A stretch of DNA of 64,000 nucleotides from Candidatus Bathyarchaeia archaeon (GCA_049515895.1 JBEKTQ010000023.1:1-64000); one strand, 5' to 3'. Counted from the stretch's first letter, positions 1 to 64,000 are shown. Translations and numbers: made by a program. The notes: a model not told the origin generated them from the sequence alone.

Positions 1-66
1 GGTATCGCGGCTTGCCGCGCCCTTCTTCGGCTCTCAAGCCGAGCCATCCTCCAGACAGCGTGGCAT
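1..66 (-). rRNA. rrl: 23S rRNA, 5' end only (continues past the left edge)
   Basis: Reverse complement reads CTGGAGGATGGCTCGGCTTGAGAGCCGAAGAAGGGCGCGGCAAGCCGCGATACC, matching the conserved 5' region of archaeal 23S rRNA; exact 5' end approximate. Confidence 0.9.
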
Positions 67-300
67 GTTTCGGGCCATAGGTGGTGTTTGTTTGGCGTTT
101 GGTGAAAACACTTATCGTATATATTTCGTGTTGTTGCGTCGTTGCTTCTTCTTGTTTGGCCTATGCATGGTGTCATTTTGATCTTCGCGCGTGTCTTGGC
201 GAAGCCAATCACCCTTCACTCCACATCGATGAAGATGGGGAGTTGCATCTTGCTAATGGTATAACCCATGTTGCTAAGTTCAGTTAAAAGCGGCTCTCGC

Positions 301-310
301 AAATATAAGG
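301..310 (-). promoter_or_regulatory. Probable TATA box of the 23S rRNA transcript
   Basis: Minus strand CCTTATATTT about 240 nt upstream of the 23S 5' end; the leader between has hairpin-forming segments. Confidence 0.45.
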
Positions 311-590
311 ATTGTGATACATGCAGATAAGGTTTGTTGAAAGCTGTTTTGGCGCTCCGCGGCGGATTTTAGTGTTTGTTTGCATGCTTTTCACGTTCGC
401 TTAGTCCTTGGGTTTGTTGCCGGCTTAGACGTCGGGAAGATAGGTTAGGCGCAGTTTGCAGATATAAGGTTGGCGGCGCTGCTGAAACAGAAATAGATTT
501 TTTTGTTCCAAACGAGACACTGCGCCGAGCCATTTTTGTTGGGGTTGTTTTGGGTTGCTTTCTTGGTTTGGGACTTGAATCGGTTGCAAC

Positions 591-670
591 TGTCATCTAG
601 AAACATCTGTAAACATCTATAAAGATCTAGATTAATTAGAAACATCTAAAAAGATCTGAAAAAATCGCAA
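591..670. repeat. Imperfect 10-bp tandem array, consensus AAACATCTAN, about 8 units
   Basis: tgtcatctag/aaacatctgt/aaacatctat/aaagatctag/attaattag/aaacatctaa/aaagatctga/aaaaatcgca. Confidence 0.85.
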
Positions 671-788
671 AGGAAATATTTGTCGAGAAGAGTGAGGCGC
701 AGGTTTTTGCGGTTTTTTGTCGCGGAAATTTGTCCTTTGTGTTTTGGGTTGCTTCCTTGAAATAGAGCTTGGATTGGTTGCAGGTTGC

Positions 789-888
789 GTCAACTAAAGT
801 CAACTATCGTCTGCTAAAGTCAACTAAAGTCAATAGAAGTCAATAGAAGTCTGAAAAAGTCAATAAACGTCTTAAAAAGTCAAAGCTA
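789..888. repeat. Imperfect 10-bp tandem array, consensus GTCAACTAAA, 10 units
   Basis: gtcaactaaa/gtcaactatc/gtctgctaaa/gtcaactaaa/gtcaatagaa/gtcaatagaa/gtctgaaaaa/gtcaataaac/gtcttaaaaa/gtcaaagcta. Confidence 0.9.
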
Positions 889-1097
889 ATGAGAGGATTA
901 GCGACGTAAGGCGATGGAAAATTTTCGAATTCTCCCCAAATCTCCCCAAAACCTCAGATTCTTTCTGGCCCATCCGACTAATGCGAAGTGAAATGTTTGG
1001 CGCGACTCGAAAGGGAAAATTTTTCGCCTTCGTAAAGTCTAATTACTTGCCTGCCAACTATTCTTTTGATTTGCGGCTTAGCGGGCTGAGTGTTGAT

Positions 1098-2054
1098 TTG
1101 GGCGTACTCAAATTCGGCGTGTTCCTTCCATTTTACGCGTTCCCGAAAGATCAAAGAGAACCTTTCAACCTAATCCGAAACACAGTTTTGGAGTGCGAAA
1201 CTCTTGGGTATCACTCAGTTTGGCTTGACGACCATTTAATGCAAGATTACTGGCCAATCCTTGAGCCCTGGACAACGCTCTCCGCACTGTCGTCAATAAC
1301 CAGCAAGATACGGCTTGGAACCATGGTATCCTGCATTATGCATAGGAACCCCATGTTGCTGGCGAAGATGAGCGCCTCGATTGATGTGGTTTCAAACGGC
1401 AGATTGGAATTTGGAGTTGGTGCGGGAATCGGGCGGACTGAGCATGCAGCTTACGGGTTTGATTTTTTTAAGCCAACGGTAAGGATTGAACGTTTAGTTG
1501 AGTCCTTGGAAGTGATAAAGCGTCTGTGGACGCATGATAAGTCGAACTTCCAGGGAAAATATTACAGCCTAAAAGATGCAGTTTGTGAGCCAAAACCCGT
1601 GCAAAAACCTTATCCACCCATAATTGTTGGGGGCAGCGGAGAAATGTTGCTGCGGAAAGCGACTGCGCCCTTTGCTGACAGATTAGATTTCGGCTTCTTA
1701 CCGACCATTGAATTGTACAGAAAAAAGCTTGAGATTTTAGAGAAGAAGTGTGGGATGATTGGTCGAAGTTTCGGGGAGATTGAAAAATCCTGTTGGCCTG
1801 GCGGACAAGTGCTGATTGCCGAGACCGAAGGGCAGCTGCGAGAAAAAATTGCTCAGAAAAATGTTTTGGCTTTACGCGAGGAAGAGTTTAAGCAGGTTAA
1901 TTTGGCGGGTACCCCAGCTCAGATTAGGGAGAAGTTGCAGGTTTACCTTGATTTGGGGGTCTCTTGCTTTATGCTTTATTTTGCTGATTTACCTCGGGTT
2001 GAAGGGCTACGGCTTTTTGCCGAATCCGTTATGGATCCTATCCGCGGCGGTTAG
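1098..2054 (+). CDS. LLM-class (luciferase-like, possibly F420-dependent) oxidoreductase
   Basis: KFGVFLP, GYHSVWLDDH, LAKMSASIDVVSNGRLEFGVGAG, PKPVQKPYPPIIVGGSGE; likely TTG start at 1098 rather than 981. Confidence 0.9.
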   Translation: MGVLKFGVFLPFYAFPKDQREPFNLIRNTVLECETLGYHSVWLDDHLMQDYWPILEPWTTLSALSSITSKIRLGTMVSCIMHRNPMLLAKMSASIDVVSNGRLEFGVGAGIGRTEHAAYGFDFFKPTVRIERLVESLEVIKRLWTHDKSNFQGKYYSLKDAVCEPKPVQKPYPPIIVGGSGEMLLRKATAPFADRLDFGFLPTIELYRKKLEILEKKCGMIGRSFGEIEKSCWPGGQVLIAETEGQLREKIAQKNVLALREEEFKQVNLAGTPAQIREKLQVYLDLGVSCFMLYFADLPRVEGLRLFAESVMDPIRGG

Positions 2055-2380
2055 AGGTCGCCTCTGGCGATGTGCGATAGCTCGTGGAGAATGATTTCGT
2101 CCATTCTATGGAAGGTTTTTTCCCTGATGAGGATGATGTATTGTGCATCTGCTTCTTCGTCGTTAGAGTTAAAAACGCAGGCGTCAGTGCCTTTGGTTGA
2201 CAAGACTGTGCCCCACTCCTCAATTTCCCGCAAGTCATCCTCAAAGCAACGACGCTGCTTGATAGCAATGTCAAAGTTTTCATCGCTAAGTCTGAGCGCC
2301 TTAATTTTAGGCATCGGCTTGCTGGACAGAGTTTTCCACGCTTTAATTAGCTTGCTTCCGTGTATGCGTTTAGCTTTCAT
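2051..2380 (-). CDS. Small hypothetical protein with C-terminal HExxH zincin motif
   Basis: ILHELSHIARG preceded by a YIILIRE beta-strand; start ATG 2380 or 2416. Confidence 0.6.
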   Translation of the reverse strand: MKAKRIHGSKLIKAWKTLSSKPMPKIKALRLSDENFDIAIKQRRCFEDDLREIEEWGTVLSTKGTDACVFNSNDEEADAQYIILIREKTFHRMDEIILHELSHIARGDL

Positions 2381-2571
2381 TTCCACGCCTTTAACCATAA
2401 CCATCAAAACACGCAACCCGCTCTGCCTTCACAAAACCACATGCGCAAGGCAAAAGCTAATAAAAAAAATACCGTTTTTTGGCGTAAAAATATTTGCGGT
2501 AGTTACGCTACTACCACAACACACCCATGAAGAGATGGTTTGCCCCAGGTTTCTAGCTCCTTCATTTTGAT

Positions 2572-4200
2572 TTATTCTGACGGAGTCGGCGTATATCTGC
2601 TGAGGTAACCTTTTGAGATTTTAGGTTTCCTTGGCTTCCACGCGGCTAACCGTTCCTTAAGCTCCTTATCTGACAACTCAACACGCAAGACCCGGTTTGG
2701 GATATCGATGGTTATTGTGTCGCCGTTCTTGAGTGCGGCGATTGGTCCGCCGTCGAAGGCTTCAGGCGCAACGTGCCCAATGCACGGTCCACGCGTGGCT
2801 CCTGAGAACCTGCCGTCCGTTATGAGCGCTACGCTTTCGCTTAAGCCCATTCCCGCAATTGTCGCCGTTGGAATTAGCATTTCAGGCATTCCAGGCCCGC
2901 CTCTGGGACCTTCATAGCGAATGACTACAATATCGCCTGCCACAACTTCGTGGCGTTTCATGGCTTCCTCCGCCAAACGCTCTGAATCGTAAACTTTCGC
3001 TGGACCCGAAATCTTCATGATTTTAGGCGAAACGGCTGCTGCTTTTACCACTGCCCCTTGAGGCGCCAAGTTGCCTCGCAGGATAGCTATGCCGCCTTCT
3101 TTGTGAACAGGGTTGTTCAACGGGCGGATAACGTCAGCGTTGACCACCTTCGCGTCTGCAACATTTTCGCCCACTGTTTTGCCCGTTACGGTCAGGGCGT
3201 CAAAGTGTACAAACGGCTTAAGCTCTTTTATCAGTGCGGGCAAGCCGCCTGCATTGCCTAGGTCTGCCATGTCGTAGATCCCGCTGGGAACCATGCTGCA
3301 CAGGTGCGGGACTTTGCGTCCGATTTCGTCGTAGGTTGAAAGGTTAAGTTTAGCCCCCGCTTCATTCGCAATTGCCGAGAGATGCAGAACTGTGTTGGTT
3401 GAACCGCCAAGAGCCATGTCAACTGCTGTGGCATTATCAAAAGCTTTCTGAGTCATAATCTGCGAGGGTAAAATGTTGCGTTTAACCAACTCAACGATTT
3501 TTTCGCCGGTTTCTTTGGCTATTCTCTGCTTAAAGGCACCGTTCGCCAACGCGGTTGCGCAGTATGGCAGAGACATGCCTAAGGCTTCAGTCATGCATGC
3601 CATAGTGTTCGCGGTGAACATGCCGTTGCAGGAGCCGCAGCCTGGACAAGCGACGTTTTCCAGCGCCGCTGATTCCGCGGGGGTCATTTTGCCTGCGAAG
3701 ACTTTGCCGACGGCTTCGAAAACGTTGTTAACGCCGACTTTCTGTCCCTCCAAAATGCCTGACTCCATTGGTCCGCCCGTGACTGCTATTGCGGGAACGT
3801 TAATTCTTGCCGCCGCCATTAGCATGCCTGGAGTGATTTTGTCGCAGTTTGAAATTGTTACCAAACCGTCTAGGCGGTGTGCCTGCATCATGATTTCCAC
3901 TGAGTCAGCGATTAACTCGCGGCTTGGAAGGCTGTACCGCATACCTTCGTGTCCCATTGCTATACCGTCGCATACGGCTATCGTGTTGAATTCAAACGGG
4001 GTTCCGCCTGCCTCGAGGATGCCTTCTTTCACGGCTTCGCCGAGTGCTCGTAGGTGAACATGTCCTGGAACGATTGATGTGTAGCTGTTAGCTATTCCAA
4101 TGAACGGTTTAGCAATGTCTTGGTCTGTTAAGCCTAGACTTTTGAGCAGGGCTCTATGTGGTGCTCGTTCAGGTCCAAGTTTTATTTCGTCGCTTCTCAT
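2572..4200 (-). CDS. ilvD: Dihydroxy-acid dehydratase
   Basis: [53 protein letters not shown]. Confidence 0.97.
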
Positions 4201-4288
4201 AATATTTCACTTCGTGCAGGATAGAGTCACCAATAATTTTATATTTAAGGTTGACGCTCAAAAAATAGAATGTGACTTAGAATGGGGT

Positions 4289-5800
4289 ATTACTTTATTT
4301 AACCGCTTCCCTGAGCATGTTAAGTTTTTAGACACCACCCTAAGAGACGGGGAACAAACACCCGGAGTATCACTTGTCCCTGAAAGCAAGTTGAGAATAG
4401 CGCGGAGGCTAGACGAGCTCGGCGTAGATGTTATAGAAGCTGGGTTTGCAGCCGTTTCCGAAGGGGAAATGGAAGCCGTCAGCCTAATCGCCAAGCAGGG
4501 GCTGAGGGCGCAAATCTCAAGTGCGGCAAGAGGAACAAAAAACGACATTGACGCCGTAGTGAAAAGCGGTGTATCAACAATAAGCATGATTATCCCCACA
4601 TCTGACCTGCATATCGAGTGTAAACTGCACAAGACACGACAACAAATACTTGACGCCACCAGAGAATGCGTCGGGTACGCGAAAAATCAAGGCTTAGTCG
4701 TAGAGTTTTTAGCTGAAGACGCCACGCGATCAGACTTCGAATACCTAACAAAGGCTTTCTCAGTGGCGGTTGACGCAGGGGCGGACAGGGTTACTGCATG
4801 CGACACTGTGGGCATTTTGACTCCGGAGAGGTCAGCAGAGTTATTCTCTAAACTCAAAGAAAAAATAAAGGTTCCATTAGGCGTTCATTGCCACAACGAC
4901 TTCGGCATGGCTGTCGCCAATACCATTGCTGCGCTAGGCGCTGGGGCTGAAGAAGCACATGCAACCATAAATGGGCTCGGTGAACGCGCGGGAAATGCTT
5001 CGCTTGAAGAAATAGTTCTCTCGTTGCGGTCGCTCTATAAGCTGGATCTGAACATTAAAACTGAATTGATCTACGGGACATCCCAGCTTGTTTCTAGGTT
5101 AACCGGCGTTCACGTGCAACCGAACAAGGCGATTGTCGGCGAAAACGCTTTCACTCACGAGTCAGGAATTCACACACAGGGAATGCTTGCGAACCCGTTG
5201 ACCTACGAGCCGATTGCTCCTGAACTGGTTGGTGCAACCCGACGCATTTCCGCTGGGAAACATTCGGGAACGCATGCAGTTAAGGCAGCCTTGGAAAACA
5301 TGGGTCTGGGACCTTCAGAAGGGCAGTTTAAAGAGATTTTCCAACGAATCAAAAGCTTAGGTGACAAAGGCAAGACAGTGATGGATGCAGATGTCCTAGC
5401 AATAGCGGAGAACGTTATGGGTTTAAGCAAAGAAAAGCCGATTCAACTTGAGGAAATGACTTTTGTTGGCGGCGACAAAGTTACAGCGACAGCGTCGGTC
5501 AGGCTGAGGTTAAACGGCAAGGACGTTTGGGGCACAGCCGTCGGCGTCGGCCCAGTAGATGCCGCTATAAACGCAGTCAAAAACGCCATTGAGGAGGTTG
5601 AACCGATCACACTGGAGCAATACATGGTTAAAGCTATCACAGGCGGCACAGACGCGATGGTTGAAGTGGTCGTGCGAATGCGTAAAGGAAACAGGACAGT
5701 GACGGCTATGGGAGTGCGAGAAGACATCGTTAAGGCCAGCATGGAAGCTGTACTTAGCGCTATGAACGTGCTGACAACGGATTACAATAACAAAAAATAA
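4289..5800 (+). CDS. (R)-citramalate synthase / 2-isopropylmalate synthase family
   Basis: DTTLRDGEQTPG, HCHNDFG, NGLGERAGNA, HESGIH, C-terminal allosteric domain (GPVDAA); start uncertain (see findings). Confidence 0.92.
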   Translation: MTLFNRFPEHVKFLDTTLRDGEQTPGVSLVPESKLRIARRLDELGVDVIEAGFAAVSEGEMEAVSLIAKQGLRAQISSAARGTKNDIDAVVKSGVSTISMIIPTSDLHIECKLHKTRQQILDATRECVGYAKNQGLVVEFLAEDATRSDFEYLTKAFSVAVDAGADRVTACDTVGILTPERSAELFSKLKEKIKVPLGVHCHNDFGMAVANTIAALGAGAEEAHATINGLGERAGNASLEEIVLSLRSLYKLDLNIKTELIYGTSQLVSRLTGVHVQPNKAIVGENAFTHESGIHTQGMLANPLTYEPIAPELVGATRRISAGKHSGTHAVKAALENMGLGPSEGQFKEIFQRIKSLGDKGKTVMDADVLAIAENVMGLSKEKPIQLEEMTFVGGDKVTATASVRLRLNGKDVWGTAVGVGPVDAAINAVKNAIEEVEPITLEQYMVKAITGGTDAMVEVVVRMRKGNRTVTAMGVREDIVKASMEAVLSAMNVLTTDYNNKK

Positions 5801-5876
5801 GTTCAGTCCCGGATTTCTTAACATTTTCTTTTGTTGTCATTGACTTTCAATATTTTTTCAGCTGTTCTTTAGACCG

Positions 5877-6650
5877 CTATGCGCTTATTTTAGGTGGTGG
5901 ACGCACACGTCGCCTACCAAGTTTCACACGCAACGCTATACGATAGAGTTTTCGCAAGGATTTCACCAGATGCTCCACTGTAGGCGCTGTTGAGTAGATC
6001 AGCGGTATCTGCTCGTACTCAGCTATGCGTATGGCCTCAGCATCCGGCGGTGTTTTATGAAAAACTACAAGCCGTGGCTTGAGACTGCTAACTCGAACGA
6101 TCATCATAGGCAAGGAGCCTTCTTCGACGTTGGTGAAAACTAGCGCTCGATCGGTCGTTGATCCGAAAAGCTGCGAGTACTCCAAGCCGGAATACGCTTC
6201 AACGGCTTTTCGGCTGTCGATCACCGTGTATCCGTTAACTTCTTTAACGTATTTTTCCTTGCAAGCCACTATTTCGCCGCCAATAGCCTTGCATAAATAC
6301 TCAACCCGAACAGGAATGGGGAACTCACGTAAATCGACAACAGCCATGCTTGGCGAGCTTGTTAGTTTTGCAAATTCTCTTATGAAGCGGCTACCTTTTC
6401 CTTCGTCAATGTGTAAGAGCGAAAGCACAAATCTTCGGATAAATTTTGCACCTGGGCTCTTGCGTCGTCCACTTTCATAATCACTTATTACCCCTGAAGA
6501 TGACAACCCCATTGTCTCTGAAAGTGTTATTTGGGAAACCGCGAAAAGCTCACGCCATTTTCGCATTGTAGCGCCTGGTTTGCCTGAAAGGATTATTTCT
6601 CCAGCAATCCTTCTTGCTAAAACTTCCCTCAGACTAGGCGATACCGACAT
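5877..6650 (-). CDS. Archaeal XRE-type HTH transcriptional regulator (COG1709-like)
   Basis: IAGEIILS..PGATMRKWRE.F.VSQ, ISDYESGRRKSPG, RALVFTNV. Confidence 0.85.
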   Translation of the reverse strand: MSVSPSLREVLARRIAGEIILSGKPGATMRKWRELFAVSQITLSETMGLSSSGVISDYESGRRKSPGAKFIRRFVLSLLHIDEGKGSRFIREFAKLTSSPSMAVVDLREFPIPVRVEYLCKAIGGEIVACKEKYVKEVNGYTVIDSRKAVEAYSGLEYSQLFGSTTDRALVFTNVEEGSLPMMIVRVSSLKPRLVVFHKTPPDAEAIRIAEYEQIPLIYSTAPTVEHLVKSLRKLYRIALRVKLGRRRVRPPPKISA

Positions 6651-6736
6651 GAATCAAAGCTCCAGCTTGCAGTCTTTCCTTAAGGGTTGAGGTATAAAAC
6701 TATAGCGCTTTTTCAAATTGCGGATCCGCGCATGAC

Positions 6737-7630
6737 CTAAAGTATGAAGATTAGGAAGATGCCAGCTACAATGGCGATTGCTCCCAGAACTGCTTTGATT
6801 GTCATTTTTTCATGGAAAAGCATAAAGCCGGCAATTGCCGCGAAAAGAGGCGATGTGGAAGATATAGGTACTGCTCGAGTTAGTGACGTGCTTAGGAAAC
6901 TGTAGTTCATCAAGAACCACCCGACGCCGTTAGCCACTAGCCCCCCGACGCATAACGCCGCTACCGTGCTTCGCTTCATCTTCACAAAACCATGTTCTTT
7001 GTCAAGGAAAGGCGAAAGCAGTAAGAAGAAAAAAGCAACTGATGCTATCCTTAAAGTTAAATTGGCGTAGTTGGCACTAAGGCCGGTTACGCTTGATACA
7101 GCAACATTCATCATGCTGATGCTGACCGACCAGATGACCGCCGTTACCAAACTCACGGCGAGACCAATTAAAACCAATTTGCCTTTAACACCTGTATCCT
7201 CAAAACTTCTCTCTCTGCTCAACAGCCAGATTCCGAAGATGATTACAACAGACCCGAGAACAGCCGCCAGAGTCAAAGGTTGATTCAGTAGAAAAGTCGC
7301 CCAGATCAGACTGAACAGGGGATAAGTAGCTGCCAAAGGGACCGCACGCGACACACCTACGTACTTGAGGCCAATCATGTAGAACGTGTCCCCGACGCCC
7401 AGACCGATTATACCGCTAGCAACAACTAAGACGATGGTTCTCTCCGGCAACGCGGCTAAAGTACCCGCTAAACCAAAAAACAGCAGAACAGCAACCAGCA
7501 CACCAGCATTTGTTGCACAACGAACAATGTTTGCAGAAAGGGGCTTAGCGTTTAGCAAAGCTTTCCTGTAAAGTATTGGTGCTACAGCCCAGCTTAAGGA
7601 GGCACCTAAAGCAGCAAGTTCTCCAATCAT
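6737..7630 (-). CDS. DMT/EamA family transporter
   Basis: About 10 hydrophobic helices in two repeats; GVSRAVPLAATYPLF. Confidence 0.88.
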   Translation of the reverse strand: MIGELAALGASLSWAVAPILYRKALLNAKPLSANIVRCATNAGVLVAVLLFFGLAGTLAALPERTIVLVVASGIIGLGVGDTFYMIGLKYVGVSRAVPLAATYPLFSLIWATFLLNQPLTLAAVLGSVVIIFGIWLLSRERSFEDTGVKGKLVLIGLAVSLVTAVIWSVSISMMNVAVSSVTGLSANYANLTLRIASVAFFFLLLSPFLDKEHGFVKMKRSTVAALCVGGLVANGVGWFLMNYSFLSTSLTRAVPISSTSPLFAAIAGFMLFHEKMTIKAVLGAIAIVAGIFLIFIL

Positions 7631-7857
7631 TGACCCAAGTAACCGTGGAAACCTACTATTGGTCCTTCGATGTTATGAACATTCGTTTCGTTTTAAAGAG
7701 ATTAACTTATGAAGGAAGTGTTTTTTGGGGAAAAACAGGGATCACCCAATTGCCATTTTAGAGCTAGCTCACATGTTAAGACGGAATTGCATTTATTAGG
7801 AAGTTTAGCTTAATAATGGGTACTTCCGCAATGAACAATAAAAAGGAGTGATATTAA

Positions 7858-8145
7858 ATGCAGGAAAAATCAAGTGATGTCGTATTCGTTGGAAACAAAC
7901 CACCAATGAGCTATGTGCTCGCTCTCATAACAGCTTTCTCCAGCGGGCAAAAAGAAATAACTTTGAAAGCCAGAGGACAGGCAATAACTACCGCTGTTGA
8001 CGTTGCAGAAATAACAAGAAGCCGGTTCATAAAAGACATTAAAGTCAGCAAGATAGCGATTGGAACAGCCGAGATGCCACCCAGAGAGGGCGAAAACAGG
8101 TCTAGGATGGTTTCCACGATCGAAATAAGCATGGCAAAAGAGTAA
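7858..8145 (+). CDS. albA: DNA/RNA-binding protein Alba
   Basis: VFVGNKPPMSYVLA, KARGQAITTAVDVAE, VSTIEI; RBS GGAG. Confidence 0.95.
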   Translation: MQEKSSDVVFVGNKPPMSYVLALITAFSSGQKEITLKARGQAITTAVDVAEITRSRFIKDIKVSKIAIGTAEMPPREGENRSRMVSTIEISMAKE

Positions 8146-8273
8146 ACCACGCGACCAACAAAACACAAAAATGGGAGTTTTTTACGCTCTCAACCTTTTT
8201 ACATTAAGTTGTTTATCCAGCATTTGTTCCTTTAAGCAAATCGAACCTTCAGGGAACGAGAAAAATCAAGAAC

Positions 8274-9122
8274 TTATTTTCCTTTCAAGTAAGCTGCCAC
8301 TTTCTCAACGATTTGCGTGAAAGCCTTCGTTGCGGCGGAGTCTTTTTGTGCTACAATGAAAGGTTGTCCCTTATCTGAATCCACGCCGATTTTTGGGTCA
8401 ATCGGGATGCTGCCGAGGAATGGGACACCAGCTTCTTTAGCCATTTTTTCACCGCCCCCAGACTCAAAAATCTCGGTTTTCTGTCCACAATGAGGGCAAA
8501 TGAATCCGCTCATATTCTCCACAACACCGATTATAGGCATTTTTAACGTCTCGGCGAAGGTGATTGCCTTCTTGACCACTGAACTTGACAGCCCCGTAGG
8601 CATAGTTACAATGACTACGCCGTCGATTTCGGGCAGAAGCTGGGCTATGCTTAGAGGTTCGTCGCCCGTTCCAGGCGGCAAGTCGATGAATAAGAAGTCA
8701 AGTTCTCCCCAAACGATATCGACCAGGAACTGCCTGATTGCCCGCATTTTTAGTGGTCCACGCCAAATGGTAGGTGCTTCTTCAGGCAGGAAGAAGTCAA
8801 TGGACATGACCTTCATGCCCAAAGGACCCTGAACTGGAAATGCGCCAGGGGGACCAGACTTGACAAGTTGTCCTTCTAAACCTAAAAGCTTAGGCACGCT
8901 TGGCCCGTGAATATCTGCATCCAAAACCCCAACCTTAAACCCTTTAACAGCAAACGCCATGGCAAGGTTAACGGTTACGGTGCTTTTTCCGACTCCACCT
9001 TTGCCGCTGATGACTGCGATTTTATGCTTGATTTTACCCATCCGCTCTTTCAGTTTAAGCTGCTCGTCCGTTTGCTGATGCTTGTATGCTTCAAGCTGCG
9101 CCATGTTTCTTTCTAAAGCCAT
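8274..9122 (-). CDS. Mrp/NBP35 Fe-S cluster carrier ATPase
   Basis: SGKGGVGKST, DADIHGPS, IDLPPGTGDE, ENMSGFICPHCG. Confidence 0.95.
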   Translation of the reverse strand: MALERNMAQLEAYKHQQTDEQLKLKERMGKIKHKIAVISGKGGVGKSTVTVNLAMAFAVKGFKVGVLDADIHGPSVPKLLGLEGQLVKSGPPGAFPVQGPLGMKVMSIDFFLPEEAPTIWRGPLKMRAIRQFLVDIVWGELDFLFIDLPPGTGDEPLSIAQLLPEIDGVVIVTMPTGLSSSVVKKAITFAETLKMPIIGVVENMSGFICPHCGQKTEIFESGGGEKMAKEAGVPFLGSIPIDPKIGVDSDKGQPFIVAQKDSAATKAFTQIVEKVAAYLKGK

Positions 9123-9232
9123 TAAAATACAGTCCTGAAATCTTGTTAAGGTTTGATTCTTAAGTAAACTAAAATAGTTTATGGTATCTTATTCAAGATA
9201 ATAGGGCTAAGTTGTTTCCTTGAGATGAAAAA

Positions 9233-10201
9233 ATGGTTGAACTTGAAGACATCATACAGGCACAAAAGAACATAGCATCCTACGCCAAGTTGACGCCACT
9301 TGTTCAGTCGAGATTTGCAAGCGAATTGGTACGTGGAAACGTTTTTCTTAAGCTGGAAAACCAACAGGTGACACATTCGTTTAAGGTCCGTGGAGTATTC
9401 AATAGGCTGCTGAGTTTGTCGTCCGAGGAAAGAGCGAAGGGGGTGGTTACGGCTTCTGCAGGCAATCACGGTCAAGCGGTGGCTTATGGCGCCCAAAAAC
9501 TTGGTTTTCAAGCAAAAATTGTTGTGCCTACCCGTGCTCCGCAAGTTAAAGTGGATGGGATAAGGCAGTACGGTGCTGAGCTCCTTCTACACGGTGACAC
9601 TTATGATGAGGCTGAAAAGAAAGCTAAGCAGCTAGCGGTTCAAGATGGACGGCTCTACATTTCCCCGTACAATGACGAGCTGATTGTGGCTGGACACGGA
9701 ACCGTCGGGTTGGAAATCCTAAAGGAACTGCCGAGCGTGGACGTGGTCATTGTTCCTGTTGGCGGTGGCGGATTAATAGGAGGCATCGCGATCGCAGTCA
9801 AAAGCCAAAAACCAACTGTTAAGGTTGTCGGGGTTCAATCGACGGCTTCACCTGTTATGTATGAGTCTCTTAAGGCTGGCAAGATTGTTCCGCCTCACAG
9901 GCATGAACGCTACACCATAGCTGAAGGACTCGTCGGGGCTGTAGAGAAAGGCTCAATCACATTTAGCATCGCGCAGCAATATGTTGACGAGGTGACGTTG
10001 GCAAGGGAAGAGTCGATTAGGCAGGCAGTTTACTTGATTTGGAAGAATGAAAAACAAATGGTAGAGGGCTCTGGTGCCTCAGGCGTTGCGTTGCTCCTGG
10101 AAAACAAGGATTCCTTTAGGGGTCAAACAGTAGCTGTGGTGATAAGCGGTGGAAACATCGACCCTTACCTTTTTAAAAGCATCGTTGCCGCTGAAGAATA
10201 G
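9233..10201 (+). CDS. ilvA: Threonine/serine dehydratase (PLP, short form)
   Basis: LKLENQQ..SFKVRG, ASAGNHGQ, PVGGGGLIGG, ISGGN. Confidence 0.9.
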   Translation: MVELEDIIQAQKNIASYAKLTPLVQSRFASELVRGNVFLKLENQQVTHSFKVRGVFNRLLSLSSEERAKGVVTASAGNHGQAVAYGAQKLGFQAKIVVPTRAPQVKVDGIRQYGAELLLHGDTYDEAEKKAKQLAVQDGRLYISPYNDELIVAGHGTVGLEILKELPSVDVVIVPVGGGGLIGGIAIAVKSQKPTVKVVGVQSTASPVMYESLKAGKIVPPHRHERYTIAEGLVGAVEKGSITFSIAQQYVDEVTLAREESIRQAVYLIWKNEKQMVEGSGASGVALLLENKDSFRGQTVAVVISGGNIDPYLFKSIVAAEE

Positions 10202-10207
10202 GCGCTG

Positions 10208-10693
10208 TCAACCCAGTTTGTAACCGATTTTCCGCACAAACCCTCGTCTCTCTGCAACATCAGCGTCGGTTTCTATTCCTTTGCTTTTTTGGCCGTCGAC
10301 AACCCCGATGATGCCTCTGCCCTGAGCGGTCTCAGCTATCAGCACTTCCAGCTGGTTAGCAGTAGCGGCGTAAACCGTGCATACCTCTGGCACTTTTTTG
10401 ATTTTGTCAAGAACGTTGAGCGGGTAGGCGTTTTTTAGGTAAATTAGGAAACTGTGGCCACAGCCGATTTCAAGGGCTTTCTCCGTTGCCATTCGGCGAA
10501 GTTCCTCGTTGTTTCCTTCGTGCCTGACCAAGCATGGTCCGGAACTTTCGCAGAAACCTAAGCCGAACTGTATGTTGGGTACAGAGTTAACTAACGCCTC
10601 GTAGAGGTCTTCAGCCGTCTTTATGAAGTGAGCCATACCCAGGATTACGTTGCAGTCTTTAGGCGGATCAATTTTGACAACAGTGAACTCCAA
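10208..10693 (-). CDS. Adenosine-specific kinase-like protein (DUF355/COG1839)
   Basis: [38 protein letters not shown]. Confidence 0.85.
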
Positions 10694-11065
10694 CTCTTAG
10701 CCTCCTTGTCTAAGAAGTAAAACTGTTCTTTGGAAATATAACTTATGCTGAAAACAAGACGTAGGCTGCTGAGTCGTTGAGGTGGCATTGTTGTTTTGAG
10801 TTTTAAGTTTAATTGAACTTGCAGGTTCAAAAAGCTGTTTTATTTCCGCGGAAACATGGTTGGGTTGGGCTTGAAATTGGAAAAAATGCGTGAAAACGGC
10901 TTTTAGGGGTTGGATATTTTGAACTATTTTGATGTTGAGGCGGATCTTGATTGAACCAACTGTATGACAAAAAAGTGCGTTGGTCGGGGTTGCCTTGGGA
11001 GCAGCTATGGGAAGGTGTTTTGGAGGTTCCTCAAAAGTTGCTTGTAAGCTGGCGTATACCAGTGT

Positions 11066-11224
11066 TTAGTTCAGTTGAACTTTCTTGCCAATCTCATGTA
11101 AAGACATGGCATCAGACGTTATCAAGTTAGGAGTCCAATGGAAGAGCTCTCGGCGGCTAACTTTCCCTTTTGCAATAAGAAGATGCAGTTTGTTGGTGAC
11201 GGCTACTTCGAAACCCTCCTCCAT
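11066..11224 (-). CDS. Small hypothetical protein (52 aa), divergent from tRNA-Ala
   Basis: Hand-translated MEEGFEVAVTNKLHLLIAKGKVSRRELFHWTPNLITSDAMSLHEIGKKVQLN; GAGG upstream; below ORF-track cutoff. Confidence 0.4.
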   Translation of the reverse strand: MEEGFEVAVTNKLHLLIAKGKVSRRELFHWTPNLITSDAMSLHEIGKKVQLN

Positions 11225-11310
11225 CTATGCCTCGATATGTGCTTGCCGGAGTTTTTGTTGCGAACAAAAGCTAAATATTATTGATCAGTTAGTTCTTGGG
11301 GAAAGAGCAA

Positions 11311-11387
11311 GGGCCGGTAGTTCAGCTGGTATGAACGCTTGACTTGCACTCAAGAGGTCGGGGGTTCAAATCCCCCCCGGTCCACCA
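11311..11387 (+). tRNA. tRNA-Ala(UGC), intronless, encoded CCA
   Basis: Cloverleaf GGGCCGG/CCGGTCC with G3:U70 Ala identity pair, anticodon arm CTTGA-CTTGCAC-TCAAG, T-arm GGGGG-TTCAAAT-CCCCC. Confidence 0.96.
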
Positions 11388-11433
11388 AAAAACCTTTATT
11401 CTCCCAAAACTACTCATTTTCTGGTGATTTAAC

Positions 11434-11667
11434 TTGGAAGTGGAGGTTAAGGGTGTCGACGAGCAGGGACGCATCATATTACCGAAGGTCTGGCGTGAAA
11501 AATACCTCAAGAACAAGAAGGCTATCGTCTCAGCCAAAGGCGACACCATCGAAATCAAGCCTTATTCCGCGGTTGACCTCACCGAATACTTCGATAAAAT
11601 GGACGTAGACTTAAAGGCAGACCTCGCAGATTGGCACAAAGTCCGCAAAGAACTAAGAGGCAAATGA
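11434..11667 (+). CDS. AbrB/MazE-family antitoxin
   Basis: VDEQGRIILPKVWRE swapped-hairpin signature; directly upstream of a PIN gene. Confidence 0.85.
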   Translation: MEVEVKGVDEQGRIILPKVWREKYLKNKKAIVSAKGDTIEIKPYSAVDLTEYFDKMDVDLKADLADWHKVRKELRGK

Positions 11668-11668
11668 A

Positions 11669-12094
11669 GTGTCCCAAGCCTACGTCGACGCGAACGTGTT
11701 CATTTATGCTTTTCTTAAAACTAAAAGGCAACTGCAACCAAACGAGTTAGAAATAAAGCAAGCAGCCAAAAATATTGTTACCAGAATCAGCAAAGGAGAA
11801 AAAGTAATCACATCCGTTGTCCACTTTAGCGAAGTCTGCAACGTTTTAGAAGACCACCTCCCGTCTGAAGAAGCGATTCTATTAGAAAAGGGGTTGCTGT
11901 ATCGAGAAAACGTTTCAATCTGTGAAGTAGCCCAAGAGGATTACATTAAAGCCGTATCCATAGCGGAAGACCATAATGTGGGCGTTAACGATGCATTGGC
12001 TTACGTACTCATGAAAGAACAAGCCATACAGGCAATCTACTCTTTTGACAAAGACTTCGATGCATTTACTGATATCCGCCGAATAATTGAGTAA
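11669..12094 (+). CDS. vapC: VapC-type PIN-domain toxin
   Basis: YVDANVFIY, E at SEV, VNDAL, IYSFDKDFD acidic catalytic residues. Confidence 0.9.
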   Translation: MSQAYVDANVFIYAFLKTKRQLQPNELEIKQAAKNIVTRISKGEKVITSVVHFSEVCNVLEDHLPSEEAILLEKGLLYRENVSICEVAQEDYIKAVSIAEDHNVGVNDALAYVLMKEQAIQAIYSFDKDFDAFTDIRRIIE

Positions 12095-12120
12095 AGAAAT
12101 CTTTCAAGACCGATATTTGA

Positions 12121-12188
12121 GTAATCCAGTCGGTTGAACGCTTGACTTGCACTCAAGAGGTCGGGGGTTCAAATCCCCCGGTCCATCA
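12121..12188 (+). repeat. Partial tRNA-Ala duplicate (attR-like)
   Basis: 12135-12185 identical to tRNA 11332-11384 except 2 C missing in the C-run; degenerate 5' part GTAATCCAGTCGGT. Confidence 0.9.
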
Positions 12189-12266
12189 AAAAGCACGCCT
12201 TTACACGTCAACTCTCCGCCTAGCCCCCGCTCCCAAACGTGAATTTTGAATAGTCGGCGCCAACAG

Positions 12267-12761
12267 TTATTTTATTTTGAATTCGAGGTTAAGCATTTCA
12301 CCTTTCTTGAAGCCCATCGTATTATAGAACTGCAACAAATCCCAATCGTTCCAGTTGGCTAAAGTGTAAATTACATTTACACCCTCTACCTTCGCTTTTC
12401 CCGTGTCCATCGTTTCAGTTCCTTCTTCACAGCCACTTCGCCTAAAAATGTCGATCAACGCCAAAAACATTGTTCTGCCTATGCCGCTGCGTTGGTACGT
12501 TGGATCAACTGCCAAAGTGTCAATCCACCCAACACAATCGGGCACACCAAATTCCCATCCGCTCACGTAGCCCAATATGAAACCTACCACTTTCCCCTCG
12601 AGTTCGGCAACTAAAGCAGGACGCGGAAAAATGCCTGAATACGCTATTTTTCTTTTCCAAAAAGCTCGCCTTTCCTTTCCAAGTATTCTCTCATCGATCC
12701 CGACTATAGCGTCAAGGTCACTCTCGTCCAAAGCCCTAATCTTCACCTTTTCAAGAGCCAT
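12267..12761 (-). CDS. GNAT family N-acetyltransferase
   Basis: LVAELEGKVVGF, LAVDPTYQRSGIGR motif A, FYNTMGF. Confidence 0.88.
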   Translation of the reverse strand: MALEKVKIRALDESDLDAIVGIDERILGKERRAFWKRKIAYSGIFPRPALVAELEGKVVGFILGYVSGWEFGVPDCVGWIDTLAVDPTYQRSGIGRTMFLALIDIFRRSGCEEGTETMDTGKAKVEGVNVIYTLANWNDWDLLQFYNTMGFKKGEMLNLEFKIK

Positions 12762-13024
12762 CGAAAAATCGCCAATTAACAATTACGGCCATTTGAGTTA
12801 AATTCTTTTGCCTCAAAATGATGCTCTTACCGAGAGAGAGCGGCGCTATATCCCATCCTCAAAAAAGCGTTACTACCCGGCTAACTTAGAAGGAGGGAGT
12901 CTCCTCAATCAAGCTGCACGTGCTCTTACAGTGCTGAAAATTTCTTTTCTCAACTCTTCAGCGGACAATCCCTGTTTTATCCTGTTCAATTGTTCCGCAA
13001 CTACAAAAAAAGAAAGAAGAAAAA

Positions 13025-13435
13025 TCAGAGTGCTCGCATTCGATTGTTCCTTGGGTTATGTTCAACTTCGGCTAGTCCCAGTGCTTCTAAGATTGGCGGT
13101 ATATAGTTTGCAAATCGACCGCGTAAGCCCTTTTTGAGGCCGTACCATCCTCCCACAGGGTTTTTCGGTGACCTACCCCAGGCTTCAACGGTTCCTTCCT
13201 CAGCTGGCTTCTGTTCATCCGCACTGCCAAGCGGCATCCAATCTCCTTTAGCCTTCAACATCTTATGCAGATCGTCAATACAACGAAGTTGATATCTAAG
13301 TTCTGACTTGCCAACCCACACAACGACTACTGGCGGGTCAGCAGCCTCATCTTTGTAGGCCTTGAACTCAGAAGTTCCGGGCGGAGTTTTCAGCATCCAA
13401 GGATCATCTTTTGTTCCTTTTCCTTTAGTTGGCAA
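13025..13435 (-). CDS. Conserved hypothetical protein (DUF6855-like)
   Basis: GTKDDPW.LKTPPG, LGSADEQK, NPVGGWYGLKKGLRGRF. Confidence 0.7.
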   Translation of the reverse strand: MPTKGKGTKDDPWMLKTPPGTSEFKAYKDEAADPPVVVVWVGKSELRYQLRCIDDLHKMLKAKGDWMPLGSADEQKPAEEGTVEAWGRSPKNPVGGWYGLKKGLRGRFANYIPPILEALGLAEVEHNPRNNRMRAL

Positions 13436-13613
13436 AAAATCACCTGATAAAAGAATTGATTAAAGCGAATTTCAGCTTTTCGGTTATGTTTGAATGACCG
13501 CAATTTGAGAAAGCCCGCAGCAGAAGGTTAGAAGGTCAACAGTCGCCCAGGGGCTCCAAGTCCCAGCGGACACCAAGGGTCTTGAAACTAAAGTACAGAA
13601 GATAAAACCAACG

Positions 13614-13674
13614 AAAAAGGAGGGATATGCGGGTGGCATCTCCACTCAGAGCGAGGTTCAAATCCCCCGGTCCA
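13614..13674 (+). repeat. attR-like site: conserved arm plus tRNA-Ala 3' end
   Basis: GGGATATGCGGGTGGCATCTCCACTCAGAGC + GGTTCAAATCCCCCGGTCCA; arm near-identical to 19796-19856. Confidence 0.85.
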
Positions 13675-13715
13675 TTAGAATAACTCCCGGTCATTTTGGT
13701 GACGCTTGGACTGAA

Positions 13716-13820
13716 TTACTTTCTTTTTCTGAATAGCTTGTTGTCACCGAAGTCACAGACGAATTCAAAGCCCGCCTCAATGAGTTGCCAAGCTTCTTGT
13801 TCGGTGAGAGCTACCTTGGC
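13716..13820 (-). pseudogene. C-terminal remnant of a tyrosine integrase
   Basis: Hand-translated AKVALTEQEAWQLIEAGFEFVCDFGDNKLFRKRK*, resembling the C-terminus of Bathyarchaeia site-specific integrases; ends about 40 bp from an att-like site. Confidence 0.7.
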
Positions 13821-13821
13821 A

Positions 13822-14003
13822 CCAAGGCCTTCCGCGGATCGACTCGCATAGAGATAGTCTTTTTGATATTTTATTTTGTTATTTTATATGTTCTGATGAT
13901 AAGGTAAACCGAGAAGGCCTTTCCTGTTATACCCGCCAGATTTTGGAAGACCTTAAGCACGCCGAGATCAACGTACATTGCGAGGGCAAAGGCTGTCGCC
14001 GCA
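13822..14003 (+). repeat. Palindromic repeat copy A (13822-13954) plus truncated start of another copy (13969-14003)
   Basis: CAAGGCCTTCC...ATTTTATATGTTCTGATGATAAGGTAAA...TTTTGGAAGACCTT, then CAACGTACATTGCGAGGGCAAAGG. Confidence 0.85.
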
Positions 14004-14025
14004 GTTTAAGCCCAAAATAAAATAG

Positions 14026-14313
14026 TTACTCATAATGAATAACATTTTGGGGCCTACGATGAATCTTGTGATCTTTAGTCGGCGCAGTATTTTTTGCTAT
14101 AAGCATTGCTGAAATTACGGCATCTGTATAATCATCCATTTCGTTCTGAGGCCAAAAGTCAGCTGATTCAAACAATCTATCTTGTGACTGCAATGCGCCT
14201 TGTGCGAGAAACCCGATAAGCTTTGTAGCGTTATCTTGAGTAATCCCGCGAATTATTAATTGTCCAGTTTGCTTTTTTTGCAATTTTGTTTTGCTCATCC
14301 TTATCACTTTCAA
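14026..14313 (-). CDS. Hypothetical protein
   Basis: 95-aa ORF between repeat copies; no recognised motif. Confidence 0.5.
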   Translation of the reverse strand: MKVIRMSKTKLQKKQTGQLIIRGITQDNATKLIGFLAQGALQSQDRLFESADFWPQNEMDDYTDAVISAMLIAKNTAPTKDHKIHRRPQNVIHYE

Positions 14314-14412
14314 GACTGATGCTCGACTTATTCTTTTGTACTTATACCCACTTTAGTTTAAAAAATAGCACTTATATGCACCGCAAAAAATTAGAACGCT
14401 CAAAAGGCTGTT

Positions 14413-14566
14413 CAATGTGCATTGCGGGGGCAAAGGCCTGTCGCGAAACGGGCGCCATAGGATAAGCCAACCCCAAGATTATTTATTGCATTTTATATGT
14501 TCTGGTGATAAGATAAATCATAAAGACCTTCTTCCCTCTATGAGGTAAATTTTTGGAAGCCCTTGG
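14413..14566 (+). repeat. Palindromic repeat copy B
   Basis: CAATGTGCATTG..GGCAAAGGCC..CATAG..TTTTATATGTTCTGGTGATAAGATAAAT..CTATG..TTTTGGAAGCCCTTGG. Confidence 0.9.
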
Positions 14567-14573
14567 TAGCGGT

Positions 14574-14873
14574 TTAGCGCATGCGAATGCTCTTAAAGGC
14601 GTGTTTGTGGGATTTGAGTACTACGGAGATTATGGTGCTTTGGACGCCTTTGATTTTCATGATTTTCTTATGCAAGACGTTGCGGAACTCTTCTATGCTC
14701 GAAGCCGAAACTATGGAAACAATGTCAAATTCGCCTTTAACGTCATAAATCTCTTCGATATTTTCAACCTTTTCGAGGGCATCTATGACTTGCGCTTTCT
14801 GAGGCGGATCAACAAAAATGTTAACTGAGGCCTCAAACCGACCTTGAATATTACTGGACTCCATATTGGTCAT
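14574..14873 (-). CDS. Lrp/AsnC ligand-binding (RAM) domain protein
   Basis: IEEIYDVKGEFDIV...IMKIKGVQST. Confidence 0.8.
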   Translation of the reverse strand: MTNMESSNIQGRFEASVNIFVDPPQKAQVIDALEKVENIEEIYDVKGEFDIVSIVSASSIEEFRNVLHKKIMKIKGVQSTIISVVLKSHKHAFKSIRMR

Positions 14874-15171
14874 TAAAAACAGTTAAGCGGGTCAGGCAGC
14901 TTTTAGGCATTTTTGAGAACTGAGGCGGGCTATTTTGCAAAGCGGAGCGGGCTAAAAGGCTTATCAATCGATAGCAAGAATTATAAAATTCCAGAAGCAT
15001 CGATGTCGGTTCTTCCAAGTCTTTGAGGGCTTTGGATTAATGTCAAAAGTTAAGGGATTGAACGTAAGCTCTGCATTTTTGACACGTGTCATAGGAATTG
15101 ACAAATTAGTAAAGTGTATTTCGCAACAACACTTATTTCCAGTTTGGCTGCACTCACCAATTGGATGTGCC

Positions 15172-15321
15172 ATGCCTAAGAGAATTAGAGCAGTTACATT
15201 CGTCATGTTACCTTTTGCCGTTTTCGCATGGGTGATTGGATGGACCATGTGTTTAGCAGGCGAAAAAAAGGTAACCCGGCAAAACAAAAAATCCCTCACA
15301 GTACATATTGTTCAAAATTGA
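15172..15321 (+). CDS. Small membrane protein (49 aa)
   Basis: MPKRIRAVTFVMLPFAVFAWVIGW single TM helix. Confidence 0.4.
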   Translation: MPKRIRAVTFVMLPFAVFAWVIGWTMCLAGEKKVTRQNKKSLTVHIVQN

Positions 15322-15521
15322 AGTTGTACCACGCGCTGTGCAGGTTTAAAGCTGACAGTTTAGCTGAAGGCTTGAATAGTCTCTTCGCCCGCGCTCAAAA
15401 TCAAAACTTCAGTTATGGCGCTTTCCCTCCATAGAATTGGGCTTTCAGACAAAACTAGTCTTACGTTAATTCATAAACTCTTTATATTACTACTAATTCT
15501 AATTTTGGTTAGCTGTTCGCT

Positions 15522-15827
15522 ATGAATCGATCTAAGCTTGAGCGATACACTATTAGACGATCTAAGCTAGAAATGTACCTTGACCTTCTCAAAGTTTTAG
15601 CTCAGCGCGATCCGCTGAAGCTCACCCATATTATGCATATGACTAACCTTAATTGCAGCGTGTCGAAAAAGTACCTTGACTTCTTGACTCTGCAGGGGCT
15701 GGTTGAAGAGAAGATCATTGGAAGAGAAAGAATAGTCTATGCGATCACCCAGCGTGGCGTGACAGTGCTTAAGCAGCTCAGAGAACTCAAAGAAGTGCTC
15801 CCCATCGTTGAAGAAACAGAAAACTGA
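15522..15827 (+). CDS. Winged-helix transcriptional regulator (ArnR1/HTH_45-like)
   Basis: RRSKLEMYLDLLKVL, THIM...NLN, YLDFL..QGLV, YAITQRG. Confidence 0.85.
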   Translation: MNRSKLERYTIRRSKLEMYLDLLKVLAQRDPLKLTHIMHMTNLNCSVSKKYLDFLTLQGLVEEKIIGRERIVYAITQRGVTVLKQLRELKEVLPIVEETEN

Positions 15828-15951
15828 GCAGCGCACGCGCTCCTCTTTTTGATAAATATGAATTTCAAATTCATAAATACTATAAGTAGCCTCGATAAAT
15901 ATTTGTCATAAACACGTTTCTACACAACTAACTTGGAGGTGGGAACGAAGA

Positions 15952-16479
15952 ATGAGCGAAGTTATTCTGGAAAAGTCAAACAATGCAAAAAGGAAAACCT
16001 GTTTAATTGGACACCCAGACACTACTCGAACACATACTCATTGGCCCGTGGCTTTTTCTTATCCAGAGGATTTAACAAATGCCTACCTGTTGGAAAACAA
16101 AAAGTCCGCGGTTTTGAAGAGACTTGAGCATGCTCATGAAAAGCTGAAGGACGCTCGCGAAGAGATTAATGAGGCTGTTTTGGCGGCACTAGAAATGAAG
16201 GAAGCTCGCGACGATATCGCGGACCAGATGACAGCCGCAATAGTGGCGCGAGGCGCTATCAGAAATGCCGAGATTACACTGAGTCAAGCTCAAACAAAGA
16301 TAGAACACCTCAATTTTGAGCACAGAAACGTGGACTCTAAACAAGCAAAGGAGGAAAAAATGGAATTACCGAAAAAAAACTTGAGCATTACTGCGGATTT
16401 TGTTATCGTGAAGGGTGTGTCTCTTGAAGAGAGACGTATAGAAGCGGAAAAACCGTTATACCTAGCAAGATATGAATAA
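15952..16479 (+). CDS. Hypothetical coiled-coil protein
   Basis: RBS GGAGG; heptad-rich central region. Confidence 0.55.
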   Translation: MSEVILEKSNNAKRKTCLIGHPDTTRTHTHWPVAFSYPEDLTNAYLLENKKSAVLKRLEHAHEKLKDAREEINEAVLAALEMKEARDDIADQMTAAIVARGAIRNAEITLSQAQTKIEHLNFEHRNVDSKQAKEEKMELPKKNLSITADFVIVKGVSLEERRIEAEKPLYLARYE

Positions 16480-16789
16480 TCAGGTAACACGAGCAGGTCT
16501 ATGCGTAACACCCTAATTTTCACTACAGATGCCACGCATTTGTTTTCTTCGCGGTATTTTCCCTCTTTTTTTATCAGCGCGCGGTTCCTCAGCCTAAATC
16601 CAGGAGATGCGTTAGAGGGGCGAATGGAAACAGCCGGAAACGAGCGCGTAGCCACAGTCAGAAAGGTCTGAAAGTTCCAAAAACCGCCCGAAAATCCGCA
16701 AGGGCAGAAATGTTGTCCCAAACCAAGGCTAGGCCAGTACGCTTGGCGCCCCGAAAAATTGCCGGAAAAAAAATCGGGCAAAATCGATA

Positions 16790-16938
16790 CAATGTACATT
16801 GCGAGCAAAGGTCCTCCGAAAACTGGTGGGTATAGAGTGGGTAAGTTTGAATTTATTTATTTGATTTTTAATGTTCTGATGATTAGATAATTTGTGGAAG
16901 GCCTTTTCCTCTATGGGCTCCAGACTTTGAAAGGCCTT
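16790..16938 (+). repeat. Palindromic repeat copy C
   Basis: CAATGTACATTG..CAAAGGTCCTCC..TTTTTAATGTTCTGATGATTAGATAAT..CTATG..TTTGAAAGGCCTT. Confidence 0.88.
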
Positions 16939-17083
16939 ACGAACGAGTTACAGGGGCAAAGTTCCAATCCTTATTTGATAATACTGTTAATTCTGTTTAA
17001 CTTAAAAAGAAAAACCCCTATATCATAAATAAGCAGATGAGCTAAGTGCATGAAGCGGAAAGACTTCAAAGCTCAACCAAAGA

Positions 17084-17359
17084 ATGCAAGAGGCATTGGA
17101 GAGAAAGCAATTGGCATCATTAAAATGGACAACCGTTGACCCAGATGGAAGCCTCTTTTCAAGGGGAAAACACGATTACTATGCAATTCTCGTCCGAGGA
17201 ATCCCCGAAGAACATCCTAAAGACTGTATTGTAGAACTCTACGTGACGGATAAAGAAATGACAATTTTTGAGATTAAGGTCAGCGCAGTTAATGAAAAAA
17301 TTGAGCTATTATCTATACCTTACGATAAAGCAAGGGGACACCTATTATTGCCTTTGTGA
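17084..17359 (+). CDS. Hypothetical protein
   Basis: 91-aa ATG ORF between repeat copies C and D. Confidence 0.55.
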   Translation: MQEALERKQLASLKWTTVDPDGSLFSRGKHDYYAILVRGIPEEHPKDCIVELYVTDKEMTIFEIKVSAVNEKIELLSIPYDKARGHLLLPL

Positions 17360-17572
17360 CAGTTGAAATCTATTTCACAAACGCCGTACTCTGATTGCGG
17401 CAAAGACCTTGAAGAATTCAAGCGGGGAGGTTAGAGTTTGCGGAACTGCGTGAAGACGGCGAACCATCCAACAGTTCCCTCTGAACCTGCCCAATCAAGC
17501 AAACGATTTACTTTTTTTAAACCTTATGCATTCAAGATACATAAAAATCGCCGAAGCGCAAACTTGCCCGGT

Positions 17573-17726
17573 CATTGTACATTGTTTGGGGCCAAAGGCC
17601 TGTCTCCGATTGAAGCCTTTAGGATAAGTCAAATCAAAATTTATTTTATTCATTTTTAATGTTCTGATGGCAAGGTAAATTCAGGCAGGCCCCATTCTAT
17701 GGGGGTAAATTTTTGGCAGACCTTGG
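17573..17726 (+). repeat. Palindromic repeat copy D
   Basis: CATTGTACATTG..CAAAGGCC..TTTTTAATGTTCTGATGGCAAGGTAAAT..CTATGGGGGTAAATTTTTGGCAGACCTTGG. Confidence 0.9.
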
Positions 17727-17768
17727 TACGGTCGTATGCCTCTTTCACTGCAATATTCCCATGCATAT

Positions 17769-17804
17769 TACGCACTTAAACGCATACACTTATAAGTGCG
17801 TATG
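17769..17804. promoter_or_regulatory. Palindromic operator/promoter upstream of the RHH pseudogene
   Basis: TACGCACTTA...CACTTATAAGTGCGTA with a perfect 12-bp palindrome CACTTATAAGTG overlapping TTATAA. Confidence 0.5.
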
Positions 17805-17934
17805 TACATGTATGCTAATGTGAATAAGTGAAATCGAAGGGACAAAAGATGAAACAAATAAGAACCGAATACAAAAGTTGGCTACTCACTTATTTCAAAA
17901 ACATGTAACCAGCAAAAAAAACAGGTGACTAAAA

Positions 17935-18077
17935 TTGGACCGCATCAACGTTGACATTTCAGACGAAATAGACAAACAGCTCAGACTAAAAACCGTAGAA
18001 AGATTCGGAGGCAAAAAGGCGACTTATCCAAAGCTGTCCAAGAAGCGGTAAAAACATGGATCGACAAAAAACAATGA
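17935..18077 (+). pseudogene. Ribbon-helix-helix (CopG-like) gene with 1-nt frameshift
   Basis: MDRINVDISDEIDKQLRLKTVERFGGK / GDLSKAVQEAVKTWIDKKQ*; adding one A in GGCAAAAAGG restores the frame. Confidence 0.7.
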
Positions 18078-18234
18078 AGCCGTCCCTCTTCAAATCCCAA
18101 TAACTATCTTATAAGAAGCCTATGCAAAAGGCCAGGGAAGCCAGTTAGCCTGGAACTCCTCGCATGAGGATTATGGGCAATCTAACTGCAAAACCCCTTT
18201 ATAGAAAAGTTTCAATCTGCTGCGTTATCCTATG

Positions 18235-18389
18235 CAATGTACATTGTGTTGGGCAAAGGTCTTCCACGAATTGGCAGCCATAGTATAAGTCAACCTACGT
18301 TTTGTTTATTGTATTTTATATGTTCTGATGATAAGGTAAAACCTGAAAAGCCTTTTCCTCTATGGGGGTAAAATTTTGGAAGACCTTGG
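18235..18389 (+). repeat. Palindromic repeat copy E (best preserved)
   Basis: CAATGTACATTG; AAGGTCTTCCA..CCATAG inverted to CTATGG..TGGAAGACCTT; core TTTTATATGTTCTGATGATAAGGTAAAA. Confidence 0.92.
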
Positions 18390-18472
18390 CTGGCCTTCCA
18401 GATGCTAGAAAATTTGGGCAGCCAAAACCATTTTAACCATCTTATCTTTGATATTAATCAGAGGTTGTCAAC

Positions 18473-18811
18473 TTGGCTAGCTGCAATGCAGAAACTGCGC
18501 AGAAAATCCTCAGCACAGTTCCGTACGCCCAGGGTTTCCACTTCTTCATGCCGGACGGCCATTATACAGGCGAAACAGCAATGTCTCTCTGCTCTTTCCT
18601 AAGAGACCTGGGAAGGTTAGACGGGCAATCAATCAAGTTCCATTTCGAGCGCACCGACTTTCAAAAGTGGATAAGAACCACAATCGGGGATGAGGAACTT
18701 GCCCGTAGAATCGACAAATTGGGTAAAAAATTGCCAGAAGAAAGTTTGCCGCAACAGTTAACTGACATAGTGCAGAAACGAATTTCTGAACTGCAGTTGA
18801 CAGATACTTGA
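18473..18811 (+). CDS. DUF5752-like protein
   Basis: GFHFF...YTGETA.SL..F, SIKFHFER.DFQKWIRTTIGDEELA. Confidence 0.75.
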   Translation: MASCNAETAQKILSTVPYAQGFHFFMPDGHYTGETAMSLCSFLRDLGRLDGQSIKFHFERTDFQKWIRTTIGDEELARRIDKLGKKLPEESLPQQLTDIVQKRISELQLTDT

Positions 18812-19011
18812 GAACAAAAAGCCTGTGCCTATTTTGGAGGGGTTAAACAAAACATGCCAACCTGAGGATTCAGCTTTTCGAACAAACTCCGAGGTTCAAG
18901 AATAATCTGTTGACAGATGCAGGGTTTGCTGAGGCTCTGGAATATTTTTCCTTAGGAGAAAAGAACAAAATGCAAATGTCCTACACGAAAAAGGAATAGA
19001 CGTGGAGAGTT

Positions 19012-19686
19012 CTAACTGCTCCCGCTACATTGAATACCGTCTAGAGTGCTAGTGTTTAGATTACCAGAAGAATTAGAGTAACCGTTTTGAAGGCCTGCTA
19101 GGTCCAAATTTGCGGGGTTCTGTTGGTTTTCCACATTAAGGTAAACTGAGTTCCACCAAACGCTATGTCCTCCAGCAGTGTAAACAGTTACCTTATACGC
19201 CCCGTTTCCTGGTATAGGCAACGCAAGAGTACCAGTCACGGGATTCTGGCTAGTCCCAGGCCATGGAGGCACCGCATAATTTGCCTCATAACTTTGTCCA
19301 GTATCTGACCTAACAGCGACGTATCTTACAATCTGGTCCTTGTACCAATTGTTAACTTTAAGCCAGCTTGGATAAACCGTTCCTTGAGTGGCAGCTGCGG
19401 TTGGTGTAGGTGTTCCTGATGAGGGTGTGGTTGACAGCAGATTACCCAGAGATCCGGTAGCCACCAATATAACAACAATAAATCCGAGGACAAAAACGAT
19501 TGCCAGTACAGGGCCCAACTTTTGCGGTTTGCCGGCCGTTCTTTTCATTCTGTTATTTATTTGATGAGAAGGAACACTGGGACTTACAGCGACTCGTTCG
19601 CCATTTCTAATAATTCTCGCGCCACAATCGGAGCAGAACTTTACATCTACGCTAATTTCAGCACCACATTCTGGGCAAAACGGCAA
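19012..19686 (-). CDS. Zinc-ribbon membrane-anchored protein
   Basis: CPECG..FCSDCG double zinc ribbon, one TM helix, extracellular domain. Confidence 0.75.
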   Translation of the reverse strand: MPFCPECGAEISVDVKFCSDCGARIIRNGERVAVSPSVPSHQINNRMKRTAGKPQKLGPVLAIVFVLGFIVVILVATGSLGNLLSTTPSSGTPTPTAAATQGTVYPSWLKVNNWYKDQIVRYVAVRSDTGQSYEANYAVPPWPGTSQNPVTGTLALPIPGNGAYKVTVYTAGGHSVWWNSVYLNVENQQNPANLDLAGLQNGYSNSSGNLNTSTLDGIQCSGSS

Positions 19687-19795
19687 TTTGACATCCTCTT
19701 TTTATGATTTATGAGAACTAAGTGTAGAGAGAGTAACTTAAATCTTACTAATTAATATACAATATTTTCTATCTAGTATTCTAAAAATACCAAAG

Positions 19796-19856
19796 AAAAA
19801 AGGGGATTTGCGGGTGACATCTCCACTCAGAGCAGGGTTCAAATCCCCCCGATCCA
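19796..19856 (+). repeat. attR-like site: conserved arm plus tRNA-Ala 3' end
   Basis: GGGATTTGCGGGTGACATCTCCACTCAGAGC + GGTTCAAATCCCCCCGATCCA. Confidence 0.85.
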
Positions 19857-20081
19857 CTCATCCATGCATTCCGTGTTTTGTCTCAAGAATTCGCAAATTG
19901 CGGAACATAACAAGCTTGAATTAGGGTTTTGCTGAGGCTCTGGAAGGAAGAAGAGAAACAGATCTGATTGCAGCCGATAGCGAATGGAGACTAAAGCCCT
20001 CTGAGGTCTAGGTCTTTAATCATTGCTTTGAAGGATTAAAAAAATAAAAAAGGAAGGAGGTCTTTTGCTTTTGGTCTTGGT

Positions 20082-22832
20082 TTACGGTCGTTTTCTCAGC
20101 GTTATCATTGCCAGTGCTGCGATTCCCACGATTATGACAATTATGATTGCAATTCCAATGTACATGACGGTGGTTTGCGTGGCTAAACCGGTAAGCGGCG
20201 TGCTTGTGGGTGCTGGTGTTGCTGCTGCATTGCTGGCGTAGAAATATGTTTCAGCGGTCGATGGATAGTATGATTGTGTGCCTGCAAAACTGGCGAAGAC
20301 GGTATACTGACCTGCTATGTCAGGTTTCCATGTGAAGCCGAACGAGCCGCTGGCATCGCTTGTAGTTGTGCCGATCTGTCTGTAGTTGTTGTTGGAATCG
20401 AGGACGAACAGGTCAACTTTGACGCCTGTGACATTGGAGGGCATAGGCTGCTGCATGTAAACATACTCCATCCACGGAGTCATACTTGCATCAGAAACGC
20501 AAGGAACTCCGTGCGGAAAGTTCGCTGCTTGTTCTAGTTGGTGTGTGCCCGCAGAGGTGTCGATGACTGCCCCCGTTATCGTCACGGGTGTTGCGGTCGT
20601 TATGCCAACGCCAGTTACTTCAACGGTTGTAGCGCTAGGTCCTTTGCTGTAGGCGTATACCTGGTTGTCGTATGCATTTTCCGCTGTCATGATGCCGTCG
20701 ACAATGGGGGCAGGACCCGTAACGTAAAAGCCCATTATACTCCATATCAGCTTTCCAGTAGTAGTGTTTATTGCCAGTTCCGATGCTCCGCGGAATAGGG
20801 GCGGAGAATACTCATGACCCTCATTGAGGAACCACACTCCATCAGCAACAGAACCTCCGCTAAAAACCCATAGTGGCCATACGCCGTAAGGAGTATCTGA
20901 GCCAGCGTTACCAGATGCTGTATTTGTATTCGTATACCATAAGACAGTTCCTGTCAGTATGTTAATAGCCCACATGTCTCCTCCGAAACCCATCAAGTAA
21001 AGCGTGCCATTGTCGCCGAGTACGGATTGGTAGCCGCCAATTGCACTGTATGGATTAGGGACTGGGATTCCGCCGTTTGTACCTGTGAGTTGAAGTGGGC
21101 CCCATAGTTGCGCGCCTGTTTTCATGCTGTAGCCATATAATGTGCCGAACCCGTTGTTTTCTTCAACAAGGACTCCCCATCCGCCTACTCTGGTATCTAC
21201 TCGAGTGTAGGGTGATAGCGTTCTATTGGTTACCCATAGCTGTGCGCCGTTTGTTGAGCTGTAGCCTGCTTCAACTTCCCACCCAACATTAAAGCTTAAA
21301 GCTGTTGTAGGTCGGTCAGTCATAAGTACCTCGCCGCTGTCGACAGTAGTGATCGAGAGGCTTCCAGTTATTGGTGCGGTATTAATGGCAGTAGCTACAG
21401 GTGTGCGCCACATTATTCCGTTAGCGAAGTCGTAGAGCCGATATAGTGTAGGTCTCCAAGACCAAGAATTTGCAGTAGTGCCTGGTATATAGCCGCTTGG
21501 GTACAGAATACACTGCGTCGAGTTCCAGAGGTTAAGTGAAGGTCCAGTGTTAGTGACCTGTGTTCCTATGATTGTTTGTGTACCAGCGGTCGAGTTAATA
21601 TAGTAGCCTATCAAGTCTCCGCCTTGACTTTCCGTAAGCGTCATTCCAGTGCCGTTGATGATGCTGCAGACATATTGCCCAGTCATGGCATCAATCATGT
21701 CATAAGTGGTGCTTCCTGGGGCAAGATGGAACCCAGCAACGTTGGATGCGACAGATTGACCGGTAATGAAAGCGGGAGTTCCTGTGAACCATAGGTATGC
21801 GATAGATCCAAACTGGTTGGGGGACACGTAATCGAGTATTTGACCGCATCTTAGACTCAGAATTCCGCCGGTGGCTGTTAGCAGGGTAGCGTTTGCAGTT
21901 GAATATCCCGTTGATGGTTGGACAGTTGAATAAGTATCCTCCCATATTTTGCTTCCCGTGCGTAAGTCAATGGCAATCGTGCCTGCTGGAGTACCTATAG
22001 AAGTTGGGAATTCCTCGTAGTACATTATGCCGTTCATGATTACTGTTGCCCACTTTGGCTCGTATTGCGAAGATGAATAGTAGTTGCTTGTTTCAGATCC
22101 GCCGAATTCTCCTCCGACTAAGCCTCCGAACGCAACGGGCCTTGTCCAGATGATGTGAGCGGTCTTTGGCGCTATAGTGTATGGATTATAGTTTCCAGTA
22201 ATATTGTACACTCCGGTGGTGGCGAAAGCATATGCGCTTAGCCCAAGCCAGTTCCCTGTAATGGTAGACCATAAGCCGTTCACGGATTGTACTGGGCGTG
22301 TCCAGTAATTTGTTGGAAGTGGAGTTTGCGGTAAAGATGGTACTGGCTCCTGCTGCACTGTAAGCGTTGCTGGACTGCTTGTGGAAGGGGCAAATGTATC
22401 ATTGATATAGTCGTTAGGTGCCGAGTGATTTGCACCTGCTAATATATCGCCTTGGAAGTTGAGTACAAAAGTGTAGTTGCCAAGGGTAGTGGGCGTATAC
22501 AGAGTATAGGTTCCTCCAGTATCGTCGGTTGTAAAAGGTCCCAGTGTTTGGGTAGTTCCATCAGGCTTGGTGACTGTCACTTTAAGATTGTGCCATCTAT
22601 CTCCAAATGCTCCAGCAGCTGTGGGTGGCGGTATTTGGAGCCAGAAGCCGACGGTAACAGTTTGGCCTATACCACAAGGGTTAGGCGAGACATTAATGTA
22701 AGCATACGTTGGAATTGTCCATGGCGGTGAATGCGCATTTGCGTTTGGTATTAATGTCATTGAAGCTGTCATTGAAAGTATAAAGAATAAACAAATTGTT
22801 ATAGCTGCAATTTTATTTTTTAGCATTTTCAT
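20082..22832 (-). CDS. Large secreted PQQ-like beta-propeller cell-surface protein
   Basis: Signal peptide (ATG 22832, RBS AGGAG), repeated xxTGxxLW propeller motifs, C-terminal TM plus RKRP. Confidence 0.85.
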   Translation of the reverse strand: MKMLKNKIAAITICLFFILSMTASMTLIPNANAHSPPWTIPTYAYINVSPNPCGIGQTVTVGFWLQIPPPTAAGAFGDRWHNLKVTVTKPDGTTQTLGPFTTDDTGGTYTLYTPTTLGNYTFVLNFQGDILAGANHSAPNDYINDTFAPSTSSPATLTVQQEPVPSLPQTPLPTNYWTRPVQSVNGLWSTITGNWLGLSAYAFATTGVYNITGNYNPYTIAPKTAHIIWTRPVAFGGLVGGEFGGSETSNYYSSSQYEPKWATVIMNGIMYYEEFPTSIGTPAGTIAIDLRTGSKIWEDTYSTVQPSTGYSTANATLLTATGGILSLRCGQILDYVSPNQFGSIAYLWFTGTPAFITGQSVASNVAGFHLAPGSTTYDMIDAMTGQYVCSIINGTGMTLTESQGGDLIGYYINSTAGTQTIIGTQVTNTGPSLNLWNSTQCILYPSGYIPGTTANSWSWRPTLYRLYDFANGIMWRTPVATAINTAPITGSLSITTVDSGEVLMTDRPTTALSFNVGWEVEAGYSSTNGAQLWVTNRTLSPYTRVDTRVGGWGVLVEENNGFGTLYGYSMKTGAQLWGPLQLTGTNGGIPVPNPYSAIGGYQSVLGDNGTLYLMGFGGDMWAINILTGTVLWYTNTNTASGNAGSDTPYGVWPLWVFSGGSVADGVWFLNEGHEYSPPLFRGASELAINTTTGKLIWSIMGFYVTGPAPIVDGIMTAENAYDNQVYAYSKGPSATTVEVTGVGITTATPVTITGAVIDTSAGTHQLEQAANFPHGVPCVSDASMTPWMEYVYMQQPMPSNVTGVKVDLFVLDSNNNYRQIGTTTSDASGSFGFTWKPDIAGQYTVFASFAGTQSYYPSTAETYFYASNAAATPAPTSTPLTGLATQTTVMYIGIAIIIVIIVGIAALAMITLRKRP

Positions 22833-23051
22833 TTTTCTCCTAATCTTGTTTTGCGCTGGGAAGAGGCATGAAGCTGCCTCTTCTCTCAGCAGAACTCCCT
22901 TTACCCTTTTTAGTATAAGTAATTTACCTAATTTTCTACGAGCGAATCTTAGCGAATAAGCGCCTTTTTCCATTAATAAAGAACACAAAATCAATCTAAA
23001 CTTCGGTATTAATTCAAAAAAATAACACTTGACAGACTAACTCTTAAAAAT

Positions 23052-23113
23052 AAAGGAGAAGGGAATTTTGCGAGTGAAATCACGGCAGTTCTGGGGTTCA
23101 AATCCCCGATCCA
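23052..23113 (+). repeat. Degenerate attR-like site (arm plus tRNA 3' end)
   Basis: GGGAATTTTGCGAGTGAAATC..GGGGTTCAAATCCCCGATCCA. Confidence 0.7.
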
Positions 23114-23212
23114 CATAAAATTTTTTACTTCGACAATCCTTATGTTTAGACTTGGAGATTGGTTACTTTGAGGAAAAAAAGAAACACGTTAGTTTTGGAG
23201 AAGCGTTCGTAA

Positions 23213-23527
23213 TTGAACTCAACACCAAGTAATTCTGAAAAGATGGAACAAGAACCAAGCTCTGTTGACATATCTCTTCTGGACATCTATCAGCTCCTAA
23301 ATTTGTTCGTCATGCTATTAAGTGAACAAGCCTGGCGATACATAGGATTAAGGATTTATCCAGGCACGAATGAAATAAAGAAAGATCTTGTCAAAGCACA
23401 CGTCGCCATTGACTGCATAATCGCGCTTGTCGACAAGATGGAGCCTTACCTAGATGATGCAGAAAAAGAACGCTTAAGAAGGCTAATAACAGACCTTCAA
23501 ATAAACTACGCGGAACAAATGAAATAA
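23213..23527 (+). CDS. DUF1844-like protein
   Basis: QAWRYIGL...DLVKAHVAID...LITDLQINY. Confidence 0.75.
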   Translation: MNSTPSNSEKMEQEPSSVDISLLDIYQLLNLFVMLLSEQAWRYIGLRIYPGTNEIKKDLVKAHVAIDCIIALVDKMEPYLDDAEKERLRRLITDLQINYAEQMK

Positions 23528-23615
23528 TTTCTCAGAGCACACCCAAGTGGTTTTCGTTCTTTTTTGAAAAGCACACGATAATTCTCTAAAAGAAGAAAAT
23601 AAAAAGAGAGTTTCT

Positions 23616-24896
23616 TTAGCTTGCAGCTGTGGCAGTTACTGAGGCCGTTTGGAAGCCTTCCCCTGACAGCTGTATTGTGTAGCTGTTGCCAACGATGGGT
23701 GTTATTGAAGTGTCGCTGAGATCACGTAGGAAACCATAGGGCAGCGATACGACTCCTGTGAAGCTTAAGGTGACTGATTGACCGGGTTGCACGACAACGT
23801 AAGAAGATTCTGCAGCGCCTGTTCTGTCATCGGGTAAACGAGTAATCGGATTAATCGGTTGCATTCCTCGCCCCATGCCAAGCCTCTCCATCGGTACTAA
23901 GAAAGGTCCATTTGTTTGGGGTTCATAGCTTGTTCCAACAACTGAAGGGGAACTGATGTCGTGGGGAATCATCGGTTGCATTAATCCAGGGCCAAAGGGC
24001 GGAACCAGTGAGGTGCCATTGATTCTGAAGGGCATCATTGTTGTGCCAAATTGTTGGCCCATTCTGACGCCTGGCATATAGAAGTCTGGCTGGTTGAAGG
24101 GTGTGTTAAATTCGCCGCTGAGGGCTACTCCAAAGATTCTGAAGGTTATGTCGCCACTGTTCTGCATCGTTACAGAGAGGCTTGTCACGTTACCCTTAAC
24201 TGAAAGCGAGGCTGACGAGATTGAGAGGTCGCTTGAGACACTTTGGACAACGCGGATCATTCTTTCTCTATTGTATTCTCCCAGCTTAACGATTGTTCCG
24301 ACTCTGATTTGAGCCGAGCTAAGACCATTGACTACCACTGCGTTTGCGCTTGGAACTAGCACATAATAGCTAACGGGATTTCCATTAGCGTCGTCAGATC
24401 GGATCTGCACCAGCGTGGGGTTGAAGTCGACGAGCACGCCTGAGAGGGTTTGGTTAACTTGGGCGTTTGCGATCTGCAACACCATGGTGTCTGAAAGAGT
24501 TGTGAGGTCGTAGGAAGTTCCGTTAATCTCAGCTTTCACGTTGGCGATTGTGAACTGAACCTTGTCTACTGTGGAGTTGAATGGGATTGTGGCTGAGGCA
24601 AGAGTTTGGGTCAAATTAACAAGCGCAAAAGAGTTGACGGTTCCTGAACCTGCGACGGAGAGCCATTGAGAGGTGCCATCGCTTTGGACGACATGTAATG
24701 AAAGGGCTGAGTAAGTGAAGTTGAGCTGAGTTGTTCCAGCAGGCACGGTCGGCGGATCGGTGAGCATTATTGCAAAATTAGATTTCGCAGAAACCTTAGG
24801 CAGAAAACTTGGGTTAGCGAACATCGCGACGGCGATTACCAAAATAGCTGCTAATACTGCGGCTACTCCATATTTAAAGGTCCATTTTCTGTACAT
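23616..24896 (-). CDS. Secreted DUF4382-like protein
   Basis: N-terminal signal/TM, FAIMLTDPP motif. Confidence 0.65.
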   Translation of the reverse strand: MYRKWTFKYGVAAVLAAILVIAVAMFANPSFLPKVSAKSNFAIMLTDPPTVPAGTTQLNFTYSALSLHVVQSDGTSQWLSVAGSGTVNSFALVNLTQTLASATIPFNSTVDKVQFTIANVKAEINGTSYDLTTLSDTMVLQIANAQVNQTLSGVLVDFNPTLVQIRSDDANGNPVSYYVLVPSANAVVVNGLSSAQIRVGTIVKLGEYNRERMIRVVQSVSSDLSISSASLSVKGNVTSLSVTMQNSGDITFRIFGVALSGEFNTPFNQPDFYMPGVRMGQQFGTTMMPFRINGTSLVPPFGPGLMQPMIPHDISSPSVVGTSYEPQTNGPFLVPMERLGMGRGMQPINPITRLPDDRTGAAESSYVVVQPGQSVTLSFTGVVSLPYGFLRDLSDTSITPIVGNSYTIQLSGEGFQTASVTATAAS

Positions 24897-25006
24897 TTTT
24901 CATCGATAAGCAATTGGCAGAATCTCTTTAAAACCTACATTTTTTAAAACCCGTTAAAAACCCTTTAACAAGCTTTCAAAACCCTTTAATCATTAAGCTA
25001 AAGGAA

Positions 25007-25066
25007 CTGAGGATAAGTAAAACCGGAAAGCCTTTCCCTCTATATCCCCAAATTTTCTGAAGACCA
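25007..25066 (+). repeat. Partial (right half) palindromic repeat copy F
   Basis: CTGAGGATAAGTAAAACCGGAAAGCCTTTCCCTCTAT..AATTTTCTGAAGACC aligns to the right half of copy E. Confidence 0.65.
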
Positions 25067-25166
25067 TGCGCGTACCCAAATAGGTTGTGCCTTATGCGGT
25101 CATAGGAAACTCGCTGTATCACGAAGGTGAGAACCCTTTTATAGCCAACTTTTCAGAGTCATACTG

Positions 25167-25469
25167 GTGATAATTTTGTCGAATTTTATTGTTCTAGGAA
25201 ACTGGACTGAACAGGGCATAAAAAATGTCGCAGAGGTTCCGGAAAGAGTCAAGCAAAGCAGAAAAATGATTGAAAATGCCGGCGGAAAAATGCAGTTCTT
25301 CACAACCATGGGGAAATATGATTTTGTGCTTCTAGTTGAAATTCCAAAGGATGAAGACATGGCGGCAATAGCTTTGTGCTTAGGCAGCATGGGAAACATC
25401 CGCACAATAACTATGAAAGCTTGGACAGAGGCAGAAGCAACCAAACTGTTCACGACACCTCACCCATAG
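25167..25469 (+). CDS. GYD domain protein
   Basis: WTEQGIKNV, TMGKYDFV, GNIRT.TMKA. Confidence 0.85.
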   Translation: MIILSNFIVLGNWTEQGIKNVAEVPERVKQSRKMIENAGGKMQFFTTMGKYDFVLLVEIPKDEDMAAIALCLGSMGNIRTITMKAWTEAEATKLFTTPHP

Positions 25470-25598
25470 CTTTACTTTAACCCTTTTCAACCTCTAACTT
25501 TTTTCTTCGCTAAAGCCATCTTTTCATTTTGTTTCAAATTAGCCACAGAACATGATGGTTTATCAGTTAGCAAGAGAAAATAATCTAGTGGGTTTTTC

Positions 25599-26510
25599 AT
25601 GATAACAATTATCGGGGCTGGAAAAGTGGGCAGCGAAGCAGCCTACAATATTTTACAAGACAGAATAAGCGACGTGGTCTTAATTGACTTGTATCAAGAA
25701 CTCGCGCAGGGCGAAGCATTGGACATGATGCAGGCAGCGCCAGCAATCGAGTTTGACGGAAAAATCCACGGCACAAACGACTTCAAAGAAATGGGAGGAA
25801 GCGAACTAGTCATCGTGGTTGCGGGACAAGGCCGAAAGCCAGACATGACCAGAATCGACCTCATGAACAACAACGCTAAAGTCATCCGCTCCATAGTGAA
25901 GGAAGTCGCGAAATATGCACCAGACTGCAAGCTTATGATAGTCACCAACCCAGTAGACATTATGACCTTCATCGCACGCAAAGAATCAGGCTTGCCGCCT
26001 AACCACGTGTTTGGTATGGGCAACATTCTGGATACACTCAGGTTCAGAAGCTACATTGCACAAGAACTGAACGTGTCCAGAGAGGACACATGCGCCTTAG
26101 TTATAGGCGAACATGGAGACAGCATGGTTCCATTAGTGGAATACGCGTGTGTCTCGGGAATCCCCATAACCACACTGCTCACTAAAGAGCAAATTGCGAA
26201 GATAGTCCACCAGACGATAAATTCAGGCGCAGACGTCATCAAACTCAAGGGTAGCACAATCTATGCTCCAGCAGCAGTCATCGCCATGATGGCAGACTCC
26301 GTTCTTAAAGGCAGAAACCGGGTCATGAGCGTGTCAACATGCCCAAGCGGCGAATACGGCTGTAGCAATTATTCAATAGGCGTACCAGTGGTTCTTGGAA
26401 AAAATGGAGTGGAAAGGATAATAGAACTCGAACTCGCATCCGAATCAAAACAGCGCTTCGAAAAATCCATAGAAACGATAAAAACTGCCATTACACAGCT
26501 ACAGTTCTAG
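25599..26510 (+). CDS. mdh: Malate dehydrogenase (LDH-like)
   Basis: IIGAGKVG, RKPDMTRIDL, VTNPVD, LDTLRF, GEHGD. Confidence 0.9.
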   Translation: MITIIGAGKVGSEAAYNILQDRISDVVLIDLYQELAQGEALDMMQAAPAIEFDGKIHGTNDFKEMGGSELVIVVAGQGRKPDMTRIDLMNNNAKVIRSIVKEVAKYAPDCKLMIVTNPVDIMTFIARKESGLPPNHVFGMGNILDTLRFRSYIAQELNVSREDTCALVIGEHGDSMVPLVEYACVSGIPITTLLTKEQIAKIVHQTINSGADVIKLKGSTIYAPAAVIAMMADSVLKGRNRVMSVSTCPSGEYGCSNYSIGVPVVLGKNGVERIIELELASESKQRFEKSIETIKTAITQLQF

Positions 26511-26674
26511 TCGTTCAGTGATAATCTTTTCATAGACTTGGCGGTTCGCAGCAGTTCTTCTTCTTTGTCATCTGAATCACTTATTGTGCCAGGAGAGAGA
26601 CCGTTTCTTGCGCGCTTGCGTAGAGAAATAAAGGTGTTTCAACTCTAATTATTGGAGAATACCGATTCTAAAAG

Positions 26675-27412
26675 GTGCAGATAATGAGTAAAACTACAGG
26701 AGACGATTTCCAAATTGAGACAAAGTACACCCGCCACAATATCCTCGGTGGCAACTTGGACTGGAGAAACAAACCAGAAACATACAAAAGCTACCCAGGG
26801 AGCAAAACCGTTCAATTACCCGACCAGCTAAAAGAGGCCACCCTTAACTTTGCTGAAGTTCTCACGAGACGCAAGAGCATTCGAGCCTTCTCAACACAGC
26901 CTTTAACGAGAGCTGAGTTGGGTTTCCTTCTTTGGGCATCGACCGGCATCCAAAGAATAGAACACGGTTACGAGTTCCGAACCGCTCCGTCGGCTGGCGC
27001 ATTATACCCCATCGAGACATACATAGCCGCTAACAACGTGGAAAATGTGGATTGTGGCATTTACCATTACAACATAAAGAATCATCAGTTAGAAGAATTA
27101 AAGACCGGAAGTTTTGGCGCAGACTTAGCCCACGCTGCTTTGGACCAAGAGATGTGTGCAACCGCATCTGCCGTGTTCATCTGGACCGCTGTATTTAGGA
27201 GGTCAAAGTGGAAATACAAGCAGAGAGCCTACAGATACATCTATTTGGATGCAGGACACGTAGCCGAGAACTTGGCGTTGGCAACGGCAAGCATCAATTG
27301 TGGCTCCTGCCAAGTCGGGGCTTTCTTTGACGATGAAATTAACTCGATAGTGGTTATAGATGGAACGGAAGAAAGCGCAATTTGCCTTAGCGTAGTCGGC
27401 CATTCCAAATAA
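26675..27412 (+). CDS. SagB/ThcOx-type nitroreductase family protein
   Basis: RRKSIRAF, RTAPSAGALYPIE, YRYIYLDAGH. Confidence 0.9.
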   Translation: MQIMSKTTGDDFQIETKYTRHNILGGNLDWRNKPETYKSYPGSKTVQLPDQLKEATLNFAEVLTRRKSIRAFSTQPLTRAELGFLLWASTGIQRIEHGYEFRTAPSAGALYPIETYIAANNVENVDCGIYHYNIKNHQLEELKTGSFGADLAHAALDQEMCATASAVFIWTAVFRRSKWKYKQRAYRYIYLDAGHVAENLALATASINCGSCQVGAFFDDEINSIVVIDGTEESAICLSVVGHSK

Positions 27413-27951
27413 CAGCTGGATTCTCAAGTTTCCAAATTAGCATGATGCCTTCTAGAAAGACCTGGATCTTAAATCGGCTAAAGCCTTCCTGCTTTTCTAG
27501 GTCGTCGGCAGAGTAGTAATGGCAGATTAGGAGGAGGAAGTCGCTGCCGTGGTTGAGCCAGGCTCGGACGTCTTCGGCTGGGGCAAATAACTTGCATTCA
27601 AAACAGTCTCCTGCAAAACACACTGAACATCTTAAGGTAATGCCAAGTTTCTCAAGAATAACTCCAGTCCTGCAGCTGTCATAGACCTAAACAAGCCTAC
27701 AAATTCCGCTCACTCGCGTCATCTGGGTACTTTTTAGCTAATTCGCTCATGTCAGCCTCAAACAACAGCACAAACCTGACCTCGCCAAGACCCACGACGA
27801 AAACAGACCGCAAATCCTTAGCTTGCCACAAAATCTCGTTAATGTTGAACTTGCCAAGGCGTTCTCTGAGCTTAGCTTCGTATTCCTGGGCTTGACGCTG
27901 CAAACGTTCAAACCCTTCCCGATCAAACTCTTCCTTTTCAATTTTACTCAC
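27387..27951 (-). pseudogene. Decayed viral tail-assembly-chaperone (G/GT-type) gene pair
   Basis: GTG start 27951 with GGAGG RBS; internal stop and frameshifts; frame ending YLPQPKTSEPGSTTAATSSS* overlaps second frame LFAPAEDVRAWL...; family assignment inferred. Confidence 0.5.
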
Positions 27952-28042
27952 TATAATGTCCCTCCTCTGAATTCTTGTTATCATAATTATGATGGTTTTA
28001 AAAAATGCAAAAAACAATTGGAATTGGAAAATATGCCATTAG

Positions 28043-28888
28043 TTAATTGGCAGTATTGATATATAGCAAAGCTCCGTTAGGCTGGAAATCAGCGAAGAAT
28101 ACGCCATGACCAGTGTTGCCGCTTTGATATCCGCCGGTAAGTAGCATTGTCATGCCTTGATAAGATCCATACTTTTCCCACTGAATGGATATGCTTAATG
28201 TGTTTATGTTTGGGGGGGTTCCCGTCTTGTTCTGGTATGCTTCAATTGCACCTTTGTCGAACGAGTTTAGACCCAAGGAGTCAATCTGCTTTAGACTATC
28301 CGTATCTGTTTGCTGTGAAGGATAAATTAGAGATGATGGTCTTCCACCCCAAGTGGAAACTGATGCATGGTAAGGGTAGCCGTTGGAGGCAGCGAACCTG
28401 AAGGCTAAATTGGACGTTTGTTGATAGAGCACCACTTCTATGCTTCCCTGTCCAAAAGGATCTAATGATATACCTTCAACCACCACTTTGCTTGGGTGCT
28501 CTAGCACGAGAAATGCGAAGGCTGGCGAATTTTCTACGCTTTGTATTATCTTGGTTAATGAAGCATTCAAAATGTTGGAATATGAAAGGGTAACTCCGGA
28601 TTGCTGAGGTTCAAAGGACGGTGGGTAACCTGCATTCCAGAGTACAATTCCTTCAACGGCTGTGAAACTCACTGCGAAAATCATGACTGCGACTATCAAA
28701 TACTTGAAAATTCGCCTAACAGTGCCGCGAGAAACTAGCCAAACTAACCCGCCGATCACAGTTACACTGAGCACAAGAATCTCTATCCAAGAGTTGCTCA
28801 GGACAACAACCGAGGTGAACAGACCTATGGCTATCAGAATTCCTATAATGATGCTCTTACTGATTTCTTTTTTGTCGGTTGAAGTCAT
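28043..28888 (-). CDS. Hypothetical membrane protein
   Basis: Three N-terminal TM helices then an extracellular domain. Confidence 0.7.
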   Translation of the reverse strand: MTSTDKKEISKSIIIGILIAIGLFTSVVVLSNSWIEILVLSVTVIGGLVWLVSRGTVRRIFKYLIVAVMIFAVSFTAVEGIVLWNAGYPPSFEPQQSGVTLSYSNILNASLTKIIQSVENSPAFAFLVLEHPSKVVVEGISLDPFGQGSIEVVLYQQTSNLAFRFAASNGYPYHASVSTWGGRPSSLIYPSQQTDTDSLKQIDSLGLNSFDKGAIEAYQNKTGTPPNINTLSISIQWEKYGSYQGMTMLLTGGYQSGNTGHGVFFADFQPNGALLYINTAN

Positions 28889-28974
28889 TACTCAAGCCCC
28901 TAACGTGTTTATTGAAATGTGCTCGAATATAATGCAACACTTTTGTACAAATGTACAACTTTCAAATATCGTGG

Positions 28975-29427
28975 TCAAACCAGTTTTTGTTTCCATATTC
29001 GAACACATTCATAAATTGTAACTAGAATGGCTGTTAATCCAATGAGAGTTGCGAGAATATTGCTCGGATTAAGCTGGAAAGAACCTTCAACCCAAACTGA
29101 AATAACATATAGCAGGAAAAGGGTTGAGAAAAATGCCGCATAAAAAACATACCGAGGCAAAAGCAAGGAGCCAAACTTTACAAGTTGCGTCAATACGCCA
29201 ACCTTAACCTCTTTTGTCAAAACATAACCTTCGGTTGTTTTTTCGATTAAATGCAGACTCTCAAGTTTCTCCAAGTGGTATGTGGCAAGACCTGGGCTTG
29301 AGAAATCCAGTTTTCTCTGCACTTCCCTAGCACCCATCGCACGGCCATTTCGCACTAAGCAAAGGTAGACAAGCAAGGTGTTTCCTCTCAATTCACTAAA
29401 AGCCTTTAAGTCCTCTTCTTTGCTCAA
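28975..29427 (-). CDS. Membrane-anchored winged-HTH regulator
   Basis: LRGNTL.VY..L, GAREVQRKL.FSSP.LA.YHLEKL, two C-terminal TMs. Confidence 0.8.
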   Translation of the reverse strand: MSKEEDLKAFSELRGNTLLVYLCLVRNGRAMGAREVQRKLDFSSPGLATYHLEKLESLHLIEKTTEGYVLTKEVKVGVLTQLVKFGSLLLPRYVFYAAFFSTLFLLYVISVWVEGSFQLNPSNILATLIGLTAILVTIYECVRIWKQKLV

Positions 29428-29642
29428 CCAGTAGTTCTCCGTTTTACCATCAAGGAATAGTGTCCTTTGCTAATCTTTTTTTATGGTCACTTATCGTTTT
29501 GGAATGGCATCGTTCTCCTGTTTTTAATAGGCGATTGATATTTAATATATCGTTTTTGAACAATTGTACAAAACCATTGTACTTTCGATTTATTCGATTT
29601 TCTTTCTCGTTGGTTTAAGAGAAATAGGAAAAAAGCGAATTC

Positions 29643-29790
29643 TTAGAAGTTGCCGACTGCGCTTAGGATGCCTTTGGCGGTGAAGCTGTTGCTTGTTGCG
29701 CTTTTCTGATCTCATTTTAGATCTAACTGTGCGATAACCACGTTGCTGAACGTGTAATTCAGGTTGCCTGCACACGCGGGGACGCTGCTA
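29643..29790 (-). pseudogene. Gene fragment, probable viral tail-tube C-terminus (copy 1)
   Basis: NYTFSNVVIAQLDLK*DQKSATSNSFTAKGILSAVGNF*; homologous to 32035-32098. Confidence 0.5.
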
Positions 29791-29877
29791 AAGTCGTTTT
29801 GCCTGTTAACTTGTTGACTATCCGAGGAACTTAGCTTAGATAAGTGGATATTTGATTGAATGAAATAAACTACAAAA

Positions 29878-30966
29878 TTACGGGGAATCTGTCCATACTG
29901 GCGTTACGGTATAGTTGGAAACAAATTCTGGCGAATAAATTGTCATCCCGATTGACGCCGAGTTTGAGCTGCTGTAGGAATCGAAGCCGTATCCGCTATT
30001 AATTGTTGGAAGTTTTGGTGGATTTGTGTAAGTTGATGAATCATAGGTAAACGTTCCCCCTTCCGCTGGAACGGTCATGTTAATTTCTAATTTACCCTCT
30101 GCGTTGTAAGCTACAATGTGCAGCCCCGCGTTATACGCTGCCCCTTCTCCAGTGTTGGTCACTGACCCAACGATGAAAAGGCTGTTTTCAAAACTTACCC
30201 CGTACTGAGTGGTAGCTGGATACTCCTTCATATTCAAGGAAGCAACAAGATTAGCCGTTGATAGGCTTGCTATCATGGCGTTGAGATTTTCCACTTGATT
30301 TTCTAGATAGGCTACTTGGCTGCTCAACGGCTGGTTTTGACTGAGAACAGTTGGAGCGTATGACCAGCAGACAGGTGTTATAGTCCAATTGTCGACGGCG
30401 CCTTCGTGGAATATGTTTATACCGACATTCGTGGTTTGTCCGCTGTCCAAAATTTGAAGCACCAGGCTGCTGTTCCCATAATTTTTTGAGACAAAAGCGT
30501 TAGTTGCGTTGTCACTTCCAAAAATTGTACCAGTGAAGGGAACGGTCAGGTTTACTTCTAATGTGCCATTCGCGGCGTAGGCAACCACCTGCAACCCCGC
30601 GTTAACCGCGTAGCCTTTTCCCGTGTTAGTGACTGAACCTTCGATCCAAAGGTAATTATATGGAACGGGAGTGGGCACTAAGCCGCCCATGTAACTGCTA
30701 TTAGCGCCTATCATTTCATGTGTTTCCAATGAGGTCACAAGATTTGCCAACGTCAAATTCTCCACTATCCCGGTGAGGTTGGCTAGTTGACCTTTTAGGC
30801 TTAAAATTTGAGCTTTTAAAGTCGATGTTTGATCTGAAACTTGAGATTGATTGTTTACTTGTTTGGAATTTCGCTGATTTACTATGTTAAAGTAAACTAT
30901 TCCAGCGATTACACTGAGGAAGAGCGCAACGACTATCAACGCATATGCTTTTCTCCTACTGAGCAT
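29878..30966 (-). CDS. Membrane-anchored protein with two tandem Ig-like (FxLYD-like) domains
   Basis: Duplicated ANLV.SL..GSVTNTG.G.A.NAGL..VAY.A.G.LE.N.TVP..TPV.W units. Confidence 0.75.
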   Translation of the reverse strand: MLSRRKAYALIVVALFLSVIAGIVYFNIVNQRNSKQVNNQSQVSDQTSTLKAQILSLKGQLANLTGIVENLTLANLVTSLETHEMIGANSSYMGGLVPTPVPYNYLWIEGSVTNTGKGYAVNAGLQVVAYAANGTLEVNLTVPFTGTIFGSDNATNAFVSKNYGNSSLVLQILDSGQTTNVGINIFHEGAVDNWTITPVCWSYAPTVLSQNQPLSSQVAYLENQVENLNAMIASLSTANLVASLNMKEYPATTQYGVSFENSLFIVGSVTNTGEGAAYNAGLHIVAYNAEGKLEINMTVPAEGGTFTYDSSTYTNPPKLPTINSGYGFDSYSSSNSASIGMTIYSPEFVSNYTVTPVWTDSP

Positions 30967-31094
30967 ACTTGGTCAATGGATTTACTCACGATAAAAGTGT
31001 TTTTGTATAGATCTCTTGACTAAACCGCGATTATTCAGTCAACATTTATTGACCAAGTCGGAATAATCGCCGACTGCGATTAATATAGGCGCCC

Positions 31095-31961
31095 TCAAAA
31101 AAATAGATTAAAAATAGGGGCTTGACTTGAGCGTTTGTGCCGTTTTAAGTAAACTAACAAAACAACACTCACCCCAACGACCACAACTGCTCCTAAAATA
31201 ACAGCAACAGTTGCAGTTGGGAAAGGCTCTGGCTTCGTAATGACGAAAGTAACTGTCTTGGGTGTTGCTGTGTTGCAATAAGTATCGTTAGCGTAAATAG
31301 TTAGGGTATGTGAGCCATTAGTTAATCCGGTTAGAGTTGTATTTCCAACAATTGTCACGTTTGCTTGCCCATCTAAACTGTATCCAATCCATTGAGATGG
31401 TTTTGAGAGGGTGAAATTTAACGATATGTTACTTGATAAAAAGGTTCCGTTTTCAAGTGATAAGTATGAAATCTGAGGTGGAGAAGGGGTAGGATAAGGT
31501 GAAGGGGAAGGCGTTGGCGGAGGAGATTCAGTGGGTGATTGGGAGACGATGACATACAATGGCAACGGACCCAAGCCGTACGTATCGTTTAAGGAGTCGG
31601 TTACTTCACATGAAATATCGTATGTTCCAGGTGCCGATTCGACGAAATCGAATGTTGATGAGGTAGCTCCCGGAAACGCAAGCAAAGGTCCGAGAGCTGG
31701 AAGATTGTAAGACACCCCTGGCTTCCAAGTAGTCCACAACTGAGTATACCACTGATAAGTGTACGGCGGATTCCCGCCACCAACCGTCACAGTTATTTCA
31801 ACGTGTTGATTCACAAGCGCTGTGGTGGATGTCTGCTCTACATCTATGGATGTGGGTCCTCTTGCCACGACGGCATGAACGCCGGTAATAATTGAAGCTG
31901 AGAGCCCAAAAACAAGAACTGTAAGCAGAACAATTCCTTTTTGCATCATCATGCCTTGCAC
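31095..31961 (-). CDS. Secreted Ig/PKD-like cell-surface protein
   Basis: Signal peptide, GG.PPYTYQWY, Pro/Ser linker, YSLDGQAN..G.HTLTIYAND, C-terminal TM. Confidence 0.75.
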   Translation of the reverse strand: MQGMMMQKGIVLLTVLVFGLSASIITGVHAVVARGPTSIDVEQTSTTALVNQHVEITVTVGGGNPPYTYQWYTQLWTTWKPGVSYNLPALGPLLAFPGATSSTFDFVESAPGTYDISCEVTDSLNDTYGLGPLPLYVIVSQSPTESPPPTPSPSPYPTPSPPQISYLSLENGTFLSSNISLNFTLSKPSQWIGYSLDGQANVTIVGNTTLTGLTNGSHTLTIYANDTYCNTATPKTVTFVITKPEPFPTATVAVILGAVVVVGVSVVLLVYLKRHKRSSQAPIFNLFF

Positions 31962-32034
31962 TATGTACAGTCAAAGTGACTTTTAGTTCTACTCAAGGAA
32001 CAGAACGTTCCAGAGCTGGAACACTTGTGCTGAA

Positions 32035-32098
32035 TGCGCTTTTTTGATCCCATTTTAAATCCAGCTGCGTGATGGCTACGTTGCTTAAGGTATACTTC
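32035..32098 (-). pseudogene. Gene fragment, probable viral tail-tube C-terminus (copy 2)
   Basis: KYTLSNVAITQLDLKWDQKSA aligns gaplessly with copy 1. Confidence 0.5.
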
Positions 32099-32133
32099 CG
32101 TGAGCGAAGGCTTATGGTTTGAACCCAACAAAC

Positions 32134-32152
32134 GTTCAAATCCCCCGGTTCA
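32134..32152 (+). repeat. Short tRNA-Ala 3'-end copy (most distal att-like site)
   Basis: GTTCAAATCCCCCGGTTCA versus GTTCAAATCCCCCGGTCCA at 12167 and 13656. Confidence 0.6.
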
Positions 32153-32282
32153 TAGTGCGGTTTGAACCAGTTTGGCTTCAAGTTCCTTCGGACCTTTAAG
32201 GTATTGCAATGGGGCCCGGCGGGATACGGCTTTACGACCGAGAAGAGAAAATGCTTTAAGCGGAGGGAAGTAATTTGGTGTT

Positions 32283-32735
32283 ATGCCAAAATTTGATGTT
32301 ACTGATGAAGCCATCATTAGTGCTCCGCCTACAGTATTTTACAGAGCTCTTTTGGATGAGTACGCAGGGGTCACACATTGGTGGATGCCTTATTTTGAAT
32401 TTAAGCCAAGAGGAGATAAACCAATGGACCAGGAAGGCGCAATTTTTGACATAATAATTCACGATAAAATGACACTAAAGTTTTCTGCCAAGATAACAAA
32501 GATTGTGGAAGCTGAATCGATAGAAGAGGAATATGCGGGTGAGTTTGTGGGAACTGGAAAATGGACACTTGAGCCAACCTCAGATGGAAAGACAAAGGTT
32601 CAATTTCGTGTAAATGGCGAAACCAAGAGACTATCTTTTGTTTTTCTCTCTCCATTCGTTGACATAGGAAAGAAGCATTCAATCGTGATTCAGAAAGGAT
32701 TCAAAGCATGCAACAGTTACCTGTGCAAGAAATAG
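32283..32735 (+). CDS. SRPBCC/START-like ligand-binding protein
   Basis: VTDEAIISAPP..F, WWMP, GTGKWTLEP..GKTKVQF. Confidence 0.75.
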   Translation: MPKFDVTDEAIISAPPTVFYRALLDEYAGVTHWWMPYFEFKPRGDKPMDQEGAIFDIIIHDKMTLKFSAKITKIVEAESIEEEYAGEFVGTGKWTLEPTSDGKTKVQFRVNGETKRLSFVFLSPFVDIGKKHSIVIQKGFKACNSYLCKK

Positions 32736-32902
32736 CTTGTACTTCGGAAAAGATTCGTGCTGACGCTGTGACGTTTTCAGGTGCCAAAGTCACTAAGGTT
32801 GCCACACACACGGAAAGTACTCCCTTCGCAAGCATTTTTGGGAGCTCTGCTTGAGCTATCAAACCAAAACTCTTTAGTTATCATCCAGCTTACTGTGAAG
32901 GC

Positions 32903-33304
32903 ATGGTGACTATTAGACGCCCCTTGTATCTTACGCGTTTTGGAAAGCACGTTTTAGACGCTCGAAAGCATCTTCTGGAAACCGATTATGTTCAAGCATC
33001 AGAAGATGTTTGGGGAGCTTTATCTTCGTTAGTAAATGCATGGTCAATAGTAGAGGTTGCATCAGTTGCGGTTAAAAAAGAAAAATTTGCTGAGCTGTTT
33101 CAACTGTTATTAAAGGAAGACTCCAATTTAAAACAGCTACTTCTCGATTCACACTTTGATAATCCCTTGCATTTTGCTTCGAAAACCGAAGGCTTACATC
33201 TTTACTTTTTGGGGAAAATGGATTACCCAGAAGACTTCATGAAATCCACGTTAGAAGACTGTGTAAGGGTGCTTGAAGAAGTGGAGAAAGTACTGGCTAA
33301 GTAA
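32903..33304 (+). CDS. PaREP1-like (HEPN clan) protein
   Basis: DYVQASEDVWGA and distal GLHLYF resemble PaREP1 QASEKAWGA / LH..FY. Confidence 0.55.
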   Translation: MVTIRRPLYLTRFGKHVLDARKHLLETDYVQASEDVWGALSSLVNAWSIVEVASVAVKKEKFAELFQLLLKEDSNLKQLLLDSHFDNPLHFASKTEGLHLYFLGKMDYPEDFMKSTLEDCVRVLEEVEKVLAK

Positions 33305-33870
33305 TTTAAGTAATTGAACGAAGTGCCTGTTATTCCGATCAGCCAAAAGTAGTTTGATTCCGTCCTATATTCGCAATATTCTGCCAGAACCCCTTTTTGA
33401 GACAGATTAAGCTTAATTCTGGAGAATAATGTTAGAATGTTTCGGATTAAATCAAAATCCCCGGCTAACAGCTTGCCGTCTTGATTAACTTGCGATAGAA
33501 GTCCATCAAAGGTCAACAGGGAATCAAGAGTTTTAAAGCAAAGGTCGTCGTCTATAAGACCAAGTTTTTTCAGCTTCGCGATTACACGAGGAGTTTGGGA
33601 TTTATCAGCTAACGATAAGCCAACAGCACCTGTAACATGTTCGAAGCCATCGAATAGTTGCCTATCAACGGTGTTTATGGTGCTTACATACTGCCCTCCG
33701 CCAAAAGTGCTCATGGTCCTTGTAACACTGATGTTTGGAAAGGCTAAAACTGCGCTTGCCGTGGTCGCAAACGATTTAACGACAAAAATATTCTGGGCAA
33801 GGGAATGAATGCCTTTGGCATTTTCTGGCTGGAAAATATTGCAAAACAAAAAAGGCGAATCAACCGACAT
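33223..33870 (-). CDS. Hypothetical protein
   Basis: ATG 33870 (MSVDSPF); 3' end overlaps the convergent PaREP1-like gene. Confidence 0.55.
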   Translation of the reverse strand: MSVDSPFLFCNIFQPENAKGIHSLAQNIFVVKSFATTASAVLAFPNISVTRTMSTFGGGQYVSTINTVDRQLFDGFEHVTGAVGLSLADKSQTPRVIAKLKKLGLIDDDLCFKTLDSLLTFDGLLSQVNQDGKLLAGDFDLIRNILTLFSRIKLNLSQKGVLAEYCEYRTESNYFWLIGITGTSFNYLNYLASTFSTSSSTLTQSSNVDFMKSSG

Positions 33871-33884
33871 AAATATTATTCGCC

Positions 33885-34340
33885 TTAAACAGCACGTTTC
33901 CAACTGACTATAGGGGACCAATTAACAACATAAGCAGGCTCATTAAGTTCATTTCTGTAATTCGAATTTACTGCAGCCATTGAAGGTATTGCTTTTAGCG
34001 TAACCATGAATGCTCCTTTTGTTGTTTCTACTTTAGTCTCTGAGGAGGCTAGAGTAAATTTGATAATATCAACAATCTGCCATCCATCGGTCGGTTGTTC
34101 ACCTGCCTGGAAAAGAGGCTTGTCCTTTACCATTTCAGACGCTTTTGCCCCGACTTTTGTTATGGCAATGCCTCCTGTATGCTTGACAACAATATTTACT
34201 CCGCCAAATACAGAGAAGCCGCCCTCGCGAGCATCTATGATGCTTACAGCAACTTTTAGAACCGAACCATCTAACAATTCTACCGAACCGTCAATACTAT
34301 TGCAGCTCAATGTAACCACTTGATTAATAATTGCGCTCAA
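33885..34340 (-). CDS. Hypothetical protein
   Basis: 151-aa ORF; ELLDGSVLKV and YRNELNEPAYVVNW; co-oriented 14 bp upstream of the previous ORF. Confidence 0.6.
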   Translation of the reverse strand: MSAIINQVVTLSCNSIDGSVELLDGSVLKVAVSIIDAREGGFSVFGGVNIVVKHTGGIAITKVGAKASEMVKDKPLFQAGEQPTDGWQIVDIIKFTLASSETKVETTKGAFMVTLKAIPSMAAVNSNYRNELNEPAYVVNWSPIVSWKRAV

Positions 34341-34704
34341 AAACTATTAAAAACTTTGTCTGTACAATAAGGTAAGTACTCTGACAGGATGTGTTTTTCT
34401 ATAAAATTTTATTGCCTACTTCTTTTTCCAGCTTTCCAATCATTAAGCAATAAGAATTTGTGCCTTTTGGATGGTTGGTCTTGGCGTATTGCCATGCTTG
34501 AAAACGTAGCATTAAGTAAGGAAGCCCCCGTCAGTTGGCATCGTCCATTTCAAGCTTCCGTAAAACCCTTCAAGCAAAGGAATTTGGGGGAAGATTGAAA
34601 ATACATTTTGACAATTAATAGTACTGTTCAACAGTCTTAAAATCTTGAACCAGAATCCCAAAACTTATATAATGAGATTTAATACATGAGATAAGGGTGA
34701 AAAA

Positions 34705-34911
34705 ATGACTCTTAATGTAGAAACAAAATTAATTGCAAGTGCCGGAGCATACGCCGTTGGGGTTCTATTGCTGTATATGCTAGTCATCGCTAACAGCGTC
34801 CTGCCTAGCGTCTTCGCTGTAACCGCTATTGCCTCCTTCGCTGTCTTAATGGGATTAGTCTACTCATTTTACAGGACCGAAAAGCACCATCGACTCATGT
34901 TCTACCTTTAA
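34705..34911 (+). CDS. Small two-TM membrane protein
   Basis: Two hydrophobic helices; RBS GGGTGA; upstream TTATATAA. Confidence 0.55.
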   Translation: MTLNVETKLIASAGAYAVGVLLLYMLVIANSVLPSVFAVTAIASFAVLMGLVYSFYRTEKHHRLMFYL

Positions 34912-34979
34912 GCAAGAGTAGAAAGCTGTGAGGCCTTCCTGAATAGCAATCAGGGAGTCACTGCCTACAGCAACTCTTA

Positions 34980-37571
34980 TTATTTATTTTTAAATACCAG
35001 TTTACCGTCCTTTTCATCGACAACAATTATCGAGTTTCTATCGACTTTTTCTTCAAGGATCATTTTTGACAATTCATTCAACAAGTTTCTTTGAATAACA
35101 CGTTTTATTGGCCTCGCACCGAACTGAGGGTCATAACCGATGGTGGCGATGGAATCGACGGCTTTTTTAGTGAAAGTCATTTTGATGCTGCTCTTTTCAA
35201 GGGTCTTCTGGATGGTTTTTAGTTGAAGTTCTACTATTTTCCGCACTTCTTCCCGGGTCAACGGCTGAAACATGATTATCTCATCGATACGATTCAGGAA
35301 TTCTGGCTTAATGCTTTTTTTCAGCAAATCGAAGACTTGTTCTCTTGTTTGATTTAAGATTTCTTCGCGGTTTTGATCATTTACTTTTTCGAGGTTTTCT
35401 TGAATTATGTGGGAACCGATGTTTGAGGTCATTATGATTATGGTATTTTTGAAGTCCACTGTCCTGCCCTTGTTATCGGTCAATCTACCATCGTCAAGCA
35501 CCTGAAGCAAGATATTGAAAACGTCCGGATGGGCTTTTTCAATTTCGTCGAGAAGCACAACAGCATATGGTTTTCTTCTGATAGCTTCTGTTAGCTGTCC
35601 ACTTTCCTCGTAACCTATGTACCCAGGAGGTGCACCGATGAGCCTTGAGACGGTGTGCCGTTCCTGATATTCCGACATGTCAATTCTTACCATGCTGTTT
35701 TCGTTATTGAATAGGCATTCAGCTAAAGCTTTTGCCAACTCGGTTTTTCCAACCCCCGTGGTACCTAAGAAGATAAAAGATCCGATTGGTCGTTTGGGAT
35801 CCTGCAAACCTGCACGGTTTCTCCTAATAGCATCCGATACTGCGTTGATTGCTTCGTCCTGTCCGACAACCCTCATGTGAAGTTCTGTTTCTATATTGAG
35901 CAATTTCTGTTTTTCACTTTGGAGCATTCGGCTGACTGGGATACCTGTCCAGCGGGAAACTACCTCGGCAATTTCTTCAGCATCGACCTCTTCATTAACC
36001 ATGGCTGATCCTTTTTGCAGCTCTGACAGTTTTTTCTCTAGAGTTTTAATGGTTTTTTCTGCTTCGGGAATTCTGCCGTAGCGAATTTCTGCGACCTTCC
36101 CAAGATCGCCAATGCGGTTTGCGCTTTCATCTTCAAACTTGAGCTGTTCAATTTCGTTCTTTTTTATCTGTATCTGTTCAACTAGGTCCTTTTCAGACAG
36201 CCACTTCGCTCTGAGCTGATTACGTTCTCCAGTGAGGTTCGCGATCTCTTCATTAAGCGATTTAAGCTTCACCTCATCTTTCTCGCGTTTAATTGCTTCA
36301 CGTTCAATCTCTAACTGGCGAATCTTTCGGTCTATTGTCTCAAGTTCTTCAGGAGCAGAATCTATTTCAAGTCGAAGTTTCGATGCGGCCTCGTCAATCA
36401 AGTCAATTGCTTTGTCCGGAAGGAAACGGGCGGAAATGTATTTCTGCGAAAGTTCAACAGCGGCAATTATTGCTTCATCTTTGATTCTGACGTGATGGTA
36501 TGTTTCATAACGTTCTTTTAGACCTCGAAGTATAGAAATAGCATTCAATGTATCTGGTTCGCTGACCATAACTGGTTGGAACCGTCTTTCAAGAGCTTTG
36601 TCTTTTTCAAAATACTTCTGGTATTCATTTAGAGTGGTTGCGCCGATCGCACGTAATTCTCCTCTAGAGAGTGCGGGTTTTAGTATGTTAGCTGCATCCA
36701 TTGCTCCTTCACTTGCACCAGCTCCGACGAGCGTATGAATCTCGTCTATAAATAGAACTATTTCGCCCTCGGCTGAAACGACTTCCTTTACAACACTTTT
36801 CAAACGCTCTTCAAATTCACCCTTAAACTTTGCACCGGCGATGAGGGCGCCCATATCTAGTGAATAAATTTGCTTTGATTTCAGATTCTCAGGTACATCT
36901 CCATCGATTACGCGGCGAGCAAGTCCCTCTACGATTGCGGTTTTGCCTACGCCTGGTTCTCCGATTAAAATCGGATTATTCTTGGTTCTTCGTGATAGGA
37001 TCTGAAGGACTCTTCGGATCTCCTCGTCGCGACCAATTACAGGGTCAAGTTTTCCCTTTCTAGCCATGTCATTTAGGTTCAAGGCAAATTTACTCAATGC
37101 ATTGTACGTCTCTTCTGCAGTTTGAGAATTAACCTTCGATCCTTTCCGCAATTGCGTGATAGCTGTCCTCAAATCCTTTTCGGTGACCCCGTTGTCCTTG
37201 AGCAATCTAGACGCCGCATCATTTAGCGTCAAGATTCCCAGCAATAGATGCTCGATAGAAATGAATTCATCCTTGAATTCTGAAGCTATTTCTTCTGCCT
37301 TCTGAAGGGCCCGATTAGAATTAGATGATAGATATTGTTGTCCGCCACTAACTTTAGGTAAGGAATCAATTAGCTTGTCAAGCGACTTTGAAAAATCATC
37401 AAAGTTTACATTTAATTTCTTCAATAAATAGGGAACCACATTTTCGTCAACCATCAATATTCCCTTCAATAGATGTGAAGGTTCAATTGACTGGTTCTGT
37501 TTTGCAGTGGCAATTTCCGTGGCTTTCTGAATGGCCTCTTGTGATTTAATGGTAAAATTGTTCAAGTTCAT
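34980..37571 (-). CDS. clpB: ATP-dependent chaperone ClpB
   Basis: Two AAA+ modules ([16 protein letters not shown]), coiled-coil M domain, [12 protein letters not shown]. Confidence 0.97.
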
Positions 37572-37685
37572 TTATGGTACACTTCTTTGCCGAGTATTCT
37601 TGAATTTATTTATACGTTTTCATTTTAGAATAGGAATAATTTCATGCTATTATATTTGTAAGTAGCTAGCATGTAAAATATTTGG

Positions 37686-39428
37686 TTACTGGTACACTTC
37701 TTTTCCAATTTCTGTTTTCATACGGTTTGGTTTAGGAGTAAGTCTGGTTTGGCTCAAGCGTTTTCTAGCCACCAATAGAATCAGGACTGAAAGCACTATT
37801 ATGACAAGAATTGTTGCAGCCATAACCTCAAGGTTTTCGTAAGATGCCATTGGTTTTGAACTCGGCGAGTTTGAAGGTGACAATGACGGTGTAACTGAAA
37901 GCGAACTTGTCGGAGTTGGTGTTGGCGCGTTCGTTGGAGGGGTTGGAGAAACGGAAGAAGGCGGGTAGGTTGGATGGTAAGTGGGCGTAGGCACTGGAGG
38001 ATGTTCTGGAGTTGGAATCGGCGTAGGCGTTGGAGTAGTAACTGGAGATGGAGCAACAAAATCCGCAGGTTCGATAAGTGTGGATTGAGGTGATTGGCTG
38101 AAATCAAAAGAATCATTCATGTCGTTGGAGATAGCGTCCCTCGTATGTAAGCTTGTAACGTTGAAAGTGTGTTCTGCAAGAGCAAGCATAGACGAGAATT
38201 CGTATTGCGTATGATCAATGAAGCCTGGCTTGGCCCAGGGAGAAATAACTATTGTTGGTACTCTGAAGCCTAAACCGCTTTGATCAATCTGCGGTGGAGC
38301 AACGTGGTCATAAAAGCCTCCATAATCATCCCAAGTCATTACGATTGCGGTCGACGGCCAATATGTGCTGTTCATGATTTGGTTCACAAGGTATGAGACA
38401 TAATCCATTCCAGCATCAGGGCGTGCAGGGGGATGTTCGCTGACCGATTGGTTTGCGAAGACCGCTGGTTCAGTTGGAGGTTGCCACGCTCCTGGCATAA
38501 TCCAGGATACTGCGGGCAAACTATTGTTCCGAATATCATTTACAAAATCTTTTGTACTCTTAACGTGGTCCGTAAGTTCGTTAGGATGATTCTGGAAATA
38601 ATCAAACAAAGGAAGAGGATCCCAATAGGTGGCTGCAGTCGGATCGGTGTTTCCGTCGTACCATTTCCAAGACACTTGGGCGGCGGAAAGCTCCTGCGCC
38701 AAGGTTGCCCACGAAAAGCTTGCGCCAGGCCAGTTCACCAAGAAGTCGCCGCCGGTTAACTCAGTGTTAGGCGGGTTATCAACTATATTTCCGCTTGAAA
38801 TCCACGGCGCAGTAGAATTTACTGGGCCGTCGGTGCCCGAAGCTATGTACAAGTGGTTTGGAAGGCTTGGGCCCATCTCTGAAGAGAAAAAGTTATCGTC
38901 AAGAACATAATGACCCGCGTAATCCCAGTAGTATGGGATATCGCTTCTATCGTAATAACCCATTGTTACCGAGCTTCCTTCTGCTACGACGAAGCCGTCC
39001 ATTTTGCCGTTGTCGTAAGCTTCGTGGGCTACTGTGGCTGAGTGATCGAGATTGACGGTAGATTGGGCGCTCAGATGAAATGGGGAGGCAGAATTGCTAA
39101 GTTCTTCTGTAAGGTCACTTGGGTCGGCTACTCCTGGCGGTAGCTCATCACCAACTATTGAAACTGGAACAGTAGCGCTGAGGTGATAAGGTTGAACGTA
39201 CCCTAACGCAAGGTCAGTGGTTGCATATGGAAGCGAAATGCCTGGAGGAATGCCGTTAGCTCCAGGATAAGTTCCAAAGTAATTGTCGAATGAATGGTTT
39301 TCTTGAACGATGAATATTAAATGCTGTATTTTTGATGTTTCTCCGCTCGAAAGGCGAATTGGCGCTGTCACTCCTGAAATCAAAAAAAGAACCAAGATTA
39401 ACAAGACCGCGAAAATCCTTAATTTCAT
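37686..39428 (-). CDS. Secreted phosphoesterase (phospholipase C/acid phosphatase family)
   Basis: [43 protein letters not shown]; C-terminal TM. Confidence 0.92.
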
Positions 39429-39935
39429 AGCTTACTTGTCCTTCGTTTCCAAAAACAAACCATGAGAGAGCCTTTTGAATGAAGCAAAAAGCATTTTATA
39501 AACTCAACGGTGATAACCGTGAAACAACGGGTTATTACAAGGAAGGCTGTTTTCCAGGAAGCTAATAGCCCTTGATTCTGCAAGTATTTACGTCGTCATA
39601 TTTTATCTCGTTTTCCCAAAACAACAATCGCTGACGGTTTAGGTAGAGTCAAGTGCAAAACGGGGATTTGAAATAACAGCATCCCTTCTAAAGACTCTTT
39701 AGAGAACTGGTAACCCCTAAATCCCTTTTCAGCTAAAATGCTTCTTGAGGTAAGCAGTCCCAAAAGACTAGCGCTTTAAAGATGCAATCGAGCCATGATT
39801 TTACTAAGCTCTAATAAGATGCTGTCATGAATCAAAGAGATGTACGAATAGAGCATTTTGGAGAAAAGTGTAAAAGGAACTTTAAACTAGACTATTTAGG
39901 AGGAGTACTCTATTCTTGGGAAAAACAAAGGCTTA

Positions 39936-41441
39936 TTGGTTTTTGTCGTCCTTGCACTTATAGTAATTCTTGTTTTTGCGAGCGGTGTCTTTAAGGCTCA
40001 GCAAAACGTAATTGAAGTGACACCCAGTCAGAATTCGGCTTTACCATTCACGATTGACACGTATGGAAACGCTTGGGATGGACCCATAGCCTTTGGGTTG
40101 TCAGGGCCCAACGGAACCAATTATTTGGTTATTATGGACACAAACGGCACCTTGCTGGACCTTCGTGCCTCAACCAGCGGCTATGGCGTCGTAAAAAACA
40201 TAGCGCAGAACAATTTTCTATTTGAGGGTGAGCCGCAGCTAAGCGGTGGGTCACAAATCGCGCCGAATTGGGCAACGCACATCTGGAATATTGTCTCGAA
40301 CACAACTCAAGATTTTCCAAATGTTATTTCGCATCACGACGTCGATTATAACCCGATCAACAACACGTTTCTCACTTTGCAGGACTATGTAAGGCCAGTT
40401 GGAAACAATTTCTACCTGATAGACAAAATACTTGAGGTCGATGCTCAAGGCAATGTGCTTTGGACGTGGGATGCTTTCAACCACCTACCTCTCAGCGAAG
40501 CCGATCCTTTCAATAATACGTCTGTGTATAACGGACAGCCGGTAATAGATTTCACTCACACTAATGCCCTTCTATGGGACTACAACAACAACGTTATCTA
40601 TCTAAATGTTCGGAACACCAACACATTCTATAAAATAAACCAGACAACCGGAAACATTATTTGGGGTTGCGGTCAATTTGGCAACTTCACACTTGTAGAT
40701 GCCAACGGTTCTGTGCTTCCAAACGGAGAAAGCCTATGGTACCACAGTCATGATCTTGAGCAGGTTGCACCGGACGTTTTCACGATGTTTAATGACGACT
40801 TCGACAACGTAACCAACTACTATGACTCAAACAGCCAGATGATAGAATTTACGTTAAATGAGCAGAACATGACAGCTACAATAATCAGAAGTTGGACTGC
40901 ACCAATACAATACTACTCATCATACTTAGGGGCAACTGACCTACTGCCCAACGGAGACTGGCTGGGCGACTTTGGCACACCAACCCACCAATTCATCGAA
41001 AACCAGCCCTGGAACTTCACCAACGCAGGTGCCGTTTTGATTGATGTAAACGCCGCCGGACAAATAGTTAGAACGATAACCTTCCCAACAGGGTGGGCCA
41101 TATACAGAAATCAAGTGGCAACTAACATAAGCGCAAACGCACTAAGCCCAATGCCAACGCCAACTCTGTACCCCTCAGCAACTCCGCCCACTGAACCAAC
41201 AAGTTTCTTGCCTGGATTTCCGGCTCAATCAACGACCCAAACTATAGTTACGCCAACCCCAGCTCCAGCTCCAGCCAAAACTTCAGCTCCTACCGTAACT
41301 CAGGCACCCACAATCAAACCTACAGCCAACGCTTCATCCACATCGCCGATTTCAGTCGATTCGTTAATTGTCATAATTGCAGTGATAGTTATTGTGATTG
41401 TTGCTGTTGCTCTGGCTTACTTGAAAAGGAAGAAAACCTGA
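39936..41441 (+). CDS. Arylsulfate sulfotransferase-like secreted protein
   Basis: SHHDV, DFTHTNAL, WYHSHD histidine motifs; C-terminal TM. Confidence 0.8.
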   Translation: MVFVVLALIVILVFASGVFKAQQNVIEVTPSQNSALPFTIDTYGNAWDGPIAFGLSGPNGTNYLVIMDTNGTLLDLRASTSGYGVVKNIAQNNFLFEGEPQLSGGSQIAPNWATHIWNIVSNTTQDFPNVISHHDVDYNPINNTFLTLQDYVRPVGNNFYLIDKILEVDAQGNVLWTWDAFNHLPLSEADPFNNTSVYNGQPVIDFTHTNALLWDYNNNVIYLNVRNTNTFYKINQTTGNIIWGCGQFGNFTLVDANGSVLPNGESLWYHSHDLEQVAPDVFTMFNDDFDNVTNYYDSNSQMIEFTLNEQNMTATIIRSWTAPIQYYSSYLGATDLLPNGDWLGDFGTPTHQFIENQPWNFTNAGAVLIDVNAAGQIVRTITFPTGWAIYRNQVATNISANALSPMPTPTLYPSATPPTEPTSFLPGFPAQSTTQTIVTPTPAPAPAKTSAPTVTQAPTIKPTANASSTSPISVDSLIVIIAVIVIVIVAVALAYLKRKKT

Positions 41442-41514
41442 AACGGTTGAGCTTAAGGAGTTCAGAACATGACTTCCAGCGAGTCATGTGCCCCTCACAA
41501 TTTGTAAATTGATG

Positions 41515-42777
41515 TCAGTTTTCCTGGATCTTTGGGTCAGAAATTTTGGTGGCGACGATTAGGCTTAAGGGGAATGCGGCGAAGGCAAGCAGCACGAAAG
41601 GCACCCATGTTGCAATGTACGAGTAAAGGAAGCCGACCAGTAAATAGGCAAAGGCCTGAGTTATATACATGAAGAATTGAAGGCACCCCAGGGCTTTGCC
41701 GCGTTTTTCTCGTGGGATTAAGTCCCCAAGCAGAGCCTGTGAACCGTTAGCTTCCAAAATGTTGGCTAACCCCAGAATAAAGAAGGCGATGAGGAGCAGG
41801 TAAAAGTTTGCGACAACGAAAAGCAGCATAGCAGGAATGTAAAGCAGGTAACCCAGCAGAAGATAGCGTTTTCTTCCAGCAATGTCCATTCTGAACCCAG
41901 CTATGAGCACCGGCAAAACGGGACCAACAGCCATGAAAGCTGCTGCAATCGCATACTGCAAACCGATTATCTTCAGCGTTTCCGTGGCGTAGAGCACCAA
42001 GAAAATCTGGCAGCCCGCGGTAATGCTGTTGATGCCAACGGTTGTAAAGAAGAGGTAATACGCGGATTTTGGAGCTTGAGCCCAAACTTTGAGGCTTTCC
42101 CTAACCGTTTCTGGATACTTGCGAAAAGCCTGCAGCATTTTGGGTCTGGCCGTGTGGTCCTCTGTCGGCAACGTTTCTTTTAGTTTCAACCGTATGAACG
42201 AGGCTGCAAGGTAAGCAACAAACACGATAGCGTAGGCGATTCGTATGCCGAAGTCAGACTGAGGCGACACATAGTTGCCTTTAACCAGAATCAAAACTCC
42301 CGCTATGAGAGGCGCAGGAATAGCGATTAAACCCGTGACAACAGAGTAAAAGTTAAGTCCAGTTCCTCTTTTTGCTGGTTCAAGTGAATCAAGCATCATA
42401 GCAACAAGGGCGGGTCGATAAATCAAGCATAGGTTTTGAATTACCAATCCTAAGACAACCCATTGCCATGAGGGAGCGAAAACCAGAAATAAGTAGCCGA
42501 AGGATAAACCGAATGTCATCATTGCGACAAGCCATTTTCTGCCATGTTGATCAGCAAGGTATCCGCCTGGGAACTGGACAAACGCGATAGCTAACGAGCT
42601 TGCGAAAAACATCATTGACAGCACAAATGGCGTGGCGCCGAGACTGATGAAGTATTTGCTGCTGAAGGTGTCCGGTATCGGCTGCGTGCTGTTCATTAGA
42701 ACCCAGGTTATTAATAGTATTAGAAAATTGCCAGTGAGGACAGCGTTTTCGCCTGTTAATCGTTCTGAAAACCGCAT
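41515..42777 (-). CDS. MFS transporter
   Basis: GYLADQHGRK motif A, about 12 TMs. Confidence 0.9.
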   Translation of the reverse strand: MRFSERLTGENAVLTGNFLILLITWVLMNSTQPIPDTFSSKYFISLGATPFVLSMMFFASSLAIAFVQFPGGYLADQHGRKWLVAMMTFGLSFGYLFLVFAPSWQWVVLGLVIQNLCLIYRPALVAMMLDSLEPAKRGTGLNFYSVVTGLIAIPAPLIAGVLILVKGNYVSPQSDFGIRIAYAIVFVAYLAASFIRLKLKETLPTEDHTARPKMLQAFRKYPETVRESLKVWAQAPKSAYYLFFTTVGINSITAGCQIFLVLYATETLKIIGLQYAIAAAFMAVGPVLPVLIAGFRMDIAGRKRYLLLGYLLYIPAMLLFVVANFYLLLIAFFILGLANILEANGSQALLGDLIPREKRGKALGCLQFFMYITQAFAYLLVGFLYSYIATWVPFVLLAFAAFPLSLIVATKISDPKIQEN

Positions 42778-42989
42778 TTTAAACTCGCTAGGTCGATAAG
42801 GAATTAATAAATTCAGTGGTGGAATATCTTATTCTAAATTGTGTAAAGCGTCATTAGCAAACAAGCACCAAGAAAGCTCAAAATACCGCTTCAACCGAAA
42901 TAAATTATACGCTGAAAAACCGTTTGGGTTGGGGGGTTTGACTCAAGATAATCTTAAATCCAAAGAGCGAAGATAGATTTGATTTCAGA

Positions 42990-43709
42990 GTGAATATGAC
43001 CCGCCGAAAGCACAAGCACTTAGTTAGAGACACGGGAATCACCGTCGTGATCATCACGGTAGTTTTGGGCGCTTTAGTCGCAGCACTATATTTTGCCGGC
43101 AGTAGCGCCCAGAAATCCAAAAACCCAACAGAAAACCCATCTCTGACAGTAGGAGACACCTTCACTTACAAGTTGTCGGGCTCCACGGTTCTGGGCAGTG
43201 CCGACGCTGTTACCCCCAAAGAGTTTTTGCAGTACAACAACACTGAATACTATCAAGTGAACGTAACAGCAATCCAAGGCACCCACGTTTCCCTTGAAAC
43301 AATCTGGCAGTTCAAGAACGGCACACAAGTTACAAATCCCCAGGTAATCGATTTATCCACAGGAGCGTGCGCCGAGCTCGCTGGATTCAGCTACCTTTAC
43401 CCCTCAAACCTCAACCTTACCGATCCTCTATACCCGCAGGAAACCAGCAAACTCGTCGTCAACAACACCAGCACCCAACAGTACGCTCACTCAAGCAGGG
43501 CAACAAACTATTGGGCAACAGAAGACGAATTTATCGACACCACCGACCAAACAGGCAACACTATGCGCTACGACTACATCGCAGTATTTTTCGACAAACA
43601 AACAGGGATGCTTGATCAACTGACCCGAATTCAATTTTTCACAAACCCCGAAATACAGTTGACAACCACCTGGCAACTTACCAGCTCAAACGTCTGGGTC
43701 GTCCAATAA
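42990..43709 (+). CDS. Hypothetical membrane-anchored secreted protein
   Basis: N-terminal TM; VGDTFTY, FDKQTGML. Confidence 0.7.
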   Translation: MNMTRRKHKHLVRDTGITVVIITVVLGALVAALYFAGSSAQKSKNPTENPSLTVGDTFTYKLSGSTVLGSADAVTPKEFLQYNNTEYYQVNVTAIQGTHVSLETIWQFKNGTQVTNPQVIDLSTGACAELAGFSYLYPSNLNLTDPLYPQETSKLVVNNTSTQQYAHSSRATNYWATEDEFIDTTDQTGNTMRYDYIAVFFDKQTGMLDQLTRIQFFTNPEIQLTTTWQLTSSNVWVVQ

Positions 43710-43866
43710 CAGACTAGCCAAGAAAAGCCTGATTTTGCATACGGCAACCAAAAATACCACACACTTAGATTCAATGTTAAAATCAACCTCAGAATTGACC
43801 CTAAATAAATCGCAAACGAAAAATATGCGTCTAACAGAAACTTACTCGGAAAAAATTGAGTGATTT

Positions 43867-44736
43867 TTATCCGAATTTTCCGAAAATGAAAGCAAGCAAA
43901 CCGAAAACGAACAGGAGAAGAACGATCTTCTTTATTTGTCGAGCATTCTCCCTTGAAGGATTTCTAATCAACCGCGCCGAACACCAAACCAAACCGACGT
44001 CAGTTACCAGCACAAAGGGAACAAACCATACGGAGACTAAACGGAAAATCAACGGAAGAGGCGATAGACAGACGGCAAAGATAAAAAAGGCAGCCGCGGC
44101 ATAAGCAGCCTTTCTTTCACCGAAGGTTACAGCTAGAGTTCTGATTTTGCTTAAGCTGTCACCTTGAACGTCAACAATGCCTTTTGCGATTTCTCGACCT
44201 GTGTTTGAGAGAAACGCCATGGAAGCGAAAAGCAAAATATTGATTCTGATTAGGTTGACTGCCACCAAGCTGCCGAATAGAAAAGGCGCTGCGACGCATG
44301 CACTAACCAGCAAGTTGCCAGCAAATCCCCTTCGTTTACCAACAGTTGAGTAGACCATCATAATCACCCAAGCCGCAAAAGCAAACAAAAAACAGTAAAC
44401 GCTTATGACGAAGGCCGAAACCAAACCCACAGCCGTCAGAAATCCAGTTAACACCAATGCAGCCCTCAAGGAAACTGCACCGCTTGGGATTGGGCGCGAA
44501 GGCTCATTTATCTTATCTATATCAAAATCGTAGTAGTCATTAACAGCCATTGCGGCCCCAGTCAACGTAAACGCGGTTATTGCGCCGTAAACCAGGTTCA
44601 GCCAATGTAGGCTGCTGTTGCCTGCCAAGCCGACGCCTACGAGAACCGCGAAACTCATAACTATGCAGTTCACAGGCCGTAGCAATCGAAGCAAACCACT
44701 GATTTTAACCACAGAGATTAGCCCTTTTCTTGACAT
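43867..44736 (-). CDS. Digeranylgeranylglyceryl phosphate synthase (UbiA family)
   Basis: LLRPVN, NDYYDFDIDKINEPSRPIPSG, REIAKGIVDVQGD. Confidence 0.88.
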   Translation of the reverse strand: MSRKGLISVVKISGLLRLLRPVNCIVMSFAVLVGVGLAGNSSLHWLNLVYGAITAFTLTGAAMAVNDYYDFDIDKINEPSRPIPSGAVSLRAALVLTGFLTAVGLVSAFVISVYCFLFAFAAWVIMMVYSTVGKRRGFAGNLLVSACVAAPFLFGSLVAVNLIRINILLFASMAFLSNTGREIAKGIVDVQGDSLSKIRTLAVTFGERKAAYAAAAFFIFAVCLSPLPLIFRLVSVWFVPFVLVTDVGLVWCSARLIRNPSRENARQIKKIVLLLFVFGLLAFIFGKFG

Positions 44737-44883
44737 ATTGTAAGGTCTAGTAATTAAAAACTAACTCAAGTAATCCCAAATTCGAATCAGCAATTCATAA
44801 GCCATTTATTCACTTTCATGCTTGTTGTAGGTAAGGGACATCTATTGAACCTTAAGAGTCAATAATATGAATGCCCCGAAACG

Positions 44884-46191
44884 GTGACTGAAAACTTGAG
44901 AATAGGGTTCTTCGTTTGGGAGTATCCGCCAGCCCTCGTAGGCGGACTCGGCACTTACGCTGAATACATAACGCGGGAATACGTATCGATGGGTCATGAC
45001 GTAACAGTTTTCACATTAAATCCAGGAAACTTAAAAACTAGAGAAATCGTCAAGGGAGTAGAGGTCCATCGACCATTAATCGCCAACGCAAGCAACATTT
45101 TCCCTATGTTCGTTACTGAAGACCTGAAAAAATGGGGCACAAACATCAGCATGTTCAACAACATTTTCATCTACAACGTACTCAGCGCAACGAAGTTCAT
45201 AAACAGCATGATAAAAAAAGAAGGCCACAACTTCGACATGGTATGCGTTCACGACTGGCTAAGCAGCATGTCAGGAATGATGATAAAAAACGAAACAAAA
45301 ATCCCCGTTGCATTCCATGTTCACAGCACAGAATGGGGAAGAGCCGGCGGACCAGGCTCAGAAGTTGTCTCTCACATCGAATGGGCAACATCCGAAAAAG
45401 TAGACAGAATACTGACAGTCAGCTACGCGATGCAGGAAGATTTGGTTCGGCACGGCTGGTCGAAATCAAAGATAAGCGTCGTTTGGAACGGAGTAGACCC
45501 TCAAAAATATACCCCGAAAATAGCGAAGCCTGAAGAAATTGAGGCAATACGTTCAAGATACGGAATAAAACCGGGGGATAAAATGATCCTTTTCATCGGC
45601 AGATTAACATGGGTTAAAGGCGTCACGAATCTGGTTCAAGCCATGCCCACAGTCTTGGAAGAATACCCAAACACTAAATTAGTTATACTGGGAAAGGGCG
45701 AGCAGCAAAATGACATAACCGAGTTAGCTAACAGATTAGGGATAAAAGATAAAGTTTCCTGCCGTTTTGAGTTTGTTCCTGAAAAAGAACGTATTCTCCA
45801 TTACGCAGCGGCAGATGTCTGCATTTTCCCATCGACTTACGAGCCATTCGGAATAGTAAGTCTCGAAGCAATGTCGATGGCGAAACCGATAATAGTCGGA
45901 GCTCAGGGGGTCGTGGGTTTCAGAGAACAGGTAGTACCCTCTGGAACTGACCAAAACGGAGTACACGTGAATGGCGGGAACCCGATGGACATCGCATGGG
46001 GCATAAAAGAAACCCTTTCTGACCCTGAACGAGCTAAAAAATGGGGAGAAAACGGACGGAAAAGAGTAATTCAATACTTTACATGGAGAGAAGCCGCTGA
46101 GCAAACAATGCAAATCTATGAGAAGCTTTGCTTCGAAGGCGGAGAAAAATTCGGGGTACTTGATTTAGCTGAAAATTTAGTGAAAACGTAA
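44884..46191 (+). CDS. GT4 glycosyltransferase (glycogen-synthase-like)
   Basis: WEYPP..VGGLG, HDW, HSTE, FIGRL, YEPFGIVSLEAM. Confidence 0.92.
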   Translation: MTENLRIGFFVWEYPPALVGGLGTYAEYITREYVSMGHDVTVFTLNPGNLKTREIVKGVEVHRPLIANASNIFPMFVTEDLKKWGTNISMFNNIFIYNVLSATKFINSMIKKEGHNFDMVCVHDWLSSMSGMMIKNETKIPVAFHVHSTEWGRAGGPGSEVVSHIEWATSEKVDRILTVSYAMQEDLVRHGWSKSKISVVWNGVDPQKYTPKIAKPEEIEAIRSRYGIKPGDKMILFIGRLTWVKGVTNLVQAMPTVLEEYPNTKLVILGKGEQQNDITELANRLGIKDKVSCRFEFVPEKERILHYAAADVCIFPSTYEPFGIVSLEAMSMAKPIIVGAQGVVGFREQVVPSGTDQNGVHVNGGNPMDIAWGIKETLSDPERAKKWGENGRKRVIQYFTWREAAEQTMQIYEKLCFEGGEKFGVLDLAENLVKT

Positions 46192-46504
46192 ACAAGAGAT
46201 TGCAAAGGAAAAATAACATTTGAGAATGCCGAACTCGCCATCAAATGGTCAAACCATGCGAACGCAAGTTACTTAAATCAGTTAGAGGAAAGAATACTGC
46301 CATACAACCTATTGCAGCCAACAAACATTTTAGCAATCAGAGAGGGTAAGGCAGTTAATTGTGCGCATCCAAGTAAACGCCCACTTTTCCAGTGACTGCT
46401 GTTCAAGACTACCTGCAGACTTCTTTGGTTCGCCGTTTGAAACGCCAGAAGAACGATGTTTTTCCGTTTTGCATATTAATGAGAACCGCTAAGGTGAAGG
46501 CTTA

Positions 46505-47326
46505 ATGAAGAAGTGGTTAGTGCTCACGGTAGTGTTGATAGCCGTCATCCTTCTTGGCGCTTCGCTACTGATTTTTCTCAATAACAAGAGCAATAATGCA
46601 TCTTCAGTATCATATTACACTTACTCGATTATTGAGACCTACCCCCATGACACAACCTCCTTCACTGAAGGCCTTTGGTATTCGAATGGTCTTCTTTACG
46701 AAAGCAGCGGCAGCGGAAATGGCCCCGATTACGTTTCAACTTTACGTCAGGTTGACTTAACCACTGGTAAAGTCCTGCAAGAATACACACTGCCAGTCCA
46801 ATACTTCGGCGAAGGCATAGCCGTCATCAACAACGAAATCATACAACTAACGTACACAACCAACATAGGGTTCATCTACGACAAAAACACGTTCGCGTTG
46901 CTTGGCAACTTCACTTTCCCCACTCAAGGCTGGGGTTTAAACTATGACGGCAAAGACTTAATCATGAGCGACGGCTCAGATCACCTGTACTTCCTAAACG
47001 CAACAACCTTTCAGCGCATAGGAGAAGTCAAAGTACACGATGGAAACACAACCATATCGATGATTAACTCGCTGGATTACATCAACGGCGACGTTTACGC
47101 CAACATCTGGCTCACAAACAAAATCGCCATAATCAACCCTGAAACGGGACAGGTGAAGGCTTGGATAGACCTCACAGGACTACCAGCTTCAATTGCAAGC
47201 AAAACAAACGATAACGCTGTACTCAACGGCATCGCGTACGACCAACAAAACAACAAGCTTTATGTAACAGGCAAAGACTGGACAAGCCTCTACCAGATAA
47301 AACTTGTACCCGAAAACAAACCATAA
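46505..47326 (+). CDS. Glutaminyl-peptide cyclotransferase
   Basis: YPHD..FTEGL, YFGEGI, QGWGL, MSDGS, ANIW, VLNGIAYD, VTGK. Confidence 0.92.
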   Translation: MKKWLVLTVVLIAVILLGASLLIFLNNKSNNASSVSYYTYSIIETYPHDTTSFTEGLWYSNGLLYESSGSGNGPDYVSTLRQVDLTTGKVLQEYTLPVQYFGEGIAVINNEIIQLTYTTNIGFIYDKNTFALLGNFTFPTQGWGLNYDGKDLIMSDGSDHLYFLNATTFQRIGEVKVHDGNTTISMINSLDYINGDVYANIWLTNKIAIINPETGQVKAWIDLTGLPASIASKTNDNAVLNGIAYDQQNNKLYVTGKDWTSLYQIKLVPENKP

Positions 47327-47594
47327 TGCTAAAAAGGTTGACTCTTGATGGCTACTACCCATTATGAAATAATTGATTGTAGCGTCTTGCGAAGCGATAA
47401 ATCCCCTTATTTGGAGCGCTCGCTGATGCAGGTTTAAAAGAAAAACGACAGAAAAAACCTTAAATTTGGCTTTCCAGACGTTTTTAACCGCTAAGTGTTG
47501 CGCTTTTGCTTGTAATCTCAAGATTTCTTTTGTTTCAATTTTGTTGAAAAAAGTTAAATACTGATAGCTCTGACTAAGAGGAACGGGGATCCGT

Positions 47595-48296
47595 TTGAGT
47601 GGAGGAGAAAATACAATACCTACGACTGAAAGTAAGTTTCCTTGGAGCAACTATACACTGAAATTGGGCAGAGGAGAACCCGTTTCAACAACGCAGTACG
47701 TGCTATATGCAGTGCAGATCGCAGCGGTTATCATTCTTTCGTACTTAAGCGTCGCGGTGATTCCTTTGAGCTATGCAGGTATATCATTGTTCTACTTTGT
47801 GTACCCCTTCTTCTTAGTATTTACCATGTGGTGGGGAGCTTGGGGTATGCTAGGAGCATACGTTGGATGTGTGATCGGTGCAGGCGTACTTGTTGGCACA
47901 GGACCAGTTCCATCGATAGTCTATTCGATCAGCGATTTGGTGCCTCCGTTATTCGCATTCGTACTTTACCGTGGATTTCTAGCAAACAGAGGCTATGATC
48001 CTTTGTGGAGAGATTTGACAGACAAAGAAGTTGCAGGCGTCAAGACAAAAAGGGTGGGAGCTTGGGTATGGTTCATACTGATAAACGGAGTTATACTGAA
48101 TATAATAAGCGCAGAGATCGGCGTCGGAGTACTTTACAAATTTGGTCTGGTTGCATCCAATGCGTACTGGCCATTTTGGATCGGGTGGATTGTCGGCGAC
48201 TTCGTGGCCATGGTTATCATCACCCCAGTGCTCGTCAAAGGACTAACAACGCTCGTGGAAAGGCAGGGTCTCGTCAATCACGGCTGGATAACTTGA
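47595..48296 (+). CDS. Membrane protein, probable ECF substrate-binding (S) component
   Basis: About 6 TMs, WWGAWG, WIVGDF; first gene of an EcfT/EcfA operon. Confidence 0.6.
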   Translation: MSGGENTIPTTESKFPWSNYTLKLGRGEPVSTTQYVLYAVQIAAVIILSYLSVAVIPLSYAGISLFYFVYPFFLVFTMWWGAWGMLGAYVGCVIGAGVLVGTGPVPSIVYSISDLVPPLFAFVLYRGFLANRGYDPLWRDLTDKEVAGVKTKRVGAWVWFILINGVILNIISAEIGVGVLYKFGLVASNAYWPFWIGWIVGDFVAMVIITPVLVKGLTTLVERQGLVNHGWIT

Positions 48297-48339
48297 CAAG
48301 AATCCTTCCGCAAGAATAATGCGTTAAAGAGGAAGGCAA

Positions 48340-49401
48340 TTGGCAAACCCAGACGACAATGCACGTACTGAAAAAAAGTACGTGCGAACCTTTATTTTTT
48401 CCATGCGAACTGGCACCCCAGTCGAGAAGTTGCATGTGATAACAAAAGTTTTCATGATAGTTGCATTTTCTATCCTTACTCTTTACATGTTCGATATCCC
48501 TGTTTCTCAGGGTGGCCCCGACATCATCGGATTATTTCTCATGATGGCTCTTACGTTTATTCTATTAGCAATCTCGAGAACAGCCAAGTATTTGGTGACA
48601 TCTTATCTTGTGTTGTCAATCCCCGTTCTTCTGGCACAATTCTTCTGGTGGCTTTTCTTCAGCGAATCGCTGCCCGGAGCTAAAATGACGTTTTACCTGT
48701 GGCCAGGATTTTTGCCAATAGGAATTTCCACCGTTGTGCTGGTAGTTACTTTCGTTCTAGTTTACTTGAAAACTCGGAGCATTTTTGTTTCGCTTACACC
48801 CGCCTTGCTATTGTGGTGGTTCACTGTTATGCCAAGCGTTTTGAGTTATTCACCTTTAGCAACTTGGTTTAAGTTTCCACTCGGAGGAGCCTATTCTTTT
48901 TCCCTTCCTCAATGGTCAGCTTACGTTGGATTCGCTAAGGCTCTGGGATACGGGGTCTTAATCTACACGTCGTTTCTTTTTCTTTTGACGACAAGAGATG
49001 CTGAGATTGGGGGAGCACTCAGGCAACTACGAGTGTCTTTCCGAAAGGCCTTCTTTGTCATGCTGATGTTCCGAAACCTAAACACAATTTTGCTTGACTA
49101 CGAAAGCATCAGAATGGCTCAAGTGGCGCGCGCGTCCACTGTAATAAGAAGCGGCATATTGTCGCGGATGAAGGATCTGGCTTACGTATCCATTCCGTTG
49201 GTAGCAACCATGATTAGACGATCTACAGAGATGGGCGTAGCGCTTTACGCTAGAGGTTTCGAAGCCTCAAAAGGCATGACGGACTATAAAGAGACTAAAC
49301 GATTAAGCAGCATTGATTACATGATAATGGGTATTTTAGTAGCATTCTTAATATACGAGGTAATCCTTGGACACTCCATCACTGCCTTATTCGTGAGGTA
49401 A
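48340..49401 (+). CDS. ECF transporter T component
   Basis: AQVARA and ALYARGF Ala-Arg-x motifs, LTT. Confidence 0.82.
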   Translation: MANPDDNARTEKKYVRTFIFSMRTGTPVEKLHVITKVFMIVAFSILTLYMFDIPVSQGGPDIIGLFLMMALTFILLAISRTAKYLVTSYLVLSIPVLLAQFFWWLFFSESLPGAKMTFYLWPGFLPIGISTVVLVVTFVLVYLKTRSIFVSLTPALLLWWFTVMPSVLSYSPLATWFKFPLGGAYSFSLPQWSAYVGFAKALGYGVLIYTSFLFLLTTRDAEIGGALRQLRVSFRKAFFVMLMFRNLNTILLDYESIRMAQVARASTVIRSGILSRMKDLAYVSIPLVATMIRRSTEMGVALYARGFEASKGMTDYKETKRLSSIDYMIMGILVAFLIYEVILGHSITALFVR

Positions 49402-49406
49402 AATGT

Positions 49407-51212
49407 ATGTCGGTATTGGAGGTCAATGGTTTCTGGTGGAAATACCGATCATACGTAGGGGCGGAAAACCCATACACGCTTAGGGATTTGACGTTCAAGG
49501 TTAACAAGGGAGATTTCTTCGGGATAATCGGGCCTAGCGGCGCGGGAAAAACCACTCTTTGCTACGCTTTGACTGGAATAATTCCACATGTTTTTAATGT
49601 TCCCTACGGCAAAGAGCGTGAACATGTAAAAGGAGAAATAAAACTTTTCGGGCAAACACTTACCAAAGTAGAAGCTGTGACGGACGGAAAAACAGGCAAA
49701 ACAGCCGACAAAATCGTCGGCATGAAACAAACAGCACCCAGAGTTGGATTATTGCTCCAAGACCCAGAAAACCAATTCCTGAGAATGGATCTTCTTCATG
49801 AAATCAGCTTTGGAATGCAGATGCTTCAGCTTCCTGAAAGCGAAATTGAGAAAAGAGCCAAAGAGGCGCTTGAAGTAGTCGGGTTGGGCTCGCTTTGGCC
49901 AATAGCGGATCTTGTTCACCCAAACGAATTGTCTGGCGGCCAGAAGCAGAGGGCTGCCATAGCTTCCTTCATCGCCCTGCGACCAGAATTGCTAGTGCTA
50001 GACGAACCTATGTCCAACCTTGACCCTGAAGGTAAGCTCAGCATAATCAAAGCCATAGACAGCATACGAAACCAATACGATTTAACAATAATTGTGGTTG
50101 AGCATAATCCAGAGGTAATTCAAAAGTACGCTAACAAAGTGCTGGCGATGAACAATGGGCAAGCGATTGCGTATGGAACCACCGAAGAAGTTTACTCGCA
50201 GTCGAAACTGTTTGAAGAAAATGGACTCTACGCTTCGGACATAACCAGGATCGGGTGGCAATCAGGTTTAAGCTACCAAGGAAGAGTCCCCTTCACCGTC
50301 GACGAAATGTTAGAGGCATTTGAATCCAAAAAAGAAACAATCTTAACAGACATCGAGGACGACCCGCCCCCTGAGAACGCTGAGGAAATAATAAGCATCA
50401 AAAACCTTGACTTCTCTTACGAAGACGGGACACAAGCGCTTAAGGGCGTAAACTTCACCATAAGAAAAGGAGAATACGTGGGGCTCATAGGGCAAAACGG
50501 CGCAGGCAAATCAACCATATCAAAGGTGATCAGCGGCTTATACAAGAATTTTCAAGGCGAAGCAAAAGTCATGGGGTTAAACCTGCGTGACAGAAAAGTG
50601 ATTCAGAAAATCCCCTGTTACGTCGGCTACGTTTTCCAGAACCCGGACAACCAGATTTTCATGCGTAAAGTTTACGATGAAGTAGCTTACGGGTTAAAGA
50701 ACCTGAAGATTCCGCAGCAGGAGATTGACCAAAGAGTCAATGAGGCGCTGAAAAGCGTTGGCTTGCTGGCAAAGATTAACGAGGACCCAATGTTTTTGGG
50801 AAAAGGCGAGAAACGACGGTTAACGGTGGCATCTATTCTTGCGATGAACCCTAAAATCATGATTGTTGATGAGCCTACAACGGGCCAGGACTTTCGAATG
50901 TCCGAGGACATAATGGATTTGCTTGAAGAACTGAACAAGTCGGGTACAACAATTTTGGCGATTACACATGATATGACGCTTGTTTCTGAACATACAAAAA
51001 GAGTCATAGTGATGCATGAAGGCTCAGTGCTTTATGATGGCTCGACAAGAGGATTCTTCGCAGACGAGGTGTTGCTCGAAATAGCGGGGATAATACCGCC
51101 TATGGCAGTGAGATTCAGCCACGCCTACATGAAAAAGCATCCTTCTTCGCCATGCTTCATAAACACGAAAGAATGGGTTACAGCGCTAAATCACCAAGAA
51201 GAAACAGCCTAA
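49407..51212 (+). CDS. ECF transporter fused dual ATPase
   Basis: GPSGAGKTT / GQNGAGKST, QDPENQ / QNPDNQ, LSGGQKQR, DEP twice. Confidence 0.92.
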   Translation: MSVLEVNGFWWKYRSYVGAENPYTLRDLTFKVNKGDFFGIIGPSGAGKTTLCYALTGIIPHVFNVPYGKEREHVKGEIKLFGQTLTKVEAVTDGKTGKTADKIVGMKQTAPRVGLLLQDPENQFLRMDLLHEISFGMQMLQLPESEIEKRAKEALEVVGLGSLWPIADLVHPNELSGGQKQRAAIASFIALRPELLVLDEPMSNLDPEGKLSIIKAIDSIRNQYDLTIIVVEHNPEVIQKYANKVLAMNNGQAIAYGTTEEVYSQSKLFEENGLYASDITRIGWQSGLSYQGRVPFTVDEMLEAFESKKETILTDIEDDPPPENAEEIISIKNLDFSYEDGTQALKGVNFTIRKGEYVGLIGQNGAGKSTISKVISGLYKNFQGEAKVMGLNLRDRKVIQKIPCYVGYVFQNPDNQIFMRKVYDEVAYGLKNLKIPQQEIDQRVNEALKSVGLLAKINEDPMFLGKGEKRRLTVASILAMNPKIMIVDEPTTGQDFRMSEDIMDLLEELNKSGTTILAITHDMTLVSEHTKRVIVMHEGSVLYDGSTRGFFADEVLLEIAGIIPPMAVRFSHAYMKKHPSSPCFINTKEWVTALNHQEETA

Positions 51213-51335
51213 ATCAGATTATTCTGTTTGTACCCGCCTGTACGCTGGTTCGTTAGATATCAAAAAGAAGCCTCTCATTATGAATCATGTAGGCAATTGA
51301 CAATTGGGCCATCATAGCGTGTGGAATTTGCAGCT

Positions 51336-53097
51336 CTAGGTTAAATTTATGGTTACTGATTTGGTTGCCCCTGTGACTATGACAATTCCACTTAGATAGC
51401 TCCAGTTATTGCCTTGAGAAGTTTGAGTTGTCCCGTCAACGGTTACTGACGTCGGCTGCGTGTTAACTAGAAATGTTTGGGTGCCGGTGCCTCCGCTAAC
51501 TGAGTACGATATGCTCGTGGAGTTATAGTTGTTTATCACGATATTGACGCCGACTGAACTGAGCGTCAAGTTTGAAATGACGCCGTTCAAGGTCAAATTG
51601 TAGAATCTGAGCAAGTCACCTGTCTGGTTGTAGCCTGCCAGAGTTATTGGGCTTACAAAGCTTGTGCTAAAGCCGCTTGCTCCCAGAAATGGAGTGCCGC
51701 TTGCAACGCTAGCCGTTAAAGGCGAATAGGCAGTGATGTTGGATGTGAAACTGAATTGATTCGTTTGATCGGTTAAGTACTGTGGTCCACCCTGCGGGTT
51801 CGAGTATACTTGGTAAGTATAGGCGTTTACGATGGGGCGATTTGGATTACTCATGTTGAAAGTGTAAATCCTCGCGCATGCAGCACCTGCCTGCGCGTCT
51901 ATTTCTTGTCTATTAAAGAAGATCTCTTCTCTGTTTCCAACTTTTTGATTGTATGCTACCCCTTCTCCAATATCATGCCCGTCTAAAGTCATAAACACGT
52001 TCGAGTAGTTGCTCAGAATTTTTTCGAAGTTTTTAGCCCAATCGACATCGTTAGGGCTGGTCGTGTACCCATATCCTCCCACTCCATTGAGGAAGTTGTG
52101 TGTCGCAACAATAACGTTATCGTTCGGGTTGCATTTTAGAAGGGTCTGCATCCAGTCAATAACGGTTTGGTTAGAATCGTAGGCAATGTTAATGACCATG
52201 AAATGATAGTTGCCATAGCTAAACTGTACCGCTGTGCTTGTGCCGTTGAAAACGCTTGCTACCCAATAAAGCGCATTTTGCATAGTTGCAGCATTGAAGG
52301 CCGAGTATCCTTCGCCGCCTATCCAGTCGCCATTTTCATTCCCGACGGGGTTTCTTTCTCCGATGAAATCGTGGTTTCCCGCGTTCCAACAGTAGGGAAT
52401 TCCGTTGCTGTAGAGCTGCATCATGGCAATGTTGGCGTTTCGCCAGTCTGTCGAGTTACCTGGGTTCTGCACGATATCACCTGTGTGGATGACCATTGAA
52501 ACATTCAGGGCGTTGCTGTTGTTTACTATCCAGTCGGTAAGGTTGTTGAATAAGGCAGGGTTGGTGTCGCTTAAGTATTGAGTGTCTGATATTTGAATTA
52601 AGCTAAATCCATCGGTGACTGGGGCTATCCCAGTTCGCCATTGTTGACTCCAAGTTAGCTATTTGGGCATTCAACAAAACAATTGTTGATTGTTCCGAGG
52701 ATACTTGGTTTTGGTCATCTTTCAGGTTCACGTTGGAGAATGAAAGTAAATCTTGAAGGGTGGCAACTTGAGAGTTTGCAGAGTTAAGGGAACTAGTCTT
52801 AGTTGTGAGTTGCGATTGAAGATTTAAGTTAGTTGTGTTTGCTGAGGTCACTTGATTTTGAAGACTCGCAACTTGTGTGTTTAGCGCGTTCAGCGAATTA
52901 TTTGTAGAGTTTAAGCTTGGTTCTAAGGAAGCAATCATCGAGCGTTCAGACTCTACTTGGCTTTGGAGACCTCGATTTTGATTTTCCAAAAAGCCAACCG
53001 TTATACCCAACAGAATAATACACAAACCTGCAATCCCCAACATAACTTTTCTATTTACAACCTTCTTTCCACTCATCCACTGCTTCCCTCTTCCCAA
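51336..53097 (-). pseudogene. Membrane-anchored coiled-coil plus metallophosphoesterase gene split by a 1-nt frameshift
   Basis: Downstream frame has ISDTQ, HTGD, GNHD, GH but lacks a start; joins 52603-53097 if one base of CCC 52629-52631 is removed. Confidence 0.8.
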
Positions 53098-53455
53098 ATC
53101 GTACCGCTAATAACGATAGAGACACGATTTCTTATGTTTTACCTAAAAACAGCAATTCAAAGAAAAAACGTCGCCTAGGGAGTTTTCTAAAGATCAAAAC
53201 CGCCAATTCAATGTTTTGCATATAAAAGTAGGGGAACAACTCAAAATGTGGAAAGTAGACATTCAAAATAAAAAATGCAGCGGCAATTGTCACAAACGTT
53301 TGAACGAGAATTAGATCTAAAATTGTTGTTTCTAAACGAAATAATCTTTAAGATTGTTTTGCCTTTAATTTATGATTGTCGGGGTTTCTCTTTAATTATA
53401 GCAAGTTTTAAATCTGCTTTACCCCAAAAGAACACAAAACATTAGAGATAGCTGA

Positions 53456-54508
53456 TTGCATTATCAATTGGTGCTTATGAAAAAAACAGCATTAGCACTA
53501 ACATTAATCTTGGCACTCTCAGCATCCGCGGTGATTAGAGTTGCCATAGTAAATTTGGGCAGGGCTCAAAGCGGGACCGCAACCGCAACCTCAAACCCTG
53601 CTGCAACAGTAGCATCTGGAGGAAACGGCAATCTCGAACTCACAATGAGCCTCGACAGAACAACATACGTTTTGGGCGAACCAGTCAATCTAACATTAAT
53701 GATTACCAACATCAGCAATCAGACAATAAACTTCACGCATACAGGATTAGATTTTGATTTTCAAATTTACAACGACACAAACAACATCGTGTACCAGTGG
53801 TCAAATTTCAAAGCTATACCTCAATTCATAACCATTGTGCCGCTTCAGGTCGGACAAAGCAGGTCAGCTAACTTCACTTGGTCGCAAACATGCAATTTCA
53901 ACGCCCAAGTTGAAGGAGACACAGTCTCGCCAGGAATCTACAACATAATTGGTGAGACTGGTCCAACATACAGAATACAAACGACGCCGACGCAACTAAC
54001 AATTGTCAAAACTACCCCAACTCCAACACCTACAACTCCAGCCACAACTACCCCCACTCCTACGGCAACAGTGCTTGCAACGACAAGCAACAATGAAACA
54101 GTTGACCTTAAAATCAGCGGAAACATAACCAGTTCACAGATGTCCAGCCTGACAATCGCAACAAACCAGTCCGCCGCGAAAACAACGGTATCTTTCACAG
54201 TCACAGGAGAAGGCGGGACCACAGGCTATGGAAACATAACCATACCAATAAGTTCAGTGCTCTACGGAACAAACCCAGTAATCTACATTGACGGATCACA
54301 AGCTTCAAACCAAGGCTACGCACGAGACAGCAACAACTACTACGTGTGGTACACAACAAGTTTCAGCACACACAAAGTATCAATTGTATTCACCGCACGA
54401 TCTTCAGTTCCAGAATTCCCATCACCTGTGATCTTGTCCCTAGTCATAATATTAGCAGTCTCTGTTTCAGTTGCGTTTATGCCAGGAAAACGCATGGAAA
54501 CAAATTAA
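53456..54508 (+). CDS. Secreted cell-surface protein with PEF-type C-terminal anchor
   Basis: Signal peptide MKKTALAL, Thr/Pro linker, VPEFPS + TM + basic tail. Confidence 0.75.
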   Translation: MHYQLVLMKKTALALTLILALSASAVIRVAIVNLGRAQSGTATATSNPAATVASGGNGNLELTMSLDRTTYVLGEPVNLTLMITNISNQTINFTHTGLDFDFQIYNDTNNIVYQWSNFKAIPQFITIVPLQVGQSRSANFTWSQTCNFNAQVEGDTVSPGIYNIIGETGPTYRIQTTPTQLTIVKTTPTPTPTTPATTTPTPTATVLATTSNNETVDLKISGNITSSQMSSLTIATNQSAAKTTVSFTVTGEGGTTGYGNITIPISSVLYGTNPVIYIDGSQASNQGYARDSNNYYVWYTTSFSTHKVSIVFTARSSVPEFPSPVILSLVIILAVSVSVAFMPGKRMETN

Positions 54509-54649
54509 TAATCTTACATAGACAATAGAATAATAAAAAATTTTATCTTCTTCACTTTCTTGAACCTAAGTGAATTTGACCACGAAAACTCAATTTACGC
54601 ACTTACGATTAAACGTTGAAATCAAAGAATTTACCATGTTGAGAACAGT

Positions 54650-55147
54650 TTGTTATATATAATGGTTGATACAAGTGTTGGAACCATAGTCACGCCACGT
54701 TTGGGGGAACAGGGTTTGGATGAAGTACTAGACATGTTAGATAAAACCGTTAAGCGGATTCAGAAAGTTGTTGATGAAACCAAAGAGGCAACCTGGAAGC
54801 AGTCAGCTCTCTACGAGCAGATTATGCAGGCGCCCGACGCTTCTGACGAGAAGAAAATAAAAGCGTTCATTAAGAAAACCCGCTATCTTGACCTGCTTGA
54901 AACCTTGAACTCCCAGTTGAGCCTACTTTGCATGCTGCAGATTTTCGCGTTCAAAGTTAAAGTGCTTGAGGTTACTGTTGACAAGATGAATGAGCAGCTA
55001 GTGAAATCGGGTATTTTGCTCAAGACAGGTGAACTGGATGAAGTGAAAAAGAACATTGACGCGCTCAAGATACTAATCGAAGCACAATATGAGTCCATGA
55101 GAGAAATACGGGAAACCAAAACCAAAGCATTAGACTACATACACTAG
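54650..55147 (+). CDS. Hypothetical helical/coiled-coil protein
   Basis: 165-aa ORF; start uncertain. Confidence 0.65.
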   Translation: MLYIMVDTSVGTIVTPRLGEQGLDEVLDMLDKTVKRIQKVVDETKEATWKQSALYEQIMQAPDASDEKKIKAFIKKTRYLDLLETLNSQLSLLCMLQIFAFKVKVLEVTVDKMNEQLVKSGILLKTGELDEVKKNIDALKILIEAQYESMREIRETKTKALDYIH

Positions 55148-55232
55148 AAACATCAGATTAAAAATCAAATAAAAAGGGCAGCCTGGTGGTTTTTTGCCAC
55201 TCATGCCTGCAACGGTACGTTTTTTGATTGGC

Positions 55233-56156
55233 TTATTCTACGATCTTTTCCCAGCTTGTAACTAAGTCAAGAACTTCTTGGCCTGCCTTGCCGCCGTAGC
55301 TCTTAAGGCGCTCGCGGGTGTCTTTTTGAGCTATCGCAGCTTTCTGGAACTCAACCATTTGTGCAGCTTTGTCTGTCAAATAGAGGATTCCATCTACGCC
55401 GGCTCTTGCCATACGGACTGAGACTGTTAAGAGTTCATTTACGGTGGGTGTTTCTCTTGGGTCGTCGCCGGGGCCGATAACGTACAATGCAATGTTCAGT
55501 TTAACGTCTTTGAAGAGTTTCTTGAAGTTGCGTGTCAGCATTTCCCAGTACCACGGAGTCGCATAGTTCTTGCTGAACATGACGACCAGGAACTCGTCGG
55601 TTAGCGGGGCTAAGTCATCAAAGTTAACGCCGAAGCGTTCATAATTAGTAACTGGGTCTGGAAGGACGCCGATGACAAACTTGCTTTTTGCTCTGTCTCG
55701 TACCCGTTCGCTTACCAATGCCATGTAGTCTGCGATTTCTTTTCTTCGCCATTCATACCAACTTAAACCGCTTTTCTTCCATAGTTCTTGGCAGCGTGGG
55801 CAAACGCAGTGTCCATGCTCTGCAAAGTGGATGCTGTTGAGCCATATACCCGGGCTTTTGCGAGCGACGTCTTCGATGTAGTCAAGTTGTTCTGCGCGGT
55901 GTTCGGGTTGGGTTGCGCAGAGAACGTCCCATCTGACATTGAAGTTGTCGTTTGTTCTCCATGCCGGACCCAGCGCTGACTGGGAAATCCAGTCTGGGTG
56001 GTTGCGAGCAGTAACGTTATCTCCGAATATTGCAATGTTGCTGTGCATATCAGGTTTCGGTGGTAATCGTCTGCCTACTTCGGGTTTAACTCGAAAAAGG
56101 TCATAGTCGAAGCCTGGAACTTTTTTTGCTTCAAACATGTATGTGCCGAATTTCAA
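55233..56156 (-). CDS. Hypothetical TIM-barrel/glycoside-hydrolase-like protein with HCVCPRC motif
   Basis: HPDW, CxCxxC, W.EWR, ERFG. Confidence 0.6.
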   Translation of the reverse strand: MKFGTYMFEAKKVPGFDYDLFRVKPEVGRRLPPKPDMHSNIAIFGDNVTARNHPDWISQSALGPAWRTNDNFNVRWDVLCATQPEHRAEQLDYIEDVARKSPGIWLNSIHFAEHGHCVCPRCQELWKKSGLSWYEWRRKEIADYMALVSERVRDRAKSKFVIGVLPDPVTNYERFGVNFDDLAPLTDEFLVVMFSKNYATPWYWEMLTRNFKKLFKDVKLNIALYVIGPGDDPRETPTVNELLTVSVRMARAGVDGILYLTDKAAQMVEFQKAAIAQKDTRERLKSYGGKAGQEVLDLVTSWEKIVE

Positions 56157-56323
56157 TTTGATTCTACCTTTTTAGAATCCAAAACGCTTGGCATTGTAAT
56201 AAAGTTTTGCGTAATCAGGGCTAAATAGGTTGCAAAAGCAAAATTCGAGGTTAGGATTGTTTAATGTCACCAAAAGCCTGTCTTAAGCGCAAACACGGTT
56301 GATGCCATCTAGCCGGTTTGGCG

Positions 56324-56755
56324 TTACGCAATGGGTCCAGAAGGGTAGCGTCCAATGGCATCGAGGATTTCTTCCGCCGTCGTCTTTTTGCCGACGTTCC
56401 GCACTAAATCCGTGGCAACAACTATCCCCACAAGCTGGTTTTGCTTTAAAACTGGCAGCCTCCTTATTTTATGCCTTGACATCAACCGCGCTGCATCCCT
56501 AATTGAGGTGTCAGGGTTAACTGTAACGAGGGATTTAGACATGATTTCAGATACTTTAACATCCAATGAAGCACGTTTCGCAACAATTCTCCTCACGAAG
56601 TCCCGTTCAGTAACGATTCCGACAGGAGCAGACTTATCCGTGACGACCAAGCACCCTACCCCCTTTGCAGACATAAGTTCAGCCGCTTCAAAGACGCTTT
56701 GACTAACATCGATCGTAACTACTTTCTTTGTCATGATGTCCTTAACCGCTGGCAT
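56324..56755 (-). CDS. CBS domain pair protein
   Basis: VKDIMTK, GIVTERD, IRRLPV. Confidence 0.92.
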   Translation of the reverse strand: MPAVKDIMTKKVVTIDVSQSVFEAAELMSAKGVGCLVVTDKSAPVGIVTERDFVRRIVAKRASLDVKVSEIMSKSLVTVNPDTSIRDAARLMSRHKIRRLPVLKQNQLVGIVVATDLVRNVGKKTTAEEILDAIGRYPSGPIA

Positions 56756-56904
56756 AAAGCATCAGGTAAGAAGGTGGTTTCCTCGATGATAAAAGCATTG
56801 GCAGTACTAACTGATTATTGGGCTTCCAACTATGGATATGCCTTTGATGTGGAAAAGCATTTAACTTCTTAACTCAAACATCATATAAAGCTTTCAAGGA
56901 AGAG

Positions 56905-57327
56905 ATGAGAACAGTAATGCCGATAAAGTATTTTGAAGCGCCGGAAATCAAAAAGCAGGTTGACCAGCTAGCTGAAGAATGTGAATTCTACCATGTCGTG
57001 CCACAATTCGTTTTCTGCGTCAGAAGCAAAGGTTCCAAAGCCAGACGTACAATAGCGCGCATACACGGGTTGGGCAAGATTTGGCAAGGAGTTCTGAACC
57101 TGCCGCCATCTTACACAATTGAGGTTATTTCAGAAGTGTACGATAAAATGTTGCCTGAAGACAGAGAGAGAACGCTCATCCATGAATTAATGCATATTCC
57201 TGGCGGGTTTGGCGGCGGTTTCCGCCCGCACAAAGGGTACGTTGAACGGAAAAACGTGGATGCTGTCTATCGGAAACTACAGAACGATCGGGCTGTCAAA
57301 AAACAGAAAACTCTGTTTTTCGAATAG
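56905..57327 (+). CDS. Putative zinc metallopeptidase (COG4900-like)
   Basis: RSKGS...ARIHGL, YTIEVISE, LIHELMHIP..F.GGFRPH. Confidence 0.85.
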   Translation: MRTVMPIKYFEAPEIKKQVDQLAEECEFYHVVPQFVFCVRSKGSKARRTIARIHGLGKIWQGVLNLPPSYTIEVISEVYDKMLPEDRERTLIHELMHIPGGFGGGFRPHKGYVERKNVDAVYRKLQNDRAVKKQKTLFFE

Positions 57328-57487
57328 CCCCCAGAAATCTTGCGTTTTCAGCTATATGTTTTTAAGCTTCGAACGGGGGGTTATGAAAAGTTGCAGCTTC
57401 AGCACGAAAAAAGGCTGTAAAGTTAAATACTTCGGAAAATGGTTTAACCTTAAAAAGTCGTTTGCCGAAGGAAATTGAGGTTTAGAA

Positions 57488-59146
57488 ATGCGACATGTTA
57501 TGAAAAGTCTAAAGCATAACGGCATATTCGTTCCAACTTACGATTACAAAGGCTTTAGCGTCAAAATCAATGGTCAAGAATTGAAGCTGGCGCCTAAAAG
57601 CGAACAGATGGCTGTTGCTTGGGTAAGAAAAAGCCTGTCCACAGTGTCTCCGCCGGACAAAGTTTTCAAACATAATTTCATGCGTGAATTCCTTAGCGAG
57701 CTAAAGCAGGAGAACCCCGCCGCAGGCTTCTTGGACTCATTTATTCCAAAATACCTAAACAGTATCGAACACGCGCCTAAAACCCAAAATAACGGCGACT
57801 GCAAGGCCGAAGAAATCGACTTTAGCAAAGTCTGCACCTTTATCGAGTCAGAAAAGGCAAAAAAAGAATCTTTAAATAATGAAGTTAAAAAGCAGCAAGC
57901 CGAAGAACGGAAAATCCGTCGGCTGGAATTCAAAGAAAAATTCGGCTACGCAGATGTTGACGGGCAGCGGCTTGAGATTGCCAACTGGACTGCTGAGCCA
58001 TCTTGTCTTTTCGCTGGACGCGGTGACCATCCGCAGCGTGGAAAGTGGAAAGACGGACCAAGCGAGCAGGATATCATTTTGAACTTGCCGCCTGATGCGC
58101 CTAAGCCCAAGGGAAATTGGAAAGGGGTGGTTTGGGAACCCGAAAAAATGTACGTTGCGAAATGGGAGGACAAGCTTACGGGCAAAATCAAGTATGTCTG
58201 GTTCAGTGACACCGCGTTTTTGAAGCAGAACCGCGAGAAAGAAAAATTCCAGAAAGCCGAAACCTTAGGCAAACAAATCAAGACGATTGAGCAGCATATT
58301 CTACGTAACCTGGATGACGAAGACGAGGCAAGACGGAAGGTTGCGACGGTTTCATGGCTTATTTTGGTTCCCAATATGAGGGTCGGCGACGAAAAGGATC
58401 CTGACGAAGCTGATACGGTAGGCGCTATCACGCTTCGAAAAGAGCACATCACCTTTGAAACGAACAACGTCATTCACTTTGACTTCCTAGGGAAGGACAG
58501 CGTCAGATGGGACAAGAGATTCGAAGCTCCACCACAAGTTATCAGAAACATACAAGCTTACATGGCTGACTCAAGCAAAGAGTACCTATTCGAAGGCGTC
58601 GACTCCAAAAAGGTCTCTCGTTTTCTTAGCGAGAAAATGCCGAAGTTAACCGCCAAAGTGTTCCGCACTTGGAGATGCACAAAAACCGTAAGGGAAGAAC
58701 TTGAGAGAAGCGGCGTCGTCAAAGAAGACCCTGAATACAAGAAGGTTTACGCGGCGAAAATGGCTAATTTCAAAGTCGCTGAGGTGGCAAACCACAAACG
58801 CAAAGTTCCGCCCACATTTGACCATCGATTAGAGAAAAAAGAAGCCAACCTTAAATCGCTCGAAACGCAGCTTGAGATTAAGAAGGCAACTGGCAAAAAA
58901 ACCGAGTCACTTGAAACCCGAATTGCTAAAGCGAAGCTGGATTTGGAATTGACGCGAGTAACCAAAGAATACAATTTGGGCACATCGCTGAAATCGTACA
59001 TTGACCCTACTGCTTACGTGAAATGGGCGAAAAAAGTGAAGTTCGACATCGAAAAATTCTACCCCAAAACTCTCCGCAACAAGTTCAGCTGGGCACTTCA
59101 AAGCAGCCACGCACAACCGCAAACAGCCGAGTGCATAACTGCATGA
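57488..59146 (+). CDS. top1: DNA topoisomerase IB (eukaryote-like)
   Basis: GRGDHP, MRVGDEK, FDFLGKDS, TAKVFRT, NH, GTSLKSYIDP (catalytic Tyr). Confidence 0.95.
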   Translation: MRHVMKSLKHNGIFVPTYDYKGFSVKINGQELKLAPKSEQMAVAWVRKSLSTVSPPDKVFKHNFMREFLSELKQENPAAGFLDSFIPKYLNSIEHAPKTQNNGDCKAEEIDFSKVCTFIESEKAKKESLNNEVKKQQAEERKIRRLEFKEKFGYADVDGQRLEIANWTAEPSCLFAGRGDHPQRGKWKDGPSEQDIILNLPPDAPKPKGNWKGVVWEPEKMYVAKWEDKLTGKIKYVWFSDTAFLKQNREKEKFQKAETLGKQIKTIEQHILRNLDDEDEARRKVATVSWLILVPNMRVGDEKDPDEADTVGAITLRKEHITFETNNVIHFDFLGKDSVRWDKRFEAPPQVIRNIQAYMADSSKEYLFEGVDSKKVSRFLSEKMPKLTAKVFRTWRCTKTVREELERSGVVKEDPEYKKVYAAKMANFKVAEVANHKRKVPPTFDHRLEKKEANLKSLETQLEIKKATGKKTESLETRIAKAKLDLELTRVTKEYNLGTSLKSYIDPTAYVKWAKKVKFDIEKFYPKTLRNKFSWALQSSHAQPQTAECITA

Positions 59147-59415
59147 GTATCACCGAAACCAAAGACGGCACAATCATCACAATTTTCGTAAAACCAAATT
59201 CCCCCAAATTCGTCGTTGAGCTTGAGGGGGACGAAATAGTTGTCCACAGCACAGAAGAACCTGTCAAGGGAAAAGTAAACAAGGAAATTTTGAAAGAATT
59301 TTCAAAGCTTTTGCATGCCAAAGTTGAGGTAGCAAGTGGCGCCACTTCAAGGCAGAAGCAGCTGTTTGTTCAAGGTTTGACAAAAAACAAAGTCGAGCAA
59401 CTTCTTCGCTGTTGA
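59143..59415 (+). CDS. DUF167/YggU family protein
   Basis: VKPNS, PVKGKVN, SGATSRQK; ATGA overlap with the top1 stop. Confidence 0.85.
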   Translation: MSITETKDGTIITIFVKPNSPKFVVELEGDEIVVHSTEEPVKGKVNKEILKEFSKLLHAKVEVASGATSRQKQLFVQGLTKNKVEQLLRC

Positions 59416-59661
59416 TATGTTGAACTGGATATATTACGAGAATCGAAATATGCCTTTTAAAGCAAAAGTGCTTAAACGATAATGTTAAAAGTTGAGCTTC
59501 GAAGAGGGAGGGACTAACCCCTCACCTTACCCCAAAACTAACGTACCTCAAACTTTTGTCTGAATTCAAAAATCCGCACCAAGACCATTTTCTTGAATGA
59601 CCAAATTTTTTAGTCAACCGGACAACTCAAAAACTACAAAAAGTCAATCGCTACTGAAACC

Positions 59662-60966
59662 TTAAGCCAACCAACCCGGCTGATAACCGTTTATTGCCAC
59701 TGATTGTGACTTAAATCGAAGCATAGCCGCGATGCCGCCGAAAGCATTCTTGAGCATCTGCCCCTCTTCAGTTTCAGTCGAAATAATCTCTACATCGGTG
59801 TTAGCAAGTTCCGCCAGCTCCGCCAAGTCATCAACAACATCCTTCTTGTCAATCACGGTCACGGATGGCGCGCTGCATTTTGCGCAGGGCTTGCCGACGA
59901 GTCCTTGTTCGAAAGCACCTTCTTCCTGAGCTTTCACTGTATGCTGCTCTTCGTAGCCGCATGCGCTGCATTTCACGGTGACACGAACCAGATCCAAGCT
60001 TTCAGACATTATGAGCAAGCGAACCGCTCCAGCTTGCAGCATCCGCCTCACTTCAGCTTCGCCGTAAGTTATCATTCCCGTGTCATGGCCGATTTCGTAG
60101 AGGAATTTCTGCATGATTTCTTTTTCTTCGATATAGCGAACTTTTTTCATGATCTCAGGCGCTTTATCCATCACTTCTTTGACGCCCTGCTCCTCCACGT
60201 AGGCTGTATCAACAACGTCGAGAATTTTGTCCTTTAACTGATAGTTCAAGTAGCCGCCTTTTTCGAAATCATATTTTGTGGGTCCGGGACCGCCAAGAAT
60301 GATGCCTTTCAGGGTGTCAATGGGCAGGAAAGTTTCGTTAGCATGCGAACCGACGCGGGTAAAATACTCGTTTAGCTGCATGTCCCGTAAACGTTCATAT
60401 CGCCTAGCTGACTGCCCACCTGCTTTAGTTTTCCCCGTAACACCCGAATGCATCTGACGGACAATATCTAACCGCTTGCCCTGCAAGGTTGCAATGGTAG
60501 CGTTATTGGCATCTACCAGTAGAATGCCGTAGGTTTCTTTCTCCCGCAACATCTCTTGCAGATGCTCAGTGTGAAATCTTGAATCACAACGATAAAGAAA
60601 AATCTTGATCGGTTCAGGCGGAACTATAACGTACGCTTCCATGCGCTCGGTGCCTGGTCCACCACCTTCTGGCAAAAGAGCACCCGTAAAGATCACTATG
60701 CCCTTTTCCCCAGGATCTTTGAAGAGCTTGAGTTTTTGCTGGGCTTTAGTGATGGCATCCAGAACGTTTTTGCGTGTAACGTTCGATTTGATGTTGCTTG
60801 CTGTTCCATATTCGTTGCGCAGAAGGCTCAACGCGTCGCTAATTTGCTTGCCTGGCGGAACATAAACTGTGATGAGTTCCGTGTGGCTGCCTTCCTTGCT
60901 TGCTAAGGCATTGAGCATTTTTCGAAGTCTGAATAGCTCAAGAGACGATTTTTTCGCTGTACTCAA
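59662..60966 (-). CDS. prf1: Peptide chain release factor aRF1
   Basis: NIKS, YRCD, GGQS, GGIAAMLRF. Confidence 0.97.
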   Translation of the reverse strand: MSTAKKSSLELFRLRKMLNALASKEGSHTELITVYVPPGKQISDALSLLRNEYGTASNIKSNVTRKNVLDAITKAQQKLKLFKDPGEKGIVIFTGALLPEGGGPGTERMEAYVIVPPEPIKIFLYRCDSRFHTEHLQEMLREKETYGILLVDANNATIATLQGKRLDIVRQMHSGVTGKTKAGGQSARRYERLRDMQLNEYFTRVGSHANETFLPIDTLKGIILGGPGPTKYDFEKGGYLNYQLKDKILDVVDTAYVEEQGVKEVMDKAPEIMKKVRYIEEKEIMQKFLYEIGHDTGMITYGEAEVRRMLQAGAVRLLIMSESLDLVRVTVKCSACGYEEQHTVKAQEEGAFEQGLVGKPCAKCSAPSVTVIDKKDVVDDLAELAELANTDVEIISTETEEGQMLKNAFGGIAAMLRFKSQSVAINGYQPGWLA

Positions 60967-61050
60967 ACAACTTCACTAAATTCTATCTTTAATCAGCACA
61001 ATAAACGTTAAAAGGAATCAAATAAAAGTTCCGACTGAAAAAAGGGAACA

Positions 61051-62067
61051 TTAGGCTTTTGGCTTAGCTGCCGGAGCTGGAGCGGGCTCTGGCATAGGAA
61101 CACCTATGGCTTCCCGTAGATAAGCTTTGAAGGGACCCAGTTTCCCACCATAGTTACCCGACGAAATCTTAACAACGCCTGGAACGCCGATGGCTGCGGT
61201 TACACCCTCTTTCATGCCCTTTTTGACGGCGTCCAATGTCAAACCGTTCATGACGATTTCGTAAACGCATTTCACTCCCTCTGGCACCACGGTGTCAGGT
61301 ACGAGGTCGCGTATAGTTGGGCAGTAAACATGATTGGTCGAAGCCTTGAGTTTGTATTTTAGCGAACCCGCTTTACTTCCTGCACGACAAACGCCCCCTG
61401 GAAACTGCATTATTACGTCAGGAGCATTTGCGCGGATTGCTTCTGCTGCTGCCTCGGCAGCTTTGAGTCCCGAACGCTGGTCCTCAGCGAAAATCATAAA
61501 GTTGCCGCCGGCAACCGCTTCCATAGCGCCAAAACCGTTTTCAACGATGAAGTCGCCTTCCATAACGGGGATTCTCCAGCATTTTCTTCCTCCCACCATG
61601 GCCTTTTTCTGGAAGCCATCGCCGAAGTAGCGCAAGCTGTTGCCAACATCTAAAGTTCGTTTGCTCTTGTCCATGCCATTGAAGGCTGCGGTTGTCGGGC
61701 AAGTCAGGGTGCATTGGCCGATTCGCTGCATAAGTTGGTGCTTGAGTTCAAAACGGTCACGATTATAGATTTGAATAAGTATTCCAGGTCGTTTGTCAGG
61801 GGTCTGGTCTGCTGGAACGGTTCGTTCGATTGCTGCTTCCGCAGTCGCCTCAATGACGCTCGTGGCAAAACCCGTTGTTAGGCTCGCGGCGATTTGCGCC
61901 CATTTTTCGTTTTGAGCGGTGATTAAAACTCTTCCTACCCAAAGCGCGAACATTTCGGCAAAAGTGTCTTGAACCTTTACGATGTTTCCGCAGGGTGACT
62001 TAACAAGGAACATTTTTTCGTTATCGTCATAGCCTTGAATTTCAAGCTTGTTAGTGTTCGTTGACAT
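61051..62067 (-). CDS. ftr: Formylmethanofuran--tetrahydromethanopterin formyltransferase
   Basis: DTFAEMF, TPD.RPG, RIGQC.LTCPT, FGDG, FPGG..R.GSK, GNYGGKLG. Confidence 0.93.
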   Translation of the reverse strand: MSTNTNKLEIQGYDDNEKMFLVKSPCGNIVKVQDTFAEMFALWVGRVLITAQNEKWAQIAASLTTGFATSVIEATAEAAIERTVPADQTPDKRPGILIQIYNRDRFELKHQLMQRIGQCTLTCPTTAAFNGMDKSKRTLDVGNSLRYFGDGFQKKAMVGGRKCWRIPVMEGDFIVENGFGAMEAVAGGNFMIFAEDQRSGLKAAEAAAEAIRANAPDVIMQFPGGVCRAGSKAGSLKYKLKASTNHVYCPTIRDLVPDTVVPEGVKCVYEIVMNGLTLDAVKKGMKEGVTAAIGVPGVVKISSGNYGGKLGPFKAYLREAIGVPMPEPAPAPAAKPKA

Positions 62068-62330
62068 GAAAGAGACCTCGCATTCAGTTGGGAATTGTGT
62101 AATTTAAGAGTTTTCATAAACGTGGCAGGGTTTCACCGTTTTTCAATCCCAAAAAACTTCTGTCGTACGTCAGTACACGGCATTTGCGTTTTGAGGTTCT
62201 CTGTTTCCGCCGCTTAAGAAAAATATGGCTCACGCCCCAGCTTAATGCCGCATGGCTAGGCAGCGTTTTTTGTTCCTGCGTTGCTCCTTCCTTCTTTAAT
62301 TTAAGGCGCAAAAAAGTGGTAACTTCATTT

Positions 62331-63035
62331 TTATGCGTTTACTTTGATTATTTCCGGGATTTTACCCGCCATCCCAACCTTGCCCTTGAATATTATCAAA
62401 ACCCCTTCCACGCCTTCAATCGACATTCCCCGCGTGATACCTGCTTTGATCCCTACGTCCGCGTCTTCCCCTTTCACGGCGTTGCCCACGGCTGTGGCTA
62501 CCGCGTCCGCTAGGCGTGCGTTTTTGCAGAAAACGGTTGCTGCTTCGGCATCGCCAAAACTTAATGCGTGGCTGAACCGTCCTGAACTTGTGGCGACGCC
62601 TATGGGAAATTCAGTGAGCCTGAAGCCGAAGCGTCTTGACAGGGGTTCGTCTCCAGCTGCGACTGCTACATCGATAGGCACGTTTGATGCTGCGGAGATT
62701 TCTCCGCCGTTTTCCACCACCGCCACTTCGCAACCCAATTCAGTCATGTCGTCAACGGCAATGTCCGCTATGACTCCTGCGACGGCTGCCATCGGCCCAA
62801 CCCCTGCCTTTTCGGCGGCTTGAGCCATAATTTTTGCCACTAATGGTTTTTCAGGGGCTGGGTACGGTTTGAGCGTGTAGAGGAATTTGGGGTTTTCTTT
62901 TATGTAAACTTCGAGTTCTTGCCTGGTTCGCCTGATTGAATCTTCGGCTGCCCGGATGCCTTGCGGTTTGTCAGAAATAATGGTGCACAGCGTTTCTTTT
63001 AGGGTAAAGGTTTCTTTGAAAAGGTTTTTTGTCAA
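62331..63035 (-). CDS. UPF0280 ApbE-like protein (COG2122)
   Basis: GPMAAVAG, ENGGEI, ATSSG..HA.SFG.A, ADAVATA. Confidence 0.9.
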   Translation of the reverse strand: MTKNLFKETFTLKETLCTIISDKPQGIRAAEDSIRRTRQELEVYIKENPKFLYTLKPYPAPEKPLVAKIMAQAAEKAGVGPMAAVAGVIADIAVDDMTELGCEVAVVENGGEISAASNVPIDVAVAAGDEPLSRRFGFRLTEFPIGVATSSGRFSHALSFGDAEAATVFCKNARLADAVATAVGNAVKGEDADVGIKAGITRGMSIEGVEGVLIIFKGKVGMAGKIPEIIKVNA

Positions 63036-63036
63036 C

Positions 63037-63468
63037 TTATTTTTTCCTGTTCGTGGCTGATTGGTCCCCGTTGGATTGTTTGATGGATTTTATGGCTCTT
63101 GCTGGGCACGCGTCAACGCAGATGCCGCAGGTGCTGCCGACGCATTTTTCCTTGTCAAACTTTACTGAATAATCTGTTTCGATCTTTATGGCTTCAACGG
63201 GGCAAAGTGCCACGCATGATCCGCAGCTGAAGCATTTTTCAGCGTCAACTTCGATTAGTTTGGGGACTGTGACGGAGACGCCTCTTTTTCGGAACGCTTG
63301 CACTATTTTTTCTTGGGCCTCGTCTGGTACTTCTGCGAGTATTTCGCCGCCTTTAGAGTTAATGTGGGCTGACAAGATTGCCATGGGAACTTTGTATTCG
63401 AGTATTATTTGGGATGCTATCGGCTGTGGCACTTGTTCTTCAGTGAATCTTAGGAGAAGTCTCACCAT
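63037..63468 (-). CDS. NIL-domain 2x[4Fe-4S] ferredoxin
   Basis: N-terminal NIL-like domain; CFSCGSCVALCP and C..STCGICVDACP. Confidence 0.9.
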   Translation of the reverse strand: MVRLLLRFTEEQVPQPIASQIILEYKVPMAILSAHINSKGGEILAEVPDEAQEKIVQAFRKRGVSVTVPKLIEVDAEKCFSCGSCVALCPVEAIKIETDYSVKFDKEKCVGSTCGICVDACPARAIKSIKQSNGDQSATNRKK

Positions 63469-64000
63469 GGTTTTTGCCTTCCTAACAGTTTAGAGACGTC
63501 TTCTGAAGTGATTATTCCCAGCACCTTCTTTTCCATGTCAACGACCGGTAGGGCGGAGATGTTGTTTTGCGCCATTCGTTTGGAGGCGACCTCAAGGGGG
63601 TCGTCGGGTTTAGCGGTGACGACGTTGTGGGTTTCGATGTCTGCTAAAGCTTTTTTGCCTTCAGCCATAGCCTTAGTTATGTCCCATGAAGTAACTATGC
63701 CCCGCAGTTTGCCCACGCCGTCGATGACGACTATGTGGTTAACTGATTTGGTGACTATGCGTTCAGCAATTGCCTGTATCTGCTCGTCCTCCGTGCATGT
63801 GACTGCTGCGTGCATGACTGAGACGACGAAGGGAATTTCTTCAGTTTGCCTCATGGGCCTAAAAACGGTGTCAAGGGGTAGCCGTTCAAGGGGCGAAGTA
63901 AGCAGGAATGAGCCGTCTGCAATCCATGACTTGAGCGTTTGAGAAACCTTCTTCGCCATCTTTATGCTGGACAGGCTGCTGACCCTTATTTTTTTGTCGT
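63462..64000 (-). CDS. C-terminal part of DUF39-CBS homocysteine biosynthesis protein (COG1900), truncated by the window edge
   Basis: LKSWIADGSFLLTSPLERLP then a CBS pair; upstream of NIL-Fer and COG2122. Confidence 0.8.
   Translation of the reverse strand, partial: DKKIRVSSLSSIKMAKKVSQTLKSWIADGSFLLTSPLERLPLDTVFRPMRQTEEIPFVVSVMHAAVTCTEDEQIQAIAERIVTKSVNHIVVIDGVGKLRGIVTSWDITKAMAEGKKALADIETHNVVTAKPDDPLEVASKRMAQNNISALPVVDMEKKVLGIITSEDVSKLLGRQKPW

Follow-up and report, generated by a model that had tools for sequence, protein, structure and literature searches.

A tRNA-Ala island in a peat Bathyarchaeia genome, probably formed by serial integration of one lineage-specific family of elements

We analysed a 64-kb stretch of DNA (the window) from a peat Bathyarchaeia genome, in which integrated units are piled up downstream of a tRNA-Ala gene. 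The anchor of this island is an intact tRNA-Ala(TGC) gene at 11311-11387 on the plus strand (ARAGORN; Rfam tRNA, 70.7 bits). The adenosine-kinase gene and tRNA-Ala were each matched widely across 40 relatives, and their order (adenosine kinase, then tRNA-Ala) is present in the six relatives whose gene order was examined. Five partial copies of the tRNA-Ala 3' part, all in one orientation, follow at 12.1, 13.6, 19.8, 23.1 and 32.1 kb, and such direct repeats bound each unit, as in a tandem array. An Rfam scan of the 11-33 kb region (E<=1) returned tRNA-like matches only.

The first copy (12135-12185, plus strand) is a 50-nt pseudo-tRNA corresponding to tRNA positions 22-73 minus two C residues. 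Positions 12135-12179 are identical to tRNA positions 22-66 (45/45 nt), direct reading extends the copy to 12185 past the loss of the two C, and Rfam reports a partial tRNA at 12122-12179 (35.4 bits). A search for the 20-mer GGTTCAAATCCCCCGGTCCA that tolerated at most 3 mismatches gave three matches in the 64-kb window (12166, 13655 and 32133); the mean for shuffled sequences was 0.01, and none of 100 shuffles reached three. The copies at 19835-19856 and 23093-23113, both read directly, retain 16 and 15 exact nucleotides, respectively. Exact matches, shuffle controls and direct reading together confirm the five copies reported in an earlier note on this DNA. The 13.6-kb tail resembles the first copy, not tRNA-Ala itself: the two have in common the 21 nt GGTTCAAATCCCCCGGTCCAT, which include the CC deletion and a T after CCA.

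The five segments delimited by these copies are of different kinds. Segment A (11388-12134, plus strand) is a toxin-antitoxin (TA) module with AbrB/MraZ-like (11434-11667) and PIN (11669-12094) genes, identified by Pfam. Many species of the genus have it too (DNA identity 73-91%), starting exactly at the tRNA end; it follows tRNA-Ala directly in G008, and an arm (see below) with an Ala tail in G466 and G469. The pseudo-tRNA copy behind the module is also found in G469. Segment B (12186-13612, minus strand) holds two genes in 1.5 kb, coding for a GNAT acetyltransferase (12267-12782) and a DUF6855 protein (13025-13435) according to Pfam, and is the only segment of the window near the single-gene unit form. 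It keeps both att sites (the first copy and the 13.6-kb junction, with 21 nt shared) without a trace of a recombinase, and no match to the integrase-family HMM was obtained in it. Its right junction (attR; 13613-13675, plus strand; arm profile 32.3 bits) consists of an A-run, GGAGG and a core (13629-13645), a linker (13646-13654) and the Ala tail (13655-13675). A variant with a CC insertion at 13663 was seen in one metagenome contig of run X2.

Segment C (13676-19795) is an eroded element in which Pfam identifies small regulator-like genes: an AsnC-type gene (14574-14873), an HTH_45 gene (15522-15827), a DUF5752 fragment (18473-18811) and a gene for a zinc-ribbon protein (19012-19686). It contains five copies of a repeat of about 140 nt (rep2), and its genes are found singly at other loci in many species. 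The right junction of C (attR; 19796-19857, plus strand; 40.0 bits) comprises an arm core (19810-19826), a linker and a diverged Ala tail (19835-19857); metagenome contigs matching the arm alone break at 19796 and 19826. Segment D (20082-22994, minus strand) encodes a 970-aa secreted or surface protein, in which Pfam recognises a PQQ-like beta-propeller, an Ig-like domain and a C-terminal membrane anchor. It is followed by what is probably a degenerate arm (core 23070-23086) with an Ala tail at 23093-23114 (23055-23114 as a whole, plus strand); by reading, this arm keeps 12 of the 17 core positions together with the A-run and GGAG context, but it was not among the profile matches at E<=10. Segment E (23115-32115; Pfam) has core-like content, with DUF1844 and GYD genes, a malate dehydrogenase gene (mdh, 25599-26510), a nitroreductase gene (26675-27412) and genes for membrane or surface proteins. 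It closes with a junction of another kind (32116-32152, plus strand), in which "arm2", GGTTTGAACCCAACAAAC, an inverted T-loop-like half-site, precedes the Ala tail at 32133-32152; this arrangement recurs in G003 directly after the first attR, and on contig C22 of the same genome downstream of tRNA-Pro. The earlier note had treated the five segments as one cassette series, and this does not hold for A and E, whose junctions are of other kinds than the arm type; moreover, the mdh gene in E is the sole copy in the genome, and a search of 30 relatives placed counterparts of its region at different loci in 22 of them (DNA identity about 66-71%).

The arm has the signature A-run, GGGG, GCGGGTGACATCTCCAC. 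Within the window the sites at 13.6 and 19.8 kb share a block of 54 nt (87% identity), and the 31-nt arm at 13622-13652 recurs at 19803-19833 with 2 mismatches and in none of the shuffles. The shared non-tRNA arm described previously is thus real at 13.6 and 19.8 kb, and probably present in degenerate form at 23.1 kb; no arm of this type is present at the 12.1-kb and 32.1-kb copies. An arm profile gave 16 matches in this genome at E<0.1, 14 of which had been used in the model and two of which were new (C2:177205 and C37:13196), and 29 matches in G041, compared with 0 in the reversed control. In public genomes, 75 of the 126 analysable exact 17-mer matches have the A-run/GGGG context. With up to one mismatch, the arm was found in 12 of the 46 further genomes examined from the same order, in 0 of 13 genomes from other orders of the class, and in 4 of 341 genomes from the rest of the phylum (reversed control, 2 matches). 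The arm is a signature of one Bathyarchaeia order, reaching beyond this locus, and at the ends of units it identifies units of the same kind throughout that order.

A T-loop (up to one mismatch) lies within 30 nt of 55 of the 75 arm copies from other MAGs, which bears out the claim that the arm adjoins tRNA 3' fragments elsewhere; it is not, however, tied to tRNA-Ala, since these 55 tails fall into 47 different classes. In the genome studied here, the arm tail on contig C8 matches tRNA-Cys (29 nt, 96.6%), that on C1 the 3' end of tRNA-Leu (23-25 nt, 100%), and that on C26 a tRNA-like 3' end on C14 (24 nt). Arms with Ala-3' copies also follow the resident tRNA-Ala in other species of the genus, and the tails track the host allele (CCAGTCC in G016, G001 and G466; CCGGTCC in G000 and G003).

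We also linked the arm to a family of elements whose tyrosine integrase has an N-terminal zinc ribbon, on the basis of an intact element on contig C8, a 636-bp remnant in G466 and a remnant within the window itself. The C8 element (19.9 kb) consists of tRNA-Cys, 40 nt, a convergent integrase gene, cargo, an arm and a direct repeat (32 nt, 2 mismatches), so that integrase and arm lie at opposite ends. The integrase gene is an intact open frame of 394 codons (392 aa) whose stop lies 40 nt before the tRNA. Six full-length paralogous integrases are encoded in the genome. The order in G466 is tRNA-Ala, 49 nt, an integrase pseudogene (HMM positions 283-403 and 23-64), 62 nt, an arm, a tail and the TA module; the 636 bp between tRNA-Ala and the arm contain little other than the pseudogene. 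Zinc-ribbon or C-terminal integrase fragments adjoin tails in G001 and G041 as well, and at 4 of 75 arm loci.

The remnant in the window (13719-13820, minus strand; tblastn, HMM and BLASTP) covers the final 34 codons of a gene for an integrase of this type. It is located at the left end of segment C, 44 nt after the 13.6-kb tail, and reads towards that tail. Its identity with the C8 integrase is 63.6% over 33 aa (tblastn, E 3.8e-7); it matches an HMM of the six paralogs at positions 363-403 (E 7.8e-7), and BLASTP aligned it to residues 359-392 of 392 (21/34 identical). Given the integrase link of arm-bearing elements and this remnant, at least the 6.2-kb segment C is an eroded autonomous element. 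The earlier note was right that no segment carries an intact integrase: none of the 19 PF00589 matches in the genome (E<=1) is on this contig, none of the 30 ORFs scanned with Pfam belongs to a recombinase or transposase family, and Pfam and PF00589 scans and the family HMM gave no integrase trace in A, B, D or E. That note had itself named an eroded autonomous element as a finding that would speak against its cassette interpretation, and segment C is such an element; likewise, the arm, taken there as part of integrase-less cassettes, belongs to integrase-bearing elements in C8 and G466.

Comparison with relatives revealed that segment content differs in every relative examined. Some show tRNA-Ala, the TA module and the surface-protein gene without the intervening 7.6 kb: the unoccupied site is represented by the TA module followed by a surface-protein homologue in G452 and G479, and by the homologue straight after tRNA-Ala in G012 and G016. 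The proposed stacking of units newest-first at the tRNA is too simple, as the TA module beside the tRNA is common to many species and units B and C appear to have entered the 50-nt pseudo-tRNA behind it.

We consider the stretch to be a tRNA-Ala accretion island, created by serial site-specific integration of one lineage-specific element family and subsequent erosion (probability about 0.6). In the chromosome, an element of this family begins with a tRNA 3' part and about 45 nt, followed by the gene for the zinc-ribbon tyrosine integrase, which reads towards the tRNA. Next come the cargo, the conserved arm and a linker of about 9 nt, and the tRNA 3' part that was displaced closes the element. 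The arm flanks attR on the element side; its GCGGGTGACATCTCCAC part includes an imperfect palindrome of 12 bp, and it is probably a protein-binding site of the recombination machinery. The ancestral order would have been tRNA-Ala, TA module, 50-nt pseudo-tRNA and the gene for the large surface protein. The pseudo-tRNA may then have received element C and, at a later time, unit B, after which the integrase of C would have been deleted to its last 34 codons, B being left with no trace of one. Integrase-less units might still be moved by the six full-length paralogs. This scheme draws on the observed repeats, on the arm family and the tie between it and the integrase family, on the remnant of an integrase gene, and on relatives without B and C.

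Some observations speak against this explanation. Besides the lack of an integrase trace in B, D and E, an integrase 3' end lies within 400 nt after the tail at only 4 of 75 arm loci, and none of 17 full-length family integrases had a reverse-complement arm in the 600-800 nt upstream. G014 has eight integrase-family matches yet lacks arms even when up to 2 mismatches are allowed, and no arm is present at the right junction of the 33-kb island beside its tRNA-Ala; the arm is therefore not obligatory for the integrase family. Among the assembled metagenome contigs of four runs there was no clean excision or circle junction, the listed joints being short-sided or in repeats.

The model of the earlier note in its strong form, which we regard as possible but doubtful, is a cassette system that recombines at the arm and its tRNA-like tail. 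An integrase from another locus would act in trans to excise and insert units made up of tail, gene and arm that have no integrase of their own, and these would stack at tRNAs or earlier tails like integron cassettes. In favour of this, contig C11 of G041 carries at least 11 arms in one orientation, 0.6-1.35 kb apart with one gene per interval (cupin, DUF4184/YdjM, methyltransferase, F420H2-reductase-like, acetoacetate decarboxylase-like and hexapeptide transferase genes), and neither a tRNA nor a PF00589 gene within 40 kb. Apart from one after the last arm, no integrase remnant was detected in these 0.6-1.3-kb units at E<=0.01, and they therefore fit units that never carried an integrase. One unit is present twice (96% identity); the identity extends exactly to the final base of the right arm, whereas on the left it begins only after arms that differ at three core positions; homologous recombination between arms can also produce such a duplicate. 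A unit beside an intact tRNA-Ala in G003 (0.87 kb) and segment B in the window (1.5 kb) also lack an integrase trace and have exact repeats of 21-24 nt, and the genome offers six full-length paralogous integrases. On the other hand, segment C and the elements in G001 and G466 are demonstrably eroded and integrase-bearing in origin, cargo genes occur in both orientations, no platform integrase adjoins any array, and no circle junction was seen. Nor was an identical unit found in a different array of another genome: among 80 other genomes of the family, four match any part of the G041 array, none of them arm to arm.

We judge it improbable that the arm is a regulatory or terminator module, with its palindrome serving as an operator and its A-run as an oligo-T tract on the other strand, which reached element ends by chance, spread with the elements or by homologous recombination, and gave rise to arrays through duplication and deletion between arms. 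The core does hold a palindrome that is imperfect over its 12 bp (GGTGAC|ATCTCC) and gains symmetry in the most frequent variants (position 5, T to A; position 8, C to T). In 74 arms, C is absent from positions -12 to -9, and no position between -12 and -2 carries it more than once. In G466 the arm is found upstream of the integrase, 62 nt from its start and divergently oriented. Against this, orientation and a distance of about 8-10 nt from the tRNA-derived tail are fixed in 55-64 of 75 copies, the arm is always on the element side in the junctions examined, and cassette genes show no orientation bias relative to it. Least credible of all is that chance T-loop-like matches or errors of assembly account for the copies, with no integration history recorded; two of them (23.1 and 32.1 kb) are indeed short, and the genome contains many T-loop-like strings, yet the shuffle controls contradict this idea, independent metagenome contigs from four runs cover the junctions, and several species show the same architecture.

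An accretion island of this kind invites comparison with several known systems. The "gene capture" idea, concerning tandem (accreted) integrative elements at archaeal tRNA genes, reportedly goes back to She et al. in 2001. As in those elements, insertion by a tyrosine recombinase into the tRNA 3' part duplicates that part, later elements come to lie beside earlier ones, and integrase genes decay while cargo stays. Unlike them, the family described here has a highly conserved 17-nt arm whatever tRNA is targeted, and many units of only 0.6-1.5 kb. An SSV-type ("suicidal") self-splitting integrase was rejected: the C8 integrase is intact while integrated, frames started in the arm have 9-56 codons, and that at the simulated C8 junction has 67 codons, antisense to the integrase. 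CIMEs are cis-mobilizable elements, which take part in the accretion-mobilisation of ICEs and IMEs in streptococci. The likeness consists in integrase-less units with both att sites, derived from integrase-bearing relatives, standing in tandem with these at a tRNA or similar site and potentially moved by a related integrase; the differences are the archaeal lineage, the lack of visible conjugation or mobilisation genes, and units that are often single genes.

Tandem integration is stated in the available parts of PMC8371274 and PMC6563490. With integrons, as presented in the accessible text of Ghaly et al. 2022 (PMC9668308), the arrays share short units, most with a single gene, that each end in a conserved site, frequent lack of a nearby integrase (CALIN-like), and cargo of small enzymes, acetyltransferases and TA pairs. 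An array of this type is present in G041; in the window only B approaches it. An integron was nevertheless rejected, as reading, rather than a dedicated attC model, revealed neither attC architecture nor a GTTRRRY box in the 74-arm consensus or the tails, there is no intI-attI-Pc platform or integrase adjoining the arrays, and genes lie in both orientations. The closing site here is an arm plus a tRNA 3' part, and tRNA is mentioned 0 times in the accessible text of that article on archaeal integrons. The cryptic integrated elements of Thaumarchaeota, described in the available part of PMC6563490, are similar in that they form islands lacking viral or plasmid hallmark genes, the integrase is their only conserved gene, they reside in tRNA genes and they are as small as 2.6 kb; judging from the 636-bp G466 remnant, the minimal form of the present family may be about 1.3 kb (integrase plus arm), and it is set apart from them, as far as that part of the article describes them, by its conserved arm and widespread integrase loss.

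The genome that holds the window comprises 3.18 Mb in 53 contigs, contig C23 supplying the window as its first 64 kb, and the stretch is present in metagenome runs from peat and wetland. Downstream of tRNA-Ala(TGC) (11311-11387), and in the same orientation, lie five partial copies of its 3' end, at 12135-12185 (copy 1, a pseudo-tRNA with 45 exact nt followed by a two-C deletion), 13655-13675, 19835-19857, 23093-23114 and 32133-32152. An earlier note had described these stacked copies, together with a shared arm (the conserved element-side flank of the right junction, which precedes a linker and the displaced tRNA 3' part, or tail), and both proved to be real: in the window, a 20-mer of the tRNA 3' end has three matches against 0.01 expected, and the 31-nt arm has two against 0. 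A "tRNA-Phe" with a 1998-nt intron at 21048-23117, called by ARAGORN with introns allowed, is an artefact, its 3' half being the 23.1-kb tail.

A whole-genome search found the arm on many contigs, as an A-run, GGGG or GGAGG, 3-5 nt and GCGGGTGACATCTCCAC. About 8-10 nt past it, in this genome, follow the T-arm and acceptor 3' strand of some tRNA; the tail on contig C8 matches tRNA-Cys, that on C1 the tRNA-Leu 3' end, and that on C26 a tRNA-like end on C14. An arm profile gave 16 hits in the same genome at E<0.1, of which 14 were the model-building copies and two were new (C2:177205 and C37:13196). The core holds a 12-bp imperfect palindrome (GGTGAC-ATCTCC), whose symmetry is raised by the commonest core variants. 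A variant arm without a T-arm tail, GCGGGAGACATC(G/A)CCAC, was also observed on the genome's own contigs (C1:31303, C22:2901 and C16:73737) and in the relative G016 (locus L015, relative positions 3696/3785 and 8708/8795), where it twice precedes a canonical arm by 89 nt, in both cases behind a large surface-protein gene.

A scan of public genomes for exact 17-mer matches returned at least 128 loci, 126 of which were analysable. Among the matches listed, the A-run/GG context is present in 75 of the 126, and a T-loop lies within 30 nt of the arm in 55 of these 75 with at most one mismatch (64 with at most two), so that the arm does abut tRNA 3' fragments elsewhere; the 55 tails represent 47 different classes. 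The 51 context-free matches among those listed come for the most part from bacterial records and look fortuitous. Among the 80 loci with titles listed, the context-bearing ones belong to Bathyarchaeota/Bathyarchaeia MAGs, the exceptions noticed being three loci (L035, L052 and L090) with canonical arms and tRNA tails on MAGs titled bacterial (Gemmatimonadales, Sulfotelmatobacter), which are probably mis-binned Bathyarchaeia contigs. A phylum sample was scanned for the arm core allowing one mismatch, with the reversed core as a control (2 hits). The core was found in 12 of 46 other genomes of the same order, in none of 13 genomes from other orders of the class, and in 4 of 341 genomes from the rest of the phylum, the last figure being at the level of the control.

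The genome's own contig C8 carries an intact 19.9-kb element (C8:77110-97062, L165) bounded at one side by tRNA-Cys and at the other by the arm and a 32-nt repeat of the tRNA-Cys 3' end (2 mismatches). Its integrase (392 aa, in a 394-codon open frame) is intact, lies 40 nt from tRNA-Cys, reads towards it, and combines PF00589 with an N-terminal zinc ribbon. As cargo the element carries metal transporters, CO-dehydrogenase subunits and regulators, among them CO-dehydrogenase/acetyl-CoA-synthase-type subunits (Prismane/CODH, CO_dh), a heavy-metal P-type ATPase, a cation-efflux protein and an ABC transporter; hallmark genes of viruses or plasmids were not found in it. A second tRNA-Cys gene is located about 110 nt beyond its right end. 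The genome contains six paralogues of this integrase, and the relatives have 8-12 integrase-family matches each, fragments being common.

In G466, only 636 bp separate tRNA-Ala from an arm and Ala tail. From the tRNA onwards they comprise 49 nt, an internally deleted integrase pseudogene (HMM positions 283-403 and 23-64), another 62 nt and the arm. When intact, the ancestor of this remnant would have consisted of integrase and arm only, in about 1.3 kb. In the window, the last 34 codons and the stop of an integrase gene remain 44 nt after the 13.6-kb tail, reading towards it (21/34 residues identical to the C-terminus of the C8 integrase; HMM E-value 7.8e-7), and integrase-family fragments adjoin tails in G001 and G041, as well as at 4 of the 75 arm loci among the matches listed. 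The C8 element, the two remnants and the fragments beside tails together show a layout that runs from tRNA part through convergent integrase, cargo and arm to tRNA part. A strict link between the arm and this integrase family is weakened by the relative G014, which has family integrases and no arm. Its 33-kb island at tRNA-Ala (L017, L018; relative positions 75-32950) encodes a family integrase, a type I restriction-modification system and an Mrr-like nuclease, and ends on the right without an arm, a zinc-ribbon integrase N-terminal fragment lying about 130 nt inside the tRNA copy.

Other readings of the arm were rejected. The SD-like GGGG, a start codon and seemingly synonymous changes prompted the idea that it is the N-terminus of a split, SSV-type integrase; this is ruled out by the length of the arm-started frames (9-56 codons in 11/11 cases, and 67 codons for the simulated C8 junction) and by the varying arm-to-T-loop spacing, with which no frame is kept. 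Nor is the arm an integrase C-terminus on the other strand, since the C8 integrase ends 40 nt short of the tRNA. As for a tRNA-like RNA or a split-tRNA half, acceptor-like pairing appears only where the tail chances to end in CCCGC, and an Rfam scan gave nothing beyond tRNA hits. A general integrase promoter was rejected on the evidence of 17 full-length integrases, none of which has an arm in the 600-800 nt upstream, an arm in that position being seen only in the cargo-free G466 remnant. Viral origin was dismissed because none of six exact matches in viral contigs has the arm context.

The history of the tRNA-Ala locus can be partly reconstructed from the relatives. The order adenosine-kinase gene to tRNA-Ala was seen in all six whose locus was compared, and each of the two parts has matches in many of the 40 relatives searched; downstream of the tRNA, segment content is different in every species examined. 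The TA module (segment A) begins exactly at the tRNA end and is 73-91% identical in many species, standing right after tRNA-Ala in G008 and after an arm and Ala tail in G466 and G469, in the latter followed by a partial tRNA copy as in the window. The module must therefore be old. A homologue of the 970-aa surface protein of segment D comes next after it in G452 and G479, and directly after tRNA-Ala in G012 and G016. These arrangements are without segments B (GNAT and DUF6855) and C, which together take up 12186-19826 (7.6 kb) and are therefore lineage-specific. Copy 1 and the 13.6-kb tail have 21 nt in common, including the CC deletion and a T after CCA, which places the insertion of B in the pseudo-tRNA copy and not in the tRNA. 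The greater divergence of the 19.8-kb tail is in keeping with an arrival of C before B. The stacking is not simply newest-first at the tRNA, as the earlier note proposed: the old TA module adjoins the tRNA, and B and C were inserted into the pseudo-tRNA.

The 13.6- and 19.8-kb arms have 54 nt in common (87% identity). The linker in this block is similar to the anticodon-stem and variable region of tRNA-Ala, and related linkers accompany the Ala-type arms of other species. A degenerate arm closes segment D, whose gene has homologues within arm-bounded units in G016. The 970-aa protein (20082-22994) is a member of a large family of paralogues, matched at the DNA level on no fewer than eight further contigs (C6, C7, C8, C11, C19, C21, C31 and C47), and family members recur beside arms and tRNA-Ala in relatives. 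The copy closing segment E is preceded by a different motif, GGTTTGAACCCAACAAAC, an inverted T-loop-like half-site also present in G003 and on own contig C22. Apart from the mdh gene of this segment (25599-26510), no malate/lactate dehydrogenase gene can be detected in the genome at the DNA level, and the mdh region has matches at other loci (~66-71% identity) in 22 of 30 relatives searched. Segment E may have been captured by integration, or brought in by rearrangement between tails. The earlier note's account of the segments is too simple here also, C being a proven eroded integrase element and E containing core-like genes.

At least three junction types were found. One of them is the kind that closes segment E, "arm2" (GGTTTGAACCC..AC directly before a T-loop copy, with which it forms an inverted repeat of T-loop-like half-sites), which occurs at 32116-32169 in the window, around 6971 (-) on own contig C22, and at 1488-1530 in G003 (L013); in the window its flank motif GTGCGGTTTGAACC recurs immediately behind the copy. 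Arm2 probably represents the junction of another integrase family. The 20-nt five-C Ala tail is also present as an exact copy, with an arm2-like motif before it, 300 nt from the end of own contig C19 (96110-96129, -); this copy is either a further junction of the Ala type or the other side of a break in the assembly. Another repeat, "rep2" (~140 nt, in which a 31-nt inverted repeat flanks an AT-rich centre), is present in segment C in five copies 0.6-2.4 kb apart (13867-13961, 14412-14566, 16790-16945, 17573-17726 and 18230-18400), at 25026-25074, and on own contigs C2 (176788-181270) and C10 (113976-114098). The four copies on C2 are directly downstream of tRNA-Thr, and a rep2-small gene-rep2 unit there is 77% identical to 17638-18389 of the window. 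Metagenome depth over rep2 is several-fold higher; the repeat looks like a shared promoter/operator region or another module boundary.

Integrase decay has been shown for segment C, G466 and G001. Several observations favour units that move without an integrase of their own. No integrase trace was found in segment B, the first G003 unit or the arrays of G041. The latter, on contig C11 of that genome (L153, L154; 4071-15902 and 35829-37796), are built of arm-bounded single-gene units: at least 11 co-oriented arms on one contig stand at intervals of 0.6-1.35 kb, each interval enclosing a single gene, and neither a tRNA nor an integrase was found in 40 kb. One unit is present twice (96% identity); the right limit of identity is the last base of the right arm, and on the left the arms differ at three core positions before identity begins. 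These observations fit site-specific transfer, and also homologous exchange between arms. Some part of the G041 cassettes matches in 4 of 80 other family genomes, none arm to arm, and for the integrase near the arms on contig C22 of G041 no tRNA was found in 20 kb. The contigs of four metagenome runs yielded no clean excision joint, the joints lying in rep2 repeats or having sides shorter than 30 nt; a CC-insertion variant of the 13.6-kb tail was present in one run, and many contigs from elsewhere match the arm only, breaking at 19796 and 19826.

Integrase-less units with a shared arm are thus indeed stacked at a tRNA, as the cassette-array interpretation of the earlier note had it, but that interpretation was too simple. 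A bolder reading, with a probability of about 0.3, is that arm and tRNA-like tail serve one Bathyarchaeia order as the site of a true cassette system. Minimal zinc-ribbon integrase elements of ~1.3 kb would pick up and deposit in trans units that lack an integrase and mostly hold one gene, and arrays would form at tRNA genes and displaced tRNA copies, or even where there is no tRNA. Such a system would be an independently evolved integron analogue, in which mimicry of the tRNA T-arm replaces attC hairpins.

Bathyarchaeia are abundant and uncultured, and gene exchange among them is almost unstudied. The 17-nt arm provides a simple searchable marker for the ends of one family of their mobile elements, marks precisely where accessory DNA begins and ends in MAGs, exposes mis-binned contigs, and allows gain and loss to be dated between species. 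Our data show that integrase genes are lost fast while cargo and junctions persist, the leftovers forming arrays like those of integron cassettes. If these units can still move, they represent an archaeal gene-capture mechanism without earlier description, the 15-mer core having no match in a literature text search.

Tandem tyrosine-recombinase integration in archaea was reportedly the subject of a "gene capture" study. In streptococci, CIMEs are integrase-less, att-flanked derivatives. Passages of two papers describe tandem integration of tyrosine-recombinase elements in archaea (PMC8371274, PMC6563490). What is new here is a conserved arm common to elements targeting many tRNAs, a minimal integrase-plus-arm form, and arrays of arm-bounded single-gene units. 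Integrons of archaea rely on attC sites, and the paper describing them (PMC9668308) contains no mention of tRNA, whereas the site described here consists of an arm and a tRNA-like tail.

Follow-up and report, generated by a model that had tools for sequence, protein, structure and literature searches.

A ~155-bp polar repeat as a candidate junction element of modular cassette arrays in integrative elements of Bathyarchaeia

Introduction

Integrons and CALINs are built from co-oriented repeats less than 4 kb apart around small cassettes, with content and order that vary between related genomes. Gene 3′ ends adjoin the site, a tyrosine recombinase stands at the end of some arrays, and the cargo includes regulators, toxin-antitoxin-like genes and defence genes. 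All of these traits recur in the system described here, which we found in a 64,000-nucleotide stretch of DNA (the window) from a Candidatus Bathyarchaeia archaeon (GCA_049515895.1 JBEKTQ010000023.1:1-64000). Integrons with canonical attC sites are reported for Archaea by Ghaly et al. (2022, PMC9668308).

The SSV1/pTN3/pT26-2 elements, as presented in a review (PMC8371274), share with the elements studied here a PF16795 integrase, an att site in the int reading frame (codons ~7–21), a tRNA 3′ end as target and an int gene that is split. Unlike them, the Bathyarchaeia elements belong to a peat lineage rather than a hyperthermophile and have cargo partitioned by 155-bp units; the parts of the review that we drew on make no mention of such internal repeats. 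They equate the ‘suicidal’ integrases with PF16795 families, and state that the pTN3 integrase recombines identical segments down to 104 bp (PMC8371274).

Tycheposon-like or tandem tRNA islands resemble the window at 12–40 kb, where variable DNA follows tRNA-Ala and contains several scars left by tRNA tails; unlike in tRNA-anchored serial-integration islands, however, the Bathyarchaeia junction unit is no copy of the tRNA end. Botstein's modular theory is said to describe mosaic phages with conserved module-boundary (‘linker’) sequences. Such linkers are similar in placing conserved sequence where mosaic breakpoints fall and in allowing exchange without a fixed crossover, whereas the Bathyarchaeia linker is long, motif-rich, polar and present at every junction. 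Botstein's theory is cited, under modular evolution, in the review named above (PMC8371274).

Results

A family of polar repeats in arrays

Using a profile of five copies, nhmmer recovered an array of five ~155-bp units on the same (+) strand across 13806–18390 of the window (E 1.3e-34 to 1.1e-43), confirming the five co-oriented copies of an earlier note on this DNA. The units and related fragments are as follows.

13806..13958, + strand: repeat copy A, profile match from 13818 (nhmmer E 1.3e-34; second search E 1e-32)
13969..14005, + strand: left end of a further truncated copy, palindrome and left-arm start (weak profile match, E 0.31)
14413..14569, + strand: repeat copy B (nhmmer E 3.5e-41)
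16790..16943, + strand: repeat copy C (nhmmer E 3.4e-37)
17573..17728, + strand: repeat copy D (nhmmer E 1.5e-38)
18235..18390, + strand: repeat copy E (nhmmer E 1.1e-43)
25007..25070, + strand: lone repeat right half, profile positions 91–154 (nhmmer E 8.8e-5; second search E 2e-6)

Both partial copies had been proposed before. The one at 25007 is a genuine right half, while that at 13969 gives a weak profile match (13969–13999) and agrees with the first part of copy B at 88% of positions in a 26-nt stretch.

Palindromes of the AAGGCCTT type are conserved at three places in each unit, namely in both arms and in the middle, and the unit further contains an AT-rich stretch and a nearly invariant core, TTTATATGTTCTGATGA. 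The termini are inverted repeats (CCAAGGCCTTCC-like) with conserved ends, and the inverted arms of copy E extend over 31 nt with 74% complementarity. A 12-bp palindrome precedes every copy but A; it is perfect at C and E and imperfect at B and D. The core, middle motif and inverted arms proposed earlier were likewise all found. Unit size ranges from 136 to 155 bp, and truncated copies occur.

The source genome holds 13 copies, nine of them in two arrays, the second array being four copies within a 5.6-kb element integrated in tRNA-Thr. Repeat matches were present in 16 of the 61 genomes searched; within the genus the family occurs, always clustered, in 14 of 36 genomes, and a weak match was found in one of 24 genomes from other families of the order. 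Among congeners the distribution is patchy, from zero copies in several near-complete genomes to a maximum of 18 (G016). Strand was uniform within each of 20 mapped multi-copy loci (70 of 70 copies). At least one pair of neighbouring partial copies, G001:C3 1524866+/1525672−, has its members on opposite strands. Copies are thus clustered and co-oriented rather than scattered, in the source genome and elsewhere, as had been claimed. Identity between unrelated copies is 63% whether they come from one genome (215 pairs) or from two (1356 pairs), and the conserved columns are the same. Since the within-genome value is no higher than the between-genome one, there was no burst, and the conservation favours a sequence-specific function over drift or recent expansion.

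Conservation of sequence without a common fold

Covariation of the arms was absent across 62 copies. Paired cells made up 74.5% of the total, and shuffles gave 75.3%; pairing was at least as high in 448 of 500 shuffles, and the covariation score fell below theirs. The copies share no fold (z-scores −2.25 to +1.66), RNAalifold gave no consensus structure, and Rfam, searched at the gathering threshold and at E up to 1, gave no overlap with the unit save one sub-threshold chance match. The earlier description of a structured, folded site with accessory arms is therefore not supported. Since three palindromes are conserved without covariation or a consistent fold, the arms look like protein-binding motifs. 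Resemblance to tRNA was at background level, with best local scores of 8–11 against four tRNAs and an att remnant (null median 10, 95th percentile 13). The arrays do have at least two co-oriented sites less than 4 kb apart around variable cassettes, as integrons and CALINs do. The attC boxes RYYYAAC...GTTRRRY, however, were found on neither strand in any of 59 copies, where shuffled sequences average 1.05. The earlier statement that the array is neither CRISPR nor attC was upheld. A Xer/dif- or cer-type site, which the earlier likening of the core to an XerD arm would imply, would have two inverted binding arms of ~11 bp on either side of a 6–8 bp spacer that matches the host dif, and would depend on XerA.

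The array-bearing island behind tRNA-Ala

The window array lies in a variable island with the following landmarks.

11311..11387, + strand: tRNA-Ala(TGC), anchor of the island (ARAGORN, Rfam)
12122..12184, + strand: partial duplicate of the tRNA-Ala 3′ part (partial Rfam tRNA match, sequence comparison)
13615..13680, + strand: degenerate tRNA-like att remnant, tRNA-proximal side of the array-bearing unit (sequence comparison)
13700..13805, − strand: classical tyrosine integrase remnant, last ~33 codons (translation, alignment)
19796..19861, + strand: another degenerate tRNA-like att remnant, bracketing the array-bearing unit on its distal side (sequence comparison)

The left flank of tRNA-Ala is syntenic in G003, G008 and G014, and window positions ~12.1–40 kb are absent from their locus. 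A VapB/VapC-like pair (11434–12091; Pfam MraZ/PIN) precedes the tRNA-Ala duplicate, a scar of an earlier integration. The two att remnants are alike (13615..13680 versus 19796–19849, 87% over 54 nt). Between them, the integrase remnant runs straight into copy A at its left arm, to which it is fused, and aligns to the 3′ end of a 421-aa PF00589 integrase beside tRNA-Ala in G014, a repeat-free genome; this fusion suggests that a repeat was inserted into foreign DNA. No other integrase was found in the window between 9 and 28 kb. At six loci the array starts 22–363 nt behind a co-oriented tRNA.

Cassettes and their shuffling

The window cassettes hold these genes.

14029..14313, − strand: cassette gene, 95 aa, no family (ORF; Pfam and PADLOC without match)
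14577..14873, − strand: Lrp/AsnC RAM-domain gene (Pfam AsnC_trans_reg, E 5e-15)
15522..15824, + strand: winged-helix HTH_45 gene (Pfam, E 8.2e-15)
17084..17356, + strand: cassette gene, 91 aa, no family (ORF; Pfam without match)
17935..18080, + strand: ribbon-helix-helix (RHH) gene, frameshifted in an A run (translation, homologue)
18473..18808, + strand: DUF5752 gene (Pfam)

Small DNA-binding proteins are the commonest cargo. Pfam upheld the Lrp RAM, winged-helix and DUF5752 assignments made previously, and the proposed RHH gene, although frameshifted in the window, has an intact 50-aa homologue in another genome that matches RHH_6 (31.6 bits, cutoff 27); the extra A at 18012 is present in contigs from three metagenome runs. 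One long cassette contains 15040–15318, 15522–15824 and 15952–16476.

Homologous modules recur elsewhere. The cassette with the 95-aa gene has a homologue in G016 (family F6), and the end of the 91-aa gene cassette is 93% identical to a G016 cassette end (F7). The RHH cassette (F2) is also found in the C2 array, G020, G002 and G012, the repeat-DUF5752-repeat cassette (F3) in G016, G002 and G020, and HTH_45 genes in other arrays. The RAM gene ends with its stop codon 5 nt from the right arm of copy B, a junction found again on other contigs and genomes (flank homology to C40, G016 and G012 copies, 87–89%).

Across 19 arrays, 43 cassettes comprised seven families (26 cassettes) and 17 singletons. 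The families, among them RHH, DUF5752 and Lrp-RAM, have differing neighbours and orders between arrays. The tRNA-Thr elements of G000 and G016 encode integrases that are 89% identical, contain four and seven repeats respectively, and have no cassette in common. The proposal that the repeats delimit shuffled cassettes was thus borne out across arrays and species, and the invariant cargo that would have spoken against it was not seen.

The two ends of the repeat are inherited with different flanks, the left half with the upstream cassette and the final ~20 nt with the downstream cassette. Pairs of copies homologous in the upstream flank only (n = 12) show excess identity in repeat columns 1–66 (48/80/68/70%, against 10/61/55/50% in 1571 unrelated pairs), and pairs homologous in the downstream flank only (n = 25) show it in columns 138–155 alone (83/80% versus 57/48%); recurrence of the same cassettes makes these pairs non-independent, and genes in the other genomes were called as crude ORFs. 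Columns 83–137 are tied to neither flank. A 100% identical internal duplication in G016 begins within a repeat, at columns 116–121, and estimated change-points fall at columns 108–122, 128–139 and ~158 in downstream-only pairs and at columns 20–56 and ~133 in upstream-only pairs. Exchange points scattered in this way are at odds with the one fixed crossover of integrons, and the single recombinase crossover point implied earlier is not supported.

An SSV-type integrase linked to the repeat

The tRNA-Thr element (C2) carries an SSV-type ‘suicidal’ tyrosine integrase with its stop codon inside a repeat arm. Its catalytic domain matches Phage_integr_3 (PF16795; 32.1 bits, cutoff 27) as the sole hit, with no match to PF00589, and its neighbours in a language-model comparison belong to PF16795 clusters, most often from Bathyarchaeota. 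A 45-bp repeat of the tRNA-Thr 3′ end encodes ORF residues 15–29 and is the att site; the other end of the element holds the integrase start codon and six codons, the gene being split on integration. One G009 contig has an uninterrupted 296-aa integrase gene with the same att stretch.

The stop codon of a PF16795 integrase overlaps the repeat right arm at six loci in five genomes, and all eight genomes with a match of at least 60% identity to the C2 integrase contain repeats. At one integrase locus, in G063, the 3′ end has no repeat. The gene lies in convergent orientation at the distal end of the array and is bounded by units on its own account. Most arrays, including that of the window, have no nearby integrase of the PF16795 clade. 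A tyrosine recombinase, the class of enzyme that had been proposed, is thus physically tied to the repeat at the second locus and in other genomes; beside the window array stands only the ~33-codon remnant of a different, classical integrase.

Weighing the explanations

A transposon origin accounts for several features of the unit. As a MITE (a non-autonomous transposon bounded by terminal inverted repeats) that has built up in the intergenic DNA of mobile elements, it would have the expected size (136–155 bp), inverted termini, AT-rich centre and multicopy, patchy occurrence among congeners with truncated copies. Unlike MITEs, however, it is polar and clustered, with strict co-orientation per locus, and shows neither a within-genome excess of similarity nor a target-site duplication of at least 6 bp in the 33 copies with both ends. 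Flanking duplications of 5 bp occur at four of these copies versus two in the control and those of 4 bp at 16 versus seven; the 4-bp excess may come from the conserved ends. The termini of the one IS found within an array are unrelated to those of the unit, and parts of the unit are inherited with their flanks. None of the random orientation, target-site duplications (of at least 6 bp) or IS-like ends named earlier as marks of a MITE was found, and we consider this origin quite improbable. The unit is also a poor fit as a structured non-coding RNA gene or cis-regulatory RNA. A CUGAUGA motif in the core and the complementary arms would suit such a role, but Rfam, RNAalifold and covariation are all negative and the motif varies between copies (CUGGUGA, CUGAUGG), against a ribozyme core, making an RNA very hard to credit. 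Least tenable of all is a canonical integron attC site or CALIN recombined as folded single strands, which the features that define such a site refute. The layout of the arrays fits it, as do their small cassettes, their variable content and their patchy distribution, but the 155-bp unit with its invariant core lacks R″/R′ boxes and conserves its sequence, not a fold, with pairing that does not covary. The integrase matches PF16795 only and not PF00589, which an IntI enzyme combines with an IntI-specific domain; it is convergent at the far end of the array rather than divergent at attI, cassette genes lie in both orientations, and the array sits inside a tRNA-integrated element.

Transcription offers a stronger competitor, although still an unlikely one. 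The unit could mark a transcriptional boundary, terminating transcription in both directions or acting as an insulator, and might include a promoter, its AAGGCCTT palindromes serving an element-encoded wHTH/RHH/Lrp-type regulator; shuffling would then be a by-product of the same sequence lying between all transcription units. Gene 3′ ends are tight against the unit on both sides (−22 to +19 nt), and convergent neighbours are the commonest arrangement (17 copies, out of 59 in all and 49 with both neighbours called; divergent, 9). T-rich tracts on both strands, a TATA-like TTTATAT in the core, the conservation of sequence instead of structure and the prevalence of small DNA-binding proteins in the cargo agree with this, as does the start of the G016 integrase gene ~20 nt from the repeat left end, a distance that would oblige its promoter to be part of the repeat. 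Yet unit orientation tracks the array and not the adjacent genes, all four neighbour combinations occur, the distance to start codons is not fixed, and both the co-inheritance of repeat halves with flanks and the fusion of copy A to a truncated gene are left unexplained.

Discussion

The reading that we prefer, to which we give an even chance, takes the ~155-bp unit as the element that joins the modules of cassette arrays carried by integrative mobile elements of Bathyarchaeia. The repeat family, its clustering and polarity, the shuffling of cassettes, the linkage of repeat halves to flanks and the tie to an integrase speak for it, with attC, MITE, tRNA-mimic and RNA-structure signatures absent; the apparent insertion of copy A into foreign DNA and the sequence-specific conservation also count in its favour. 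All of these observations are comparisons of sequence, and against the reading count the scattered exchange points, the low identity of the copies, the many arrays without a PF16795 integrase nearby, the G063 locus and the opposed pair in G001:C3.

Under this junction model, the unit would act as double-stranded DNA with conserved motifs, placed the same way round throughout an array, between modules that each have one or a few genes whose 3′ ends adjoin it from both sides, and its palindromes would be bound by proteins. The unit itself would be the recombination substrate, modules passing between arrays by recombination within units. The intermediate could be a circle with a single unit that integrates into an array or loops out, which would leave direct repeats automatically. 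The left half of the unit would move with the upstream module and its last ~20 nt with the downstream module. The carriers of the arrays are elements that insert into tRNA genes, and in one lineage these use the SSV-type ‘suicidal’ integrase. Candidate catalysts are the PF16795 integrase, if it acts with little sequence specificity, a different recombinase in trans, and the homologous recombination of the host. The last of these would work poorly on copies that share no more than ~63% identity, and identical DNA was required in the pTN3 precedent. On this model, mobile elements of peat Bathyarchaeia would possess an integron-like shuffling array that works without integron sites or an integron enzyme.

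Anatomy of the repeat unit

A repeat search and MAFFT alignment recovered the five repeats at the positions given in the earlier note, all on one strand, and an nhmmer-type profile built from the five copies found each with an E-value between 1.3e-34 and 1.1e-43.

Full repeat units in the window
13818–13958 (by profile), + strand, unit A
14413–14569, + strand, unit B
16790–16943, + strand, unit C
17573–17728, + strand, unit D
18235–18390, + strand, unit E

The suspected partial copy at 25007 was also recovered by the profile, as a right-half copy (25007–25070, E 8.8e-5). The second suspected partial (13969–13999) resembles the left end of unit B (88% identity over 26 nt), although its profile score is weak (E 0.31). 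Three head-to-tail units of 10–11 bp (TTTAAAACCC-like) lie at 24943–24984, just 5′ of the solitary half repeat.

The anatomy of the unit was drawn from 13 copies in the window's own genome (G000) and 59–62 copies of eight genomes. A 12-bp palindrome upstream of the unit is optional and present for some copies only. The left arm opens with CAAAGGYCTT, followed by CATAG and an AT-rich stretch, and leads to a nearly invariant core, TTTATATGTTCTGATGA, with TAAGRTAAA or variants next. Positioned 3′ of the core are the middle AAGNCCTT motif, CTATG, a variable segment and the right arm, AATTTTGGAAGRCCTTGG. Because AAGGCCTT reads the same on both strands, the ‘inverted arms’ described previously are one palindromic motif in three copies. 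The variable segment (alignment columns 125–137, for example 18362–18372 in the window) carries a run of G, GGGGGTAAA, or of C, ACCCCCCAG, and which of the two is present differs even where the downstream flanks are 94% identical.

Distribution of the repeat family

A profile search of G000 (3.18 Mb, 53 contigs) identified 13 copies at E ≤ 1e-9: five in the window, four co-oriented on contig C2 (176.7–181.3 kb), and lone copies on contigs C10, C24 and C40 and at 72.5 kb of the window's own contig, C23. A sequence-only covariance model run on 61 genomes identified the family in 16, including 14 of 36 from the same genus (G000 not counted), with one weak match (E 2e-4) among 24 genomes from other families of the order. 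The genomes compared are MAGs, with ORFs in other genomes called mechanically, and copy number ranges from zero, in several near-complete genomes, to 18 in genome G016. Clustering and co-orientation, both proposed earlier, hold across the family, with 70 of 70 copies one-stranded per locus in the 20 multi-copy loci mapped. Orientation departs from this pattern in G001, where two partial copies separated by 0.8 kb are opposed, and in a distant copy on contig C65 of G020.

An exact scan for the degenerate core across one genome per species (185,579 species) returned 34 stretches, of which 31 are from MAGs labelled Bathyarchaeota or Bathyarchaeia, one is from an ‘uncultured archaeon’ and two are from contigs of an Acidoferrum-labelled MAG. 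The latter are two short contigs (loci L069 and L084, labelled Candidatus Acidoferrum) that carry a Bathyarchaeia unit and integrase, and are probably mis-binned. No IMG/VR viral contig matched the exact degenerate core pattern, and the 155-bp unit is not described in the portions of the published texts consulted.

Folding and attC tests

The description of the repeat as structured was not borne out, as the arms show no covariation in 13 or 62 copies and the copies have no common fold. RNAalifold gave no consensus structure for the 13 copies. With the arm pairing written out, 76.6% of cells are paired in these copies, compared with 75.7% in column shuffles; for the 62 copies the values are 74.5% and 75.3% (448 of 500 shuffles were at least as high), and the covariation score of the arms is below that of the shuffles. 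As single-stranded DNA, the five window copies fold with z-scores of −0.95, +1.66, −0.48, −1.18 and −1.62 (−2.25 for the minus strand of copy E), and the motifs that pair differ by copy: A pairs its left and middle motifs, C its middle and right motifs, and E its left and right motifs. Since there is pairing without structural conservation, the complementarity stems from the conserved sequence, as would be expected for protein-binding motifs in duplex DNA. A hammerhead or C/D-box, considered on account of CUGAUGA, was rejected, given that Rfam returned nothing for the unit and the motif is variable in some copies.

We agree with the earlier note that the unit is not an attC site: attC boxes are present in none of 59 copies, structure is unconserved, and the linked integrase is from another family. 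The archaeal integrons in print have canonical attC sites and IntI, according to PMC9668308. An array of tRNA-tail cassettes was also considered and rejected, with similarity between the unit and adjacent tRNAs within chance. The same is true of a candidate link between att (the integration site) and the unit: in tRNA-Thr, the anticodon arm matches TGATAAGGTAA of the core at 10 of 11 bases, and the acceptor stem matches GAAGGC.

Cassettes and their shuffling

Three of the cargo genes proposed for the window have Pfam matches.

Cargo genes of the window array
14577–14873, − strand, Lrp/AsnC RAM domain
15522–15824, HTH_45 (the proposed wHTH gene)
18473–18808, DUF5752

The fourth, an RHH gene (17935–18080), is correctly identified, as an intact 50-aa homologue in G020 scores above the RHH_6 cutoff, but its frame in the window is broken by an A-run frameshift. 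Contigs of three metagenome runs have one extra A at 18012 and an open RHH frame; the discrepancy reflects either variation between strains or faulty assembly. Other arrays carry HTH_45, RAM, DUF5752, Alba, hemerythrin, TrmB, histidine kinase and DUF1643 genes, as well as the defence-type SIR2 (PADLOC SIR2, E 3.5e-18) and AbiU-like (E 3.8e-39) proteins. One cassette of the C2 array (locus L001, 9242–11505) encodes a SIR2 protein, matched by PADLOC SIR2 models, and a 305-aa protein whose named language-model and fold neighbours are TIR/DUF4062-like, below the tool's bar; the two may be a Thoeris-like defence pair.

The proposed shuffling of cassettes is supported. We cut 19 arrays into 43 cassettes (omitting locus L042, a near-duplicate of L041), giving seven families, whose 26 members have differing neighbours, and 17 singletons. 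The RHH cassette is preceded by four different cassettes or by none. The tRNA-Thr elements of G000 and G016 have the integrase and tRNA flank in common and share no cassettes. Comparing the flanks of 59 copies, many pairs are alike on one side only. An empty-site search for the solitary C10 copy gave no empty site, its flanks splitting into small modules that match scattered places in other genomes. Short contigs of four DNA metagenome runs contain repeat ‘joints’ with other letters between the two sides; these joints seem to be additional mosaic copies, belonging to different loci or different organisms.

Exchange points within the unit

Pairs of copies alike in one flank were compared, block by block, with an unrelated reference of 1571 pairs. 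Pairs sharing only the upstream flank (n = 12) are 48, 80, 68 and 70% identical across the blocks of columns 1–66, compared with 10, 61, 55 and 50% in unrelated pairs, with no excess from column 83 onward. For pairs sharing only the downstream flank (n = 25), the excess is solely at columns 138–155 (83 and 80%, compared with 57 and 48%), leaving columns 83–137 tied to neither flank. Recurrence of the same cassettes makes these pairs non-independent. An internal duplication in G016, 100% identical, begins at columns 116–121 and ends at the next unit's left edge in one copy and in non-repeat DNA in the other. Other downstream-only pairs change at columns 108–122, 128–139 or the right end, and upstream-only pairs at 20–43, 45–56 or ∼133; the upstream-only scan is marred by unaligned first columns, and we relied on the block analysis and pairwise alignments. 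As judged from these alignments, the exchanges have no single crossover point.

Identity between unrelated copies is 63.0% for 215 within-genome pairs and 62.8% for 1356 between-genome pairs. Such equality is evidence against both a recent burst and frequent gene conversion, and means that the conserved columns are held by selection for a sequence-specific function.

A linked suicidal integrase

The C2 array sits in a 5.6-kb element between 45-bp direct repeats, one of which is the 3′ part of tRNA-Thr(GGT). At the far end of the element is a 315-codon ORF with a match to Pfam Phage_integr_3. The 45-bp att corresponds to residues 15–29 of this ORF, while the true start (MNQGEE) and promoter are at the opposite end of the element, beside the tRNA. 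This layout is the ‘suicidal’ SSV-type arrangement, attributed to PF16795 families in the review PMC8371274. A search of structure-bank sequences with the integrase returned no matches at E ≤ 1.

The last codons of the C2 integrase are encoded by a repeat's right arm, a junction found at six loci in five genomes (C2 of G000, G016, G020 twice, G009 and G028); one integrase locus in G063 is without it. All eight genomes with a match of at least 60% identity to the C2 integrase bear repeats (G000, G009, G010, G016, G020, G023, G028 and G029), and G063 has repeats and a match of 70% identity. Seven repeat-bearing genomes have no match of at least 60%, and the more distant integrase paralogues have no repeats nearby. 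In six loci, the array starts 22–363 nt past a co-oriented tRNA (Thr or Cys).

The G016 element has an integrase 89% identical to that of C2, the same tRNA and seven repeats. Its integrase (locus L036, contig C5 of G016, 6749–7654) has two in-frame stops and is a pseudogene, despite the seven-unit array. In G009, the integrase gene (locus L097, contig C14, 2928–3818) is uninterrupted, encodes 296 aa with the tRNA-Thr att stretch inside, and neighbours one full unit and one right-arm stub. L097 lies on a 5-kb contig that has the integrase between large secreted-protein genes and shows no terminal overlap; it may represent the element in an unintegrated state.

The island behind tRNA-Ala

The left flank of the window is syntenic up to tRNA-Ala (11311–11387) in G003, G008 and G014, while the window's ∼12.1–40 kb is missing from the tRNA-Ala locus of all three. 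In G003 and G008, genes like those at 40–62 kb of the window come soon after the tRNA, marking a variable island of ∼28 kb (12100–40000).

tRNA-tail scars in the window
12122–12184, scar
13615–13680, scar, to the left of the array
19796–19861, scar, to the right of the array
23070–23115, scar

The second and third scars flank the array and are 87% alike over 54 nt. With the fourth, they are degenerate tRNA-like 3′ pieces with unpaired T-arms, not called as tRNAs, and from their sequence look like decayed att sites from serial integrations. The stretch 11311–12184 comprises tRNA-Ala, an AbrB/MraZ-like and PIN (VapBC-like) pair, and a ∼60-nt duplicate of the tRNA 3′ part, which make up a minimal integrated module that lacks an integrase. 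The same VapBC-like pair is found at the G008 tRNA-Ala locus.

The minus strand immediately to the left of copy A holds the final ∼33 codons of a classical tyrosine integrase, whose full homologue (421 aa, PF00589) lies beside tRNA-Ala in repeat-free G014. Homology to the G014 gene stops exactly at the left arm of A, which indicates that the array, or its first unit, entered a different element and cut a gene; to the extent that G014 is a guide, this entry did not involve exchange with a repeat already in place. A 21-bp direct repeat (18922–18942 and 19925–19945, 95% identical) surrounds a zinc-ribbon membrane protein gene (19015–19686, − strand) and an att-like remnant, and the segment between may be another small insertion.

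Mechanism and alternative explanations

The best-supported reading is that the units are junctions where modules of integrative elements are exchanged. Were a circle to integrate at a unit, this would account for the direct orientation, the fixed orientation of each cassette family and the separate inheritance of the parts of a unit. Protein guidance is favoured by the conserved motifs and by the low identity between copies; a classical fixed-site reaction is made less likely by the scatter of the exchange points. A better fit would be short-patch archaeal homologous recombination or a reaction like that of the related pTN3 integrase, which according to PMC8371274 is low-specificity and homology-assisted, recombining identical segments of at least 104 bp. 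A more specific, three-part proposal, which we consider unlikely as a whole, is an independently evolved archaeal analogue of the integron run by the suicidal SSV-type (PF16795) integrase. Here, the integrase would act in cis or in trans to capture and excise cassettes at the 155-bp units; AAGGCCTT-type palindromes would be arm sites, with strand exchange in or near the invariant core; and the integrase gene would itself be a cassette. A single enzyme would then dock the array at a tRNA gene and also rearrange the cassettes within it. For the family itself, the outcome of the shuffling is like that of an integron, with small cassettes swapped between arrays and species; the parts are different, namely a long motif-rich junction unit and tRNA-integrating elements that carry a suicidal integrase.

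A clustered MITE, a mobile repeat with inverted ends, is very unlikely: such ends are present, but the units keep a strict polarity, their identities show no burst, and the one IS found in an array has other termini. No target-site duplication of at least 6 bp was found in 33 copies. The unit may serve as a terminator or insulator, a role that agrees with gene 3′ ends abutting units (from −22 to +19 nt, with starts at variable distances) and that could coexist with the junction role. By crude ORF calls of at least 60 aa, with 10 copies uncallable, the genes flanking units are convergent in 17 cases, tandem in 13 and 10 (the two directions) and divergent in 9; the orientation of the unit is that of its array, independent of gene direction.

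Peat and sediment harbour abundant Bathyarchaeia, archaea that are uncultured and whose gene exchange is, to our knowledge, little understood. The repeat family is a gene-shuffling architecture with regulator and defence-type cassettes (SIR2, AbiU-like). Integrase action on the units, if it occurs, would add to the range of reactions ascribed to archaeal tyrosine recombinases, and cassette capture would then have been solved a second time, independently. Should host recombination be responsible, the units would offer one of the few clear examples in which conserved ‘linker’ sequences drive modular evolution among mobile elements. Either way, the profile from this analysis can be used to locate such arrays and catalogue their cargo.
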